From Penicillus capitatus (taxonomy: Eukaryota; Plantae; Chlorophyta): DNA of 64,000 nucleotides. The first letter of the stretch is position 1. Every line of letters starts with the position of its first letter. Of this stretch, positions 1 through 64,000 are shown piece after piece. The stretch is taken from NCBI GenBank assembly GCA_965649825.1, contig OZ287714.1, positions 124,001 through 188,000 on the forward strand. Reading direction: 5' to 3'. Position numbers and translations under genes: made by a program. The notes beneath the pieces were generated by a model that saw only the letters and a program-made list of their open reading frames with translations, did no database searches and had not been told where the DNA came from.

Positions 1-3000
1 TCACGCAGTTGCAGTCTGCTCAGAACGTCCGAACGGCAGCCCATGTGATCCAGCAGGTCACTGCTTTGCTGTCGGTCCTTGGCGCGGAAGACAAATGCTG
101 CCATCAGTGCACAATGCAGGCAGTCCCTTGCATCTGTCTGCGGATACCGGACCATCAGGTTTGTCGCGATGTCCAGGAATGTGACGAAATGTCTGAAGCT
201 GCACCTTCCTCCCTGCCTGTGCAGAAAGCTTCGGATTCTCAGACAGTAATCGCAGATGCCTTCGGCATGCTGTCGACAATGCTCGTCGCACAGGGAGCAT
301 CGCAGCATGGAGTGCAGGACGGAGCAGAACTTGCTGTCTGGCAGCCGTGCGGGATCGTCCACATGCACTGTGAGGAATCGGTTGGCCAGGGCGGCAGTCA
401 GTTCGTTCGACGAGCTGTCGTATCCTCTCGAAGCAACGCCCTTCGGAGTGTGCGTTGCGATGAACTGGAATCCTGCCGCAGGCCCCGGCACCTTGGACAC
501 CGTCCCATCTGCCAGGACGCGGCAACGCAGATTCTTCGTCTCCCCCTTCTCCGACAGGCAGAGGATCTTCGGCGACTCCAGTACGGGGTTGACGCGCTCC
601 TGCAGCACTGCCTCTGCTTGACCGATGTTGTCCACGATGCAGGCGCTGCCATCTTTGAAGGACCTTGTCAGCGGACCGTCCCTCCACTCTATGGCGATGT
701 CTTCACGGCTGTTCTCTTTGGGCAGGTGTTCTCCGAGCATGACGGAGGGTTCGCTCTCCGCGGTGAGCGTGACTTGCTCGTAGCGGTTTCTCAGGAGGAA
801 GGCGATCGTCTTCGCCAAACAGGTCTTGCCCGATCCAGCACATCCCTCGATCAGAATGGGCTGCTCGCTCCGCAGCGCATTGACCAGCGCCGTCAGCAAC
901 GCACATGTCTGATCATTGAGCGCCACGGGCATCTCCGGCACGACAGAGCCGCGGAAAGGCACGGAGGCTCGATCGACGTTCCACTTCGCCGCAAAGATGT
1001 CCAGGATGACCGTCCGGGCTTCGTCCGTCCTGAAAGCGGAGCAGTAGATCTCGGCGCCAAGTCGGCCTAACTCTTCCGGGCTGTCGCTTCTGAAGCACCC
1101 TGTCTGCAGGGCATCCGCTATCCACTGCGCCAACCAGAACTCGGAGAACGAACTGTACACCCCGTGACGTCGCATGAAGTCTGGATCGAGCACGGCTCGC
1201 GAGACATCTCCGTGGATGGACATGCATCGCTCGACCGTCTTGACGCTGTCGTCCGGCAATGCCTTTCCAGGGAAGTGTCTTTTCCAAAAGGCCCCCGCTT
1301 CGAATCCGCATCCCTGTCTGCCTTCCGATGTCAGAGCGCCGTATGCCTGCACCATTCTTTCGAAACTGGAAAGGGGTGTGCCCGACGGGGCGTTCTGCTG
1401 GCTGGCGGACAGGCCACTCTCGCTCAGGACGTCTCGAACCAGCTGCTGGCCGTCCTCCCTGAACCGGCTGCCGTAGATCAGCCATGCATAGTCGCCGAGC
1501 TCTTCGTCCGTCTTGGGCAGCTGTTCGGCGGTTGATATCATTGCTGTCCACATCAACAGCTCCCGGTTCGTGACGACGGTGTGGCTTCCCGTCTCGCAGC
1601 ACCTGCTCTGGATGGCTTCTCTGACGTCGCAATGGAAACCGGTCATCTTTCCTGCCACGGCGCGAATGAGATCCGTCTCTGCGCCTTCGAAGTGGCGATA
1701 CAGTGTCGACTGTACGATGTGATCCCACTCTTGCTTCGGCAGCTCCTTGAAGTGCACGACGGAGAACTGAGAGAAGAAGGCGTGGCTCATTCGCTCTCTC
1801 TTTCCAGCCTGCCACGGATTCTGGGTGGCAAACAGCCTGAAGTTTGGATGCTTCTTCAGAATGCGAGGAGGCGTCAGTGCAGAGCTCTGGTCGCAAAGCA
1901 CGATCTCGCCACTCTCCAATGCATCGACGACCACCTTGAGGGCGCTCTCCTCCGCCAGGTTCATCTCATCGAGCAGGACCCAGTCGCCTTTCTCGAAGCT
2001 CCTGGCGAAGGGCTGCACATCGAGCACGATCTGCCCGACGGGATCGAATGATATCTTCGCCAGAAAGTCCTCCGGAGAGAGATTCGAGGACATGTTGAGA
2101 CGGACCAATTCGACGCCCCTTCGGTCCGCCAGCTCCCTCAGAGTGGCCGTCTTCCCCACTCCAGATGCTCCGTAGAGCAGAACAGGGCGATCGTGCTCCA
2201 CGATCTCTTCGATCATCCGAATGTTCTCTTCTGTCGTCTCTGTTGGGATCAGAGATGCGGATCTCTCGCTGGAGCGATCGTCAGAGCCCTCCGTTGCGCC
2301 TTCCATCTCCGAAGGCGATAGGATCTCTTTTCTCAGTGACGCACTCGCCAGGTTTAGCTGACGACGACCGAACACGGCAACCATCTTCTTCATACCGTCC
2401 AACGACGCCGTGTCGACCTGGACAGTCTTGCCTTCCGGGAAGGTGGCCGAGAGGAACGGACGCATGTGTGTATCCTGCGAGGAGTCGGCCTCTTCTTCTG
2501 CTTCCGTTCCGCTATCCGTTCTCTCTTCGATGGCAAGATGCACCAGTTTCTTCAAATCTTCCGTCTGGATGTCGCTCTCATCTTTCTCCATGAGATCGAA
2601 GACTCTGTGCACCAGTTGACGGATGACACGACAGATAGCTCTTTTGTCTTCCGTAGGCTGTCTCTCCACGAATGCGACCAGCATGTCGAAGAAGGCGGTG
2701 TCAGAGATTGACCCGTCGGAAAAGGACGCATCGAAGGCGGCAGACAGCAGCTTCCTCATGACAGCATCCGATCGACGCAGGTCGGCCGTTATGGCCCGCA
2801 TTAACGGATCGAATTCGTCATCGGGCATTTCGAAATGAACGATGCCACGAGCAACAAGCGTCAGGGCTGGCTCGACGATCTCGGGATACAGGTTCAGCAG
2901 AAGGTACACCAGACGCGTCAAACAGAGAACCGTGTCGATGCTCTGCCCTCCGACGTCGCTCATCAGCTTAAGGAAGCGATCGCGCACCTCTGCCCATGTC

Positions 3001-4670
3001 GATTCCCCGATCTCCGCGTCCTGCAACGCTTGTTGTCCGTTGGCAGATTCCATCAGCCAGCTCAGCGCCAGACGAAGCCAGTCTCCTTCTTCGTCCTCGT
3101 GGCTCAGAAGAAGATCGACAAGCACGCGGACATCATCGATCCCTGGACGTTTCGTCCATCTCTTGATCATGTCCAGAGAACAGGAATTCTGGAGGGGCAC
3201 GCAGAAGTGCCCTCCGTTCTCCCGGGCCAGCTGCAACAGGCACGGAAAGACGCTGAACTGATCGTCCGCATAGTGGCAGTAACGGGAAAGGGACTCGAGC
3301 GTCGAGGACAGCTTCTCTGCATCTTTTTTCAGATGTGCCAAATCCGGATCGCGATGCAGGAAAAGGAACAAACTCCCCAGAGAATGAAACATGTCCGCAT
3401 CAAGACTCGCGACCGGTGGGAGTGCGACGTCGTCCGCAAAGAAAAAACGCAAGAGCGAAAGGCGTTCAAAGCGCCACTCCTTCTCTTTCTTGGTCTGAGG
3501 CTGAAACTGAGTGACGGATCTGAGACAGGCGTCTATGACATCTTGTGGAATCGAGTGACCGATGTTTCTGAGACAAAAAGACACAAATCCTGAGAAGCGC
3601 GCAATGGTAAGCACAGGGAGATCTCCAAAACGAAAAGATGATTGAAAAAGGTAGACAAGGATATCGAGCACCAGAGCGTCGTTCCTTTTCTCGGTGCTAC
3701 GAAGAGTGGAGCACAAGGCGTCAAACATCACGACGCCATCCGAGAAGAAGATAACGTCCAGGATTTTGCTGCGCAGTTGAGATTTGGCAAAGGCAGAAGA
3801 CGGATCGTAAACGTCCGAGAGACTTGAGATCAACCCGGCCACGTCGCGGAGAGACGTCAGCGACTTCAGTGCATCAACGATCAACGCGTCGGGCCTCTTT
3901 CTTGGACCAATCGTGCAACGACGGCCACGATCGTATCTTCCATCGCTCCACGTCAACTCCGTCGTTTCCTCTACAGAGATCTGCAGACACTGATCGGAGG
4001 GGATTCGCCCCTGTGAGATGGTCTTCACAACCAAAGGGCTGACAAAAAGCGTGAGAAGTTCAGGAGAACAGGCGATGTGTTGCAAGGCTCTTTGCTCCGC
4101 GTCCTGTCCCCGAGAGTCACTCGACGAGCCCGGCTGCGGCAAGTGCGTTCGCATTTCGCGCAGGGCCATTTCGACGAGACCCACGATGGCGTCGACCTCC
4201 TGTCCCGTGGACTGGGGAATGGACAGGAGTTCCAGCAGGATGCCCAGATCTGGCTGCTCGTTATGCTTTCTTTGTTCTTTTTTCCACTTTCCCACCGTCA
4301 CATCACCGACAGAGAGCTTCGATGCATTGTACTTTCGAGAAAACAGAAGGACGTCCCAGAAATCGCGTTGCGTTTCGGTATCCGTGCGACGGACGAACCA
4401 TTCAAGTACACGTGCCAAGGGTCCACACATGGCTCCCTTCTGTTCGAAAACGCGAACGGAGTAGGCGTAGACGATGCACCGCATGAGGGCTTTGGACCCG
4501 AGTTCCGTCAGCTCCTCGCTTCCAGCCTCGATGGAGCCATTGTCGATGAAGGACCTGACGGATTTGCGGGCGTCTTTGAGCGATTCCTGTTCCAAACGTC
4601 CGTCGACGGACGACTTGAGTGCGTTTTGGAGAAGGTCGAGTTCCAGCCATTTACTCGCCGGGCGCGACAT
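1..4670 (-). CDS. Giant midasin/Rea1-like multi-AAA+ ATPase, left copy (5' part; 3' end outside window)
   Basis: ATG at 4670 (MSRPASKWLELDLLQNALK). Mirrors 56662..61331 with no net indel. Contains AAA module 1 (GASGVGKT, WVLLDEMNLA) and module 2 (GCAGSGKT). No stop-terminated ORF in this frame appears in the track, implying it is open to the edge. Confidence 0.9.
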   Translation of the reverse strand, partial: MSRPASKWLELDLLQNALKSSVDGRLEQESLKDARKSVRSFIDNGSIEAGSEELTELGSKALMRCIVYAYSVRVFEQKGAMCGPLARVLEWFVRRTDTETQRDFWDVLLFSRKYNASKLSVGDVTVGKWKKEQRKHNEQPDLGILLELLSIPQSTGQEVDAIVGLVEMALREMRTHLPQPGSSSDSRGQDAEQRALQHIACSPELLTLFVSPLVVKTISQGRIPSDQCLQISVEETTELTWSDGRYDRGRRCTIGPRKRPDALIVDALKSLTSLRDVAGLISSLSDVYDPSSAFAKSQLRSKILDVIFFSDGVVMFDALCSTLRSTEKRNDALVLDILVYLFQSSFRFGDLPVLTIARFSGFVSFCLRNIGHSIPQDVIDACLRSVTQFQPQTKKEKEWRFERLSLLRFFFADDVALPPVASLDADMFHSLGSLFLFLHRDPDLAHLKKDAEKLSSTLESLSRYCHYADDQFSVFPCLLQLARENGGHFCVPLQNSCSLDMIKRWTKRPGIDDVRVLVDLLLSHEDEEGDWLRLALSWLMESANGQQALQDAEIGESTWAEVRDRFLKLMSDVGGQSIDTVLCLTRLVYLLLNLYPEIVEPALTLVARGIVHFEMPDDEFDPLMRAITADLRRSDAVMRKLLSAAFDASFSDGSISDTAFFDMLVAFVERQPTEDKRAICRVIRQLVHRVFDLMEKDESDIQTEDLKKLVHLAIEERTDSGTEAEEEADSSQDTHMRPFLSATFPEGKTVQVDTASLDGMKKMVAVFGRRQLNLASASLRKEILSPSEMEGATEGSDDRSSERSASLIPTETTEENIRMIEEIVEHDRPVLLYGASGVGKTATLRELADRRGVELVRLNMSSNLSPEDFLAKISFDPVGQIVLDVQPFARSFEKGDWVLLDEMNLAEESALKVVVDALESGEIVLCDQSSALTPPRILKKHPNFRLFATQNPWQAGKRERMSHAFFSQFSVVHFKELPKQEWDHIVQSTLYRHFEGAETDLIRAVAGKMTGFHCDVREAIQSRCCETGSHTVVTNRELLMWTAMISTAEQLPKTDEELGDYAWLIYGSRFREDGQQLVRDVLSESGLSASQQNAPSGTPLSSFERMVQAYGALTSEGRQGCGFEAGAFWKRHFPGKALPDDSVKTVERCMSIHGDVSRAVLDPDFMRRHGVYSSFSEFWLAQWIADALQTGCFRSDSPEELGRLGAEIYCSAFRTDEARTVILDIFAAKWNVDRASVPFRGSVVPEMPVALNDQTCALLTALVNALRSEQPILIEGCAGSGKTCLAKTIAFLLRNRYEQVTLTAESEPSVMLGEHLPKENSREDIAIEWRDGPLTRSFKDGSACIVDNIGQAEAVLQERVNPVLESPKILCLSEKGETKNLRCRVLADGTVSKVPGPAAGFQFIATHTPKGVASRGYDSSSNELTAALANRFLTVHVDDPARLPDSKFCSVLHSMLRCSLCDEHCRQHAEGICDYCLRIRSFLHRQGGRCSFRHFVTFLDIATNLMVRYPQTDARDCLHCALMAAFVFRAKDRQQSSDLLDHMGCRSDVLSRLQLR

Positions 4671-5540
4671 GGCAGATCTTACTGCTCACAGACAGAGAAA
4701 CCTTGTTAGATCTGGTGTGCGTTCGACAGAGAGGGCGTCACGTGAATGACGTCTTCGACAAAGCGGTTCGCCTTCGCACGCTCCGTTGACAAGGATGTTT
4801 GTTCGTGCGGGCTGACGGCTGTTCGTTCAACTAGAGAACGACTGGGGTTGGAAACGGTGATGTTGCTTAGGCGTTTATAACGACAATATATTAACGTTCG
4901 CAAAGACAGTTTCACCAGTGAAAGTTCGTCGTTTACACCGTCCCGAATGCACCAACGCGCCGTACGACTATGCCTTGGTTTTGGTTAGCTGCCCGAAGCT
5001 GAGCGTGACGTGACGTGGATGTTGAATGGCCTCGAGAGAAGACAACGTTATCTTCGGAAGAATGGAAGAGGGCTTCTCCTTAAGACGGTAAGGAAACGCC
5101 GTTCAAGTCGATATCGAACAGTGTCGCATTCAAGAGGCAGCACCAGCGCGACTGACTCAGCTGCTTGATGCCTTCTGATGGGAATGATTCTATCAGACAA
5201 GACGTCGTCATGTCTGAGAGATGTCACACTTGTTGAGGATAACGAACACTCTGCATGAAAGAGAACCTGTGTTCTCTGTTTGGACGCTTGCAGCGGCTCA
5301 TGTTTTACAACTGTGCTCAGGTTCATGCTTAATGTCCAAACCACATTCGACGTCAGACAACGGCAACGGTCCGGATGCGTATCTTTCCTGCGATCCATCC
5401 ACGCTGCTCGATGGTCCAATGCTACATTCGAGGCAGATCACATCGCTTCTGTTCAGGGCAATGGGGGACATCCCCTTCCATGAAGCGGCAGTGTCCATGA
5501 GAACCGTCAAATCGATCCATCCTGTCATCTTCGCTCTGCA
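4671..5540. promoter_or_regulatory. Bidirectional promoter region between the AAA gene and eIF3m (left arm)
   Basis: 870 bp between divergent ATGs. Short blocks are conserved with the right arm (GTTGCTTAGGCGTTTATAACGACAA, TTAACGTTCGCAAAGAC, CCAGTGAAAGTTCGTCGTTTA) amid substitutions and indels. Confidence 0.6.
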
Positions 5541-7172
5541 ATGAACAACTGTCTCTTCGAAGTTTCGGAGGAAGACTCGTTCTCTCTCGTCTTCAAGTAC
5601 ATCGCAGAGATTCTCGACGGCGGACAGGTGTCTCACCGCTCACTCGTCCAAGTCGAGATCTGACTGAGTCCGTAGACCGTCGATGCCGAGTCGAATTCGG
5701 CGGGAGGCCGCTTTCTCGCGTCCTTCTATCGTCTCGTCGAGAAAGACGCCGAGGCAGAAGAGGTACAGGTGCCCGAGGCGTCCATCCCCCAAATCCTGAC
5801 CCTGTTCGTCGAACAACTGCCCCTCCTCGTCGAGAAGGGCAGCGATGCCGACATCGAGAGTTGCATTCAGATCATCAACCATCATCTGCTGACGAAACTC
5901 GGCCCGGAAGATTCGAGCAGATTTGCTGTCTCCTTGGCCTCGGCCATCTCAGCGAATGTCACATCCGCATTGCTCCTAGCTCCTGCCCCATTCCCATCTG
6001 CATGCAGCACGAGACGAAGACGGAGACGCGGTTGGCGTGTTTGCTGCATCTGTACAATGCCTGCGCCCGCAACGACGATCAGTACAACGTCCTGATGAAG
6101 ACGATCGACTTTGCCATCTCCGCACGCGTGGCAGAGATCCTTGCGCCGATTGTCAAAGGTGGCAGTGCGCAACCTCGCTGTCGAACGGCCTCCGTCAGTC
6201 GTGTGCGGCAGATCACGCCGATGCTCTCGTGGAGAACTGGAAGCTCTCTCATGCGGCGGCCTCCAAGTTGTATCTGGGCATCGCTGTTTTGGTCCGTCAG
6301 AGCAAAGGTGCCTCGATCTGCCCACTCACTCAGGCTCATGTGCCGTTGGTCCCAATGCAGGAGACAAGGAGACACACATGCAGTCACTGGCATTGACGTC
6401 CAAAGCGCTCGCTTCTGTGGACGTGTGACCGACCCCTGGCGACTGCGTGGACCAATACACGCTGTGCATCTAGGCATCGGACAGTTCGGCCTGCAAGGAA
6501 ATGGCCGGCGAAGCTGCTGCCGCGGTCGCCGATTTCCTCAAATCGCCGAAGACCTTTTCGTGCGATCTTCTCGAACTGGCGCCCGTCAAGGCGCTGTCGA
6601 AGAATCCAACGCATCTCTACCTCCATCAGCTCTTCAGTGCCGTTGCCAGAGGACAGATTAATCAGGTCTCGCTCTTTTCGTTGTCCACATGTCCACTACA
6701 GATACGACTGACTGTGCCACAGCTGGAGACGGTCTGTCGGCCAGATCTGCTTCAAAGCCTCGGCATCACTCGCGAGGACTGCCTCGAAAAGACGCGGATG
6801 AGTGCTCTGCTCGGTTTGGCTAGAGCGACTGGCAACAAGCCCATTCTCTATGACCAAGTGGCGTCCGCTCTGCAAACAGAGAGGGAAGAGGTCGAGCAAT
6901 GGATCGTCAAGGCGACAGGTGCAAAACTCTTGTCGGCGCGCATCGATCAGATCCAGGAAGTCATCGTCGTTACCTCCTGCATCAGCAAAGGATTCGACGG
7001 TGCGTGTCAACCGTCATCCACCAAAGCCTCACAGTCTACATTCGACTCAGGGAGCGACTGGAAGAGACTAAAAGAGCAATTGACATCTTGGCACTCCATG
7101 TTGAAGGACATACAGCAGAAGATACACGAAGGCATGAATGCGGATGTCACTTCTTCTCTTCTGCATGTCTAA
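5541..7172 (+). CDS. EIF3M: Translation initiation factor eIF3 subunit M (PCI domain), spliced, left copy
   Basis: MNNCLFEVSEEDSFSLVFKYI | TVDAESN...; ETRLACLLHLYNA; FSCDLLELAPVKAL; EKTRMSALLGLA; EVEQWIVKATGAKLLSARIDQ PCI end; WKRLKEQLTSW. First intron 5628..5675. Ends NADVTSSLLHV*. Confidence 0.9.
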
Positions 7173-7634
7173 ACGCACGCCTAGCCTGTCAAAGAGATCC
7201 TCTAGACTGTGTGTTGTGCGATTTTATGGCCACGGGGTCACGGACCCAGGAAGAGTCTGGTATTGTAGGTCCACGTCACCACGTGGTTGTGACGTCAGAC
7301 ATGTACGGCCTTAACGTTTGCGCCACGTCTTCAGCGTCATTCTTGCTGTCCCATTATTTTTGAGGCATTCGACAAACCAAGATCGTGTGCTCGACCATTC
7401 CAAGTAAGAACGACCTGTTGTTCTTCTCTTTCTCCTTCTTTTCGACGACAGTGACGCTGACGCTGAGTTTGCTTGCTCTTCCAGACCCAACGTCTTGTCA
7501 TTCTTCGACTGCAACCATTCATGTTCTTCGCTGTTTCTCGATTTGTTATCTTTGGCTTTTTGACCTTTAGATGTTCTAGCTCTCTGAGTTCGCGCACTCG
7601 GCCTCTATTGAAAGAGCCTGTATCACCGTGAGGG

Positions 7635-9063
7635 ATGGACGAGGCGTCTGTTCACGAAACGCAATTATCTACGACGACAAGAGTCACGCGCAACGACGAG
7701 AACCATACGGCCGCCATTGATAACACGGACGACGGCAACACCATGCGTCCCCCGAGTTTTATGCGTTATCACCACTCGGTCTCGAGTCTGAGGGAGTCGC
7801 TCGCGACATCGCCGCCAAAACGCAGACCACGTCCTACAGCGATCCGACCGCGATGCTCTTGCCCGATCTACGGTGTACGTGCCAGTGCCGGACGCCGTGC
7901 TCGCATGGAAGACGCTGTATCTATTGTGGAGAATCTGTTGGAAGTCTCGCGTTCTGGCGGGTTCTGGAGATCCGATCGATCGAGACAAGACCATCATCTC
8001 AAACTTGAAGGCGTGAGTGGTAATGGCACTGTGTCGCCTCCTGTTCGACGTCTATCCCGGGAAAGCATCGAAACGGAAGTCTGTCACTTCTTCGGTGTCT
8101 ACGATGGACATAATGGACCCTACGCTGCACATCACTGTCGCGGACGATTGCATGAGAATCTCCGCGCCGCTTACATGGATCTTTGCTCTTCGGGTGAGAG
8201 CGATACCGAATCGGTGACGGTTGGAATGGATATGGGAATGACAGCAACAGCCAGTTCCGTGGATATGCAGGGATGGCCCTCTGCAGCGAATCATCTCTCT
8301 AGTGGTGAAGGATTGAGCAATGGAGCCACAAGTCGAATGTCGGCGACCGTGGCAAGCATGCCAACAGAGGAGGAGGTGTTCTTGGAGACATTCCGCAGAA
8401 CGGATCATCAGTTTTCGGAGTATCGATGTGCTGAGAGGGTCGGAACAACGGCATTGACTGCTCTCGTCGGAACAAACCACATCACTGTCGGCAGCTGCGG
8501 TCTGATCCCATAGACAGACGCTCTCATCATCTCACTCTTTGCGTATGTACAGGCGACTCGAGAGCAGTCATGTATCGTTCAGGCGAAGTCATTCAACTGT
8601 CGAATGATCATCGATTGGACAAGCTCGAAGAGAAGGTCCTGATGCTGTTGTGGTTTGCATGGGATGATGGGACAGCTCGTAGGCAAGGATCGAAAGCGCT
8701 GGGGGGAAGGTGACGTACTGGAATGGTCCCCGCGTTATGGGTGTATTGGCGATGTCCCGAGCCATTGGAGATTTGTGTTTTCGTCCATACGGTGTGATCT
8801 GTGACCCAGAAGTGGTGACGGTGCAGCGGACCGTCGAAGATGAATACTTACTGTTAGCTACAGATGGTCTCTGGGATGTGTTGACAAACGAGGAGGCATA
8901 TCGTATCATACGTCACACCATTGCGTCAAATCACGCTCAAGGCGCGAGCCTAGAAGAGTGTATTCAGAGTTCTGCGAATCGTCTGACACGCATCGCTCTA
9001 GACAGAGGCAGTCGTGATAACATTACCGTCATTCTGCTGGATCTGCAATCCGACGGTTACTAA
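7635..9063 (+). CDS. Protein phosphatase 2C, group-A-like, spliced
   Basis: GRRARMEDA, FFGVYDGHNG, GTTA, CG|DSRAV, GGKVTYWNGPRVMGVLAMSRAIGD, LATDGLWDV, GSRDNITV. Confidence 0.93.
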
Positions 9064-9548
9064 ACTCGAGCTTCATCCGATCCCTGCCTGCGACAAAGAG
9101 CTGTGTGTATTTGTAAATTGGTGAAAGAGTGATGTATGTCGGTGTGGTTTCTATGGCTGAGTTTTGCAGCTGTTAAACATGCTTCAGTTTTTGGAATCGT
9201 AATAATTCTTTTGTTCCGGAAGCGGATGAAGCTCTGATCGGTAACCCATCGACCCACGGACCGACCGACCCATCGACCAATCGATCAACGAACCATCAAA
9301 CAGACGTACAGACAGGAAGGGTGAACAGGGCTTGAGCATTTTTACACATTTTCTATCCGTCCAGTATTCGTGGAATGAAGAATGAGTTGGTTGTAACTCC
9401 CTGTCTTGGCGAATTTTAGTGATTCTGCCTCGAAATCTAGTATTTGTATTGGACCTTCGCATTCTCATCGCCAAATGTCCAATTTAGCTGACTCAAGAAT
9501 GATGTAAAGCTTTAATGAAATGCGCACGGATATATCGTATTGCGAGAA

Positions 9549-10848
9549 ATGACGTTACTGGGCACTGGAAGTATTCATCTCCAAGGGCGTGTCGCCCGGG
9601 TAACGGACGCCGTGCGGAAAACAGATTGCTGAAGTGGTTGGAGGTTTGGACAGGCGCCGAAGAAGCAGACGACGGGGGATGGCACGCAGCAATGCCAGAA
9701 CTGCCTTCAAGTCCGGAAGCGCAAAGCATCGACCAGCGTTCACGCTGTTTGTTTGTGCAGTACGGGCACTGGACATACGAATGCGCTAACAAACGCCTTT
9801 ACAAAGCACGTCCTTCGAGAACGAAACAGCTTCAGGATCCAAAAGTGGACAGGCACGATGAATCCTCTGCAGAAAAGCGAACTGGATGTGTTCTTAGTGT
9901 CGGCCGAAGTTCTTACAGGCACGGGAATTGCTGAAAGAAGAGAATCCAGAAGCGTTGGAGAGTTCATCACCCGAACCGGCAGCAGAAGAAGCACCAGCAA
10001 TAGAGAAACGTGCACACAGCTTTGCCTCGATAATGTTCATAGCTAACAGGATTTCTGTGTTTGTCTGTGTAGCATCGTCTCCTTCATCTAAAGCGCCGAT
10101 GACGGATGCGTCTGAATCTGACAGCGAAACGTCTTCTTCATCAGACTCTGATAGTTCGTCTGGAGAGAGCGATGACAGTTCATCGTCGGAGAGCAGCAGC
10201 AATGCATCGTCGTCGTCATCGGACGATATCTCATCGTCCGATTCTTCGGCATCTCTCTCTTCGTGTGTGGACGCCGAAGTACAGAAGAAATCTTTCCATC
10301 CGAAAGAAGCGGTGTCGAAAATGCCACCCACTCGGTCAATCGACGCGCAGGATGCCCAACGAGAAGCTGATCGGCGACAGAGCTCAAGAATCGGGTTTAG
10401 ACATGAGGCACGTCAACGGTCGCCTGATGGCAATTACGGAGAGAGAAGGCCCATGGAAGACAGACGATACCAGAGAAGAACCATGGTGGAAGATCGACGA
10501 TACAGAGAGCCAGATGTTCATCCCCAACGTGCCCACCTTATCCGACACCGCCAGCATTCTCCGGAGAATCTCCGCGCGATGCCTCGAGGGACACGAAATC
10601 GTTCCAGGAGTCGAACGCCAGATCGAAGAAGATCGTATCGAGAGGTGAAGCACAGAAGGCCGTTTATCGAAATGGATCGAAGTGAGGATGACGTCCGAAG
10701 ATTCCGAAAGACAGATGGAAGACACGACACCCCAAGTGAAGCGTCGTCGTCTTTTTCTGCACGTCGTTTTGGCAAGAAGAGAAGAAGACATGATACGTCT
10801 AGTCCTTCGTCCATCGATCAAAAGAGACCCTCGAGAAAACAACGATAG
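9549..10848 (+). CDS. Zinc-knuckle protein (ZCCHC10-like) with Ser-rich and Arg/Asp-rich tail; start approximate
   Basis: Spliced CQNCLQ|YGHWTYEC..KRLYKARPSRTKQL, then poly-Ser/Asp and RS-like regions. Confidence 0.75.
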
Positions 10849-10978
10849 ATTTCTCAATCTTATGAGGCGTTTGTAGCCATCTGCCTGACGTGACGTTTCC
10901 AGGATAGTTGTCGTACATCGAACCAGAAGATACGAAATTATTCAACGCATTCCGTTTGCTGCTCGTCACTTTCTCTCG

Positions 10979-12153
10979 ATGTCGGATCCTTCGGGCGCGC
11001 AAGAGAAAGAAACGTCGCCTCCCGTCGAACCAGACGACGCGTTATTGCGCGAAGGTCTCGAGGCGCTGAAGGTAAAGGCACATCGACGGCTGGTTTGACG
11101 CTTTGGTCGCTATCCGACGTCCTGCAGGAAGGTCATTTCGAGGAGGCAGCGGAGTTCTTTGGCGAAATTCTGGAAGAGAGGGTCGAAAAACACGGCGGCA
11201 AGAATCGTTTGCCAATCTGTGACGGGTCTGACACGACCTGTGGCGTAGAGTTGGCCATCGAATGCGCTTTGCCCGGCTATTACTATGGACTCTCTTTACT
11301 CCACGTGGCTCAGTCCTCCAAAGAGATCTTTGCAGAGAACGAAGATGCGACAGGCGATGACGCTGAGCCTCCTGACGATAATACAGCTGACCTCGCCATT
11401 GCATGGGAAACGCTGGAATGCGCCAGACACAACTTTGAAAGCAGTGCCTCTCCTGTCCCTCATCACTCACAGCTTACAGGCAGGTACCCTTTTCAGCTAT
11501 TCCTTCTCACATATGACGCCTTAGATGTTCATATTGCTTTGGGAGATGTTGCGTCCGAGACATCCAACTTCGAATCCGCCTTGACAGAATACAGAAAAGC
11601 GGTCTCTCATCTCGAGCAGTGTACAGATGCAGAAGGCATGTCGCACGATCGATCTGGTGGCACACAGAGGCGATTCTGTGAGATCTATTACAAGATGTGC
11701 CTCTCCTGGGAATTCCTTGACGATCTCAAAGAAGCCAGCGTATGTTGTGACAAAGCGATTGACGCCATTCGTCTGGAGATGGCGTCGTTGGGGGACACAT
11801 CTGAGTCGAGCGCTGAACTGAAGGAGATCGAGAAAGACTTGATCGAACGGAAGGAAGCGATTGAGATCAGCAAACGCGAGACAGACCAAGTGAAAGATTC
11901 GCTGCGCGAGATGCTCCAGCAGAGACTCCCTGAGATGCACGAGAAGAAAGAAGAGGTTCCTGTGGACTTGGGAATTGTCGGTCGTGGCAAACAACGCATT
12001 CACGTCCATGAGAAAACGGATGCAGAGAATGTCTCCAAACTTGAAGTCGCCTCTCCAGTTTCCCGCAAGCGAGCAACGGATCCCAATGAACATGAAGTGA
12101 CTCTGTCTGGCAAGAAAACGAAAACGGACGATGATAGTCATGTGGATACGTAA
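10979..12153 (+). CDS. NASP: NASP/Sim3/Hif1-type histone H3 chaperone (SHNi-TPR)
   Basis: EAAEFFGEILE, ELAIECA..YYYGLSLL, acidic insert, DLAIAWETLECAR, DVHIALGDVASETSNFESALTEY; basic C-terminal patch (RKR...KKTK). Confidence 0.85.
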
Positions 12154-12844
12154 AGTGGTTTTAAAACGACGTGTGTAACAAGATCGAAAGGTTTTATGAA
12201 TTGGTCAGTTTTGTCGACTTCTTGTTTGCTCGGATCATAACTTTGGTGTCCAAATCCGCCTAGTCAGTTGTAGGGGATCAGATTATACCTTATGACTTAT
12301 CCTGATTCGGCCGTTCCTTGGCAGCATGGCGAGTAGATCTGATTCACTAGGAGGCTATCGTCGAGGGTTCGATGGCGAGGTAGGGCGGTATTTTGTTCGT
12401 CTGCTCGTTCCGACATTCGTGCGCGGCTTTAGTATACGTTCAGGAACGGGTTTATCGCCGATCTGTTACCCAGTAAGGTAGACGGATGCTCCCGAGTGGA
12501 CGGCTCCTCGCTGCGTTCGTAATCAGTCTTTGACAAAGAAACAGACACGAAAACAACAGATAGCTCAGAAACCCGACAAGCGTTTCATATACACCTCGAC
12601 CGGTTCGTAAGCGAACACCGGCGGCCAGCTCCGTGTTTAGAAGCCCGTCACGGAGCAGATGCTAAGGAGTTTCTTTTGTGCTGACGACGTGATGCTGAAC
12701 TTCACGGTGATGCTAATTGCTTCCAGCTAAGCACGGTCTTTGCGCGTTTTCACGACCCGTATTTAAACGTGTTACCAGCGGGAGCCACACAATAGAGAAC
12801 ACTTTCCTTGACAGTGCGCACATTTCCATAGCCATTCATTTGCA

Positions 12845-14361
12845 ATGAACAAGACGGAATTGTCTTCCCGACGCGCTGCCGTGGCGCTAGGGGTTCTGAT
12901 AGTATTGGTTGTGTTCCAGGTTCACCCTGCCGTCTGTCAGAGTGAATGCTTCTGCTCAACGACTGGTCTGAGCAATGGCGTTGAAGTCGAAAAGCCGAGA
13001 TGCATGTTACGGTCCGAGTCCGCAACGCAACCAACTTGCTATGCCCAAGATTCGACAGACTGCAAAGGACCCATGGAATCCATTGAGCACATTGGTGCTG
13101 CTCTCATTCCATGTTCCGTCGCGGAAGCGTTGTTTACGGCGGCTGAATTGAATGATGTCGATTCGATTGTCCGATTTCGAGAGCTCGGAGCCTCACTTGA
13201 TATCGAAAGAAACGTTTCTTACGGCGGTTTCGGATACCGAGTCATCTCACTTATCGACTATGCCGTCGTTTGGGGAAGCTTTGATGTCATCGAAGACATG
13301 ATGCTCAATGGAGAGTATGATTGCGACGACCACATTTCTCTTCGTTACAAGCTTTGTCGTCTGTCAAATGAGAAGCACTGCCATAAAGACGATGAAAGAA
13401 GGGAAGCGATGCAGGGCTTCATCAATATGTTTGTCGAAAGAACTTGTGAGGAGGTAAGCCAGTTTCTAGAAAAGGGACAAATTTCGATGGCGTTGTCGCA
13501 GGCCGTAATCCAACCTGTTGAGAAACCAGGGCAAAACAGGAAGATGCTAAACGAAGCAAGGGTGAAGGTAACGCCCAGCGTGGATGCTCACTGCGACGAA
13601 TACCGCTACTTTGTTTCACTACGTACGTCGATAGAGGAAGGGTACCGTCACGTCTGCGGCGGCGCACTTGTTTCAGACAATGCGGTATTGACTGCTGCAC
13701 ATTGTATGAATGGAGCTGGAGGTTCTGACGTTCGACTTCTGGCGGTGAATGCACACAGCATTAAAGCTGACGGAACTGCCTGCCCCGACACAACTGAAGT
13801 GCACCTTCTTTTCCTGTGGCTATGAAAGTGAATCCACTCCTTGTGCTGCAGATACGAAGCGTAGCAGCAATCGAGATTCATCCAGATTGGTATACGGGAG
13901 AGAAGCCCCAAGCCTTGGGCAATGGATATGATTTGGCCCTGATCAGGTTGAACGAAACATCCAGCAAGACGCCGGTCAGGATTCAGGGAAAGGACGATGA
14001 TGCGGGGGATTCCTTGCAGGTCGTCGGATTGGGCAGGCAAAGTGCTAGTAGTGGTTATGCAACCAACCACCGAGTGGCCGAGGTATCCGGACTCGATAAG
14101 GAGGAATGTAATAGAATATACGGCACAACTTTCCAAGCAAGCATCCTCTGCACAGAGCCTGAACCGGAGTTCTGTGAGGGAGACGGAGGCGGGCCTCTGA
14201 TTTATACGACATCCTTTGAGGACGCACTGGTTGGCATTGCACATTTGAAACATCCATCTGATGTGTGCGGGTTGCGGGACTTCCCTGGATTATATGCTGA
14301 CATTAGACACTCGGAGCAATGGATTAAAGAGACGTTGGAGAGCTTCTCTGAAGAATCATGA
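12845..14361 (+). CDS. Secreted protein: Cys-rich module + ankyrin-like segment + trypsin-fold (S1) domain with catalytic Ser replaced by Gly
   Basis: Signal peptide (AAVALGVLIVLVVFQVHPAVC); HVCGGALVSDNAVLTAAHC; YDLALIRL; FCEGDGGGPL (GAC GGA GGC GGG CCT) in place of GDSGGP; one intron ~13800..13851. Confidence 0.88.
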
Positions 14362-14561
14362 AGATCAGCGCGTTCGTTTGTGCCTTTGAATCAAGCCTTG
14401 TTAGGAAAATTCTCTTCTAATATGCTACATATCCGTATGTTTGAATATTCTAAGCAGTTCTGAACAGCTGCAAACTCAATGTCTCGTTACTTGCGTGCCA
14501 GTTTTGCCCGCGGATCGCTGTCGTTAATGTCCGTCGACGTTCTCATTTGTCCGACCATTGA

Positions 14562-15742
14562 ATGAAGCCCTTGTTCGTCTCGCCCGCGCAGGGCAAAACA
14601 CCTATTCCTCGTCGGACGTTTTCAGCAACTCCAAACGAGAGAATCTGCCTGAGGCGACCCGCAGCGTTCCGATGCCGAGCTCAGGTGAAGTTCTACGTCA
14701 GATTCGTCGACATTCACTGTGATCTCACAGACACGAGACCTTAACAAACGCATAGCGGAGTTCTACGACAACAGTTCCGGTCTCTGGGAGGACATATGGG
14801 GCGAGCATATGCATCACGGTCTCTCTCTTTAGATCGACACCCGATTCGAGTTGCCGCTGTTCAGGGATCTACCGTCCAGAGAATCCGCCTGCTAGTCACA
14901 GACAAGCTCAGATTGATCTTATCGAGGAGGTGCTGAAGTGGGCCAACGTCCGATCTCCACAGAAAGCAAGCACCAGAAGATGGGCTGCGGCACTGAAGAT
15001 GCCGCGTTTTGCAGATTCTTGACGTGGGTTGCGGCATCGGAGGCAGCGCTCGGTATCTGGCTCGGAAGTTCGGAGGGTCAGCCAGAGGAGTGACCCTCAG
15101 CCCTGCGCAGGCATCCCGTGCAACGGAGCTGACGAAACAGGCAGATCTGACAGATCGTGTCTCCTTCGACGTCTGCGATGCACTGAACCTCACATTCAAC
15201 GACGAGACGTTCGACCTGATTTGGTCTCTCGAAAGCGGAGAACACATGCCAAACAAAAGGTGTTTCGCCGTATCCCTTCGGATGGACTGAAGGAGAGAAT
15301 CCCTGTCCCATTCAGGAAGTTTGTTGAGGAGATGGTGCGCGTCTGCGAGCCTGGAGGTCAAATTGTGATCGTCACTTGGTGTCATCGCCCGCTCGAGTCT
15401 CCAAAAGCGACATCTTCTGCTTTGACATGGCAAGAGAAGACATTGCTTGACTGGATCAACGCAGCCTACGCCCTGCCCGACTGGGTCTCCATCGAAACAT
15501 ACCAAAAGCTCTTCGATGCGTACGGCCTGGAAGATGTCAAAGTAGAGGACTGGTCTTCGCTGGTCGAGCCGTTCTGGGGAGCTGTCATCGAGACAGCTCT
15601 CACATGGGAAGGGATGACAGGACTCTTGAAATCTGGATCATCTGCCCTCACCGGTGCACTGGTTATGCCTCTCATGCAACAAGGATTCAGAATGAACACC
15701 ATCAAGTTCAACTTGATTACGGGAAGAAAAGGAATATCTTAA
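14562..15742 (+). CDS. VTE4: Gamma-tocopherol O-methyltransferase (plastid), spliced
   Basis: IAEFYDNSSGLWEDIWGEHMHHG, QAQIDLIEEVL, ILDVGCGIGGSARYLA, WSLESGEHMPNK, IVTWCHR, MPLMQQGF. Confidence 0.95.
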
Positions 15743-15950
15743 AAAAATGTCTTTGCAACACAGATGCTTCTGTCAATGCCTTCTTTACTCGCGATGCATT
15801 CTGCCAGATTGACATCGCGGCCGGATCGGTGCGCGCACAGGTGAATGATGACTCTCGTCATCCCCCACCCCACGCTCTTGTGGATAGGACACCGACGGAT
15901 ATATAGGTCTTTGGTTTTATTGTCTTCTTGATCATTCTTTCACTTCAGTT

Positions 15951-18109
15951 ATGGAGGTCAGACGCCGTTCTATCCCCGAGACACTGCGTCTCATGCAGAA
16001 CGCCGTAAAGCGTGGCTGTCTAACAGACGCTATGCAACACGGGAGGGCATGCGTTCGGCCTCTGTCTCTAACAACTTCTGAAGTCACATATGGCCCTCAG
16101 TTATCGTCCGGCGCTGAGAGTCGAATCTTTAAAGGAACATATCTAGAGCGTTCCGTTGCTATAAAGAAGCCCATCATACGGACATCCTTTGATTTGGAAC
16201 GTTTCCGCGATGAGTTGAGAATTATGGCCTCTCTTGACCATCCATCGATCGTTTCAGTGTTGGGCGCCTGTGCTCTACCGCCAAATTACTTTATGATTCT
16301 ATCCCTAGAAAACAGCAGTTACTATGACGCATTGTACGAAGAGGGATATCGTCCTGACTGGCGCGAGGTGATGCAACTGGGAAGACAGTTATCAAGCGCA
16401 ATGGCACATGTCCACGATCGAGGCATTCTGCACAGAGACATCAAAACGCGCAATGTACTGAGAGGGACAGACGGAGATGCAAAGCTCATCGACTTCGGAA
16501 TTGCAAAAGAGCTGGGCACGGCATCTCTGGAGACCCGTCAACATCCATCTGGGGGCTTTTACAAGAGGAAGATGTTGGGGACGTTGGAGTACATGGCACC
16601 CGAGGTGCTGCAAGGCAGAGGGCATGTTTACGCTTCCGATGTGTATGCCTTTGCAGTCACCTTGAATGAGATTGCCTGTGGAGTATATCCATTTGCTGAC
16701 TGCAATAAAGAGAATCCCGACGCCCATACGGTGCTGGAGATGGGGTATGGTCGACAGGAATTGGCAGCGGCAGTGGTGGCCGAAGGGCTACGACCAACAC
16801 TGCCATCTCACTGTCCACCGGTCTTTGCAGAAACCATGAAAGCCTGCTGGGAATTGAATCCGTCAGCGAGGCCATCGTTCTCTGAACTTCATGCGCGGTT
16901 TACAGATTTCTGTTCACAGTGTGGCCGTTTCGATATCCCTGTTCAGATGCCGACACACCACACGACACCAGATGGCGACGACATCAACAGTTATCCAGCG
17001 TGTCTCTCGTCCAAACAAGGACCGCTAAAGACAATGCCCGGCAATGGAGAGTGGTTATTCGAGGCATCCAATGGACACGATGCGTTACATATCACATGCG
17101 GTGTCTACGAGACGGCTGGATTTCGTGGCGAGGATCGGATGGAAGATCGACACCTCATGTGCATGCAATATATGGATCAACCCAATTGCACTCTACTGGG
17201 TCCGCCTATCAAACCCCTTGTTTCAGTGGATGCTCATTCTGACTTGCAGGTGTGTTTGATGGACATCGAGGATCTGAAACATCTCAGTTTGCTGTGGATC
17301 ACTTTGGGGATGTCTTGAGTGATAGGCTCCATTGTTCTGCCTCGGCCGAAGATGCTTTGTCCTCGAGCTTTCTGGAAATTGAGTCGCTGTTTGAAGCGAC
17401 AGCCTCGGCCAGAATTGAAGAAGCTAGAGGGGCACGATACCCTGGATGCACGGCCCTTGCCATTCTGATCCACCATCGCACGCTCTACATCGCCAATGCC
17501 GGTACATCCCTTACGCTCTTGACGTACTCTTCTAGTTATGTCTTGATTCCAGGCGACTGCCGAGCAGTGTTGTGTCGCGGAGGCATGGCTTGGCCGCTGA
17601 CACGCGATCACACCGCTATGGACGATCAAGAACGCATACGGGTTCAGCGATCAGGCACGGCCTTTATTCACTGGCGCAAAGGCAGTTGGAGAATTGGAAG
17701 AGCCGGAATTCAGGTCACACGTTCCCTCGGTGATATGGATCTCAAACAGTGCGGTGTCAGTGCCGATCCAGAAGTCCTGGTCTGCGAATGCACGTCCGAA
17801 GACAGTTTCATCATCCTCGGCAGCGATGGTCTATGGGATGTCATATCAAACCAAGAAGCCGTTCAGTATGTGCATGATACGGTTAAGCATCCAGACATGT
17901 GTGCCAAACGCCTTGCCAACGAAGCGCTTACACGTGGCAGTCAAGACAACATTACGGTCATCGTTGCTTTTCTACGACCCGTTACAACACTGGAGAAAAT
18001 CTTTGCAAATAAAGAGAATGTCAACAAGATATCTAGTCGAGCAGCTAAAACGTCTGAATATGGAAGATTGCCTCGAATGGCTGCAGATGAAATGCTGGAA
18101 GTGCTCTGA
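15951..18109 (+). CDS. Protein kinase-PP2C fusion protein (green-plant type), spliced
   Basis: VAIKKP, HRDIKTRNVL, DFG, GTLEYMAPE kinase motifs followed by GEDRMED, FDGHRG, GDCRAV, VTRSLGD, SDGLWDV, GSQDNITV. Confidence 0.95.
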
Positions 18110-18449
18110 ACTGACGACGGTTGTTTGTTTGATTGTTGCATAAGTGCAACATTTCATTGAAGTGTGATGGATTCCCTTCTTTGATGTCTGTTTGCATCTC
18201 TGTGCTAATGGAACAGTTATGGGCAAATCTGTAGTACCATTGTCAGGAAAGGATAAACGTGACCCTCACGCTCCCCTCTATGGATCGGAAAGAAACGCCA
18301 TCTGTATCGACAGATCGCTCAACTGGACGCCGACAGGTATCCGAAGAGAACACAGAGAAAACGTCGCCACAAAGGCAACACTTTATTTCGTGTTTCTGTT
18401 CGCTGAAGAGGTCCGACAAAAATTCGAAGCCATTGCAAGGTTGACATAT

Positions 18450-19151
18450 CGATCAAGTCTTTGTCGGTTGCTCTCCGGTCGATTTCGTATCGCTTTCTTT
18501 TCCATCCTTCTCACCTCCGTAGCCCTGTCCACAGCATCCCGCCTTAGAGCATCGTCCTGTCCATCGAGGACTTGGATGACGAGATTCGTTAGCTGTTCGA
18601 TGTATCGCTGCATGTTTGGTTGAACATCTGCCGTCATTCCTTCCGACTGCAGGCTACTCAACTGGAGACCCACCCACACATGCATGACTCAGTGCACCGA
18701 AGGCTATTCGTCGCTTGCACTTTTTGTTTCCGTTTCTGTTCTTCCACTTCCAGTGCTGCCACTCGTGCAGCTCGCTGTGCCTTTTCCTGTTCGATTCTGA
18801 GAAAAAAGTGTGTGTATGTGTGACATTTGCTAAAATGTGAGATGGCGGGTACTTCTGGCATTCCTCCACTGTTGGAGGCTCCTTTCGAAATTTGTGCAAC
18901 CAGGCCAACCATTCCGGAGGCAGTGTCAAGGGATCATACTCTCCCCGCACGGCAAAATCCACTTCCCGTTTCTCGATCATGCGTCCAGTGTAAGTAGGCT
19001 CCTTCTGCTTCCACCTGTCGATTCATCACTACTCGAAGAGAAGGCTTCTGGATCTGACCGACCTGTAATATTTGTTTCCATTCTTGTCCGTTCCGACCAG
19101 CTCCCGACCATCGAAGAACTTTCGCACCCCGTTCAAGAAACGTCGCAACAT
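18450..19151 (-). CDS. NDUFA12/NDUFAF2 (B17.2) family complex I subunit or assembly factor; 3' end approximate
   Basis: MLRRFLNG..ELVGTDKNGNKYYR | ..REVDF..YDPLTLPPEWLAWLHKFRKEPPT. Confidence 0.8.
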
Positions 19152-19294
19152 TGCCGTACTGTAGATGAGGAGACTCCATGCAGACGCCAGGCTGTCCATG
19201 CGATGCGACCATGGAGAGCTGCTGCCAAAGAGATGCGAGGCAAAGAAGAGTCGCCGAGAAACAGAGAGAAAAGCTGAGAAGCGTCGATCTGTCA

Positions 19295-20289
19295 ATGCAG
19301 CCACTCATTGCTCGCAAAACGGCAGTCGGAGTGGTTCCGAATGCGTTATCCGAGGACGAGGATGACGAAAGTAGTTCTCACTCTTACAGACTGAACTGGA
19401 GAGAAAAGGAATTTCGCCTTCTCCAGTTCCGGCGTGCATTCGTCAGCGATTCATGTCTCGAATTCGAAAAGGGCAACAGAACACTGAGCTGCTCTCCAGC
19501 AAAAGAGTGAGATTTTTCGTGAATACGGTTGGAGAGAGTGAGAGGGTTAAGGTCTGTGCATCGACGGTGTCGATTCATGAAATGAGCTGTCGCCTCAGGA
19601 GTGGCTGAGAAGCCAAAACTGCGTTGTCATGGCTTATCTTTTCCGCAGACCGAATGCCGTAACCTTGCAAAGATCATAGATTCCAGTTATGGCTTATGTG
19701 TTCAGATACATGAGCGGATATTGGTCAGGTACTTCACTAAGCAGGAGGACGACATCTATCTTCTGCATTGCCAAATCGCTACAGCGGCGATCGCTGCCTC
19801 TTGCTTTGGTATTCATTCCTTGTCAAGTAATCTCGATGGCTCATTGCAAAGAGAACGCGCCAGGACCAATCGTCCTTGGCGATTTCTCTAGGTCTGGCGG
19901 TATTCACTGATGGACGGTTGGTGATGCAAAGTCCACTTCGAAATCTGCTCGTCCAGCAGCGACTGAACATACACAAGGTCACACTTTGTTGCGATGTCTT
20001 GATGCAATGACTTTTGGATGTGTAGTTGGTCGAGGTGTTTCGGCCACACGTCCCACAGCTGCAGTCCGATGATGAAGATGAGGAACAGGACGTGAGCATT
20101 TCCAGCAATGACCTACGATATCACGCTAACCCCTGTCTGTTGTTTAGGAGAGCATTTGTGTGGTTTGTGGACGAGACTATCCGCACGAACATATCCCTGC
20201 TTTGTCCATCCAATCTTCTGAGGACGACAGCAGCTCGGAGAGCGACGGACCGTTCTCATGATGTCACCCATGTGTTTGACAATACTTAA
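19295..20289 (+). CDS. Multi-exon hypothetical protein; exon structure only partly resolved
   Basis: Coding-like segments separated by ~50-nt GT-AG gaps (IPACIRQRFMSRIRKG..., YMSGYWSG, LAVFTDGRLVMQSPLRNLLVQQRLNIHK|LVEVFRPHVP). No family recognised. Confidence 0.45.
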
Positions 20290-20457
20290 CATGAATGATC
20301 CTCACCCTCTCTTCTCGAGACGGCGACAAGAAAAACAGCATCTGTAGAGACTGAAATGTATGATGTCTCCTCCATCTCGACAGCCATTCGATCGTCATTT
20401 CCCGAGCCGATCTGTTCGCCAACCACATCATCTTTCAACGCGTGGAGGACAAGTGCG

Positions 20458-21227
20458 ATGGCGATGATGTATCGTATCGGAACCATGATTCGCGAGACGG
20501 GTCAGGCGCTGGAGCGTCTCGGCTGCCGTCTCGTTGGCGTCGACGCTTTTCAAGAAGACAGTACGTCGACGCCTCTCTCAATGGGCCTTCAATCGTTATG
20601 GATCTTCTGTGTGCAGTCCTGCGACACCGCTCCGTCATGAACATCGGATTTCTCAGGCCTATACTCAGCGACACGACATGGGTCGCCCCAAATGCCTCCG
20701 TGGTCGGAAACGCCACGATGGGCAACAGTACCTCTGTTTGGTATGGCGCTGTTATCAAAGGTCTCTAACTTCTCTCGCTCAATGGTCACACAAATGAGAA
20801 TGCAGGAGATGAATCGCCAGTCCACGTGGGCGACGGATCCAATATTCAAGACGGTGCAGTGGTAGGTGTGGGTCTGACCAGCACATCCGATAAGATGGCG
20901 ACCGTCATCGGGAAAAATGTGACAGTCGGTCACAAAGCAACCCTGAGCGGGTGCACCGTCGAGGACGGATGCTTGATTGGAATGGGTGCGATCGTGAGAC
21001 ATGGCGTTTTGATGGAACAGGGATCCATGGTCGCCGCTGCCGCCGTCGTGCCTGCCAATACCCGCATTCCTTCCAATCAGCTATGGGGTGGCAATCCTGC
21101 CAAGTACATGCGTCATTTGAAGAAAGAGGAGGCGGCGTTTCTGCCAGTTTCGGCTCAGAAATACATTGAATTGGCACAACAGCATGCATCTGTCACATCA
21201 GCTATGCAGAAGAAACTCGATGCATAG
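20458..21227 (+). CDS. Mitochondrial complex I gamma-carbonic anhydrase-type subunit (hexapeptide beta-helix)
   Basis: IRETGQALERLGCRL N-terminus, WVAPNASVVG, SVWYGAVIK|GD, NIQD, VTVGH, LIGMGA, LWGGNPAKYMRHL. Confidence 0.92.
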
Positions 21228-21304
21228 ATTGAACGGTTTGATGTCGACGATGTGCGTGAGACATCAGCAGAACCTTGTTATCTTGTGCACTTCTGTTGTT
21301 CCAT

Positions 21305-24300
21305 TTACGTCCGTATCTGCGTGCGGGAGCAGACCAATCCAGATGCATCTGCTCCTATCTTAGTCAGATTTCCCAGAGGACAGATGTCTCCTTCACGTTC
21401 GGGACAGAACCGTGCTCCGGTGTATGGACACTCCACGAACTTCTTGCCTCTGTAGATCGGCGTAAGGGTCAGACTGCAAATATCAAACGGATTCCGTGGA
21501 TCATAGTCGATCTTTGCTTCATCCTTCGGGTTCTTTTCGCACTGGGCCAGAACAGCACGCGCTTGCTGAGCCGACTGCAGACAGCAAATGGGCAAACCGT
21601 CCATTCAACCACAAGGGATCTCACCTTTGGACCTGGGTTCAACTCGATGAGCCTTCTGCAGAAGGTTGCACAGGAGGCAAAGTTCTTGAGCTTGAAGAAG
21701 ACATTCATGGCAGATCTCAGTCCCAGTACCAGATGCACGTTCTCCAATTTGCAGTGGGTGAAGTAAGCCGCCAGTTCAGCTGACCGTTTCAGGTCATCCT
21801 TACAGTCTTTCCTCGTGGTCTCGCAGCGAAGTGCGATGAGATACTCTCGCGCAATGCCGATGAGCTCTTTCACATCGTCCACTTCTTTTCGCGTTTCCAC
21901 AGAGAGCAGTGGAATCTGATGGAGCATAGTGGAGAAGGATACGACAGCATCATTGAATTTGCCAGCCGTCACCAATTTGTACCCTCGCTTCACTTCTTCC
22001 TCCAGCATCTCCAGCGTAAAGACGACGGCAGGTGCCACGGGGGCACTACTCTGTGCATCGCCATCCCAACTTCTGTCGATATAGGCAACAGATGAAGGTA
22101 ATGAACAGAGACCCGGTACAGCGAGCTGCGCTCCACGATGCAGTTGAATCATGAATGGCTTCAGAGGTGCGAAGTTCGTGATGCCAAGCTGACGGTTAAG
22201 CAATCTCATGGCTGTGTCAAAGTCACCAGCGCAGCACAGTTCAGCTGCCAAGGAGGATTTCTGGCTCCACTTGGCTGGAACGGACTGGCCAGGCGTCGGT
22301 GCCACAAATGCCAGAGATGCAGACGATTCTGCAGCCATGGACGGCACACTGGGCAATTCCAGATCCTAAAGGCGAGACAAGAGGAAGGAAACGAACTTTA
22401 GTGCAGGAGCCAAACCTCCATGTCCCAGCCGCCATCTTCGTCCTCGTCCTCCACGTCGTTCTCCGGCAGACCCGTTTCGTCCAAGTCATCTTCGCCCCAA
22501 GCGCCGCCAGCTTCAATCTCCTCCATGGCTTCATTGATCTCTTCGATCCGTGCCTGCTGCTTCGAATCCGGTTTCGGAATGGCACTGTCGAAGAATCCTT
22601 TGCTGACAGTGAGCAGTGGCCAATTGGCTTCTCTCATGATGGGAATCGGAGGAAAGAGCAGTCCTTCTTCCCGTTCGTCCATTTCTGGCTCTTCAGCCAA
22701 ATCTTGTCTCAATCTTTCAGCCTCCTCCGTCAGACCGTGTGTCTTTGCCGTCAGGTATGCCAACGGCAATTGTCCGGAATCCTCAAGGATTTTGACACGC
22801 TCTCTGACATCGCCGACGTACAGAGCCGTCTGAAACCGTCCCATCGCATCATCATACATCTCATAGATCTTCAACATCTTGGACAGACGTTCGACGTTCC
22901 CTGTGATGAGATAGAGAAAACAAAGCCGTTCAAAGTTCTTCGTCTTCTGATAGGAAAACTCCACGATTTGATGATTGCCTTGTTTCAGCGCTTCGAGTCC
23001 CAGACGATACCAAGTATCCTTGTCGTCCAATTCTTGAGCCGATTGCAACGCCACCTGCAACAGACGTCCACAGGCGATATGGAACCAGGCATTCGAACTT
23101 CGATGTTGCCGCATTCGATGGCCAGATTGAATCGCAGGCGTTGATCCTTGACAAAGTGCAGCGCCACTTCTGGAAATCCTTTTTCTTGCAGGTAGGCAAT
23201 GATGGCTTGACCACAGAGCTCCTGCTCTCGAATCATGTGCATGACGCGATCGTATTCTCCCTGAACCAGTGCCAATTTGAAGAGGTATTCTGAACTGTCG
23301 ATCTCGACTCTCTTTGTCCGGCCTTCCCTGTCCAGGCAAAAAACAACATTCCCCGAGACTTTGGTCACGTAAACGCAGTCTTCTAGTGTCTTGATGATGC
23401 CGTTGTCGCCATTTGGCAGACAGTACTTAAGGTGATTGTGTGTTGTGTAGATCAAGACATCGTTGGCATCGAAAGCAGCACTCTTGACGCGCATCGCTTC
23501 GTGCACCGTGCATGAATTCAGTAGCTTCTTGTCGGACAAGGTAACGGCATGTTTGCTCAACAATGCCACCTTCGTCATGGCTTCATTCCAGACAACATAC
23601 TTGATCGTCGACACACTCAACTCAGCAGATGTCGATCTCTGCTGGACATCGAAGAGCATCATTTTGTCTTCGGAGTGCACCAGTAGCGATCCGGTACCCG
23701 CGTAGAAGATCGCAGTGGTGATGCTGCATGGAGAAGCAACCTTCTTGGTGATCTCGTTCTGTAGATTGCGAATCTGAATCTGGTTGTATGTCTTGTCCAG
23801 GACAGCGAAGCGATTACGGGCAATAAATACAGCCGAAGCTCCCAGTCCTGTCTTGGGGTCCTTGACGCATATCGCCCCGTTGGATGCAGACCCATCAAAG
23901 GAACACTTACTGGAGACGTCTCTCCACGGCTCATGTCTTTGGGCAACTGATAGAGCTCGAAAGAACCGCCATCTGCATCGCCCGTCAGCAAAATCGCATG
24001 CTCTGCTGGATTGTAAGACAGGGCACGGTAAGAAGAGCCAGCACCCAGTGTGCCTGGACGACGGATGGAGATGATAGGATTGTCCTTTTGGGTCTTGAAC
24101 TCATAGCACCGGACATATCTATCCTTGATGTAGTAGAGTGTATCGCGGTAGGCAACACATGGCAGACGCTCTCTCTCCAATTTGAAAACAATCATACCAC
24201 TGCACACAACATCTGCAGTGCCGATTGAGAAGGGGAATCCGTCCATCACCTGTCGTGTCCTGCCGCCAGTAGATTCTGTTCTGGATGCGCCGCCAAGACC

Positions 24301-25417
24301 CAGAAACGATCGTGCTCTCTACGGAACGTCTGCAAACACGATCGTTTCGACACATCCCATACGCGAATGGTTTTGTCCTCGGAGTCCGAAATAATCAAGT
24401 CCTGAACGCCGACACTCTTCTAGAGTGAGAGTGAAAAGAGTGAGATACCTGTTTGGCATGGAAAATCACACAGGACACGTTATTCACATGGCCACGAAAG
24501 GTATCGACTTCCCATGCCTTACTCTCTGCAACACACAGCTATGATCCGTAGCAGCAATGCATGACGATGTCCTCTGCATTCCCACCGTTGTATCTCCACA
24601 ACTTGACCTGACGGTCGTCTGCTCCAGAGATAATGAGAGGAAGGTGTGGATGGAAGGCCACCCAGTTCACGCCTCGATCGTGTCCTTCCATCACGTGCTT
24701 CACATTGGTGTCTCCCCCTCCGAAGAGATCTCCCCCAATGTTCTGTGGGAGCTTCAAGATGTCATCCTCTCCAGCGTTGGAACCGGACCCGGGTGTGTAG
24801 GACTTCTTGCGTAGGGCACTGATGTCCCATACTCTCACAGTCTGGTCCAAAGATGCAGACACGACGAGATCGTCTTTCATGTGAAACTGGGCACACATGA
24901 CGTAGTGATTGTGCCCTGTCAGCACTGAAACGCAGGATCTGGATTGCCAGTTCCAGATTCGGATCGTCTGGTCATCGCTGGCACTCACAATCCATGGATT
25001 CTCATCATGAAACTGGACAGTGCGAATATAATCCAAATGTCCATGCAGTGTAAACAGACAGCGTCGCAACTTGTAATTCCAGACTTTGACTTTGTAATCG
25101 TCTCCACCCGAAACGAACAGAGGCTGCGATTTGTGAAAATGTACACCACGGACAGGTCCCTCGTGCTCTTCAAAACGATCGATAGTCGTGCCCACGCGAT
25201 AGTCCCATAACTAGATAACATGTGTCCGCAGCTATGGCTTCGTAGGGAGAGCGTACCTGGATGACGCCACTATGCAGCGACGCCAGAACCCATGGTCTAC
25301 AGAGACAAAACCGTATGAGGTGGGTGCATGCGTCATGCTGTCAAATGTGCTGTGCCTTTTGGGATGGAAAGCGAGACCCTTGACGCGGTTGCTCTTGGTT
25401 TCGAATTTCGTTAACAT
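21305..25417 (-). CDS. COPA: Coatomer subunit alpha, spliced
   Basis: [34 protein letters not shown]40 repeats, [32 protein letters not shown]-terminal NPFDIC...CPYTGA. Confidence 0.98.
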
Positions 25418-25491
25418 AGCGTCGCTGCGCTGAGACAGATGTCCTTGACGGCGATTGAACGAAATGGCTGATGATAATGATGATTCGATGT

Positions 25492-26426
25492 TTATTCATC
25501 GGAGGAGGGACGTCGCAAAATGACTTTGGTCATCCAACAGCCTTTCTTGATGCCAGTGGCCTTGAGGCAGAGAAGAAAAGCGAAGGGACCACAAGGATCG
25601 CCCTGACGATTCTCAACAGTCACTTCAATGCGTTTCAGCTCGGTATCGTAATCTGTGGACTGGGCCACGGAGAATGCTCGGCATCCGACAAGATCGGAGA
25701 ACGTGTTCAGAAATGCTCCTGGAAAAGAGTGACCATGAATGAGAGAGCATGCATCGATGGAGTGGTCCGATACCTAGAAAGTGATCAAAGTGATAAAGAT
25801 CTTTGGAGTAGCCAAAGTATCTCGATCTTTCCATTTCGCCCACATCTGCTGCAAACTCATACATTGTCTGGATGCCATGATTCATCCTCAAATCACACTC
25901 CCAGTCACTCTTTTTTGTCAAACGACGGTCCTGTACCACGGCGCGTCATTCTGTTGTATGGCTGACATCTGAATACGCACGACCTCTTCCGGAGAGAATT
26001 CTGTGGATGGCATGATCTAGGCACATTGATTCCAGTGATTGTCGCTTTTACAGCACGATCTGGTGCTCTGCAGTGCAAGGGAGGAGTTCTCACATGAGGA
26101 TTCGGAACGTTCTGTGGATTCCAGGACGGTACATTCCTGGAAAGAGGCACTTCCCTCGGTCTCCTGCATAGAGACATAATCGATTATGGCACGCCTTCAC
26201 TATTTGCCTTCTCTGAATACGGGTACCTGTTTGAAAAGGTCTTGGTGATGTGACTGGAGCTGTGTCCCCGAGATCGCACCCATTTCTGCCATGACGAAGC
26301 AACTTCGACGCAGCAGTGATGATCCGAGATGACCTGCGGATGGATCCGTGGTGATCGAGCGGTTACGATTCGTGCTCCTCGATCGAAGGCGGGTCTTGCG
26401 ATGGGAGCGCAGAAGAGGCGTTGCAT
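25492..26426 (-). CDS. Plant/cyanobacterial-type conserved protein (DUF4864-like), probable transit peptide, spliced
   Basis: AIQQNDAPW|MNHGIQTMYEFA, ERSRYFGYSKDLYHFDHFL|GAF, GIKKGCWMTKVIL*. Family match is from memory only. Confidence 0.65.
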
Positions 26427-26773
26427 TCTCGTTGACCATCTGTCACATCACATCTGCCACATCGGCAGTCGAATGAGGGCTGGATTACAATCACAACATT
26501 GTTCGACGCAAAAGCCAAAGCGCAACTGCGTTTCTTTATCCGTATCAACACTTTACGTCGTGCGTGTGCTTAAAAAGAGTTTTCTGTCACTCTGATCTCC
26601 TGTTGCTCTTTCGAAGGTGACTTCTCTCCATCCGACGCCTTGACGTATCGCCTCGGTCTTCGAATACATATTGTCCGAGTGCGCGTCGATTCGCGGGTTG
26701 CGTCGTTTTCGATGAGCGTTTTGAGAACGTGCTTTTGTCACAGGCCTGCTGTTTGTGCGTTCGTTCGTTGAAA

Positions 26774-27602
26774 ATGAGCAGTTTCTTTAAGAAGGTATGG
26801 GGCACGTCCAGCGCTTCGGCCGACAAGAGAGGCGGACGCAAAGCTGCCAGCACCTCTATGACCATCGAGTCTATCGAAGCCTTGACACAGAAAGAAGAAC
26901 ATCTGGAAAAAAGAAGACAGTTGATTGAGCAGCGAATTGCGAGAGAACTGGAAAACGCACTAAACTACAATAAGCAGAACAAAAAGAACCAAGCCCTTAT
27001 GTGCTTAAAGAAGAAGAAGATGTACGAGAAGAATGTATTATCCATCACACATTTCACCCTTCTCACTCTTTTTTATGGTACGTGAATGACAGATGGAGGA
27101 TCTGGGGAATTTAATCATGAAAGTCAATGAGCAGAAGATGGTGTTGGAGAACGCTCAGACAATGGCTGAGACACTGAAGGCGCTTGGAAACGCCACAAAA
27201 GCGTCGAAATCTGCTCTTAAGGATAACCAGATTGAAGATGTGGACAAGTTGATGGACGACATTGCGGCAGAGACAGACACTATGCGCGAAATCAATGACC
27301 GGATTTCGGAACCGGCATCCTTCATGGCAGAGTACGATGATGACGAGCTCCTCAATGAACTGAACGAGTTGGATGCCGAAATGCTGGACGAGGAGCTGCT
27401 GGCGCCCAATGCTCTGCCTACTGTACCTGATGAAGGTGTGATGTCAACCCAAACAGATTTTTATACCGTCTCACTCTTTGTTGTGGTATTAGTGGAAGAA
27501 TTGCCATCTGTCCCGGCGAAGACGGTGCAGCCTGCCAAGGCAGAAAAGCCTCAGACAAGCGAAGAGCAAGAACTGGCAGCCTTGGCTGCTGAGCTCGCTT
27601 AG
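26774..27602 (+). CDS. SNF7: ESCRT-III subunit SNF7/VPS32 (CHMP4)
   Basis: IESIEALTQKEEHLEKR, ALMCLKKKKMYEK, KMVLENA, DVDKLMDDI, DDDELLNELNEL, EEQELAALAAELA*. Confidence 0.93.
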
Positions 27603-28509
27603 AGATCGATTCTTGTATCGACTCTGGAGGAACGGATTCTTTCATTGGATAACGGTTGCGGTGACAGTGGTGGATGATCATGTGTTACTAACTGTTAGCA
27701 CACCAAAGAGCCATCTCACTGATACGTAAAGAAGCCTACGATCGTTGTGTAGTATTTAATGTGGCGCTGTTTCTTCTCGAGCACAGATGAGGAAGCTGTG
27801 TTGCACACGATTCTCTGCCAAACGCGCCTTGTCTGGCTCACTCACACCTGTCGCATCTGATTCTCTTTATTCGGTGTGGACGTGGGCGGCCAGCCACGAC
27901 GATGGTCATGTAGTAGACGCGTTCTTGCACGAGCAGCTTGTTTCGTCTGTCTGCCAATTGGTGACGCGGCATCGTCTCTCTCTTCGGGGCGACCGCTATC
28001 TCTGTCCTCTCCTCAGTACAGGATGCGGAGAAGATGGATATTTCTCCGTTGCTAACTGACGAACGATCGATATTGCGTTCAGCTACACAGAAAGATCTGA
28101 AGGTTTCTCTGCAAAAGGACATGAGTATCAATTCATCCTGAGTTCCAACATGTCAACTGTCTCTCCCAACCTTTTCTCCTATCTACCGCATCTTACTCAG
28201 AAGGCAGAACATCGCACAGAGTCCATCAGTCCTGCTTCCCTGACATTTCGTCGATCTCCTACAGTCTGCTATGTGAACTCTGATGTGACTCCTCCTCCTC
28301 TCTATATACAGTCGCGGATTGGGCAGTCTCTGAGGCTGTTGCTGTTGTCGATCAGACAGACATCGTTGCCAGATCCATCCATCCAGCAATACAGCTATCA
28401 TCCATTCAGTTGTGCAGCTATTACAGAGTTCGATAAGAAAAATAGATGCGTCCGCCGACCTGCTTCCAAAAAGTAGAAACAAGTGTATACTGTGAGCCGA
28501 TGACAGATC

Positions 28510-29279
28510 TCAGTCCTTCTTTGTGCCAAATCGCTCTGCCCTGCGTCTCTTTTTCTCTTCTTCTGTCGCAGATGATGCGGTAACGATGTGTGACAGATCA
28601 ATGGTGCCTTTATCGTTCTTTGCACTATCGCCGCCTGATGTCAAGGACTCAGCAAATCTCTTGGTCCTCTGTTCCTTCTTTGTCGTTTCACTGTCGGAAA
28701 ATTTCAAAGCAAAACGCTCCGTTCGTGATTTCAGCTTCTTTGCCTCGCGCTCTGTCACATCCACCTGCATACATATCAAACGTCACATCCGTCTATATTG
28801 TGAGAAGAGGGGCTCTGACAATTCCAAAACGCTCAGCTCGGCGTTTCTTCTTTGCCTCTTCATCTGCTTTCATCGATGCTGCATCTGTTCTAGGGATATT
28901 GTAAACGATAGGCGTATGTTTGGGTTTGATCTCTCCATCCTCTTCCGTCACTGTCGCCTTTCCTTTTGTCTCTTTATCTTCTTCGGCAGGCGACTGCATT
29001 TCAGCGGCTGCCTCTTTATTATCTACGATTATGTCCTCGGCCTTGTCTTTGTCAGTCAAACTCGGCGTCTCCGGGGACCCAGGACTTTCTTTTTCGATAA
29101 TATCGGTGAGTCGCCGAATCAAATGGGCTTTGCTGCCTGATTGATCCACTCCACGCTTCTTCAACTCCTCCTTTATCTCCTAAAAAGGCGGCGCGTCGAC
29201 TATCGAGAGTGTGTACCCGTCTGGATACCGTGACTTTGAGCCTTTTGACTTGCTCGCTCGTGAGACGTGTCGTCGACAT
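28510..29279 (-). CDS. SAP-domain Tho1/MOS11/SARNP-like mRNA export protein
   Basis: KRLK|..KEELKKRGVDQSGSKAHLIRRL SAP motif; repeated KKRRAERFG motifs. Confidence 0.85.
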
Positions 29280-29445
29280 GGTGCTGCTGCCTGCAAACAA
29301 AACACAAAACCTTCGAAAAACGGAGTCACCTGCAATCACGCATGTATCAGGGATGCGCGAACACGACAGCCAATGCCGCTCAAATAGATGACAACTCATC
29401 ATCTTCACAGACATTTCCTATCTATCTGCTTTCCACCTCACGGCG

Positions 29446-29988
29446 ATGCTTGGTCGCTGTCTCTATTTGCGGTCGCTTCGGCGCTGCGGACCGTGTTGGA
29501 CGACGTGGCGAGGGATGTCTGAGGAGGGAAACGACGATTCGGCGCCGCCACTGCCTCAAGTCACAAATGCCCCGACGGGCGTCGACGCCACGACGATCTA
29601 CGGAGACCAGTACGCAACGGAGGAGTACCAAGCTCGCCAAATCGAACGACGCGTTGTGATGGCCGTCGACATCATGGAGCGCGGTCGAGTTGAACAGGCC
29701 TATGCTTCACTACGCCGCAGGTGTCGTCTCCCCCCTTACGCGCTTAGGATATCGTAGCGGCCGAGTCCAGATTTCGCGATGAGGGATTCGATCGCATCAT
29801 TCGGCAGAAACGCCGTCTGCGTCCATGTCTCGTACAGCGTCAGAGAAAACGTGATGCTGAGTATCGTCAGTACAAGAAGGAAGTGGCTGAACGGATGAAG
29901 TGGATAGAGCGCTTTCGTGGAAGGTCGTCATCGAATTGGCCTATGACGTGCATCCGAGCACCTGTTGCGTGGTTTCAGGGGTTTCTAA
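29446..29988 (+). CDS. Mitochondrial ribosomal protein bS21-like, spliced
   Basis: Arg-rich transit-like N-terminus; VMAVDIMERGRVEQAYASLRR|RFRDEG...KRRLRPC...RDAEYRQYKK. Confidence 0.65.
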
Positions 29989-30227
29989 GGGCGATGGTGG
30001 TTGTGATGTGACGTTTGATGGATGGTAATGACGTGTGGATAGTGTAGGGATTTTAATTGTCGGCGTCCCGCTGAACTTCGTCTTACCGCTAAATCACCAG
30101 CACTGCTTGCTTCCTTTAACAACAACGCTGGAAATCGCCGAGAGTCGTTTTCCGTATCGTCCGTCTCTTGTTTTCTTTGCTTCGCTGCCTTCGGCGCATA
30201 AAGCTCACATTCGAACCGCCGTTCTAA

Positions 30228-33200
30228 ATGGGCGACTCCGCGGCGTCTGTCCATGCCGTCGGGAGCAAAGTATGGGTTCCCGATAAGAAGGAGGCGTGGC
30301 TCAAGGCGGAAGTCATCGCACTGGATGGTGATTTTGTCAAAGTACGAACAGAGCTTGACGATGAGCGGCGCGTGAAACAAGATGAGTGCCCGCGGCAAAA
30401 CCTCGAGTCACGTCCGGAAGAGGTCTGTGTGCTTCTGTCGACTGTCTCGTGTTGACGAAATCGAACCAGGACATGACCAAGCTACCCTATTTGAACGAGC
30501 CTGCGGTGTTATGGAACCTGAAGGCACGATACGGAGTCGATGATATCTACACGTATACAGGGAGCATTCTCATTGCCATTAATCCTTTTGCCGGGCTGAA
30601 TCATCTCTACGGGAAGCACATGATGGAACAGTATCGGGGTGTTGAGCTGGGAGAGCTGTCGCCACACGTTTACGCAGTGGCAGACGAAGCATACCGACTG
30701 ATGATGAAAGAAAAGAAATCTCAATCTGTATTGGTAAGGGAATTGAGAGAGTAAAAGAGTGAGAAGAGTGAGAATGGTATGACAGGTGAGTGGCGAATCC
30801 GGAGCTGGAAAGACAGAAACGAGCAAGCTTTTGATGAGATACCTGGCATTCATGGGCGGATTTGACCAGTCTGAGGCGGAGGCCGGTACACGGAGTGTCG
30901 AACAACAAGTGATGGGTCCCTGTGTGTGCGCACGTGCGTGACCAAGCAACGGGGTGTGTAGATTCTGGAGTCCAACCCACTTTTGGAGACGTTTGGCAAT
31001 GCCAAGACTGTCCGAAATAATAACTCATCACGTTTTGGTAAGTTTGTGGAACTGCAATTTGACAAGGACGGACGTATTTGTGGGGCGGCCATTCGTACGT
31101 ACCTATTGGAGCGATCCAGGGTGGTTACGGTTAATGACCCCGAGAGAAACTATCACATTTTTTATCAACTCTGTGATGGAGCCTCTCCAAAAGAACAGAA
31201 AGACTTCTACCTGCGTCCGGCTAAAGAATTTCGTTACCTGAATCAGAGCACGTGCTATGAGCTCAATGGAGTCGACAATGCACGCGATTATCAGGTAGGC
31301 AAGCAATGGTAAATGCATGAGTAAGACCGTTGTGTGAGATCTGTCGTGTGTATGTAGCGTACACGCCAAGCCATGAGTCTTGTCGGGATTAGTGAAGAAG
31401 ACCAGAATTCTATATCGCGTACTGTCGCGGCAGTACTGCATCTAGGCAACGTTATTTTCACTGAAAGTATGAGACACAGTTCTTCAGTGAGGTAGATGTT
31501 TGAAACTGTGGTCCTGTAGTGAACGATCCTGATGCATCAACGCTCTCTGGAGACGACGCTGCCATGCATTTGGCTGCAGCTGCAGAGCTTCTGGGTGTAT
31601 CTGCAGACAGCCTAAAACATTCGCTGACGACACGAACACGTCATACGAGAGACGGTCCCATTGTCAGTCCTATCAATGTCAAGGCAGCGTCCGATAGCAG
31701 AGACTCTTTAGCAAAAACCATCTACTCGCGCATGTTTGACTGGTTAGTGCAGACAGTGAACACATCCATCGGTCAAGATCCAAATGCTTTCGCTGTTGTT
31801 GGTGTTTTGGATATCTATGGCTTCGAGTGCTTCAAAGAGAATGACTTTGAGCAATTCTGTATCAATCTTGCCAATGAGAAACTGCAGCAGCATTTCAATC
31901 AGCACGTTTTCAAGATGGAACAGGCAGAGTACGAGAGGGAGAAGATCGACTGGAGCTACATTAAATTCGTGGACAACCAAGACGTCTTAGACTTGATCGA
32001 AAAGAAACCGTTCGGCATCATCGACCTCCTCGATGAAACCTGCCGTTTCCAAAACGTCACATCTGGTTTTGTCACCGCTGTACTTAAGTGCGTTTTTGGT
32101 TTAGGCAACCCATGAAGATCTAGCTCTGAAGTTCTATAACACTGACCAAATCAAGACCCATAAGAGATTCCAGAAACCACGTCGATCGAATACGGCATTC
32201 ACGATTGAGCACTATGCGGGACAAGTGACGTATCAGACGGACAATTTTCTACAGAAGAATCGAGATTATGTGGTCGCCGAGCATCAAGACATGCTGGGCA
32301 ATTCGGAGCATTCCTTCATTCGTCTTCTCTTTCCTCCGGATCCTGTGGAGGAAGCGCCGAAGGGCGGCAGAGGTGGACCAATGAAGGCAGCATTCAAGTT
32401 CTCGTCTGTCGGCTCACAGTTTAAGAAGCAGCTCTCGGAATTGATGACGTCGTTGCACACCATGTCCCCACACTACATCCGCTGCATCAAGCCGAATTCC
32501 TTGAACAAGCCACTGCTCTTTGAGAATGCCTATAACCTGCATCAGCTGCGATGTGGTGGTGTCCTGGAAGCAATCCGTATCAGCTGTGCGGGATATCCCT
32601 CGAAGCGCCTCTACGAAGACTTCGTGGATCACTTCTGGATGTTGTCACCTGGCGAATTCCACTCCGGAATGGAAGAGAAGGAGCTCAGCCGAATGATTCT
32701 GGAGAAGGCCGCTTTGAAGGATTATCAGTTGGGATTGACCAAGGTGTTCTTGCGCTCGGGTCAACTGGCTGTATTGGATAAAGTCCGAACAGAAATGTTG
32801 AACAAGGGATCGACGACCATTCAGAAGAATATCCGTGCATGGTTGCAGAGAAGAAAATACTTCCGGACACTCAGAGCCACATTGGTGATCCAATCCTTCA
32901 TCCGTGGCTACTTTGCACGTCGCAAGGCTCGCAATTTGCGCGTGTTCCGTGCAGCTATTGTCCTGCAGAAGTGCTTCAGGCGTTTCAAAGCTCAAATCCG
33001 ATTCCGTAAGACGGTGTGGAGTGTTATCCGTGTTCAATCTGCTTGGAAAGGATTCAAAGCACGAGGCCTTGCCAAAGATCTACGCAAGCAGAAGGCGGCC
33101 ACGACAATCCAGACATACTTCAGGATGCACAGAGAGAAGGACCACTTTAACAAGGTTCGAAATGCTGTCATCGCTGTGCAGAGTCATTGGAGAGGTCTGG

Positions 33201-36082
33201 GCGCGCGACGAGAGTTGAAGAAACTGCGTGCCGAAGCGCGTGAAGCTCGCAAGCTTTTGGAGGACAAACGTATTCTGGAAGCAAAGGTGAAGGAGATGCA
33301 GTCGACAATGGAGACTGTTCAGGATCAGCGAAATGAACTGAAACGACAAGTGAAGGACAGCAAGGCGGCAGTGGCTGAAGTCATGGAGAAGCTGACGAAG
33401 GCAGAGGAAGAGAGAGACGAGCTGCTGGCAGCACAGAAAGCCAATCTTAATAGAGCAATGTGGGAAGAGCGGCAAGTCAAAGAAAAGGTCACTCTTTCAT
33501 CTCTCATTCTTTATGAAATCTGCAAATGTGTGATGTAGATTGAGACAGAACTGGAAAATGTGAGGCGAAAAGCCAGAGAGAATGAGAACAAGTTGAAGAG
33601 CGAGAAGAGCGGTTTGAGCACACAGATCGAGGAACTCCTGGAGAAAGTGCACAAACTGGAGGTCTCCCAAAAAGAACAGGAGGAAAAACACCAGAAGGCC
33701 GAAGAAGAGCTGAAAAGAAGGCAATATCTTACCATGATGGCAATGGAATTGAGGATGGATGTTCTGTGTTTGGGTGTAGGTTGGACAATGCCATTGTTCA
33801 GAGGAACGAGGCACGCGAATCTTCTTTGCGTCTGGAGGCAGAACTGAAACACAAAGAAGAGGAAATTGCATCGGGCAAGTATATTCCTGCCACTCCAGAA
33901 TTGGCTGTTCCTGGACGACCAGAACACTTGGCCATGCGCCGTCGCATGAATACCAGCATGGATGGTCATCCCAGCAAATTCCGTCACACAAAATCGACGG
34001 TCGATGGATCCATGGCCCAATCTCCTCCATCTGCAGAAACAGCAGCTCCATTGGTGACTGCAACCAATGGCATCTTTGCCGGTCCAGGTCAAGAGTATCC
34101 AGAAGTGGACAGAACTCAACAGGAGATTTATCTGAAGCAACAGCAGATGGTGAAAGAGCAGAAGCGACAGGATGAGGAGAAACTGTTACAGAGTTTGTCG
34201 ACACACTTGGGATTCCAGAAGGGACGTCCCTTGGCTGCCGTGATCATCTTCCGATGCTGTTTGCAATGGAAGTCTTTCCAAGCAGACAAGACATCGATCT
34301 TCGATCGTATCATCCAGACCATTGGCAAACAGATCGAGGAGAAACAGGATGACAATAACATCCTTGCCTATTGGCTGACAAACATCGTGACGTTACTGTT
34401 CATGCTGCAAAAGAATATCAAGCCAGCGAGCAGTGGCAATTACTCAAAGCAGAGGACGCCAAGTGGAAGGTCCTTTTTGGGTGCCAATCGATTTACGAGT
34501 TTCTTGTCTCGTGTGGCGACCGCTTCACCGTCTTCGATGTCAGATGCCTCTCTCCATGGAGGTGGCGCTGGAGGTTTCTCTCAAGTGGAGGCCAAGTATC
34601 CAGCATTGCTCTTTAAGCAACAGCTGGATGCGTTTGTCCAAAAAATCTTCCCGATGCTCAGAGACAATGTCCGCAAAGAAATCAGCAATCATCTCTCTTC
34701 CTGCATTCTGGCACCGAAAGGAATCATGCGTTCGACCAGCCGTGGAGGCAGACATGCCCACCAAGGTACTCCCCGTATCTCACGCGCTCTCTTATGGAAA
34801 CGCCTGGTGATGGACATGCAGGTGCCAATCAGCCACTGGGGCATCATTGGGAAGAAGTGCTGCGTGCGCTTGACAGTCTGCTCTTTGTGTTGAAGGCCAA
34901 CCACATGCCGCATTTCTTGATGCAGATGCTGTTCAAACAGATCTTCGCCTTCGTCAATGTCCAGCTGTTCAATCAGTTGCTCCTCCGCCGAGAGTGCTGT
35001 TCGTTTTCGAATGGCGAGTACGTCAAGAGTGGACTCTCTGAAGTGGAACGTTGGATCGACAATGCGGGGAGAAAGTTCGTTGGAGATTCGTGGGAAGACC
35101 TCAAATTCATACGCCAAGTCTCTTTCTCTTCTCCAGGATTGTGCATGGTGGTATCCACTTCTGTCTGTGCAGGCCGTTACCTTTTTGGTCATACATCAGA
35201 AACCAAACAAGTCGTTGGAAGAGATCACCACGGATCTGTGCCCAGTGCTGAGTGTCCAGCAATTGTACCGTATCAGTACTATGTACTGGGACGACAAGTA
35301 CAATACAGAGACGGTGTCGCCGGAGGTGCTTCATCAGATGAAACAGCTGATGGTGGACAACTCTTCTGCTGCAAGCCATTCCTTCCTGTTGGATGATGAT
35401 TCCAGCATTCCCTTTCAATTGGAGCACATAGTGGCAAACATGGAAGAAAAGGTACGGAGAGAAAAAGCGCGTTCGAAAACTGCCAAGGCACACTCGGTAG
35501 CATCAGAGGGTTCGGCAAGTAGTCGCGTCTCAACGCCTTCTCTCTATCTGACGGACATCCGTCCTGGCTCTTTCTCTTCACTCTTTTCATCTGACGTGAC
35601 AGCCGAAAGTCCAGATGAATGAATGAGAACGGTCCGTCGTCCTTTTCAGCTGTTGCTCTTAACTTGTACTGGGGGACTTGTCCATCCTCGTCTTCTGTTG
35701 CTGCATGAGTCAAGCGCTTGTGACCGGTGTATATATGATGAACCAACCACATTGTTGTTGTTATCCTTGTGGAATCTGTATCTGCTGCTCCTCATCTGCC
35801 CTCTACGGATGTCTCCCTCTTCGCTCTTTCCTTTTCTCCCTTTCTGTTTTGTGATCTGTCGCGTCTTCTCTCTCATGCAGCAGCATCGGTCACACACATG
35901 CATCCGTAGCAGGGCGGATAGGGGTACAGTGTACAGTGCCCAACATCGATACACCAACGGCAACTAATAACTGCGTTGTGTGTGTTCAGGAACTGTACTC
36001 TGAAGTACAGCACCTGCCAGATTCGCTTAAACAGTCAAGGGGATTCGAATTCCTCCAAAAGCCACTTTCAGTTCCGGCATGA
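30228..36082 (+). CDS. Class XI myosin heavy chain (motor, IQ repeats, coiled coil, DIL domain), spliced
   Basis: [33 protein letters not shown]-like [38 protein letters not shown] repeats, DIL region. Last exon 35990..36082 ([22 protein letters not shown]) after a 538-nt intron. Confidence 0.97.
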
Positions 36083-36303
36083 AGGGAACGGAGACGTAGA
36101 GAGGGATGCATGTGTGTGGCTGATTGTGTGTGCTCGCTTGCTCGTCCCTACGCGAGCAGAGCTTCTGTCTCGTGTGCATTATCTATCTATCATTGAGGAA
36201 ACAAACAAACTATGGATGAGGTTGTTTCTCATTTGACAGACGTGTTGACAAAGTTGTTCTTTCGTCTATTGCCCGCACCAACTGTCAAATCATCCACTCC
36301 GAC

Positions 36304-37014
36304 ATGACTCCGTTGAACGTCCCTTTGTTGCTGGAAGGCGTTTGGTGCCTGAGTGTCGGCCTCGGTGTCTGGAACAATGACTATCCGAGACCTAAAGAGG
36401 CAACATTGCCGTTCCTCCACTTCGATCTCCTCCTGCGCCGTATTGGTCCTCTCTTACCCTTTGTCGTCTTTGCACTGCGAGCCCTCTTCGAAAATTGGCT
36501 CTTTCCGCGTTCATCTATCAAGAAAGCTGACGAAAAGCAGAGTCACGTCCGCGATTGTGTGCTCGGCGCTAGGCCGAACCTCTGGGATTGTTTTGGCCTC
36601 TATGTGTGCCTGACTCTGATACGTATTGGCCTCTACGTCCTTCATCTATCGTGTGAATGGTTCCTGCTTCGAGCGGAGGTCTCGCCGAATCACCTCCTCT
36701 CTGATCACATCGTGTTGGCCGCGTCCCTTGTGGCCATTCTCAAAGTCGAGATTGCTTTTCTCCTCGAGGGATTGAATGAGAGAAACCCGTTGTCCGTCAG
36801 AACGACGCGAAAGAAGAGCCTCAAAGAGGCCTTGGCGTTTTCCCTGCTGTTCATTGTCCTGTCTATAGCGCTGTTGCTCTTCGGAGCTGTCTGCGGAGAT
36901 ATGTATTACACGGCAATGTATTTCCATCCCAGAATGCAATCTCTAACAGCCCTGTGCGTTGGATTCGGTTTTCAAATGTGTGCCAGTGTCTGGCTGAATC
37001 GTTGCACCATCTAA
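36304..37014 (+). CDS. Multi-pass membrane protein with FIT/PAP2-like His motifs
   Basis: Several hydrophobic helices; LLSDHIVLA and YTAMYFHP resemble the two His motifs of FIT/Scs3 (SGH, YFH). Confidence 0.55.
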   Translation: MTPLNVPLLLEGVWCLSVGLGVWNNDYPRPKEATLPFLHFDLLLRRIGPLLPFVVFALRALFENWLFPRSSIKKADEKQSHVRDCVLGARPNLWDCFGLYVCLTLIRIGLYVLHLSCEWFLLRAEVSPNHLLSDHIVLAASLVAILKVEIAFLLEGLNERNPLSVRTTRKKSLKEALAFSLLFIVLSIALLLFGAVCGDMYYTAMYFHPRMQSLTALCVGFGFQMCASVWLNRCTI

Positions 37015-37911
37015 GTCTGTCGAGAGATGGCTTCGTTTAATGTATTGTTCCCCAGCATTGCTTGGGATGAAATGGCTTTATTTGCCTTCTCTTGGCGACG
37101 TTTCTCGAATTCCTTAAATCCTTCTGTCCCTTCAAGGGCATCTCTTGTCATGGGGTTGCCATCCAACGACAGCGTCTGCAGAGACTGGCACTCCAAGAAA
37201 ATCGCGGAAGGGATGGAGACGATCTGGTTTCGCTCGCATGACAGTTCTCTGAGTCTCACACAAAAACGCAAACTCAGTGGCAACACCTTATGACAGATCA
37301 CGCTCTCGAATAGCAGTATGTTTAGATAGGGGGTTGGGTACTTGGATAGTGTTGTTGCTGAGCATGAGGCGTTCCAATGCCCGCATGTCTGCGAAACTGT
37401 TGTGCAGCGTGGAAATTCGATTCTCACTCAAATCAATGTCCTTCAAAAGTGTGAGCTGCCCCAGCTGTTCGGGAATCTCTGTCAGGCAGTTGTTCGCCAT
37501 GGATAACTTCTCCAGACGCGTCAGCGAACCCAGACAGGCAGGAAACGTGGAAATTTTGTTATTGTCTATCACAAGGACCTACAGCACCTTCGCACTCTAT
37601 TTGGTAACTCGCTCTTTTACCTTCAGCTGCTGCAGTTGTCCTAAGGAATCGGGAAGGGTGACCAGTTCGTTTCTCGACAGAATGAGACGATTCAGTTGAC
37701 GACAGCCATCGAGGAACGAAGGAAGACTGCGAATGTGATTGATACTGGCGTCAATGGCCGTCAGACGAGGAGCAATGTCGCTCAGGTCAGGGAGCTCTTG
37801 TATCCCTTCGCCGCGCAGTCCCACGACTCCCGTTGCGCGCCATCCCTCAACACGCCGATGTTTCTTCGGATTTGTCAGCGCTTCGCGTAACGTGCCGCAA
37901 CAGCTGCCCAT
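37011..37911 (-). CDS. Leucine-rich repeat protein, LRRC57-like, with MGSCC acylation motif
   Basis: MGSCCG..KHRRVEGWRATGVVGLR, tandem LxxLxLxxNxL repeats, RRQEKANKAI. An upstream in-frame ATG triplet lies at 37956. Confidence 0.85.
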
Positions 37912-37961
37912 TCTGCGTCGTACTTTGAAGTTAAAACCGAATCGCTTCATCATCATCCGTA

Positions 37962-40695
37962 TTAGACGACAGTTTCCTCTGAAGAGACTTTCTTGCGTTT
38001 GGGATTCTTTTTCTTGGCACCGCGTTCGACGGGCTCCTTAACTCGATAGACACGCACCATCCAATGCTCTGAAGTGAAAGCCTCCTCAAAGTATCTGATC
38101 CGACAGTCCATGAGATATGCTTTGAATGCGAGGATGTACCGGAGGCGGATGTCTGTCTTGCCAATGACGGTATTGCGCACACGGTCGTATCCAAAACGGC
38201 CAGTCACGATCTTAGCTGCCTCCGCAAATCTGAGCATCTGTGGTGTGAAAGGAATCTGTTGGCATGAATGCAGATGGCAGACCTGTAGTAGGAGAGCTTG
38301 TAAAGGAGGCATTCTCTTAGGGCAGGACCCATCGATTCGTCTACGGTATAGCTCCCTCTGGCATTCAGGTAATCGGGTTCACGGATTTCTGGAAAGACCC
38401 CGCCGCCAATGCGCACCATCCATAGAAACTTGTTGACGTCGTCGGATGGATAGCCAATGTAACCGCCGAACACGACGAAGACATAATCGACGTCCAGTGA
38501 TCGATAGATCTTCCAGGCCTTTCTTTCGGAAGAGGCCATGGCACGACCAATGGTGGCGATGTGTGTGTTGTTCCACGTGTTGTTGTCCACCATGACGGTC
38601 CTATTGGCCATTGCCGTTGTCTGGTAGCCATAATCCCACCAACTAGCAATCTTGCTGTTCTCATCCGTGTTGTGCCGCATCCACGAATAGGCCTCACGGA
38701 AGTCATCGAACACATAGAACGATCCATCTCTGCACCACACAGTCGGGACAGATCGGTAAGTAGATCAAGGCATGGTGTAGATAGAACGTGTGACCTTTGT
38801 CGGGATTGAAGGACGATCGATGGAGCCGAATACATCTCCGAACTGACCCACGTGGAATGCATCTAGAAGGTCACTTGTGGCGACGATAGAAGATGGAGAA
38901 GAGATGGACTGTGTAGAAGCTGAGAAGAACTCCGATGGCCAATAGGCTGATGCCCGTCTCAAATCTCGGCACGTGCCTGCGTTGGAAATCTCTGGCATCT
39001 CTGGGTGCTCTTTCTTTCTTGAGTGTTCTGAACAACATCGACATATCAGAGCAGCCGCCATAGCATGGATTGAAGCACCTTTTCGGAGATTTTGCCGATT
39101 TTTTGCGCTCCTCTGCTGGCGGCTCTTCGTGGAGCTCCTCCGGTGGAGCACTGAGGCAAGCTGATATGTAATCTAGACAATTGGAGAGAGCTACGGCAGC
39201 CAAACCGCAGGCGGCAGGTGCAAGCACCAACATCAAACGCACCTGCACACTCCGCATCTCATTAACAAAATTCAAACGGCAGACGCATACCATCACGCCA
39301 GAAAAGTAGACGGAAGTCAATCCGTAGAGCAGGAGAAAGAGCGAGGCATCTGTCAGAGGTAGAAAGCAGGAGATGAATCCAGCAGGCAATAAGAGCACCA
39401 GGATGTGGATATCCATAAAGTAAGATGCCCATGTCGGCGGCTGATGCTCACTGACACTGGCAATGATGGGAATGTATTTGGATGCATACGTTGGATCCAA
39501 CAGAGACAGACTGCGTCCCGTCCAGCCAAACGTCGGCGATGAAATAACGGCCGTGACAATCACCAACGAGGATACAGCCAACAGAGCAGCCCCAGTTGTC
39601 AGCAGAAGTGTCTTGGCCTGTTTGAACTGACGTTCGGGGAGTGTGTTCTTGATCCATTCGGTGAAGAGATGTGCATGGAGAATTCCGAATGTCAAGAACG
39701 CGCCAAAATGCTCCGACATCAGAACAGCATTGAAGCCGACGACCGGGATCGAGGCCGAAAGCAAGGTGCCCAACACAATCAACGGCGCATAGGCAACGTA
39801 GATTCGGGGGTTCATCCGTCCCGTAAAGATCGATGCCAGACAGTGAATCGGGATCAGGTTGATAATGAATGTATAGGCACCCCAGGACATCACCTAGATC
39901 ACGTCCTGTTGTATTGGAGATCATACTCGTGTGTCTACCATGTAGAGATAAGCCAGAGCAGTGGCTGTTGCCCACGAAAGAGATCCAGTATTGAGTGTCT
40001 AGGCACAAGGGGAGAGAAACGATACTTGGATCTCGGTGTCAATGGTAGGATTACTTTGACAAAGAGATAGAAGACGAAGACAAGGGCGAAGATGGCCACA
40101 GCTTCGTTGTCATACGATCCGGCGACGGAACGAGAAATGTAGGAAGGGACGCAGCTGACAAAAGCAGCTGCCAATAAACCCGGTCCACTTCCACGAATCT
40201 CGCGAACAAATCCATACATCGCCAATGCACAGAACGCAGAGAACAGAGGCGCTGTAAACACACACACCTACAACCACCATCACTCCCAAACGCGATGATG
40301 ATGCCCTTTGCTCACACCTCCTGCACATTCAGTGGAATATTGAAAAAATGCAGGAGCTTGTACATGAAGCCAGCCGTGAAGGTAAGGCCCTGTATGCGGA
40401 GACCACCACATTCGTTTCAAGACAGGGGATAGAGGGGGTTGCTGCGCACTGGGTACATCGTTCCTCCAATGACGCGTCCCAGTGGATACCAGGTTCTGTC
40501 ATCGAAGAAGTTCCACAAATTATAGAATCCCTCTTTTGTCAAGAACTGGGTGACGCGGTAGTTGAAGTAGGGATCGAATTCGTGGATGACGCTTTCGTAT
40601 TTGAAGACAGAGAAGAGTCGGATGATGAAAGCATAAGCACAGATCAACAGCAGCGTCAGGCCACTGACCAATTTGCCTAGCGCGTCATGTGCCAT
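37962..40695 (-). CDS. STT3: Oligosaccharyltransferase catalytic subunit STT3, spliced
   Basis: [62 protein letters not shown]. Confidence 0.98.
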
Positions 40696-40750
40696 GGTCT
40701 GAAGAGGAACGCTCCGGACGAAAGCGGCGGCGTCATGTCAACATGATGAT

Positions 40751-42208
40751 GTGACGTTTCTAGTAAAGGCAAAATTAGAGTGGCGTTTCCCATCGAAAGC
40801 ACGTACATACCTTATGTCCCAGAGCGTCGTGAGTTCCAGCGTTGGATCCGTATCCATGTCGCGCAGTCGCGACCGCCGGAGCGTTTCGTCATCGTTGACC
40901 GAGGCGCAGGAGACGACGGATCGATGGCTCGAGCAGTTTCTTAACGAGATGGATTCGGCGTTGCCTTACAAACGTCATCGAGTGACGATTGCTCTGCCTT
41001 GCCAGAAACGTCAGAGACAGGGATCGTCACGCGATTGGGAATGGGTTCTTTGTCAGCTCAGTGCGCCGCTCGCCGCCTGTTTGACGCAACGAAGCGACCT
41101 GGCGGCGCATCGGGCGTGTCGTCAGTTGAGTCGCGCCTGTCGTCTGGCTTTCAGTTGCGCAACGCGTCGTTTGACGATTCGAAACGTCACATCAAAACGA
41201 CTCGCGACTTCTTTGCTGACAGCGTTCAAGAGCGTAACAGCTGTGCACGTGTCCCATCACGTTGGCTATCTGCATTCGAAACTGCGACTCTGTACGCAAC
41301 TGCGGGAACTCTCGTTCGAACCTGTACATTCTGCTGGACATAAAGAAGATCAGCTCTCGATTATCCGTTCTCTTCATCGACTTGAGAAATTAAGACTCTG
41401 GGGACCGATTGGAGGCACTTCCGTAGGACTGAAGCATCTCACAGCGCTCAGGAACCTTACTTCGTTGTCTCTCGGTTCCAAGCTGCAGATACATGGATCC
41501 GATCTATACATCTTTGCCTCTTGCTGGAAACTTCAGACGCTGGAACTCGTGGGATGCACATCGCTGGACGATTCTGGACTTTCCGTTTTTTCTCAACTTA
41601 CCATTTTGACGACGCTGCGATTGAGCATCGCCATTGACGGTCATTGTCGCGTTTCGTCGACAGGCATTCGATTTCTGAGCCATTTGACGACTCTCTGCTC
41701 ACTCGACTTGGCTCGATTCACCACACTGAGAGAGTCAGATCTCACTCATCTCTCACACTTACTGCAGTTGACTCAGATAAAGCTGAACGGTCTTCATGGA
41801 ATGGCCTACACAACTGGCTGGTGTGTCCCATCACTCATCACCCTTCGAGAGCTCTCGCTCAGACACCTGCCGTCTTTGGAAGATGTAGCTCTCGTTCCTC
41901 TGTCTCAGTTGACGCAGCTTACCACACTACATGTGGGCAATTGCCCGAACGCCACAGATGCAACAGTGGCGGCGCTCTGTACATTAGATCGACTGGAACA
42001 TCTCAAGATCGATCGGTTTCCCTGGCTTACGGAACAGGGTCTGGACGCACTGCTTCACATGACCTCCATCCAAACGCTGAAGGTGACGGGAGTGTACAGT
42101 ATCTCGGGAGACGCATTCTGTGAAGCTGTTGTGAACAATGGTCTCTCTTACGACGTCGACGCATGGAGACACCAAATCATTCTCCTTTCCAAGCACTGTA
42201 CTGCCTAG
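40751..42208 (+). CDS. Intron-free RNI-like LRR protein (F-box/LRR type); true start may be ~40814
   Basis: Repeats such as LKHLTALRNLTSLSL, LQTLELVGCTSLDDSGL, LTTLHVGNCPNATD; ACRQLSRA segment near the N-terminus. Confidence 0.75.
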   Translation: MTFLVKAKLEWRFPSKARTYLMSQSVVSSSVGSVSMSRSRDRRSVSSSLTEAQETTDRWLEQFLNEMDSALPYKRHRVTIALPCQKRQRQGSSRDWEWVLCQLSAPLAACLTQRSDLAAHRACRQLSRACRLAFSCATRRLTIRNVTSKRLATSLLTAFKSVTAVHVSHHVGYLHSKLRLCTQLRELSFEPVHSAGHKEDQLSIIRSLHRLEKLRLWGPIGGTSVGLKHLTALRNLTSLSLGSKLQIHGSDLYIFASCWKLQTLELVGCTSLDDSGLSVFSQLTILTTLRLSIAIDGHCRVSSTGIRFLSHLTTLCSLDLARFTTLRESDLTHLSHLLQLTQIKLNGLHGMAYTTGWCVPSLITLRELSLRHLPSLEDVALVPLSQLTQLTTLHVGNCPNATDATVAALCTLDRLEHLKIDRFPWLTEQGLDALLHMTSIQTLKVTGVYSISGDAFCEAVVNNGLSYDVDAWRHQIILLSKHCTA

Positions 42209-42371
42209 AATTGTTTTTTTTTCTCACTGCAGGACTGCATGAACGATCGAATCAAGTTGTCATAGTTACGCTTACCAATGTAATTTCGTGGTTGACGCGA
42301 CACTGTGTGAGCGAAGACGCGATTGGTATCGCGTTCAGCCACTATCACCACTGCAAATAGCATCTGTCACT

Positions 42372-43748
42372 ATGATGCCGCTGTCAGGAATGGTAGAACA
42401 CGAACCTTGCGGGAGGCTTGGCGTGAGACGCTTCACTTTTCTAGGCGGCCGCGAACGGCACGGACAGACGCAGCATCTCTGATAGACGGTCAGATAGAGA
42501 AGAACGCAATGCACTCGACCGGCACAAAGCGCTGGGCAATTCTGGTCTGCGTGTCTCTCCCCTCTGTCTAGTACTCGCCCAGCGCATCACGCACGAACTG
42601 TGTCCAAAAATGGTAAACACGTGTAGGGGACAATGACCTTTGGAACGCGATGGGTGCGTCTACTCGGCGCCTGTACACGCGAAGAAGCTGAGCTTATGTT
42701 TAACGACTATGTTTCCAAAGGAGGTATGGACTGACTGCAGTCAGAATGTATCGCCATATGGATGACTCGGCACTTTTCCAGGAAACTTCATCGACACGGC
42801 GAACAAGTATCAAGAAGGAGAGACGGAGACATGGGTAGGAGACATGATTCACAAAAGGGGAGGTCGAGATGGTCTTGTAATCTCCACAAAGTATTCCCTC
42901 CCTTTGCCGCTCGGCAATGTTAACTTTTGCGGCAACCATCGCAAGAACATGTTCTTTGCTCTGGAGAATTCGCTCAAACGACTGAGGACGGACTACATCG
43001 ACCTCTACTATGGTGCTTCCCTCCTTTGCCTTTTCGCGGACTCTATGTGTCTGTCTGTGTGGATGACGGCAGTACATTTTTGGGATCACAGCACGCCCGA
43101 GGTGGAAATTATGAGAGGTTTGGATGATCTGGTGCGAAGTGGCAAGGTTATGTACGTTGGCATTAGCGATACACCTGCCTGGGAGGTGTCACGATGCAAT
43201 ACCATAGCTGAGCATTTTGGATGGTCACCCTTCATCGCCTATCAAGGACGACATAACATCGGAGAACGCAGCATGGAACGGGAAATTATGCCGATGTGTC
43301 GCAAAATGGGCATTGGCATCACAACCTGGTCCGTCCTAGGTGCTGGGAAGTACTCTGGACGGTAACATTTTCCTCTCGCTCACTGATCTCGGAATCTGAG
43401 ATCCATCGATTTAGGTTGTCTAGAGATGGCTTGCACAAAAACATGTCAGAACAGGATTACAACATCAATGAAGCAGTGAACACCATTGCAGAAGAAATTA
43501 ACCGAACGCCAACGCAAGTTGTCCTCAATTGGGAAATGCAGCAACCAGGAATTGCTTCGCCTGTTCTGGGCGTGCGCAACATGAGTCACCTAGATGAACA
43601 GCTGCGTTCATTGGAGTTCACTCTGTCGGAAGAGCAGATGGCCATACTGAACACGGCTGCCCGTTGCGATCTCGGGTTTCCGCTCGATTTCATTGGTACC
43701 ACGTACGATTCCTGCCCATGGGTCAACTGGAAAGCACCGCCGCCTTGA
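42372..43748 (+). CDS. Aldo-keto reductase (aryl-alcohol dehydrogenase-like), spliced
   Basis: LGNSGLRVSPLCL|GTMTFG, GNFIDTANKY, ENSLKRLRTDYIDLY, YVGISDTPAW, SPVLGVRN. Confidence 0.93.
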
Positions 43749-43882
43749 TCTGAATGGTGCTCACCGTCCCTTTGCAAACACCATCTCATTCTTTCGCTCC
43801 TCTGTCTTTCGTTTCATCATTGGACTCGTACCAACGCTTGTGAAGTAAACGTGTCGTACGTGTGTTACATCGGTCGATTGCT

Positions 43883-45282
43883 ATGGAATCGTTGAGCAGC
43901 GTCTTCGCTCAGAGATCGACGGGAACAGGCCTCTCTCTTTCGCGATGTGGATTCCGGACGAAACGGCGTTGTTGTTTGCACACACATACGTCGCTCGACA
44001 GGAGAGCGCTGCGTGTCGGAATGTCAAAACGCCTTACCGTAACAGCGACTGGCATCGCCGATCCCTCGGCAGTTGACGCTCTTGTTGGCAACGCAGTCGA
44101 TTTCGTCAAAGTGAGAGATCCATTGAGAGTGTCCGTATCTCACAGCTGCACGTGGCGATGAGTTCACCGGCGATGCCATCAAGCAAGCCATCGATCTCAT
44201 CTCCAAGGGAGAAGAGGTGATGCACCTCAGCCAGATGGAGGTTTGACATACTGACCCACCTGTCATTTCAGGTTGTGGAGAAGTTCTTGCCATTGATATC
44301 AGATGTCATTGACAAAGCTTCACCGGTGGCTAGACAAGTCACGAAATCCGCTGTGGATATCTCTTCGACGGCCATCACGGCAGCAGCTCCCGTTGTCAAA
44401 GTCGTTTTGGTGTCGCATCTATGGGCGTCACGGATGAGATGCTTCGTTGTGTGACCAGGAAGCTGTCAAGACGGCATCCAGTGTTCTTTCGGAACAGGGT
44501 GTAGATGTGACAGATGTCCAGGAGAAGACAGGGACTGTCGTTCGGACGGCATCCGGCGTTGCTGCACCTGCTGTTAAATCGTCTGTCAGCTTCCTAACAG
44601 CTACGGAGCCAATCGTTCTGGGCTATTATGCTTTGGCAGCACTGGGTGTCTATTTTTTCGGGCCCGCCTTACTATCCTTCGTCATCGGTGTGAGCAGAGG
44701 CTATGCAGGAGACATTTCACCGGCCGGTGCACTGGACACCCTCATCACCAAGGGCGATGCTTTTATCATCGACATTCGCACTTCTGTACCTTCCTTCCTC
44801 TTTTGGAAGGAAACGATGACTGCACTGTGCTGATGTAGAGTGAGAAAGAGCGGGTGGGTGTGTTGGATGTTCCAGGAAATGTGACCGGACAGTTGATCGA
44901 ATTGGAATTTGCCTTCACAGAGAATCGCAAACTACGTGGACAGTTGGCGAATCCTGATGACGTCGAGAATCGTGTCACTGCTTTGCAAATTGCTGCTCTG
45001 AGACGTCTGTCGAGATCTTCTGAGGTTTTCTTGCTGGATGCAAATGGCAGCGTATCTAAGAAAGTGGCCAGGCAACTAAATAGATTGGGGTTTGCCAAGT
45101 GCTTTGTGATATCGGGTGGTTACGCCGGATGGTTACGAGCAAAACTGCAAACGAAACCATCGCCAGCCGTCTACCGACCGGAAGTCGTCTCCCCTGCCAC
45201 AGTACTGGGCACAGTACTCGGAGGGACAATGCAAAGAAGAGTGACTACGGAGAATCAAAAATCTCTGCCACCTGGGAAGTGA
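43883..45282 (+). CDS. CAS: Chloroplast calcium-sensing receptor CAS (thylakoid TM + rhodanese-like domain), spliced
   Basis: Transit peptide, one TM, RGYAGDISPAGALD, IDIR, ALQIAALRRL, VARQL..LGF..CFVISGGY.GWL. Confidence 0.85.
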
Positions 45283-45583
45283 AAATATCAAGGGTCGCGG
45301 ATGTTGGTTGGAGGATTGGAATTTCTTTTTGTCACAGAAGAACCCTCTCTGGAATCTTGTTGACTCGAATGTCGCTAGCGGACTCACTTTGTCACCAATT
45401 GATTGGTGAACTGGGCATTGCTGTTCGGAGCTTTGGTCGGTAACTACGACGCCTGTTAGAATGCATAACCGTTCGATTGTCGTGAGCCTTTCGCGAACTG
45501 GGAATAGATAGCAAGAGAAACCCGACAGTTGGATATTTTATTTATAAGAATATTGCTCTTTGTCCTCGTCCCGAAAACAAAGT

Positions 45584-45846
45584 ATGCGGCTTGTCGTGTG
45601 TGTCTTGGTGCTCTGCACCCTTGCAATAACGTATTTGGACGCCGCGCGTGTAAGCCCATCATCTCGCTTTTCAGAACTGGCCGCGTCTACCCGAGAGCGG
45701 AGAACTCTGTTGGACGAACAGGTAACAGTCATGCGATTTATGCCTGCCATGCATGAACTCGTTTATGTACACAGGCACCAGTTTCGGGAACAGCAACGAA
45801 GTTGACATGTACGGCTCTCAAGTTTTTGCTCGAACCGAAACTCTAA
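45584..45846 (+). CDS. Small (69 aa) secreted prepropeptide candidate, two exons
   Basis: Exon 45584..45721 (MRLVVCVLVLCTLAITYLDA...ERRTLLDEQ), GT-AG intron 45722..45774, exon 45775..45846 (APVSGTATKLTCTALKFLLEPKL*). Confidence 0.55.
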
Positions 45847-46337
45847 AGTGTGTCAGTAGATACACCTACAGAAGTGAAAGCCACTGTGCAAGCATACGCG
45901 AGTTCTCCCGCAGAAAAATTGCGCTGTTCCGCTTGCTATCCGTGCTGGTTTTGTTTCCCAGCTTGGTGGTGCCGCCGAAGATGTCGTTAGTAAGCAAATA
46001 ATAAAAGAATAAAAAGAGAAACGAGCCACGCGTTTTTGTGGTTTAAATTTTTACTCCAGTGATTTACAATTGTGATACTGCCCCAAGAAAACAAACAATC
46101 TTGTACCAAGACCCTATCTAATCGTGACCCCTGTCTACCCTCTTCATACCTCTCGAGTCGAGTAACTTGACGATCGAACATAGAAACAATAACGTGATAA
46201 ACTGACGGGGGTCGTTGTTACGAGTCCTTCAAGGAGTGCAGCAGGAAGAACAGACAGGCCGACACGTCCTCCGGCAACACCACCAGCAGTCGATCCATTG
46301 TTACATACAGAAAATCATCGCATCGCTTTCATCGACG

Positions 46338-47410
46338 ATGCGTTTGGCGTTAACGCAAATACGGCCACAGCGAACAATCTTTCACCCGAGATTTCGTGAG
46401 GCGCTCCTCTATCGTTCGCACTTTGTGGATCATCGTTCTGCTTTTAGCACTGAACGAAGGCATTCGAGCTTCTGTCCATATGGAACCGAAGACGGAGAAG
46501 TATTACAAACATGGACTCGTGTCGCTCTCAGAAAGTACTTACTGCCTTCCGTCTCTGTTTCTCCTCATGACGTCTGGCATCACCCTTGTGATCTCCCGCA
46601 TCACCAGACATGAAGATGGAGGGCATCATTTCTGGCATGAGTGATTTCGCGAATGTACCGTTCGCTTCATCCGCATTCGTCAAACCTGCTTCGGTGACAT
46701 TTCGACAGTCCATTGGAAACAACAGTTTGTGGATACTATTGATCAGCATCACCATACAGCTGTTGATTTGTTAGGTCGGCTAAGGAAATGGGATTACATC
46801 GAAGTGCATGACAGTATTGCTGTTCTCCTTTACGAAAGAGACAAGGATGCTGTCCTCATGGTGCGGCAGTTCAGACCAACCGTCTACGCCAGAGCTCTAA
46901 GAAGAGCAAGAGCGTGCAAGCAGCCAGAACCTACATTTCATGCAGGTATCTGGGACAATGAGATAGCCTACCGATTCGCCATCCCTATTCCGTAGGATTC
47001 ACCTATGAGCTCTGCGCTGGTTTAGTCGACAAGGACAAGAGTCTCGAAGAGATTGCTCATGAAGAGATATTGGAAGAGTGTGGATACAATGTGCCAACGT
47101 CTTCAATCAAAGAGATAACCCGTTTCATCAGTGCCATTGGCACAGCAGGCACTGAACAGACGCTCTTTTTCGCAGAGGCATCTAATTCAATCCAGATTTG
47201 TCGATGGATGTCCTCATATGGGCGCTTTAGGTGACGGATGACATGCGACATCAAGATGGAGGAGGAGCCGACCACGATGGCGAAGCGATTGAACTCATCG
47301 CGCTTCCCTATGATAACATAGATGCGTTCCTCTTCGACACTTCTTTGCCAAAGAGCACAGGGTTGATGTTTTCATTTAAATGGTTGCAAGAACATCTAAA
47401 GAAAGGATAA
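46338..47410 (+). CDS. NUDT14: Nudix hydrolase, UDP/ADP-sugar pyrophosphatase type, spliced
   Basis: KWDYIEVHDSIAVLL, VRQFRP, TYELCAGLVDKDKSLEEIAHEEILEECGY, FAE|VTDDM, GEAIELI. Confidence 0.88.
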
Positions 47411-47463
47411 TTGATTGAAGAGCTTAAATAGCCTCGTATGAAGGAAAAGGAGAGTGGATGTGT

Positions 47464-48981
47464 TTAGACTTGAATGTACGTGTTTTGATCAGAAGATGTG
47501 GTCCACGTCTTTTCATTGTCTGTGAACGTGGTGATCATCTCTAGGGAGACGATAGGCTGATCGTACGGCACCATGTGTCCGCATTGTTCAATCTTCAGAA
47601 ACGTCAATGGACCCTGAGTCTGAATCTCTCCGGCCCGTTTGCCGTTCACCGTCCAGATCTCTTTGGCTGCCTCTTTCCATTCCGCAGCCGACGTCCATTC
47701 CATGGCTTCGACCCAGTCTCGAATGCCGATGTAATTGCAGATGAGATCCTGATCGCCTACGTAGACCAATATCGGCAAACCCTTGTCCAGAAGACTGGCC
47801 ACTGAAGGCGTCGTGTCTGTTGCCATGTCCCAGTACATAGAGAAAAGGACGTCGTCGTTACAATCCTTCCATGTAATGTGTTCTGGAATCTGAAATCGCT
47901 TCTTCACCTGAGGCTGATTCATGAACGCATTCAGGTTCGTCACATTATAGCAGCCGTCCACCAAGCACTCGCCACGAATATCATAATAATTGATCGTGGG
48001 ATACAGATCAAATATTGGATAGAGCATGGTATTCTCGCAGAAACCATAAGCGATTTCGCACAAGACCTTCGTCGCAGCAAAGTCGAAAGGATCACAAAGC
48101 TTCATGTCGTTAGCACAGAACTTCCAGTATTCCAAGATATTATTTTTGGTTTTTTCGTCGATCAGTCCCATCTTGTACTCATAGACAGGATAGGAACGGT
48201 ACTGCAGTGAAGGATTTGTCCACGGATCACCCAAAGCCATCGCCTCCAGAGGGATATGCATCTCGTCTCCCTTCTCATTGGCATCTAAGATGCGATTTGC
48301 AATTGCTGGAAGATAGTGGCCAGCATACGATTCTCCGGCAAGAAAAAGCGGCTTCTGCTTTACCTCTGGGTGTTTTTTGTAGAAGGCATAGAAGAACTGG
48401 AGAATGTGTTCGGCTACCTGCTCTTCTGTGATCACTTTGTCGTCTTCGGAACCGTAACTGAATCCCACATCCAGGGGATGGTCCACAAAGATGATGTTGT
48501 ATGCTGTATCCCAGCCGTGAGGATTCCAACAGAGAGTCAGGTCGTCCAGGATTCGGTATGGACCGTTCTCCATAAAGAGACCAAAGAATGAGGAGCATCC
48601 AGGTCCGCCATTTGTCCAGAAGAGGAGCGGCGCATCAGAGTCGTTGTTTCTGTTTCTGAAGTACATGTAGAAGAGATGACCATCCACTGTTCCGTCGATA
48701 GTGAAGTAGCCTCCGCTATGGGCATCCGGTTTGAGAAACTGAAAAGAATCTTCGTTGGCCGCCGTCATCGACATCAGCTGCGCCATGTCGAGGTCCCACT
48801 CGACAATGCGCCCGCCGCCGAGACATAAAGTCAGTAGGGATAGACAATAGAGACGCCAGACGAGTTTCGTGGAAGTCGACTCATAAAACACAGTCGTCAT
48901 GTTTGCCGGAATTATGAGAACACGATCTCTGTTTAACGATGTCTCCATTATTCGCATCTTACTTTTGCGTTCTCGAAACAT
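47464..48981 (-). CDS. Serine carboxypeptidase (S10), intron-free
   Basis: WTNGGPGCSS, GESYAGHY, GDQDLICN, GHMVPYDQP. Confidence 0.96.
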   Translation of the reverse strand: MFRERKSKMRIMETSLNRDRVLIIPANMTTVFYESTSTKLVWRLYCLSLLTLCLGGGRIVEWDLDMAQLMSMTAANEDSFQFLKPDAHSGGYFTIDGTVDGHLFYMYFRNRNNDSDAPLLFWTNGGPGCSSFFGLFMENGPYRILDDLTLCWNPHGWDTAYNIIFVDHPLDVGFSYGSEDDKVITEEQVAEHILQFFYAFYKKHPEVKQKPLFLAGESYAGHYLPAIANRILDANEKGDEMHIPLEAMALGDPWTNPSLQYRSYPVYEYKMGLIDEKTKNNILEYWKFCANDMKLCDPFDFAATKVLCEIAYGFCENTMLYPIFDLYPTINYYDIRGECLVDGCYNVTNLNAFMNQPQVKKRFQIPEHITWKDCNDDVLFSMYWDMATDTTPSVASLLDKGLPILVYVGDQDLICNYIGIRDWVEAMEWTSAAEWKEAAKEIWTVNGKRAGEIQTQGPLTFLKIEQCGHMVPYDQPIVSLEMITTFTDNEKTWTTSSDQNTYIQV

Positions 48982-49253
48982 CTCGATGGCGATCTTATCT
49001 TGCGTGCGACGCAGACCAACAATGGATATCGATTACTAGCAGGTCTCCCTCGACATCAAACAAGTCTACGACTCGGCGGACAGGAGAAACCTTCCGTCAC
49101 ACTGTCTCCTACGCCATGCAAACTCCCAGTCGACTTGTCAGTCTTGTACCCTTTTTCTGCAAAAACGAAGCGTGACCTTAACAGTTCAAAAACACAAGCA
49201 CTCATACAAGGTTTAGCTCTGTGATCACAAGTTGAATATCATCGACCCTTTTC

Positions 49254-49436
49254 CTACACACGTCGGCACTCTGGCCGAGCCATGCGGAAGATCAGTCGAA
49301 ACAGCATATTACATGCGGAATTACATATTCCGTTGATGGTCAGACCAAAGAAATAAAGGACAACAAGGGTTGCAAAAACCTTATCAAGAAAGGAAAAATG
49401 GACACTCGGATGGAGAATGTCCTTTAACTTATCCAA
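49254..49436 (-). CDS. Possible 60-aa single-pass membrane microprotein
   Basis: One hydrophobic stretch (VFATLVVLYFFGLTI); TGGGCC site-II-like motif ~55 bp upstream. No homology recognised. Confidence 0.25.
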   Translation of the reverse strand: MDKLKDILHPSVHFSFLDKVFATLVVLYFFGLTINGICNSACNMLFRLIFRMARPECRRV

Positions 49437-49522
49437 GACTACTAATCGTGATACGTTTTAGCTGCCTCAAGAAAGCCCGACCAATTTTTGGGCCTTCATT
49501 GCGATCAGAAATTTAGTTTTTG

Positions 49523-49533
49523 ACGTTGCGTCT
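49523..49533 (+). repeat. Target-site duplication, 5' copy (ACGTTGCGTCT)
   Basis: Exact 11-mer repeated at 53266..53276. Confidence 0.8.
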
Positions 49534-49542
49534 CTGAACGGG

Positions 49543-49932
49543 GTGGTTTTCGCTTGCAACTGTCAGTACCGGCTTGGGAAGCTCTCGCTGCGACGTCTGA
49601 CATGCAATTCAAACGGCACCTGGCACAAGCGAGCCCAAACGGGAGGCCCCTCCGGACCGTCCTTCATCGGCAGCGTCGACAAATCGATCACTGTGGACGA
49701 GATCAAAGAAGAGCTGATCAAGAACACGGAGATACATGAACTTCCACCGTCCGAAGCCCAGAAGGCAATAACAGAAATCGCGCGTCTCAAGCGAAGAAAC
49801 CCGGACACAGAAGAGCTCGAGGACTCGTTCACAATACGAGTCTACGCCAACGAAGACAGGGGGCTCTCGTGGGCCGAAGCTGTGGAACGGGAAGTCCAGC
49901 GGAAGCAGCCCTCCTCCTCCTCCGCCCAGTAA
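49543..49932 (+). pseudogene. LINE ORF1 remnant
   Basis: FIGSVDKSITVDEIKEELIKN...ITEIARLKRR...FTIRV resembles LINE ORF1 RNA-binding regions. No ATG start or zinc knuckle seen. Confidence 0.55.
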
Positions 49933-49970
49933 ACAGACCCTCGTGCTCACCGAAGGCGAGAAGACAGGCG

Positions 49971-52900
49971 ATGCCTCCATCTCTCGCGCGGAATAAGCTA
50001 GTGATCGGACAGATAAACCTCCGCTCCGGCATCCAAGCACTTGACTCGCTGCTTCAGGCTCACATCACATCGACTCTAGATGTTATCGCCGTGTCGGATC
50101 CCCCCAGAAACTGCGCCAATCAAGGCCCACCGGCCTCGGGAACTACCGATGGGTAGCGGCACAAGACCGAGAAAGCTGGGCCGGCTTCCTGATACACCGA
50201 TCTCTCCAGTATTCCTTGGCCGCGGAGCCAACCGTGTTCGCGACGAGCATCCACATCCGAACGGGAACCGGCAGCATCGGTCTACTGTCGTACTACATCA
50301 AGCCGGCCGAGTACGACGAAGCACTGCAACAACTCGAGAGCGCCCTCACCACTCTCCGACTCCGCACTCAAAAATTACTTGCCGTCGGGGACAGCAATGG
50401 GCACAGCCCTCTCTGGAGTCCGGTCGAGGAAACGAATCCGATCGGCGAAAGGCTCGAGGACATGATCCTCAAGTTGGACCTCGTGGTCCTGAACGAACCG
50501 GATGCGCCGCCGACGTTTCACGACGCCAGAGGACGAGGCCACTGGATCGATCTCGGAATGGCCACACGACCCCTCGCAAACGCAATACTCCAATGGACAG
50601 TGGAACCAGGTCATCACGCGGTCACGGACCACGAACTGATCGTTACGCAGATCCAATTGGCATGTGCCCGCAGCACCCCCGCACGGTTTGGAACTGGATG
50701 TCCGCCAATTGAAGCCAGATGCGTGACGATCTCGAAGCCGATCTCCACAGTCACGGCCTCCTCGGGGACGACGCATTCCCAATCTGCACGAAGCACGGAT
50801 CGACGCGGCCATCCACCTGCTCACGGAACGCTGCAGAGGCTCATCCAACAACACACTCCGACGAAGAGCACATGCAACAGGTCCAGAGCGTGGTACGACG
50901 AAGAAACGAAGCGCAAGCACCAGCAGATGAAGAATGCCGAGCGGGCTTGGAAACGGAGTCCCACCGAAGCCAGGGCCGAGACGAAGGATCGCCTGACACT
51001 GGAATACCGCACATTGGCCCAAAAGAAAAAGCAAACGGCCTTCCACACGTTTTGTGCGACGCTAGGTACCGACACCATGTGGTCCGGGATCCAACGGCTC
51101 ATGGGCTCCAAATGTGCCGTCGCCATCGACATGCTAAAGACGCCAACAGGACTCTGCACCGAATCGCAAGACATCGCGAAGGAACTCGCAGCGCGGTACT
51201 TCCGCACGGCATGGGACACCAGCCCACACTCATACCGCCAGCAATGCACGGACGGCCATCGACAATGGACGAGCACGCTGCCTTTCCTCGAAACCGAGCA
51301 CGAAGAATTCACCGCCGCGGAAGTTGAGCTCGAGCTTGAATCTGGTCGCCCACAGGCAGCGCCGGGCCACGACCACATACCTAACCTGGTATACAAGAAG
51401 CTCAGCACGGTGCTGGGGCCGCCAGTCGCCACCATCTTCAATGCATGCTTGGAGCTGGGCTACTTCCCCGCGACGTTCCGTATCCCTCAAGTGGTGAACG
51501 TATCTAAGGCTGGCAAAGACCCGACAAGCGCAGCCGGATACCACCCCATTGCGCTACTTTCAACGCTGGGGAAGAAACTCGAATCGTTGCTCTGTCGTCG
51601 CTTCGCGGAACACATGGAAGCCAGGAAAATCTGGTCGCCGCATCAATATGGATTCCGACGACGAAAGTCGACCACCCAGGCGCTCATCAGGCTCCTCGAT
51701 CGGGCTGCTCTGGCACTCAACCATCGCAATCAGATGGTAGCAGTTTCCTTCGATCTACAGGCTGCATTCGACTCGACGCATCCAGACATTCTCTGGAGGA
51801 AACTACAGGAAGCGGAATTGCCTCAGTACCTTCTGCGTCTACTGGATGGATTCGTCAGGAACCGTGAAGCGTGTCTGCTGCTTGGACAGGAGTAATGGTC
51901 GTTCTTTCCGACAATCGGGTTCCCTCAAGGCTCACCGTTGTCGCCGGTACTCTTCCTAACATTCGCCGATGGACTGCTGCAGGCACTCGCCGGATCAGGA
52001 GAGGGAAAAATGTACGCAGATGATTTAATCATCTGGAAACAACTCAGAGCTGATGGCACGGACGCGACAGATCTACAGATGACGCTGCGCAAGATCGAGG
52101 AATGGGAAGATCGACACGAGATGACGTTTAATGCGGAAAAGACGCAAACACTCAACGTTGCACGCATTCGGAAGAAGGTCTGTCCCACTCTTCGTTTCCA
52201 GAACCAGCCGCTGGTCCCCCAATCATCGATACGGTACCTGGGCATGCAGATCGACAGTCGACTCCTGCTCCCGCAGCACATCCAAGCCATCCAAGCGAAG
52301 GCACTCCGCAGACTCCACTAGATCAAGATAATTGCCTCCCCTTTCTTCGGCTCGAAACCGACGACACTACGACAACTAGTCAAAGGCGCAATCTTACCGG
52401 TGCTGACGTATGGCATTGAGGCATGGGGCTACCGGCTACAAGTGCAATCGCTCAGACAGAAGTTAAACCGCATCACACGTCAGTGCTGCATCTGGATCAC
52501 CGGGACCTTCCCATCCTCGCCAACATACGAAACCAATCATCTGGCCGGCATCGAATCCATCGCAGACCGCTACAAGGAACTCCTGACGCGCTACGCCTTC
52601 CATCATCCCCGCGCCAAGCTGGAACATCTAGTGGACCGATGGGCAGCATGCAATTGGCAACGGCTCACATACTCCCTTCGAACAAGACCTAGCCGAAGAA
52701 CTCCTCCGGAGAACGCAGCAAGATCTGAAACCACCCTGGCAACACCTGACTTATGGCGACTGGAAAGACGAGGTACGACTTCAACAATATCATCGCCAAG
52801 ATCAGATCTGGACACAATCGCAACCATCCCAAACCGGCTACTCCTCAAATGGGGTCCCTTCTGGGCACGTCGCAAATGGTTGTTCAGAGTTATGAAGCGC

Positions 52901-53197
52901 ACGCAACTGTCGCTGCTCTGTCAATTCTTACTCGAACATTGGCCAGCCCGCACGCATCTATACCGCATCCAAAAAGCTGAATCGGAAGCATGTCGTCTCT
53001 GTGCACATCCTCTGGAGAATCACGAACATCTCTTCCAATGTCCTGCACTCCTCCAAGCTCGCACTCATCTATGGCACCGCCCGAAGAACTTGGCTGAAGC
53101 CACACAGCTGATCGCGAAGAAACAATTTCTACGCTCGATCCCGCCTTTTGTTGCACATGTCTATCAAAATTGGGGACTCTCCCACGTACATTGGTAA
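49971..53197 (+). pseudogene. LINE ORF2 pseudogene (endonuclease-reverse transcriptase)
   Basis: Frameshifts near 50105, 50665, 50795 and 50828; in-frame stops TGA ~50710, TAA 51893 and TAG 52319, with homology continuing after each. Confidence 0.9.
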
Positions 53198-53265
53198 ACG
53201 TTGATGTCCGGTATCCCACCCCACATGCCACTGTCACAAGGGGAATTAACACTGATTCGCACACA

Positions 53266-53276
53266 CACGTTGCGTC
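53266..53276 (+). repeat. Target-site duplication, 3' copy (ACGTTGCGTCT)
   Basis: Exact match to 49523..49533; directly preceded by CGCACACAC. Confidence 0.8.
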
Positions 53277-53771
53277 TGGCTGGCAGTCCTATAAATGTTT
53301 TCGCCATGGTCGCCTTTGTCTTCGGAAGCGGAGCCCCTCTCCTTCGCTTTGTCTCTTCATAGCCAAACCTTTGGCCGTAATGTCGCGGATAAGCTTCGAT
53401 ACGCTCGTTCTGATGCATGGCTTATAACCCAGCTTCAAAAAACGATAAACAGCGTGAATGTGGCCGTAGAGTGCAATTTGCTCTTGCTGAATCTGCAGCA
53501 AACGCGTCGTCAGTCGAATGTTGCGCGACATGAACAACTGCGATCGATCCCAATGAAACGCGTTGGGCTCAGCGAATGATGATCACATTAGCAAATCTGT
53601 CCGTGCAAAGGAGGCTACCAGTCAAACTGACAAACAGATATGATTTGTAGAATCCTGTAATTTCAAAGGATCTGCAGTCAGCAGTGAGGCCAGGTGCCAT
53701 CAACAGAATAAAGAAGAAATACAGCAAGCACTCTGATGCAATGATGTTATGGTGACGAGTTCCGTCCTCCT

Positions 53772-54181
53772 TTACGCGTCATCGTATTCCTCCTCCACAA
53801 GATCCATCGCCTCCTGCTCGTTCAGATAAGGCTGGTAGGCCTCTTCACTCGATGAGGCTTCTTCAGAAGGCTTGGCTCCGAAGAAACAGAACTCTGGATG
53901 TCACATCAGCCATGTGCCCCAAAGAGATGTAGATATAACCGTACCATAGACGCCTTCCCTGAGGAACTCAATAAAACCGGCAGTGTCTGAGCCTTTAGGA
54001 TGATTGAGTTCGATGCACCTCATGCCAGGTGCGCCCGAGAACAACGTCAAGGCATCTATCGGAACACATGGCTTCCTCCCGTTCCGATGTTTCAATTCCG
54101 AAAGCATTCGGTGCCAGCATAGAATCCATTGTATGAGATGGTCATGCAGTTGAACTGGTGGAACCATCCACCCATATCCAC
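53772..54181 (-). pseudogene. Orphan 3' end of an unidentified gene abutting the right repeat arm
   Basis: Frame GYGWMVPPVQLHDHLIQW...FIEFLREGVY | GT-AG intron | EFCFFGAKPSEE...DLVEEEYDDA* (TAA at 53774). Its upstream sequence is the eIF3m copy. Confidence 0.55.
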
Positions 54182-55784
54182 TCCGCATTCATGCCTTCGT
54201 GCATCTTCTGTTGCATGTCCTTCAACATGGAGTGCCAAGATGTCAATTGCTCTTTTAGTCTCTTCCAGTCGCTCCCTGAGTCGAATGTAGACTGTGAGGC
54301 TTTGGTGGATGACGGTTGACACGCACCGTCGAATCCTTTGCTGATGCAGGAGGTAACGACGATGACTTCCTGGATCTGATCGATGCGCGCCGACAAGAGT
54401 TTTGCACCTGTCGCCTTGACGATCCATTGCTCGACCTCTTCCCTCTCTGTTTGCAGAGCGGACGCCACTTGGTCATAGAGAATGGGCTTGTTGCCAGTCG
54501 CTCTAGCCAAACCGAGCAGAGCACTCATCCGCGTCTTTTCGAGGCAGTCCTCGCGAGTGATGCCGAGGCTTTGAAGCAGATCTGGCCGACAGACTGTCTC
54601 CAGCTGTGACACAGTCAGTCATATCTGTAGTGGACATGTGGACAACGAAAAGAGCGAGACCTGATTAATCTGTCCTCTGGCAACGGCACTGAAGAGCTGA
54701 TGGAGGTAGAGATGCGTTGGATTCTTCGACAGCGCCTTGACGGGCGCCAGTTCGAGAAGATCGCACGAAAAGGTCTTCGGCGATTTGAGGAAATCGGCGA
54801 CCGCGGCAGCAGCTTCGCCGGCCATTTCCTTGCAGGCCGAACTGTCCGATGCCTAGATGCACAGCGTGTATTGGTCCACGCAGTCGCAGGGGTCGGTCAC
54901 ACGTCCACAGAAGCGAGCGCTTTGGACGTCAATGCCAGTGACTGCATGTGTGTCTCCTTGTCTCCTGCATTGGGACCAACGGCACAGGAGCCTGAGTGAG
55001 TGGGCAGATCGAGGCACCTTTGCTCTGACGAACCAAAACAGCGATGCCCAGATACAACTTGGAGGCCGCCGCATGAGAGAGCTTCTAGTTCTCCACGAGA
55101 GCATCGGCGTGATCTGCCGCACACGACTGACGGAGGCCGTTCGACAGCGAGGTTGCGCACTGCCACCTTTCACAATCGGCGCAAGGATCTCTGCCACGCG
55201 TGCGGAGATGGCAAAGTCGATCGTCTTCATCAGGACGTTGTACTGATCGTCGTTGTGGGCGCAGGCATTGTACAGATGCAGCAAACACGCCAACCGCGTC
55301 TCCGTCTTCGTCTCGTGCTGCATGCAGATGGGAATGGGGCAGGAGCTAGGAGCAATGCGGATGTGACATTCGCTGAGATGGCCGAGGCCAAGGAGACAGC
55401 AAATCTGCTCGAATCTTCCGGGCCGAGTTTCGTCAGCAGATGATGGTTGATGATCTGAATGCAACTCTCGATGTCGGCATCGCTGCCCTTCTCGACGAGG
55501 AGGGGCAGTTGTTCGACGAACAGGGTCAGGATTTTGGGGATGGACGCCTCAGGCACCTGGACCTCGTCTCCCTCGGCGTCTTTCTCGACGAGACGATAGA
55601 AGGACGCGAGAAAGCGGCCTCCCGCCGAATTCGACTCGGCATCGACGGTCTACGGACTCAGTCAGATCTCGACTTAGACGAGTGTTCGGTGAGACACCTG
55701 TCCGCCGTCGAGAATCTCTGCGATGTACTTGAAGACGAGAGAGAACGAGTCTTCCTCCGAAACTTCGAAGAGACAGTTGTTCAT
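54142..55784 (-). CDS. EIF3M: eIF3m, second copy with a different C-terminal tail
   Basis: Mirror of 5541..7144; the single 1-bp indel falls in an intron. Ends NAEWIWVDGSTSSTA* using sequence from beyond the repeat junction. Confidence 0.85.
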
Positions 55785-58700
55785 TGCAGAGCGAAGATGA
55801 CAGGATGGATCGATTTGACGGTTCTCATGGACACTGCCGCTTCATGGAAGGGGATGTCCCCCATTGCTCCGAACAGAAGCGATGTGATCTGCCTCGAATG
55901 TAGCATTGGACCATCGAGCAGCGTGGATGGATCGCAGGAAAGATACGCATCCGGACCGTTGCCGTTGTCTGACGTCGAATGCGGTTTGGACATGAAGCAT
56001 GAATCTCGACATAATCGTAAAACACGAGCAGCTGCAAGCGTCCAAACAGAGAATACAGGTTCTCTTTCATGCAGAGTGTTCGTTATCCTCAACAAGTGTG
56101 ACATCTCTCAGACATGACGACGTCTGGTCTGATAGAATCATCCCCATCAGAAAGCATCAAGCTGCTGAGTCGGTCGCGCTGGTGCTGGTGTTGCATCCTA
56201 ATCGCGCAACGCCATTCGAAATCGTCTTGAAGGGCGTTTCTTTGCCGCTTGAAGGAGAAGCCCTCTTCCATTCTTTGGACGATAACGTTGCCTTGGCTTG
56301 AGGCCATTGAGCAGTCACGTCACGCTCAACTTCGGGCAGCTGACCAAGGCGTGGTCGAGCGGCGCGTTAGTACGTTCGGGTCGGTATAAACGACGAACTT
56401 TCACTGGTAAAAAACAGTCTTTGCGAACGTTAAGCCTTTGTCGTTATAAACGCCTAAGCAACACCACCGTTCTCCTGGTGAACGAGCAACCGCCTGCGTC
56501 CACGAACGAACAGTCACCAGCCCGCACGAACAAACATCCTTGTCAACGGAGCGTGCGAAGGCGAACCGCTTTGTCGAAGACGTCATTCACGTGACGCCCT
56601 CTCTGTCGAACGCACACCAGATCTAACAAGGTTTCTCTGTCTGTGAGCAGTAAGATCTGCCATGTCGCGCCCGGCGAGTAAATGGCTGGAACTCGACCTT
56701 CTCCAAAACGCACTCAAGTCGTCCGTCGACGGACGTTTGGAACAGGAATCGCTCAAAGACGCCCGCAAATCCGTCAGGTCCTTCATCGACAATGGCTCCA
56801 TCGAGGCTGGAAGCGAGGAGCTGACGGAACTCGGGTCCAAAGCCCTCATGCGGTGCATCGTCTACGCCTACTCCGTTCGCGTTTTCGAACAGAAGGGAGC
56901 CATGTGTGGACCCTTGGCACGTGTACTTGAATGGTTCGTCCGTCGCACGGATACCGAAACGCAACGCGATTTCTGGGACGTCCTTCTGTTTTCTCGAAAG
57001 TACAATGCATCGAAGCTCTCTGTCGGTGATGTGACGGTGGGAAAGTGGAAAAAAGAACAAAGAAAGCATAACGAGCAGCCAGATCTGGGCATCCTGCTGG
57101 AACTCCTGTCCATTCCCCAGTCCACGGGACAGGAGGTCGACGCCATCGTGGGTCTCGTCGAAATGGCCCTGCGCGAAATGCGAACGCACTTGCCGCAGCC
57201 GGGCTCGCCGAGTGACTCTCGGGGACAGGACGCGGAGCAAAGAGCCTTGCAACACATCGCCTGTTCTCCTGAACTTCTCACGCTTTTTGTCAGCCCTTTG
57301 GTTGTGAAGACCATCTCACAGGGGCGAATCCCCTCCGATCAGTGTCTGCAGATCTCTGTAGAGGAAACGACGGAGTTGACGTGGAGCGATGGAAGATACG
57401 ATCGTGGCCGTCGTTGCACGATTGGTCCAAGAAAGAGGCCCGACGCGTTGATCGTTGATGCACTGATATCGCTGACGTCTCTCCGCGACGTGGCCGAGTT
57501 GATCTCAAGTCTCTCGGACGTTTACGATCCGTCTTCTGCCTTTGCCAAATCTCAACTGCGCAGCAAAATCCTGGACGTTATCTTCTTCTCGGATGGCGTC
57601 GTGATGTTTGACGCCTTGTGCTCCACTCTTCGTAGCACCGAGAAAAGGAACGACGCTCTGGTGCTCGACATCCTTGTCTACCTTTTTCAATCATCTTTTC
57701 GTTTTGGAGATCTCCCTGTGCTTACCATTGCGCGCTTCTCAGGATTTGTGTCTTTTTGTCTCAGAACCATCGGTCACTCGATTCCACAAGATGTCATAGA
57801 CGCCTGTCTCAGATCCGTCACTCAGTTTCAGCCTCAGACCAAGAAAGAGAAGGAGTGGCGCTTTGAACGCCTTTCGCTCTTGCGTTTTTTCTTTGCGGAC
57901 GACGTCGCACTCCCACCGGTCGCGAGTCTTGATGCGGACATGTTTCATTCTCTGGGGAGTTTGTTCCTTTTCCAGCATCGCGATCCGGATTTGGCACATC
58001 TGAAAAAAGATGCAGAGAAGCTGTCCTCGACGCTCGAGTCCCTTTCCCGTTACTGCCACTATGCGGACGATCAGTTCAGCGTCTTTCCGTGCCTGTTGCA
58101 GCTGGCCCGAGAGAACGGAGGGCACTTCTGCGTGCCCCTCCAGAATTCCTGTTCTCTGGACATGATCAAGAGATGGACGAAACGTCCAGGGATCGATGAT
58201 GTCCGCGTGCTTGTCGATCTTCTTCTGAGCCACGAGGACGAAGAAGGAGACTGGCTTCGTCTGGCACTGAACTGGCTGATGGAATCTGCCAACGGACAAC
58301 AGGCGTTGCAGGACGCGGAGATCGGGGAATCGACATGGGCAGAGGTGCGCGATCGCTTCCTTAAGCTGATGAGCGACGTCGGAGGGCAGAGCATCGACAC
58401 GGTTCTCTGTTTGACGCGTCTGGTGTACCTTCTGCTGAACCTGCATCCCGAGATCGTCGAGCCAGCCCTGACGCTTGTTGCTCGTGGCATCGTTCATTTC
58501 GAAATGCCCGATGACGAATTCGATCTGTTAATGGGGGCCATGACGGCCGACCTGCGTCGATCGGATGCTGTCATGAGGAAGCTGCTGTCTGCCGCCTTCG
58601 ATGCGTCCTTTTCCGACGGGTCAATCTCTGACACCGCCTTCTTCGACATGCTGGTCGCATTCGTGGAGAGACAGCCTAAGGAAGACAAAAGAGCTATCTG

Positions 58701-61331
58701 TCGTGTCATCCGTCAACTGGTGCACAGAGTCTTCGATCTCATGGAGAAAGATGAGAGCGACATCCAGACGGAAGGTTTGAAGAAACTGGTGCATCTTGCC
58801 ATCGAAGAGAGAACGGATAGCGGAACGGAAGCAGAAGAAGAGGCCGACTCCTCGCAGGATACACACATGCGTCCGTTCCTCTCGGCCACCTTCCCGGAAG
58901 GCAAGACTGTCCAGGTCGACACGGCGTCGTTGGACGGTATGAAGAAAATGGTTGCCGTGTTCGGTCGTCGTCAGCTAAACCTGGCGAGTGCGTCACTGAG
59001 AAAAGAGATCCTATCGCCTTCGGAGATGGAAGGCGCAACGGAGGGCTCTGACGATCGCTCCAGCGAGAGATCCGCATCTCTGATCCCAACAGAGACGACA
59101 GAAGAGAACATTCGGATGATCGAAGAGATCGTGGAGCACGATCGCTCTGTTCTGCTCTACGGAGCATCTGGAGTGGGGAAGACGGCCACTCTGAGGGAGC
59201 TGGCGGACCGAAGGGGCGTCGAATTGGTCCGTCTCAACATGTCCTCGAATCTCTCTCCGGAGGACTTTCTGGCGAAGATATCATTCGATCCCGTCGGGCA
59301 GATCGTGCTCGATGTGCAGCCCTTCGCCAGGAGCTTCGAGAAAGGCGACTGGGTCCTGCTCGATGAGATGAACCTGGCGGAGGAGAGTGCCCTCAAGGTG
59401 GTCGTCGATGCATTGGAGAGTGGCGAGATCGTGCTTTGCGACCAGAGCTCTGCACTGACGCCTCCTCGCATTCTGAAGAAGCATCCAAACTTCAGGCTGT
59501 TTGCCACCCAGAATCCGTGGCAGGCTGGAAAGAGAGAGCGAATGAGCCACGCCTTCTTCTCTCAGTTCTCCGTCGTGCACTTCAAGGAGCTGCCGAAGCA
59601 AGAGTGGGATCACATCGTACAGTCGACACTGCACCGCCACTTCGAAGGCGCAGAGACGGATCTCATTCGCGCCGTGGCAGGAAAGATGACCGGTTTCCAT
59701 TGCGACGTCAGAGAAGCCATCCAGAGCAGGTGCTGCGAGACGGGAAGCCACACCGTCGTCACGAACCGGGAGCTGTTGATGTGGACAGCAATGATATCAA
59801 CCGCCGAACAGCTGCCCAAGACGGACGAAGAGCTCGGCGACTATGCATGGCTGATCTACGGCAGCCGGTTCAGGGAGGACGGCCAGCAGCTGGTTCGAGA
59901 CGTCCTGAGCGAGAGTGGCCTGTCTGCCAGCCAGCAGAACGCCCCGTCGGGCACACCCCTTTCCAGTTTCGAAAGAATGGTGCAGGCATACGGCGCTCTG
60001 ACATCGGAAGGCAGACAGGGATGCGGATTCGAAGCGGGGGCCTTTTGGAAAAGACACTTCCCTGCAAAAGCATTGCCGGACGACAGCGTCAAGACGGTCG
60101 AGCGATGCTTGTCCATCCACGGAGATGTCTCGCGAGCCGTGCTCGATCCAGACTTCATGCGACGTCACGGAGTGTACAGTTCGTTCTCCGAGTTCTGGTT
60201 GGCGCAGTGGATCGCGGATGCCCTGCAGACAGGGTGCTTCAGGAGCGACAATCCAGAGGAGTTAGGCCGACTTGGCGCCGAGATCTACTGCCCCGCTTTC
60301 AGGACGGACGAAGCCCGGACGGTCATCCTGGACATCTTTGCGGCGAAGTGGAACGTCGATCGAGCCTCCGTGCCTTTCCGCAGCTCTGTCGTGCCGGAGA
60401 TGCCCGTGGCGCTCAATGATCAGTCATGTGCGTTGCTGACGGCGCTGGTCAATGCGCTGCGGAGCGAGCAGCCCATTCTGATCGAGGGATGTGCTGGATC
60501 GGGCAAGACCTGTTTGGCGAAGACGATCGCCTTCCTCCTGAGAAACCGCTACGAGCAAGTCACGCTCACCGCGGAGAGCGAACCCTCCGTCATGCTCGGA
60601 GAACACCTGCCCAAGGAGAACAGCCGTGAAGACATCGCCATAGAGTGGAGGGACGGTCCGCTGACGAGATCCTTCAAAGATGGCAGCGCCTGCATCGTGG
60701 ACAACATCGGTCAAGCAGAGGCAGTGTTGCAGGAGCGCGTCAACCCCGTACTGGAGTCGCCGAAGATCCTCTGCCTGTCGGAGAAGGGGGAGACGAAGAA
60801 TCTGCGTTGCCGCGTCCTGGCAGATGGGACGGTGTCCAAGGTGCCGGGGCCTGCGGCAGGATTCCAGTTCATCGCAACGCACACTCCGAAGGGCGTTGCT
60901 TCGAGAGGATACGACAGCTCGTCGAACGAACTGACTGCCGCCCTGGCCAACCGATTCCTCACAGTGCATGTGGACGATCCCGCACGGCTGCCAGACAGAG
61001 AGTTCTGCTCCGTCCTGCACTCCATGCTGCGATGCTCCCTGTGCGACGAGCATTGTCGACAGCATGCCGAAGGCATCTGCGATTACTGTCTAAGAATCCG
61101 AAGCTTTCTGCACAGGCAGGGAGGAAGGTGCAGCTTCAGACATTTCGTCACATTCCTGGACATCGCGACAAACCTGATGGTCCGGTATCCGCAGACAGAT
61201 GCAAGGGACTGCCTGCATTGTGCACTGATGGCAGCATTTGTCTTCCGCGCCAAGGACCGACAGCAAAGCAGTGACCTGCTGGATCACATGGGCTGCCGTT
61301 CGGACGTTCTGAGCAGACTGCAACTGCGTGA
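54182..61331. repeat. Right arm of the inverted duplication (outer limit not visible because the left arm leaves the window)
   Basis: Reverse complement of 1..7144. Confidence 0.98.
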
Positions 61332-64000
61332 GAGCGTCGAGGTGGATCCGGAACTGGTGCTGACTCGATCGAGAGAAGCATACGCCGATGCCGTTCTGCT
61401 CGGCGTCTGCACGAACAAACCCGTTCTCCTCGAAGGAAAGCCTGCAGTGGGAAAGACTGCTCTGATCAGAGGACTGAGAAAGTTCCGTGGACGCAGCAAC
61501 CCTGTCACTGTTCTGAGCAACAGCGACACCACCACGCTGCAGGACTACTTCGGGACATGGCTGCCCGACAAGGCCGGATTTCATTACTCCAAAGGCGTCC
61601 TCGTTCAAGCCATGGAGAACGGAGACTGGTTCGTGGCAGATGAGTTCAATCTCGCACCCCTCTCCGTAGCCGCAGCACTGATGCCGTTCCTGGAGGGCTC
61701 TCGGGTGGTTCAGATTCCGGGCACCGGCATGACGATCAACGTCCATCCAGAATTCAGATTCTTCGCCACGCAAAATCCATTCCACGGAGGTGGAGACGGA
61801 AGAAAACTCCTGCCAATCACGGTGCAGAACCGTTTCCTGGAGGTGGGTGTGGGCGACTTTCCGGAAGAAGAATTCGCCGACATCATCTACAGGAGATTCC
61901 AGAGGGAAGAGTACAGGGACATCGTGAGCATGGCAGACGCAGAGCGTCTGTCCAGTCTGTACTTTGCGTCCTCCGGGATCTTCCGTCTAACCATGAGAGA
62001 CCTGATCAAGGTGGTTCGCCGTTTCAAGCTTCTCCGAGCAGAGAACGCAGGAGGAACAACATCTTGGGCCGCTGTCGTCATGTCACTGCTCAATCCACTG
62101 GTCTCCACAGAGGACGAAGGACAGCAGCTCCTGTCGCTCATCAGACAGGCATTCGGCGAAGAAGCAGAGATAATCGCAAGATCCTGCAAGGAGAAGCACA
62201 TCCAGGAGACGAGTCACGGGCTCTCGTTTTTCCAGGGACCTCTCTGCGTTTCCTTCAGTGGATATCGACTGGATCGAAGCCGTCTGTGGAAACACGGCAG
62301 TGCTGCGAAGCTCCCTCCCAAGATCTTTCAAGATAAGCTCGTCGAGTTGGCATTCACGATGAAGGCGAGGGAACCAGTGCTCCTGTACGGAGAGACTTCG
62401 TTCAAGACAGAACTGATCAGGACGTGGCTGGAGATCTCTGAGATGATGGACAGGGCACAGATGGTACACTTGACGTCCGATTCCGAAGCGACGGAGCTGA
62501 TCGGCCAAGTGCGTCTAGCATCCACAGTGGAAGTCCTTGAGATGTTGCTGTCCATCGGCAACTTCATTCTCCGAGAGATCGAGGCAGAGCTCATCGTGAG
62601 TGACAAGTCCGAAAACCGACAACTCGACATTCGACGGATTGACTGCGCGAGCGATCTTCCCAGAAGAATCAGTGTACTCAACGAACTCTTCAAGGGAAGA
62701 CTAGGAATTCCAGACGATCGGCTCTCGGCTGCCTCTGTCAGAGATACACAGTCTGCACCCTCTGACACGGATGAGAAAATGGAGGATTCGCCGGCCGCCG
62801 AGTACCAGGGATCCGGTGATGGTTCAAGCAGCGGTACGGAATGGGGAGGATCTGATGAAGAAGGAGGCCCCGTTCAGAGGGAACAGGAATCGATGGACGA
62901 GAACAAGGAGGATTCGCCGGCCGCCGAGGACCAGGGATCCGGTGATGGTTCAAGCAGCGGCACGGAATGGGGAGAAGCTAACGATGAAGACAGAGGCCAG
63001 GTTCAGAGAGAAGAGGAATCGAGGGATGCTGCTGGCAGTTTCTCTGGCGACCGGCACCCAGATGCAGATGCAGAAGTCGAGATCAGCGAAGCAAGGGAAC
63101 GCGCCGAAGAGCCCGAATACAGAGCATTTAACTCAGTCCTCGAAACGGTCAGGGAGATCGTTGATTTGCTCAACGAGGTCTTCGATCAGCACCCACCGGT
63201 TGCCCTGGAACGAGCAGTCCAACGAATGAACCAGTTGTGTGCGTTTATGTCGGATGCCAGTCGGGCTAAGAGCCATGGATGCTTTGTCTTCCGTGATGGT
63301 CCGTTTGTCAATGCCATCACGCTGAAGCACATATGCGTCCTTGAAGACTACGATCGATGTCCACAGTCTGTGACAGAACGACTGAACAGTGCACTCGAAC
63401 TGGATCCGACATTCTCCATTCCTGAGGACACATCTCTCAGCGGAATCGGTGCTGCGACGCTGGATATTCCAGAGACGGGTTACGCGTTCGTAACAACGGC
63501 AAATTTGGAGTCCGCTGCCAAGAAACCGAGACTCTCGGAGGCCACCAAGAGTAGGATCACGCGAATCCACATCCCGGCGTACTCCAGTGAGGATATCATG
63601 TCGATTGTCGATGCGAAGCTCTTCTGCGAGACGAAAGATGATTATCCGAATGAAGCTTCTCAACTGATGGATGCCATCCGAGCCATTCAGTCTGCATCTG
63701 TGGAAGAAACACACGAGAATCCATGCGCCGATTTTCGAAGAACTCTCAGATGGGCCAACTTTGTCATACACCATCCGAGGGAGACCATGACTTTCGAGAG
63801 AATCGTCCTGCTGGGAGCCAGATACTTCTATCTCCTCGGCCTGACGCCAGAACAGCAAAAGAACATCCTGTTGAGTCATTTCGGCGATGAAGTTCGCGCC
63901 TTGGACAAGGCACTCGACGAAGTCAAGGCCACGGAAGGGAACAGCGCCTCCTCCTTTGGCATCACGATCGAAGATCGAATAGGTAGAGGCGATCGATTGG
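56662..64000 (+). CDS. Giant intron-free midasin/Rea1-like multi-AAA+ ATPase, right copy (>=2446 aa, open at window end)
   Basis: Translated codon by codon with no stop. Walker A motifs at 59161 (GASGVGKT), 60487 (GCAGSGKT), 61435 (GKPAVGKT), 62389 (GETSFKT). Walker B: LLDE, IVDN, VADE, VLED. MoxR-clade HPNFRLFATQNP and NRF motifs. Confidence 0.93.
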   Translation, partial: MSRPASKWLELDLLQNALKSSVDGRLEQESLKDARKSVRSFIDNGSIEAGSEELTELGSKALMRCIVYAYSVRVFEQKGAMCGPLARVLEWFVRRTDTETQRDFWDVLLFSRKYNASKLSVGDVTVGKWKKEQRKHNEQPDLGILLELLSIPQSTGQEVDAIVGLVEMALREMRTHLPQPGSPSDSRGQDAEQRALQHIACSPELLTLFVSPLVVKTISQGRIPSDQCLQISVEETTELTWSDGRYDRGRRCTIGPRKRPDALIVDALISLTSLRDVAELISSLSDVYDPSSAFAKSQLRSKILDVIFFSDGVVMFDALCSTLRSTEKRNDALVLDILVYLFQSSFRFGDLPVLTIARFSGFVSFCLRTIGHSIPQDVIDACLRSVTQFQPQTKKEKEWRFERLSLLRFFFADDVALPPVASLDADMFHSLGSLFLFQHRDPDLAHLKKDAEKLSSTLESLSRYCHYADDQFSVFPCLLQLARENGGHFCVPLQNSCSLDMIKRWTKRPGIDDVRVLVDLLLSHEDEEGDWLRLALNWLMESANGQQALQDAEIGESTWAEVRDRFLKLMSDVGGQSIDTVLCLTRLVYLLLNLHPEIVEPALTLVARGIVHFEMPDDEFDLLMGAMTADLRRSDAVMRKLLSAAFDASFSDGSISDTAFFDMLVAFVERQPKEDKRAICRVIRQLVHRVFDLMEKDESDIQTEGLKKLVHLAIEERTDSGTEAEEEADSSQDTHMRPFLSATFPEGKTVQVDTASLDGMKKMVAVFGRRQLNLASASLRKEILSPSEMEGATEGSDDRSSERSASLIPTETTEENIRMIEEIVEHDRSVLLYGASGVGKTATLRELADRRGVELVRLNMSSNLSPEDFLAKISFDPVGQIVLDVQPFARSFEKGDWVLLDEMNLAEESALKVVVDALESGEIVLCDQSSALTPPRILKKHPNFRLFATQNPWQAGKRERMSHAFFSQFSVVHFKELPKQEWDHIVQSTLHRHFEGAETDLIRAVAGKMTGFHCDVREAIQSRCCETGSHTVVTNRELLMWTAMISTAEQLPKTDEELGDYAWLIYGSRFREDGQQLVRDVLSESGLSASQQNAPSGTPLSSFERMVQAYGALTSEGRQGCGFEAGAFWKRHFPAKALPDDSVKTVERCLSIHGDVSRAVLDPDFMRRHGVYSSFSEFWLAQWIADALQTGCFRSDNPEELGRLGAEIYCPAFRTDEARTVILDIFAAKWNVDRASVPFRSSVVPEMPVALNDQSCALLTALVNALRSEQPILIEGCAGSGKTCLAKTIAFLLRNRYEQVTLTAESEPSVMLGEHLPKENSREDIAIEWRDGPLTRSFKDGSACIVDNIGQAEAVLQERVNPVLESPKILCLSEKGETKNLRCRVLADGTVSKVPGPAAGFQFIATHTPKGVASRGYDSSSNELTAALANRFLTVHVDDPARLPDREFCSVLHSMLRCSLCDEHCRQHAEGICDYCLRIRSFLHRQGGRCSFRHFVTFLDIATNLMVRYPQTDARDCLHCALMAAFVFRAKDRQQSSDLLDHMGCRSDVLSRLQLRESVEVDPELVLTRSREAYADAVLLGVCTNKPVLLEGKPAVGKTALIRGLRKFRGRSNPVTVLSNSDTTTLQDYFGTWLPDKAGFHYSKGVLVQAMENGDWFVADEFNLAPLSVAAALMPFLEGSRVVQIPGTGMTINVHPEFRFFATQNPFHGGGDGRKLLPITVQNRFLEVGVGDFPEEEFADIIYRRFQREEYRDIVSMADAERLSSLYFASSGIFRLTMRDLIKVVRRFKLLRAENAGGTTSWAAVVMSLLNPLVSTEDEGQQLLSLIRQAFGEEAEIIARSCKEKHIQETSHGLSFFQGPLCVSFSGYRLDRSRLWKHGSAAKLPPKIFQDKLVELAFTMKAREPVLLYGETSFKTELIRTWLEISEMMDRAQMVHLTSDSEATELIGQVRLASTVEVLEMLLSIGNFILREIEAELIVSDKSENRQLDIRRIDCASDLPRRISVLNELFKGRLGIPDDRLSAASVRDTQSAPSDTDEKMEDSPAAEYQGSGDGSSSGTEWGGSDEEGGPVQREQESMDENKEDSPAAEDQGSGDGSSSGTEWGEANDEDRGQVQREEESRDAAGSFSGDRHPDADAEVEISEARERAEEPEYRAFNSVLETVREIVDLLNEVFDQHPPVALERAVQRMNQLCAFMSDASRAKSHGCFVFRDGPFVNAITLKHICVLEDYDRCPQSVTERLNSALELDPTFSIPEDTSLSGIGAATLDIPETGYAFVTTANLESAAKKPRLSEATKSRITRIHIPAYSSEDIMSIVDAKLFCETKDDYPNEASQLMDAIRAIQSASVEETHENPCADFRRTLRWANFVIHHPRETMTFERIVLLGARYFYLLGLTPEQQKNILLSHFGDEVRALDKALDEVKATEGNSASSFGITIEDRIGRGDRL
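62782..63033 (+). repeat. Two-copy 126-bp (42-aa) acidic tandem repeat inside the AAA ORF
   Basis: GAGGATTCGCCGGCCGCCGAG starts at 62782 and 62908; unit EDSPAAE(Y/D)QGSGDGSSSGTEWG...VQRE(Q/E)ES. Confidence 0.95.

What the first reader, a model, noticed from the sequence alone, without database searches (positions are those of the whole stretch)
1..61331. >=7.1-kb inverted repeats bracket a 47-kb block of core genes (inversion scar or invertible segment)
Seen: near-identical arms in opposite orientation with sharp inner edges at 7144 and 54182 and a 47,037-bp spacer containing COPA, STT3, myosin XI and others. Known: staggered-break inversions leave inverted duplications at their ends, and recombination between long inverted repeats flips the spacer. 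Inference: the block may exist in two orientations. A crossover within the AAA genes would also swap their 5' halves onto different 3' halves, producing chimeric ATPases.
Basis: partly seen in the sequence, partly recalled or inferred. Interest (0 to 1): 0.75.

Follow-up and report, generated by a model that had tools for sequence, protein, structure and literature searches.

The report
Large inverted gene duplication with exchange
A microbial eukaryote carries two inverted copies of a segment of at least 10.6 kb (probably about 27 kb), holding a giant midasin-like ATPase gene and an eIF3m-like gene, on either side of 47 kb of housekeeping genes; the copies seem to be kept alike by exchange between them, as in sex-chromosome palindromes, and no flip of the middle block was seen.

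Summary
The inverted repeat is real. Window 1-7144 matches the reverse complement of 54182-61331 (97.7% over 7166 columns; 98.8% outside one 310-bp patch), with sharp inner edges and a 47,037-bp spacer. The stated end, 61331, only reflects the window starting inside the left arm. A second assembly of the same organism has the same structure and spacing. It shows arms of at least 10.6 kb. Gene calls there give complete ORFs of 8205 and 8237 codons, so the arms are probably about 27 kb.

Each arm holds a midasin-like AAA gene and, divergently transcribed, an eIF3m-like gene. The right eIF3m copy lacks only the last 9 codons. A related species shows AAA/eIF3m/PP2C as at the left edge, so the right inner junction is the new one.

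The arms differ by about 1-2.5%, but a 310-bp patch between the two genes differs by 18.6%. Silent-site divergence between arms is only 4-8% of that to the relative; in the patch it is about two thirds. Differences from the relative are GC-biased in the arms only. This fits an old inverted duplication homogenised by gene conversion. Flipping of the spacer is expected but not shown. The "chimeric ATPase" idea does not apply as written. This is a new member of a known kind.

The parts
1..7144 (.). Left arm of the inverted duplication, as far as the window shows it. It continues at least 3.5 kb to the left of the window.
   Evidence: The extension comes from L002 against L003.
54182..64000 (.). 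Right arm. 54182-61331 pairs with window 1-7144. 61332-64000 pairs with sequence left of the window that is seen in L002.
7145..54181 (.). 47,037-bp single-copy spacer. It holds PP2C (7635-9063), zf-CCHC, a TPR protein, two trypsin ORFs, a protein kinase (15951-17318), a second PP2C (17252-18109), a hexapeptide-repeat protein, COPA (about 21469-25210, minus strand), Snf7 (27090-27599), a class V/XI-type myosin (about 30386-35400, plus strand), STT3 (about 38207-39893, minus strand), an LRR protein, an aldo-keto reductase, a rhodanese, an S10 carboxypeptidase (47464-48981, minus strand) and a LINE.
   Evidence: Pfam scans; gene calls.
1..4670 (-). 5' 1556 codons of the left copy of the giant midasin-like AAA gene. 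The ORF is open; the start codon is at 4670. The full ORF is called as 8205 codons in the other assembly.
   Evidence: AAA_5 and the midasin lid domain; PDB midasin match with E 2.8e-85 and six stretches.
56662..64000 (+). 5' 2446 codons of the right copy of the same gene, open throughout. The full ORF is called as 8237 codons in the other assembly.
4829..5137 (.). Left version of the divergent patch. It lies inside the roughly 870-nt region between the divergently transcribed AAA gene (start 4670) and eIF3m-like gene (start about 5541).
   Evidence: 18.6% substitutions plus 7 indels against the right version. The same version is present in the other assembly.
56193..56504 (.). Right version of the divergent patch.
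5541..7172 (+). Left, complete eIF3m-like (PCI-domain) gene, with several short introns. Its last 28 nt (9 codons plus the stop) lie outside the arm.
   Evidence: PCI domain; eIF3m chains in PDB at E 3.4e-10; exon peptides. The C-terminus DVTSSLLHV* is shared with the relative.
54142..55784 (-). Right eIF3m-like copy. All exon peptides that I searched were found except one, which has a changed residue. The last 9 codons are replaced by 13 unrelated codons (EWIWVDGSTSSTA*) that read into the spacer.
49560..53300 (+). Degenerate non-LTR retrotransposon (endonuclease + reverse transcriptase, with ORF2 broken into three ORFs). It ends about 0.9 kb inside the right inner edge. No role in the duplication was shown. 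The boundaries are approximate.
   Evidence: It is also present in the other assembly.
62769..63026 (+). In-frame tandem duplication of about 126-129 nt (an acidic segment) in the right AAA copy only.

Best explanation
This is a genuine inverted segmental duplication in the nuclear genome of an unidentified microbial eukaryote. It has the form of a 'palindrome with a long spacer'. Each arm carries a complete giant midasin-like AAA ATPase gene and a divergently transcribed eIF3m-like gene. The arms are at least 10.6 kb by sequence and probably about 27 kb.

The left inner junction is ancestral. The right inner junction is the new one: it cuts the eIF3m copy 28 nt before its stop codon.

The duplication is much older than the 1-2.5% arm divergence suggests. 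Non-allelic gene conversion between the arms, probably GC-biased, keeps them alike. A 310-bp stretch of the shared promoter region, bounded by indels, has escaped this homogenisation. It records a split about two thirds as deep as the split from the nearest sampled relative.

Crossover resolution of the same recombination intermediates would invert the 47-kb spacer. That is an expected by-product and was not observed.

Shown: the structure, its presence in two assemblies, the intact ORFs, the patch, the rate contrast, the composition bias and the conflicting site patterns. Inferred: conversion as the cause, the age, and the ability to invert.
For: Structure.

Second assembly: L002 and L003 lie on one 6.93-Mb ENA contig, 49 kb apart, in the same orientation. 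That contig differs from the window at 80 sites in 1-5221, 0 sites in 5222-17172 and 18 sites in 45438-64000, so it is not the same consensus.

Both AAA copies are open over 1556 and 2446 codons. dN/dS between arms is 0.34-0.37, against 0.24 between species. The full ORFs are called at 8205 and 8237 codons; the relative's is 8236.

The relative (L001) has AAA(-)/PCI(+)/PP2C(+) and the left-type eIF3m C-terminus.

Rate contrast: silent-site divergence between arms is 0.019-0.035, against 0.45-0.47 to the relative, a ratio of 0.04-0.08. In the patch, arm-to-arm divergence is 18.6% against 27% to the relative. Both arms carry derived states there (24 and 29 sites). The non-coding arm sequence on either side of the patch is 21-22% diverged from the relative but only about 1-3% between arms, so the patch is not simply hypermutable.

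Composition: in the arms, 649 differences are AT in the relative and GC in the window, against 353 the other way (p = 6e-21). The unique flank gives 86 against 81 and the patch 33 against 39. Fisher's test of arms against flank gives p = 0.0013. GC3 of the arm genes is 6-9 points higher than in the relative; PP2C is unchanged. Arm GC is 56% against 50.5% in the spacer.

Site patterns polarised with the relative, in the AAA 5' part: 17 derived alleles are shared by the window's left arm and both right arms but absent from the other assembly's left arm. Eight are shared by the other assembly's left arm and both right arms but absent from the window's left arm. Only 3 unite the two left arms. The patterns are interleaved along the sequence.
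Against: No reads were available, so neither assembly's junctions are verified at read level. The two assemblies may share data or methods.

The outer ends of the arms and the 3' two thirds of both AAA genes were not seen. Their homology is inferred from ORF lengths only.

The GC bias is strongest in coding parts, so lineage-specific codon usage or an allelic recombination hotspot could add to it. With one outgroup, the lineage that changed is not polarised. The bias fades only roughly at the arm edge: 27:18 in 6700-7144 and 22:10 in 7635-8199.

The shared-allele patterns could partly come from old allelic polymorphism plus allelic recombination. The switch to 0 differences at 5222 looks like an allelic crossover point.

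The arm identity of 97.3-98.8% is lower than in classical palindromes (above 99%).
Confidence: 0.68

Rival explanations
1. Young inverted duplication without concerted evolution. The segment was copied recently from a haplotype like the window's left arm. The 1-2.5% divergence is its true age. The 310-bp patch was later overwritten in one arm from some third, diverged source. Allele sharing reflects old polymorphism at the left locus plus ordinary allelic recombination.
For: The window's left and right arms are closer to each other (45 differences in 4.7 kb) than either is to the other assembly's left arm (77 and 70). The sharp switch from 1.5% to 0% difference between the assemblies at 5221/5222 looks like an allelic crossover. 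A 69%-identical AAA paralogue exists in the relative's sample, so other family members exist.
Against: Both arms carry derived states in the patch (24 and 29 sites), so one replacement does not explain it. No third copy of the patch or of the eIF3m gene turned up: protein search found only the window's own product and the relative's, and look-ups 12 and 25 each found one place. The paralogue has unrelated neighbours. Eight derived alleles unite the other left allele with the right arms, which a copy made from the window-type haplotype does not predict. The GC-biased excess is confined to the arms and absent from the patch.
Confidence: 0.17
2. Inversion scar. A 47-kb inversion made by staggered breaks duplicated the sequence between the staggered cuts, leaving it in inverted orientation at both ends. 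This concerns the origin only and is compatible with later conversion.
For: The layout fits: one arm has an ancestral inner junction and the other a new one, and ancestrally unique genes are duplicated in inverted orientation. Synteny with the relative ends at about window 9530, so the region has been rearranged since the split.
Against: The duplications in the defining data set are hundreds of bp, at most about 1.9 kb (PMC1885836). Here the arms are at least 10.6 kb and probably 27 kb. The only shared part of the spacer (7145-9530) is in the ancestral orientation relative to the arm next to it. The model's key prediction is that the outer flank of that arm is new and the other arm's outer flank is ancestral. 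I could not test it.
Confidence: 0.1
3. Assembly artefact: a second haplotype (haplotig) of the AAA/eIF3m region was joined in inverted orientation, or a repeat was mis-resolved.
For: The contigs have metagenome-assembler style names. Arms of about 27 kb exceed typical HiFi read length. The two assemblies disagree by 1.5% in the left AAA 5' part.
Against: The same junctions, spacing and arm-specific differences occur in both assemblies: 89 fixed left-versus-right differences in the patch and eIF3m region. The spacer is unique, and the homology ends to the base inside a gene. Allelic diversity nearby is 0-0.15%, while the patch differs by 18.6%. The right copy has its own in-frame duplication, and both ORFs are intact.
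Confidence: 0.04

Closest known systems
Large palindromes of primate X and Y chromosomes (for example X palindrome P24, with FLNA and EMD in its spacer, and Y palindrome P6)
   Same: Arms of tens of kb in inverted orientation carry intact protein-coding genes. The spacer can be long and hold broadly expressed genes: spacers run from 77 bp to 358 kb, and 11 of 26 X palindromes have spacer genes (PMC8327919). Arm similarity is maintained by arm-to-arm gene conversion that is GC-biased. Arms are more GC-rich than their flanks (PMC8981503; PMC3723533). Here arm GC is 56% against 50.5%, and there is a 1.8:1 GC-ward excess.
   Different: Arm identity here is 97.3-98.8%, not above 99%. A conversion-free island with 18.6% divergence sits in the promoter region. 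The host is a microbial eukaryote of unknown ploidy and sex, not a sex chromosome. The arm genes are a ribosome-biogenesis-type ATPase and a translation factor, not testis gene families. Spacer inversion, which is documented for those palindromes (P24 is inverted in 18% of European X chromosomes; about 50% of palindromes differ between species), is untested here.
Inverted duplications at inversion breakpoints from staggered breaks (Drosophila melanogaster group; Ranz et al. 2007, PMC1885836)
   Same: Ancestrally unique genes are duplicated in inverted orientation at the two ends of a segment. One junction is ancestral and one is new.
   Different: The size differs by one to two orders of magnitude (median 321 bp and maximum about 1.9 kb, against at least 10.6 kb). 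Those duplicates usually decay (about 88% identity, many non-functional), whereas here both copies are intact and 98-99% alike. Inversion relative to an outgroup is not shown.
Inverted-repeat-mediated polymorphic inversions by non-allelic homologous recombination in human (PMC3961182)
   Same: Long, highly similar inverted repeats flank tens of kb of unique sequence, which is the substrate for recurrent inversion.
   Different: Only the substrate is shown here. Both available assemblies have one orientation.
Midasin (MDN1/Rea1)
   Same: It is the closest solved relative of the arm gene. Six AAA_5-type modules match midasin chains (E 2.8e-85), and there is a midasin AAA lid domain.
   Different: The gene has about 8200 codons against about 4700-4900 in the solved midasins. 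Identity is only about 26% over the AAA ring. The C-terminal MIDAS domain was not seen because it lies outside the window. A 69%-identical paralogue exists in the relative's sample, so this is a small family, not clearly the single-copy midasin orthologue.

Membership tests
Palindrome / large inverted segmental duplication with spacer (as described for primate sex chromosomes) | Two arms in inverted orientation on one chromosome, separated by a unique spacer | tested here: met
   The same layout is on one 6.93-Mb contig of another assembly.
Palindrome / large inverted segmental duplication with spacer (as described for primate sex chromosomes) | Arm length of 8 kb or more | tested here: met
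   At least 10.64 kb by sequence. About 27 kb is inferred from complete ORFs of 8205 and 8237 codons.
Palindrome / large inverted segmental duplication with spacer (as described for primate sex chromosomes) | Arm-to-arm identity above 99% | tested here: not met
   97.7% overall and 98.8% outside the patch. 97.3-97.8% further out. Only 1-4828 and 6439-7144 reach about 99.1%.
Palindrome / large inverted segmental duplication with spacer (as described for primate sex chromosomes) | Arm-to-arm gene conversion (concerted evolution) | tested here: inconclusive
   Supported by the patch-versus-arm rate contrast, conflicting polarised site patterns and a GC-ward bias confined to the arms. No population or pedigree data were available to show conversion events directly.
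Palindrome / large inverted segmental duplication with spacer (as described for primate sex chromosomes) | Spacer found in both orientations | not testable with these tools
   Two assemblies show one orientation. No reads were available.
Staggered-break inversion with inverted duplications at its ends | The segment between the duplicates is inverted relative to the ancestral order | tested here: inconclusive
   The relative shares only 7145-9530 of the spacer, in the ancestral orientation next to the left arm.
Staggered-break inversion with inverted duplications at its ends | Duplicate size in the range seen for the mechanism (46 bp to about 1.9 kb) | tested here: not met
   At least 10.6 kb here, against PMC1885836.
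Programmed invertible segment (site-specific recombinase switch) | Short inverted repeats with a recombinase gene in or beside the segment | tested here: not met
   The arms are many kb long and hold genes. None of the spacer ORFs that I scanned matched a recombinase family. Not every small ORF was scanned.
Midasin (MDN1/Rea1) | Ring of six AAA_5-type modules | tested here: met
   Six matched stretches to midasin chains. AAA_5 with 4 stretches passing on their own, plus AAA_lid_7.
Midasin (MDN1/Rea1) | C-terminal MIDAS (VWA-type) domain after a long linker and an acidic region | not testable with these tools
   The 3' two thirds of both genes lie outside the window and the fetched loci.
eIF3 subunit M | PCI domain and overall similarity to eIF3m | tested here: met
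   PF01399 at E 8.5e-9. Human eIF3m chains at E 3.4e-10 over residues 196-368 of a hand-spliced model. The exon joins are my own guess.
Non-LTR (LINE) retrotransposon | Apurinic-type endonuclease plus reverse transcriptase in one ORF2 | tested here: met
   PF14529 and PF00078 in 50216-51892. ORF2 is interrupted.

The most novel reading that the evidence does not exclude
The 310-bp island in the shared promoter region is kept distinct by selection while the coding sequences on both sides are homogenised. The cell would then hold two near-identical copies of a giant midasin-like ATPase/eIF3m gene pair under different regulation. A crossover on either side of the island, which flips the spacer, would re-pair promoters with gene bodies and with the only native eIF3m 3' end. 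The structure would then act as a slow, recombination-driven expression switch and not as a passive duplicate.
Probability: 0.12. Interest if true: 0.6.

Novelty: new member of a known kind. Interest (0 to 1): 0.4.

Why it matters
Palindrome-like inverted duplications that evolve in concert are well studied on mammalian sex chromosomes and poorly studied in protists. This one gives an internal clock, the unconverted patch, that exposes how misleading arm identity is as a measure of age. It also offers a substrate for recurrent inversion of 47 kb holding essential genes (COPA, STT3, a myosin). For annotation, it means the two giant ATPase genes are true paralogues and not an assembly duplicate, and that one eIF3m copy has a changed C-terminus.

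Tried and rejected
(1) I used the third and last homology search on a concatenated query (S10 peptidase + STT3 + TPR protein). I hoped to get protein ids of the relative's orthologues and so see what lies next to the S10 gene there. It returned only long, distant S10 proteins and no close relative, and no organism could be named from them. Whether the relative has the duplication therefore stays open.

(2) A look-up of the 505-aa S10 ORF found nothing on record. The caller uses a later start, and the other assembly differs there.

(3) Walking to the outer ends of the arms was not possible. The only called genes there are the AAA ORFs of more than 8000 residues, above the look-up limit, and proteins from fetched loci are not accepted. 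I did not try to get round this.

(4) The ORF next to the right junction (53904-54179, minus strand) looked like a truncated gene with an acidic tail. It has no Pfam family. The exhaustive search gave three weak hits to unrelated repeat proteins (SRCR, SprB, Big_3), so they are spurious. The stretch 53200-54181 has no similarity to anything else held.

(5) I rejected a role for the LINE in forming the junction. Its last ORF ends 0.98 kb from the edge, and no LINE-related sequence occurs elsewhere in the window or loci.

(6) I tested whether the window's left arm is a simple chimera of the other assembly's left arm and the right arm. It is not: it has 21-23 private sites, and the site types are interleaved without long tracts.

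(7) I considered a flip between the two assemblies with a crossover near 5221 and rejected it. The window's left AAA part is not the other assembly's right AAA part (about 45 differences).

(8) The apparent stop codon in the right eIF3m copy lies in a roughly 40-nt intron, as the relative's gene shows, so it is not a pseudogene mark.

(9) tRNA, Rfam and tandem-repeat scans of the window were empty.

Full report
OBSERVATION

The repeat search finds three collinear inverted pairs. BLAST joins them into one alignment: window 1-7144 against the reverse complement of 54182-61331, at 97.70% identity over 7166 columns, with 127 mismatches and 20 gap openings. Similarity stops to the base at 7144 and 54182, which leaves a 47,037-bp spacer.

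The differences are not evenly spread. Outside one patch there are 84 mismatches and a single 1-bp indel in 6834 nt, or 98.8% identity. The patch (left 4829-5137, right 56193-56504) holds about 58 substitutions and 7 indels.

The window has no N runs, no tRNA genes, no Rfam matches and no tandem arrays.

WHAT THE ARMS CONTAIN

The minus strand of 1-4670 is one open frame of 1556 codons. The plus strand of 56662-64000 is the same frame, open for 2446 codons.

- It carries AAA_5 modules and a midasin AAA lid domain.
- Its closest solved relatives are midasins, with six matched stretches and E 2.8e-85.
- Database relatives are few: proteins at 42-69% identity from metagenome contigs, then midasins at about 26%.

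An eIF3m-like PCI-domain gene with several short introns is transcribed in the opposite direction, about 870 nt away. It lies at about 5541-7172 on the left and about 55784-54142 on the right.

The left arm ends 28 nt before this gene's stop codon. The right copy therefore replaces the last nine residues (DVTSSLLHV) with thirteen unrelated ones read from the spacer. The stop codon that shortens the right-hand ORF lies in a roughly 40-nt intron, as the relative's gene shows, so the right copy is otherwise intact.

THE ARMS ARE LONGER THAN THE FINDING SAYS

An exact-protein look-up with the left eIF3m ORF returned locus L002. It comes from a 6.93-Mb ENA metagenome contig and reaches 3.5 kb to the left of the window. 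A look-up with an ORF specific to the right arm returned L003 from the same contig, 49 kb away and in the same orientation. It reaches 2.1 kb beyond the window's right end.

L002 matches the right arm through window 64000 and on into L003 at 97.3-97.8%. The arms are therefore at least 10.64 kb, and the stated end of 61331 is only the mirror image of the window's first base.

The gene calls on that contig give complete products of 8205 residues (left) and 8237 residues (right). The orthologue in a related species has 8236. If the two are homologous throughout, each arm is about 27 kb. I could not see the 3' two thirds of the genes or the outer ends of the arms.

IS IT AN ARTEFACT?

The ENA contig is not the same consensus as the window. 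It differs at 80 positions in window 1-5221, at none in 5222-17172, and at 18 in 45438-64000. Yet it has the same junctions, the same spacing to within a few bases, and the same arm-specific states. All 51 patch differences and 38 of the 42 differences in the eIF3m region are fixed left against right in both assemblies.

Several further points argue against a haplotig mis-join:
- the spacer is unique;
- the homology ends inside a gene;
- the right copy has its own in-frame tandem duplication of about 126-129 nt;
- both giant ORFs are open.

I had no reads, so a small probability remains.

WHICH JUNCTION IS ANCESTRAL?

The nearest relative available is L001, at about 84-86% nucleotide identity, from another ENA sample. 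It has AAA (minus strand), the PCI gene (plus strand) and PP2C (plus strand) in the same order as the left arm and its flank. It also has the left-type eIF3m C-terminus. Similarity to the relative ends at about window 9530, and nothing further in L001 matches the window. So the left inner junction is ancestral and the right one is new.

Next to the right junction lie about 0.98 kb with no recognisable content, and then a degenerate LINE (endonuclease plus reverse transcriptase) at about 49.6-53.3 kb. I found nothing that ties the LINE to the duplication.

AGE AND CONCERTED EVOLUTION

In the AAA coding sequence, silent divergence between the arms is 0.019 (window) to 0.035 (other assembly). To the relative it is 0.45-0.47. 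dN/dS is 0.34-0.37 between arms and 0.24 between species, so both copies are under constraint.

In the 310-bp patch the arms differ by 18.6%, and each differs from the relative by 27%. Derived states occur on both arms, at 24 and 29 sites. The non-coding arm sequence on either side of the patch is 21-22% diverged from the relative but only about 1-3% between arms. The patch is therefore not simply fast-mutating.

Relative to the species split, the arm-to-arm split looks about two thirds as deep in the patch, but only 4-8% as deep elsewhere. The simplest reading is an old duplication whose arms are homogenised by non-allelic gene conversion, except for a stretch that escaped. That stretch is bounded by indels of 5 and 13 nt at one end and 2 and 6 nt at the other.

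Two further observations fit this reading.

First, composition. Differences from the relative are GC-ward in the arms: 649 sites are AT in the relative and GC here, against 353 the other way (p = 6e-21). They are balanced in the adjacent unique flank (86 against 81) and in the patch (33 against 39). Fisher's test of arms against flank gives p = 0.0013. GC3 of the arm genes is 6-9 points above the relative's, while PP2C is unchanged. The arms are 56% GC against 50.5% for the spacer. This is the signature reported for GC-biased conversion in primate palindromes (PMC8981503; PMC3723533).

Second, site patterns. I polarised sites in the AAA 5' part with the relative:
- 17 derived alleles are shared by the window's left arm and both right arms, but not by the other assembly's left arm;
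- 8, all within 605-1270, are shared by the other assembly's left arm and both right arms, but not by the window's left arm;
- only 3 unite the two left arms.

These patterns are interleaved. They cannot all fit one tree, so sequence has moved between arms, between alleles, or both.

CAVEATS

- The GC bias is strongest in coding parts, and one outgroup cannot say which lineage changed.
- The bias fades only roughly at the arm edge.
- Silent divergence to the relative is 2-3 times higher in arm genes than in PP2C (0.32-0.47 against 0.17). An allelic recombination hotspot could produce that too.
- The abrupt change from 1.5% to 0% difference between the two assemblies at 5221/5222 is best read as an allelic crossover point. 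Part of the allele sharing could therefore be old polymorphism.

For these reasons I keep a young duplication with a secondarily replaced patch as the main rival. Against that rival, no third copy of the patch or of the eIF3m gene appeared. The diverged AAA paralogue in the relative's sample has unrelated neighbours.

Inversion of the spacer by crossover between the arms is what such a structure is expected to allow. In primate X palindromes it is common: about half differ between species, and P24, with FLNA and EMD in its spacer, is inverted in 18% of European X chromosomes (PMC8327919). On Y palindrome P6, conversion is frequent but inversion is rare (PMC3723533). Here both assemblies show one orientation. 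The claim is neither supported nor refuted.

The staggered-break origin fits the layout but not the scale. The defining Drosophila cases are hundreds of bp, with a maximum of about 1.9 kb (PMC1885836).

The predicted 'chimeric ATPases' come from taking the window edge as the arm's end. Both arms carry the whole gene, so exchange yields mosaics of two near-identical paralogues.

VERDICT

This is a real, large inverted segmental duplication, a palindrome with a long gene-bearing spacer, in an unidentified microbial eukaryote. It most likely evolves in concert through GC-biased gene conversion, with an unconverted promoter island that dates it. It is a new member of a known kind and of moderate interest. 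The parts worth following up are the island, the outer ends of the arms, and a read-level test for both orientations.

The organism could not be named. The closest named hits to any gene tried are at or below 39% identity.

Noticed in passing
window 1-5221 against L002 3498-8720: Two assemblies of the same organism are identical over 12 kb of spacer (5222-17172) but differ at 80 sites (1.5%) in the left AAA 5' part. The right arms differ at only 5 sites in 9.8 kb. The left-arm alleles carry 22 and 14 private derived changes. This could be deep allelic polymorphism, a recombination hotspot or a strain mixture in the assembly. It is unresolved.
   Followed up: partly
window 690-698, 1074-1089, 2710-2739, 4559-4587: The differences between the left-arm alleles come in tight clusters, often spaced 3 nt apart (third codon positions). 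That looks like short templated tracts from a more diverged homologue and not like independent point mutations. No donor was identified.
   Followed up: no
window 62769-63026: The right AAA copy has an in-frame tandem duplication of about 126-129 nt, encoding an acidic Ser/Gly/Glu-rich segment. It is absent from the left copy in L002 and largely absent from the relative.
   Followed up: partly
window 49560-53300: A degenerate non-LTR retrotransposon (endonuclease + reverse transcriptase, ORF2 split into three ORFs) is the only mobile element seen. It lies 0.9 kb inside the right inner edge and raises local GC to 58%.
   Followed up: partly
window 53200-54181: About 1 kb between the LINE and the right junction has no similarity to anything held. 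It includes a 95-aa minus-strand ORF (53901-54188) followed by an acidic tail. It could be the remnant of the gene into which the copy was inserted, but searches gave only spurious hits.
   Followed up: yes
window about 9530; L001 12845-20492: Synteny with the related species stops just after PP2C. The relative continues with JmjC, methyltransferase and kinesin genes, none of which is in the window. The window continues with zf-CCHC, TPR, trypsin and kinase genes. This is a separate rearrangement or insertion near the palindrome.
   Followed up: partly
window 6681-6719 (left) and 54607-54645 (right): A roughly 40-nt intron of the eIF3m-like gene is open in frame in the left copy, giving a 223-aa ORF that reads through it. 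It holds a stop codon in the right copy and in the relative. ORF-based gene calls therefore differ between copies without any functional difference.
   Followed up: yes
L004 (ENA ERZ26696514 ctg303794) 10001-27479: The relative's sample holds a second giant AAA gene, 69% identical in protein and split into ORFs of 2492 and 5717 residues. It lies on another contig of similar coverage with unrelated neighbours. The giant ATPase therefore belongs to a small gene family.
   Followed up: partly
window 7635-9063 and 17252-18109; 12845-14358: The spacer holds two PP2C phosphatase genes 8 kb apart and two adjacent trypsin-domain ORFs (possibly one gene with an intron or frameshift).
   Followed up: no
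window 1-7144 and 54182-64000 against 7145-49500: The arms are 5-6 GC points richer than the spacer (56% against 50%). The step is visible in the 2-kb composition profile.
   Followed up: yes

What the first reader, a model, noticed from the sequence alone, without database searches (positions are those of the whole stretch)
56662..64000. Giant intron-free midasin-like AAA+ machine that does not look like the housekeeping ribosome factor
Seen: a single stop-free ORF of >=2446 codons in a genome whose housekeeping genes carry an intron every few hundred bp. It has ~830 aa of helical-looking N-terminal sequence, then four tandem MoxR-clade AAA modules in midasin-like order. Known: Rea1/MDN1 is a conserved, normally single-copy 60S biogenesis factor with a much shorter N-terminal domain. 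Inference: strong divergence, the long N-extension, absence of introns and duplication point to a repurposed paralog. It could be a dynein/RNF213-style sensor or remodeller with a C-terminal effector, i.e. a candidate algal defence or conflict system. The C-terminus is outside the window, so the function cannot be judged here.
Basis: partly seen in the sequence, partly recalled or inferred. Interest (0 to 1): 0.85.

Follow-up and report, generated by a model that had tools for sequence, protein, structure and literature searches.

The report
Giant midasin-sister AAA+ gene, duplicated
The window holds two inverted, near-identical copies of the first 7-kb exon of a roughly 8,200-residue green-algal protein from an uncharacterised sister family of the ribosome-assembly motor midasin, a family with its own pattern of ATP-hydrolysing sites and, in its closest relatives, three metal-dependent binding heads at the far end.

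Summary
Window 56662-64000 (+) is one stop-free frame of 2446 codons: an 830-residue alpha-solenoid followed by four AAA_5 modules that align one-to-one with midasin AAA1-AAA4. A second copy lies inverted at 4670-3 (-). The repeat arms are 1-7144 and 54182-61331, 97.7% identical, and both are cut by the window edges.

It is not canonical MDN1. In a 1.84-billion-protein search it belongs to a separate family of proteins up to 7,954 residues, found in Bryopsis, bdelloid rotifers, a thraustochytrid, a chrysophyte and unnamed eukaryotes. An NJ tree separates this family from canonical midasins in 50 of 50 bootstraps.

Four features define the family:
- Walker B is intact in AAA1, 3 and 5 and degenerate in AAA2, 4 and 6. 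Midasin has AAA2-5 intact.
- There is no AAA2 insert.
- AAA4 carries a 200-400-residue insert.
- The N-terminal region is about 800 residues.

Relatives at 43-70% identity continue across one to four short introns (measured 35-118 nt) to about 8,100-8,500 residues. They carry a long non-midasin linker, an ASH/HYDIN-type Ig domain and three or four VWA domains; three of them, in the one relative read residue by residue, have MIDAS motifs. No D/E-rich tail was found.

"Intron-free" is true only of the exon in view. The defence idea has no support. The function is unknown. A midasin-style ATP-driven extractor is the best inference.

The parts
56662..64000 (+). Copy B: first giant exon (codons 1-2446) of the midasin-sister gene, cut by the window end about 50-55 codons before the conserved intron site
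   Evidence: Stop-free translation; upstream in-frame stop at 56644; 65-69% BLASTP (66-70% codon-alignment) and 42-43% identity over 99-100% of its length to P0001-P0004; alignment with relatives up to GPPGIGK
56662..59151 (+). N-terminal extension, residues 1-830: HEAT/ARM-like alpha-solenoid with a small beta insert (about residues 213-254) and a disordered connector (about 717-810)
   Evidence: No Pfam hit; AlphaFold2 pLDDT 71.5, pTM 0.63; Foldseek PDB hits are generic solenoids (karyopherins, UNC-45, Utp10/20) with TM <= 0.36, and no midasin entry appears among the 50 matches listed
59074..60396 (+). AAA1 (about residues 805-1245): Walker A GASGVGKT, Walker B WVLLDE (intact)
   Evidence: canonical midasins have ED at this position
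60397..61341 (+). AAA2 (about residues 1246-1560): Walker A GCAGSGKT, Walker B CIVDN (no catalytic Glu). Walker A to Walker B spacing is 65 residues, so there is no AAA2 H2 insert
61342..62301 (+). AAA3 (about residues 1561-1880): Walker A GKPAVGKT, Walker B FVADE (intact); the best-conserved module against midasin
62302..64000 (+). AAA4 (about residues 1881-2446+): Walker A GETSFKT (the same odd GxxxxKT as midasin AAA4), Walker B CVLED (swapped, degenerate), with a 313-residue gap between the two motifs
62524..63249 (+). AAA4 insert: two helical hairpins (about residues 1955-2010 and 2151-2196) around a disordered acidic Ser/Gly/Asp/Glu loop of about 135 residues
   Evidence: AlphaFold2: helices at pLDDT 72-91, loop below 35, whole model poor at pLDDT 46; alignment A2
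62769..63026 (+). Two tandem units of about 128 nt (87% identical) inside the acidic loop. They add about 42 residues that P0001-P0003 lack
   Evidence: Self-blastn; alignment A2; not reported by TRF
3..4670 (-). Copy A: codons 1-1556 of a second copy, cut by the window start and intact as far as it is visible
   Evidence: tblastn 98.6% identity with no stop; 43 substitutions and 0 indels in 4670 nt; dN/dS 0.34
1..7144 (.). Left arm of the inverted duplication (copy A plus 2.47 kb of shared upstream sequence, 4671-7144)
   Evidence: blastn 97.7% over 7166 columns
54182..61331 (.). Right arm of the inverted duplication. The shared upstream sequence 54182-56661 is 3.75% diverged with 8 indels; the coding part is 0.92% diverged with no indel

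Best explanation
The window carries two divergently oriented copies, 47 kb apart, of the 5' giant exon of a green-algal gene. The gene encodes a protein of about 8,200 residues from an uncharacterised sister family of midasin.

Shown:
- Six AAA_5 modules correspond one-to-one to midasin AAA1-6. Four are in the window; AAA5 and AAA6 are seen in relatives.
- A family-wide pattern leaves only AAA1, AAA3 and AAA5 with a canonical Walker B (DE). AAA2 (DN), AAA4 (ED) and AAA6 (DN) cannot hydrolyse by the standard mechanism. All six keep the Walker A lysine.
- The midasin AAA2 regulatory insert is absent.
- AAA4 carries a large helical and acidic insert.
- The N-terminal region is an alpha-solenoid of about 800 residues.
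- In relatives, a linker of roughly 4,000 residues follows the ring, then an ASH/HYDIN-type Ig domain, then three or four VWA domains. In the one relative read residue by residue, three of them carry DxSxS-type MIDAS motifs, and these are conserved in a rotifer homologue.

Inferred, by analogy with Rea1 and MoxR-VWA pairs:
- The solenoid and ring dock on a large assembly.
- The MIDAS heads at the end of the long linker capture acidic side chains of one or several ligands.
- ATP turnover at alternating sites remodels the linker and pulls the ligands off.
- The substrate is not the pre-60S particle and remains unknown.

The two copies are a recent inverted segmental duplication (dS 0.019) whose coding sequence is under purifying selection.
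For: Family membership:
- A phmmer search of 1.84 billion representatives gives two tiers. The first holds colinear hits covering most or all of the 1200-residue query, at 30-72% identity and about 400-2036 bits, in proteins up to 7,954 residues whose AAA1 starts at about 650-940. The second holds canonical midasins of about 4,700-5,500 residues, at 335-380 bits broken into 8-10 stretches.
- Named members are Bryopsis GMH34713.1, bdelloid rotifer proteins, Hondaea GBG29381.1 and Epipyxis.
- In a MAFFT alignment of 16 family members (the relative rel2, the window and 14 tier-1 hits) and 14 canonical sequences, the modules align 1:1. The Walker B pattern DE/DN/DE/ED/DE/DN holds in nearly all family members, against ED/DE/DE/DE/DE/DN in nearly all canonical ones, with scattered single-module exceptions.
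- Walker A to Walker B spacing in AAA2 is 58-73 residues in the family and 145-187 in midasins. In AAA4 it is 269-464 against 58-145. The distance from the N-terminus to AAA1 is about 690-970 in full-length family members against about 230-390 in full-length canonical ones.
- The NJ split between the two groups has 50/50 bootstrap support.
- For comparison, in Rea1 the AAA2-5 sites are active and AAA1/6 lack Walker B, and the AAA2 H2-alpha insert is regulatory (PMC6286127).

Gene continuation and C-terminus in relatives.

Selection on the copies: coding divergence is 0.92% with 0 indels, against 3.75% and 8 indels upstream. Substitutions split 22.5 nonsynonymous to 20.5 synonymous.

N-terminal solenoid.
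Against: - The C-terminus, linker, AAA5 and AAA6 of the window's own copies lie outside the window. They are inferred from relatives at 43-70% identity.
- Copy A could be a truncated 5' duplicate. The second copy in a relative is one: it has stops and ends at about codon 1495.
- No expression, localisation or biochemical data exist for any family member.
- The mechanism rests on analogy.
- A swapped ED motif might retain some activity.
- The linker shows no sequence similarity to the Rea1 linker, so the force-transmission analogy is untested.
Confidence: 0.72

Rival explanations
1. It is the alga's only, highly derived MDN1 orthologue and still works in 60S ribosome biogenesis.
For: The six modules are colinear with midasin. 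VWA/MIDAS domains sit at the C-terminus in relatives. UniRef automatically names some family members 'Midasin'. A separate canonical MDN1 in this genome could not be looked for.
Against: The family separates from canonical midasins 50/50 and differs in catalytic-site pattern, inserts, N-terminal region, linker and number of heads. It occurs in bdelloid rotifers, which are animals; by established knowledge animals keep a canonical MDN1. It is multi-copy with divergent paralogues and a pseudogenised copy, which is unusual for an essential single-copy factor. No D/E-rich tail is present.
Confidence: 0.05
2. It is an immune or conflict sensor-effector: a RNF213- or NLR-like surveillance ATPase of a giant coenocytic cell.
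For: Copy number has expanded in this lineage, with recent duplication and a decayed copy. The taxonomic distribution is patchy and includes bdelloids, which (from general knowledge) carry many horizontally acquired genes. The N-terminal region and linker evolve fast while the ring is conserved. Prokaryotic vWA-MoxR systems have been proposed as conflict systems (general knowledge).
Against: No nuclease, ligase, protease, TIR or death-type effector domain was found in about 8,400 residues of a relative. PADLOC gives only P-loop-level matches. No close relative was found in IMG/VR (one single-protein scan). dN/dS is 0.13-0.26 between relatives and 0.34 between the two window copies; the former is similar to the neighbouring S10 peptidase and LRR genes at 0.17-0.20.
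Confidence: 0.13
3. It is a cytoskeletal, ciliary or centrosomal remodelling factor, recruited through its ASH/HYDIN-type Ig domain.
For: One or two ASH/HYDIN/Cep192-type Ig domains precede the VWA heads in three or four relatives (direct Pfam scans on two, faint precomputed hits on two more). By general knowledge the taxa that hold the family all make cilia or flagella at some stage.
Against: The Ig hits are weak (E 6e-7 to 5e-5) and lie near the Pfam cut-off: one above it (30.0 bits against 25.5) and one below it (23.8). Most ciliated eukaryotes appear to lack the family, and the distribution does not track cilia. Nothing else in the protein points to cilia.
Confidence: 0.08
4. The duplication is an assembly artefact (a mis-joined haplotype), or both copies are decaying pseudogenes.
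For: Divergence of 2.3% between the arms is in the range of allelic variation. Both arms run off the window, so neither copy can be shown to be complete. A relative carries a truncated pseudogene copy.
Against: The arms are separated by 47 kb of unique, gene-bearing sequence that is syntenic with a related assembly. A comparable inverted duplicate about 70 kb away exists in that independent assembly. Both copies are stop-free and indel-free, with coding divergence four times lower than upstream divergence.
Confidence: 0.04

Closest known systems
Midasin (MDN1/Rea1), the 60S ribosome biogenesis AAA+ ATPase
   Same: Single chain with six AAA_5 modules that align module by module, including the peculiar AAA4 Walker A GxxxxKT and the degenerate AAA6 Walker B (DN). 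Helical N-terminal domain, long helical linker, and C-terminal VWA/MIDAS domain(s). Best PDB hits at E 1e-83.
   Different: - About 8,200 residues against about 4,900-5,500.
- N-terminal region about 840 residues against about 300.
- Walker B intact in AAA1/3/5 rather than AAA2-5.
- No AAA2 H2-alpha insert.
- An insert of 270-460 residues in AAA4.
- No detectable similarity to the midasin linker or MIDAS domain.
- No D/E-rich region.
- An ASH-type Ig domain.
- Three or four VWA heads instead of one.
- Multi-copy.

Unnamed database proteins of the same family: Bryopsis sp. KO-2023 GMH34713.1 (hypothetical, 6098 aa), Hondaea fermentalgiana GBG29381.1 (labelled 'Dynein heavy chain, cytoplasmic' / 'Midasin'), and bdelloid rotifer proteins (Rotaria CAF3709476.1, Adineta CAF1156114.1, Didymodactylos CAF0986919.1)
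   Same: A colinear match across all or most of AAA1-AAA4 (30-36% identity, about 490-790 bits). The same Walker B pattern (two modules deviate in the Bryopsis model) and the same insert pattern. A similar N-terminal length in the full-length models. The C-terminal 840 residues with three MIDAS motifs are 30% identical between an algal relative and Rotaria (E 1e-97).
   Different: The N-terminal region and linker have diverged beyond BLAST recognition outside the Ostreobium-like clade. None is characterised. Many of the gene models are partial.
Prokaryotic MoxR-VWA chaperone pairs and animal VWA8
   Same: An AAA_5/MoxR-clade ATPase working with a MIDAS-containing VWA partner. In one eukaryotic family member, a large multi-VWA protein is encoded by a separate adjacent gene.
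   Different: Those are single-module hexamers or proteins of 2-3 modules and fewer than 2,000 residues. Here six modules are fused in one chain with a linker of several thousand residues.
RNF213 and dynein heavy chains
   Same: Giant single-chain six-AAA rings with long N-terminal helical arms and only a subset of active sites.
   Different: Apart from sub-threshold matches to the dynein P-loop models (Pfam AAA_7, AAA_6), there is no sequence relationship beyond the AAA+ fold. There is no RING/RZ E3 module, no stalk or microtubule-binding domain, and no RNF213 or dynein family hit above its threshold.

Membership tests
Canonical midasin (MDN1/Rea1) | Six tandem AAA_5 modules colinear with Rea1 AAA1-6 | tested here: met
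   AAA1-4 in the window and AAA5-6 in relatives align 1:1 with 14 canonical midasins. PDB midasin E 1e-83 / 9e-84.
Canonical midasin (MDN1/Rea1) | Walker B intact in AAA2-AAA5, absent in AAA1 and AAA6 (PMC6286127) | tested here: not met
   Window: AAA1 DE, AAA2 DN, AAA3 DE, AAA4 ED. Relatives: AAA5 DE, AAA6 DN. Nearly all 14 canonical sequences show ED/DE/DE/DE/DE/DN.
Canonical midasin (MDN1/Rea1) | AAA2 H2-alpha insert of about 100 residues between Walker A and Walker B | tested here: not met
   Spacing is 65 residues in the window, against 145-187 in canonical midasins.
Canonical midasin (MDN1/Rea1) | Short N-terminal domain of about 300 residues | tested here: not met
   840 residues precede the AAA1 lysine, against about 230-390 in full-length canonical sequences. 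No midasin entry appears among the 50 Foldseek PDB matches listed.
Canonical midasin (MDN1/Rea1) | Groups with canonical midasins in a phylogeny | tested here: not met
   NJ tree on 1791 columns: family | canonical split in 50/50 bootstraps; identity 25% between groups against 36% and 46% within. An NJ tree only, no maximum-likelihood tree.
Canonical midasin (MDN1/Rea1) | Rea1-type linker, D/E-rich region and a single C-terminal MIDAS domain | not testable with these tools
   These parts lie outside the window. In a 66%-identical relative there is no BLAST similarity to a canonical linker or MIDAS domain, no 100-residue window with at least 30% D/E, and three VWA/MIDAS domains.
Canonical midasin (MDN1/Rea1) | Single-copy essential gene; the only MDN1 of the genome | not testable with these tools
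   The genome is not available. The family is multi-copy in related assemblies. The presence of a separate canonical MDN1 was not checked.
Midasin-sister giant family (unnamed; Bryopsis GMH34713.1, Hondaea GBG29381.1, bdelloid proteins) | Colinear high-scoring match over most or all of AAA1-AAA4 (a single long best stretch, about 400 bits or more) | tested here: met
   about 400-2036 bits with the best stretch spanning all or much of query 1-1200, against canonical midasins at 380 bits or less in 8-10 stretches.
Midasin-sister giant family (unnamed; Bryopsis GMH34713.1, Hondaea GBG29381.1, bdelloid proteins) | Alternating Walker B pattern DE/DN/DE/ED/DE/DN | tested here: met
   Met for AAA1-4 in the window. 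AAA5-6 lie outside the window but fit the pattern in nearly all 15 other family members aligned, with scattered single-module exceptions.
Midasin-sister giant family (unnamed; Bryopsis GMH34713.1, Hondaea GBG29381.1, bdelloid proteins) | No AAA2 insert, a large AAA4 insert, and an N-terminal region of about 700-970 residues | tested here: met
   Window values are 65, 313 and 840 residues. Family ranges are 58-73, 269-464 and 687-971.
Midasin-sister giant family (unnamed; Bryopsis GMH34713.1, Hondaea GBG29381.1, bdelloid proteins) | ASH-type Ig domain plus three or four C-terminal VWA/MIDAS domains | not testable with these tools
   These parts lie outside the window. They are present in relatives P0002/rel2 and P0133 (Pfam scans run here), in the partners of P0003 and P0004 (faint precomputed hits), and in Rotaria P0286 (MIDAS motifs in the C-terminal alignment).
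RNF213-type or defence AAA+ systems | E3 (RING/RZ) or another effector module; homology to known defence-system proteins | tested here: not met
   No such Pfam domain in the window protein or in about 5,900 further residues of a relative. PADLOC gives only P-loop-level hits at E 2e-7 or weaker.

The most novel reading that the evidence does not exclude
The gene represents a previously unrecognised lineage of single-chain six-AAA ring mechanoenzymes, sister to midasin, alongside dynein and RNF213. The ring has alternating catalytic sites (AAA1/3/5), an AAA4 insert in place of the AAA2 insert, and a multivalent tail of three or four MIDAS heads. It acts on a non-ribosomal substrate. The lineage is patchily retained or laterally spread among eukaryotes: Bryopsidales-like green algae, bdelloid rotifers, thraustochytrids and chrysophytes. 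In siphonous algae it has expanded into a multigene family of intron-poor genes of about 25 kb.
Probability: 0.45. Interest if true: 0.75.

Novelty: new variant of a known kind. Interest (0 to 1): 0.62.

Why it matters
Midasin is treated as a single, universally conserved ribosome-assembly motor. A clearly separate sister family would give a natural experiment on how six-module AAA+ rings convert ATP turnover into pulling force. It keeps the same six-module ring but has rewired active sites, relocated regulatory inserts and several MIDAS heads. It would also point to an unknown large cellular substrate.

The result also flags a database problem: members of this family are currently auto-labelled 'Midasin', 'Dynein heavy chain' or 'MoxR-like ATPase'.

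For algal genomics there are two oddities worth explaining. These are genes of about 25 kb that are almost free of introns, in genomes whose ordinary genes (judged here from STT3) carry introns every few hundred bases. And they are recurrently duplicated in inverted orientation.

Tried and rejected
- Extending the window's own copies. The window's genome is not in the look-up collection: an exact look-up of the S10 peptidase ORF found nothing, and no 100% hits came from protein searches. The C-terminus therefore had to be taken from relatives.
- A protein search with 3322 residues of the downstream ORF timed out. The shorter retry found only P0008. ORFs such as the 5717-residue one were not returned by that search.
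- Viral origin. A single-protein scan of IMG/VR, which reaches close relatives only, found no relative. The neighbouring genes are ordinary intron-bearing algal genes. GC3 is only modestly higher, 0.66-0.69 against 0.52-0.60.
- Defence-system homology. The PADLOC result was negative at anything beyond the P-loop level.
- Prokaryotic origin of the uninterrupted ORFs of 4,496, 7,751 and 7,954 residues in metagenomes. Their contexts are eukaryotic: transposons, sparse ORFs, a cathepsin propeptide and a TLD domain.
- P0001 as the orthologue of the window gene. dS is 0.87, against 0.35-0.46 for syntenic neighbours in the same assembly, and the gene is not syntenic. It is probably a paralogue.
- The AlphaFold2 model of AAA4 was too poor (pLDDT 46) for a fold search. 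Only the helical-hairpin and disordered-loop description of the insert was kept.
- Rfam, tRNA and TRF scans of the window returned nothing.
- Literature searches for a described midasin paralogue found none. Garbarino and Gibbons 2002 is not held in the library.
Full report
OBSERVATION

Window 56662-64000 (+) translates without a stop for 2446 codons. An in-frame TGA lies 18 nt upstream of the ATG, and the start M..KWLELD..LQ.AL is shared by all relatives.

Pfam finds four AAA_5 stretches and a midasin-type lid, AAA_lid_7. The best solved-structure matches are midasins from S. pombe and S. cerevisiae, E 1e-83 to 1e-75, followed far behind by NorQ, CbbQ and CobS.

Residues 1-830 have no Pfam hit. 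AlphaFold2 models them as an alpha-solenoid with a small beta insert (pLDDT 71.5, pTM 0.63). Foldseek returns only generic HEAT/ARM solenoids (karyopherins, UNC-45, Utp10/20; TM <= 0.36), and no midasin entry appears among the 50 matches listed.

Window 1-7144 is the reverse complement of 54182-61331 at 97.7% identity. Copy A (4670-3, minus strand) is intact for all 1556 codons that fit in the window and is 98.6% identical in protein. The copies point outward from a 47-kb unique centre, and both arms are cut by the window edges.

ORGANISM AND SURROUNDINGS

The centre encodes ordinary eukaryotic genes:
- protein kinase
- PP2C
- COPI alpha
- a myosin with IQ motifs (its syntenic counterpart in a related assembly also carries a DIL domain)
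- STT3
- LRR proteins
- an S10 carboxypeptidase
- a NASP-like TPR protein
- a LINE-type endonuclease/reverse transcriptase at 50216-51895

The closest named STT3 is Ostreobium quekettii at 69%. Land plants follow at 63% or less, and unnamed metagenome proteins reach 80-99%. The source is therefore a green alga nearest to the siphonous, coral-boring Ostreobium lineage, but not O. quekettii itself.

STT3 in the window has at least five introns of about 45-60 nt in 2.7 kb. A 7.3-kb exon is therefore exceptional for this genome.

An assembly from sample ERZ26696514 (contigs at about 170-180x coverage) carries the syntenic block from the S10 peptidase to the myosin at 86-88% nt identity.

THE GENE IS MUCH LARGER THAN THE WINDOW SHOWS AND IS NOT INTRON-FREE

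The word-indexed protein search found four ORFs of 2466-2492 residues at 42-69% identity over the whole query. All four are ORF calls that end just after an AAA5 Walker A, 'GPPGIGK'.

In locus L001 a 55-nt GT..AG phase-0 intron restores GPPGIGK|TAVVIEVAG and joins a further 5717-codon ORF. Other relatives show:
- 2466 + 2476 + 1574 + 1813 + about 95 residues
- 2492 + 5685 residues
- 2485 + 2323 + 3308 residues
- 5842 + 2353 + 154 + 151 residues, with no intron at the AAA5 site

The gene therefore encodes about 8,100-8,500 residues with one to four short introns. Those measured are 35, 49, 55 and 118 nt.

The window ends about 50-55 codons before the conserved intron position.

WHAT LIES DOWNSTREAM IN RELATIVES

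The parts that follow the window's exon are AAA5 and AAA6, then a linker of roughly 4,000 residues, then an Ig-like domain, then VWA domains.
- AAA5 and AAA6 are colinear with Rea1 residues 1711-2240 (E 9e-84).
- The linker has no Pfam hit and no detectable BLAST similarity to a canonical midasin linker.
- One or two ASH/HYDIN/Cep192-type Ig-like domains follow (E 6e-7 and 5e-5).
- Three or four VWA domains close the protein.

In the fully read relative, three VWA domains carry MIDAS motifs:
- WCLLVDNSGSM ... GT ... DG
- LLLDISVSM ... DG
- CLDCTGSM ... AD

These motifs are conserved in a Rotaria protein that matches this 840-residue region at 30% identity, E 1e-97.

No 100-residue window in that relative reaches 30% Asp+Glu, so there is no midasin-type D/E tail. 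The only acidic low-complexity stretch sits inside AAA4.

A DISTINCT FAMILY, NOT CANONICAL MIDASIN

A full phmmer scan of 1.84 billion cluster representatives with window residues 801-2000 gives two tiers.
- Tier 1: colinear hits covering most or all of the query, at 30-72% identity and about 400-2036 bits, in proteins up to 7,954 residues whose AAA1 begins at about 650-940.
- Tier 2: several hundred canonical midasins of about 4,700-5,500 residues, at 335-380 bits broken into 8-10 stretches.

Named tier-1 members:
- Bryopsis sp. KO-2023 GMH34713.1
- proteins of the bdelloid rotifers Rotaria, Adineta and Didymodactylos
- Hondaea fermentalgiana GBG29381.1, labelled 'Dynein heavy chain' / 'Midasin'
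- a protein of the chrysophyte Epipyxis
- metagenome proteins labelled 'MoxR-like ATPase'

The contexts of three unnamed members are eukaryotic.

I aligned the ring region of 16 family members (the relative rel2, the window and 14 tier-1 hits) and 14 canonical midasins. The six modules align one-to-one, including the odd AAA4 Walker A GxxxxKT. The two groups differ consistently, with only scattered single-module exceptions:

| Feature | Family | Canonical midasin |
|---|---|---|
| Walker B, AAA1 to AAA6 | DE / DN / DE / ED / DE / DN | ED / DE / DE / DE / DE / DN |
| Walker A to B spacing, AAA2 | 58-73 residues | 145-187 residues |
| Walker A to B spacing, AAA4 | 269-464 residues | 58-145 residues |
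| N-terminus to AAA1 lysine (full-length sequences) | about 690-970 residues | about 230-390 residues |
| Mean identity within group | 36% | 46% |

The canonical Walker B pattern matches the published statement that Rea1 AAA2-5 are active and AAA1/6 lack Walker B (PMC6286127). The AAA2 spacing shows that the family lacks the AAA2 H2-alpha regulatory insert. Mean identity between the groups is 25%. An NJ tree on 1791 columns recovers the split in 50 of 50 bootstraps.

The window protein has all family states for AAA1-4:
- AAA1: GASGVGKT / LLDE
- AAA2: GCAGSGKT / IVDN
- AAA3: GKPAVGKT / VADE
- AAA4: GETSFKT / VLED

Its AAA4 insert is predicted as two helical hairpins around a disordered acidic loop of about 135 residues. 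Only the hairpins are confident; the model as a whole is poor. In the window copy a tandem duplication of about 128 nt (62769-63026) lengthens that loop.

COPY NUMBER AND SELECTION

Between the two window copies:
- The shared upstream 2.5 kb differs by 3.75% and has 8 indels.
- The 4.67 kb of coding sequence differs by 0.92% and has no indel.
- dS is 0.019 and dN/dS is 0.34. The split is 22.5 nonsynonymous to 20.5 synonymous changes, where neutrality predicts about 3:1.

Purifying selection or gene conversion has therefore acted on the coding part since a recent duplication.

Against relatives, dN/dS is 0.13-0.26. The neighbouring S10 and LRR genes give similar values, 0.17-0.20.

dS to P0001 is 0.87, roughly twice the 0.35-0.46 of syntenic neighbours from the same assembly, and P0001 is not syntenic. 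P0001 is thus probably a paralogue of the window gene.

P0001's contig also holds a second copy on the opposite strand about 70 kb away. It comprises 7.4 kb of upstream flank plus the first 1,495 codons or so, at 94-95% identity, with stops. It is a truncated pseudogene.

One metagenome (ERZ25074695) holds three divergent genes on contigs of 34x, 38x and 42x coverage, plus a fourth at 20x. The similar coverage of the first three suggests, but does not prove, that they come from one genome. Taken together the family looks multi-copy in these algae, and inverted 5' duplications recur.

MECHANISM (INFERENCE)

By homology of the ring and by the MoxR-VWA logic, the protein is most likely an ATP-driven extractor or remodeller.
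- All six sites can probably bind nucleotide, because the Walker A lysines are kept.
- Only AAA1, 3 and 5 have a catalytic Walker B. This suggests a trimer-of-dimers-like cycle, unlike the AAA2-5 block in Rea1.
- The solenoid and ring would dock on a large assembly.
- The MIDAS heads on the long linker would grip acidic residues of one or more ligands.
- The AAA4 insert may take the regulatory role that the AAA2 insert plays in Rea1.

The substrate is unknown.

ALTERNATIVES

- A conflict or immune role is compatible with the expansion, the decayed copies, the patchy distribution and the fast-evolving N-terminal region and linker. It has no positive support: no effector domain, no defence-system homology and no close viral relative.
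- A ciliary or centrosomal link rests only on the weak ASH hits.
- The 'sole derived MDN1' reading is contradicted by the family-level differences and by the family's presence in animals. It could not be excluded directly, because the genome was not searchable.

NOVELTY

No paper in the held library describes a midasin paralogue of this kind. Database members are hypothetical or mislabelled. The window's gene is a new, duplicated member of an uncharacterised family, and that family is itself a new variant of the midasin kind.

The defining sequence features were tested. The C-terminal architecture of the window's own copies was not, and no functional data exist for any member.

Noticed in passing
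window 50216-51895 (+), perhaps continuing to about 53200: A LINE-type non-LTR retrotransposon ORF (AP-endonuclease plus reverse transcriptase, Pfam E 4e-15 and 7e-13). It lies about 1-2 kb inside the inner boundary of the right repeat arm (54182). It may be related to how the duplication arose.
   Followed up: partly
window 29288-48957; L004 and L005 (ERZ26696514 ctg303836_180x and ctg303070_174x): The block S10 peptidase / aldo-keto reductase / LRR / STT3 / LRR / myosin-DIL is syntenic at 86-88% nt identity with two nearly identical contigs of a metagenome assembly. Gene dS is 0.35-0.46. The window therefore comes from a sister species or lineage of an abundant alga in that sample.
   Followed up: partly
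window 38022-40680 (-); L001 17453-17507; rel2 (L002/L003): Introns in this algal lineage are very short: about 45-60 nt in STT3, and 55, 49 and 35 nt in the giant gene of relatives.
   Followed up: partly
L002/L003 merged (rel2) positions about 24690-24846 and about 29550: In relative P0002 the frame changes twice. One change is at an insertion of about 190 nt without clear GT..AG ends. The other is a frameshift near the end of the third ORF. These could be non-canonical introns, assembly errors, or early decay of that paralogue.
   Followed up: no
L011 (JGI 3300071650, Ga0620617_000037) 10001-23491 and 29009-33491: In one eukaryotic family member the AAA protein stops at 4496 residues. A separate convergent gene 5.5 kb away encodes a protein of at least 1702 residues with several VWA domains. 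This may be a split version of the same machine.
   Followed up: no
L009 31720-34209; L010 33660-38806: Downstream of the uninterrupted 7751- and 7954-codon ORFs of two unnamed eukaryotes lie further ORFs with VWA domains. Those genes are probably longer than 8,500 codons.
   Followed up: no
window 7635-8513 (+) and 17252-18109 (+); 15951-17318 (+): PP2C phosphatase fragments at two places and a protein kinase. The ORF next to the left-arm boundary has only a weak PP2C hit (E 4.5e-4).
   Followed up: no
window 56662-63999 against neighbouring exons: GC3 of the giant gene (0.66-0.69, up to 0.74 in codons 1001-1500) is higher than in neighbouring genes (0.52-0.60) and similar to the LINE ORF (0.66). 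The cause is unknown.
   Followed up: no
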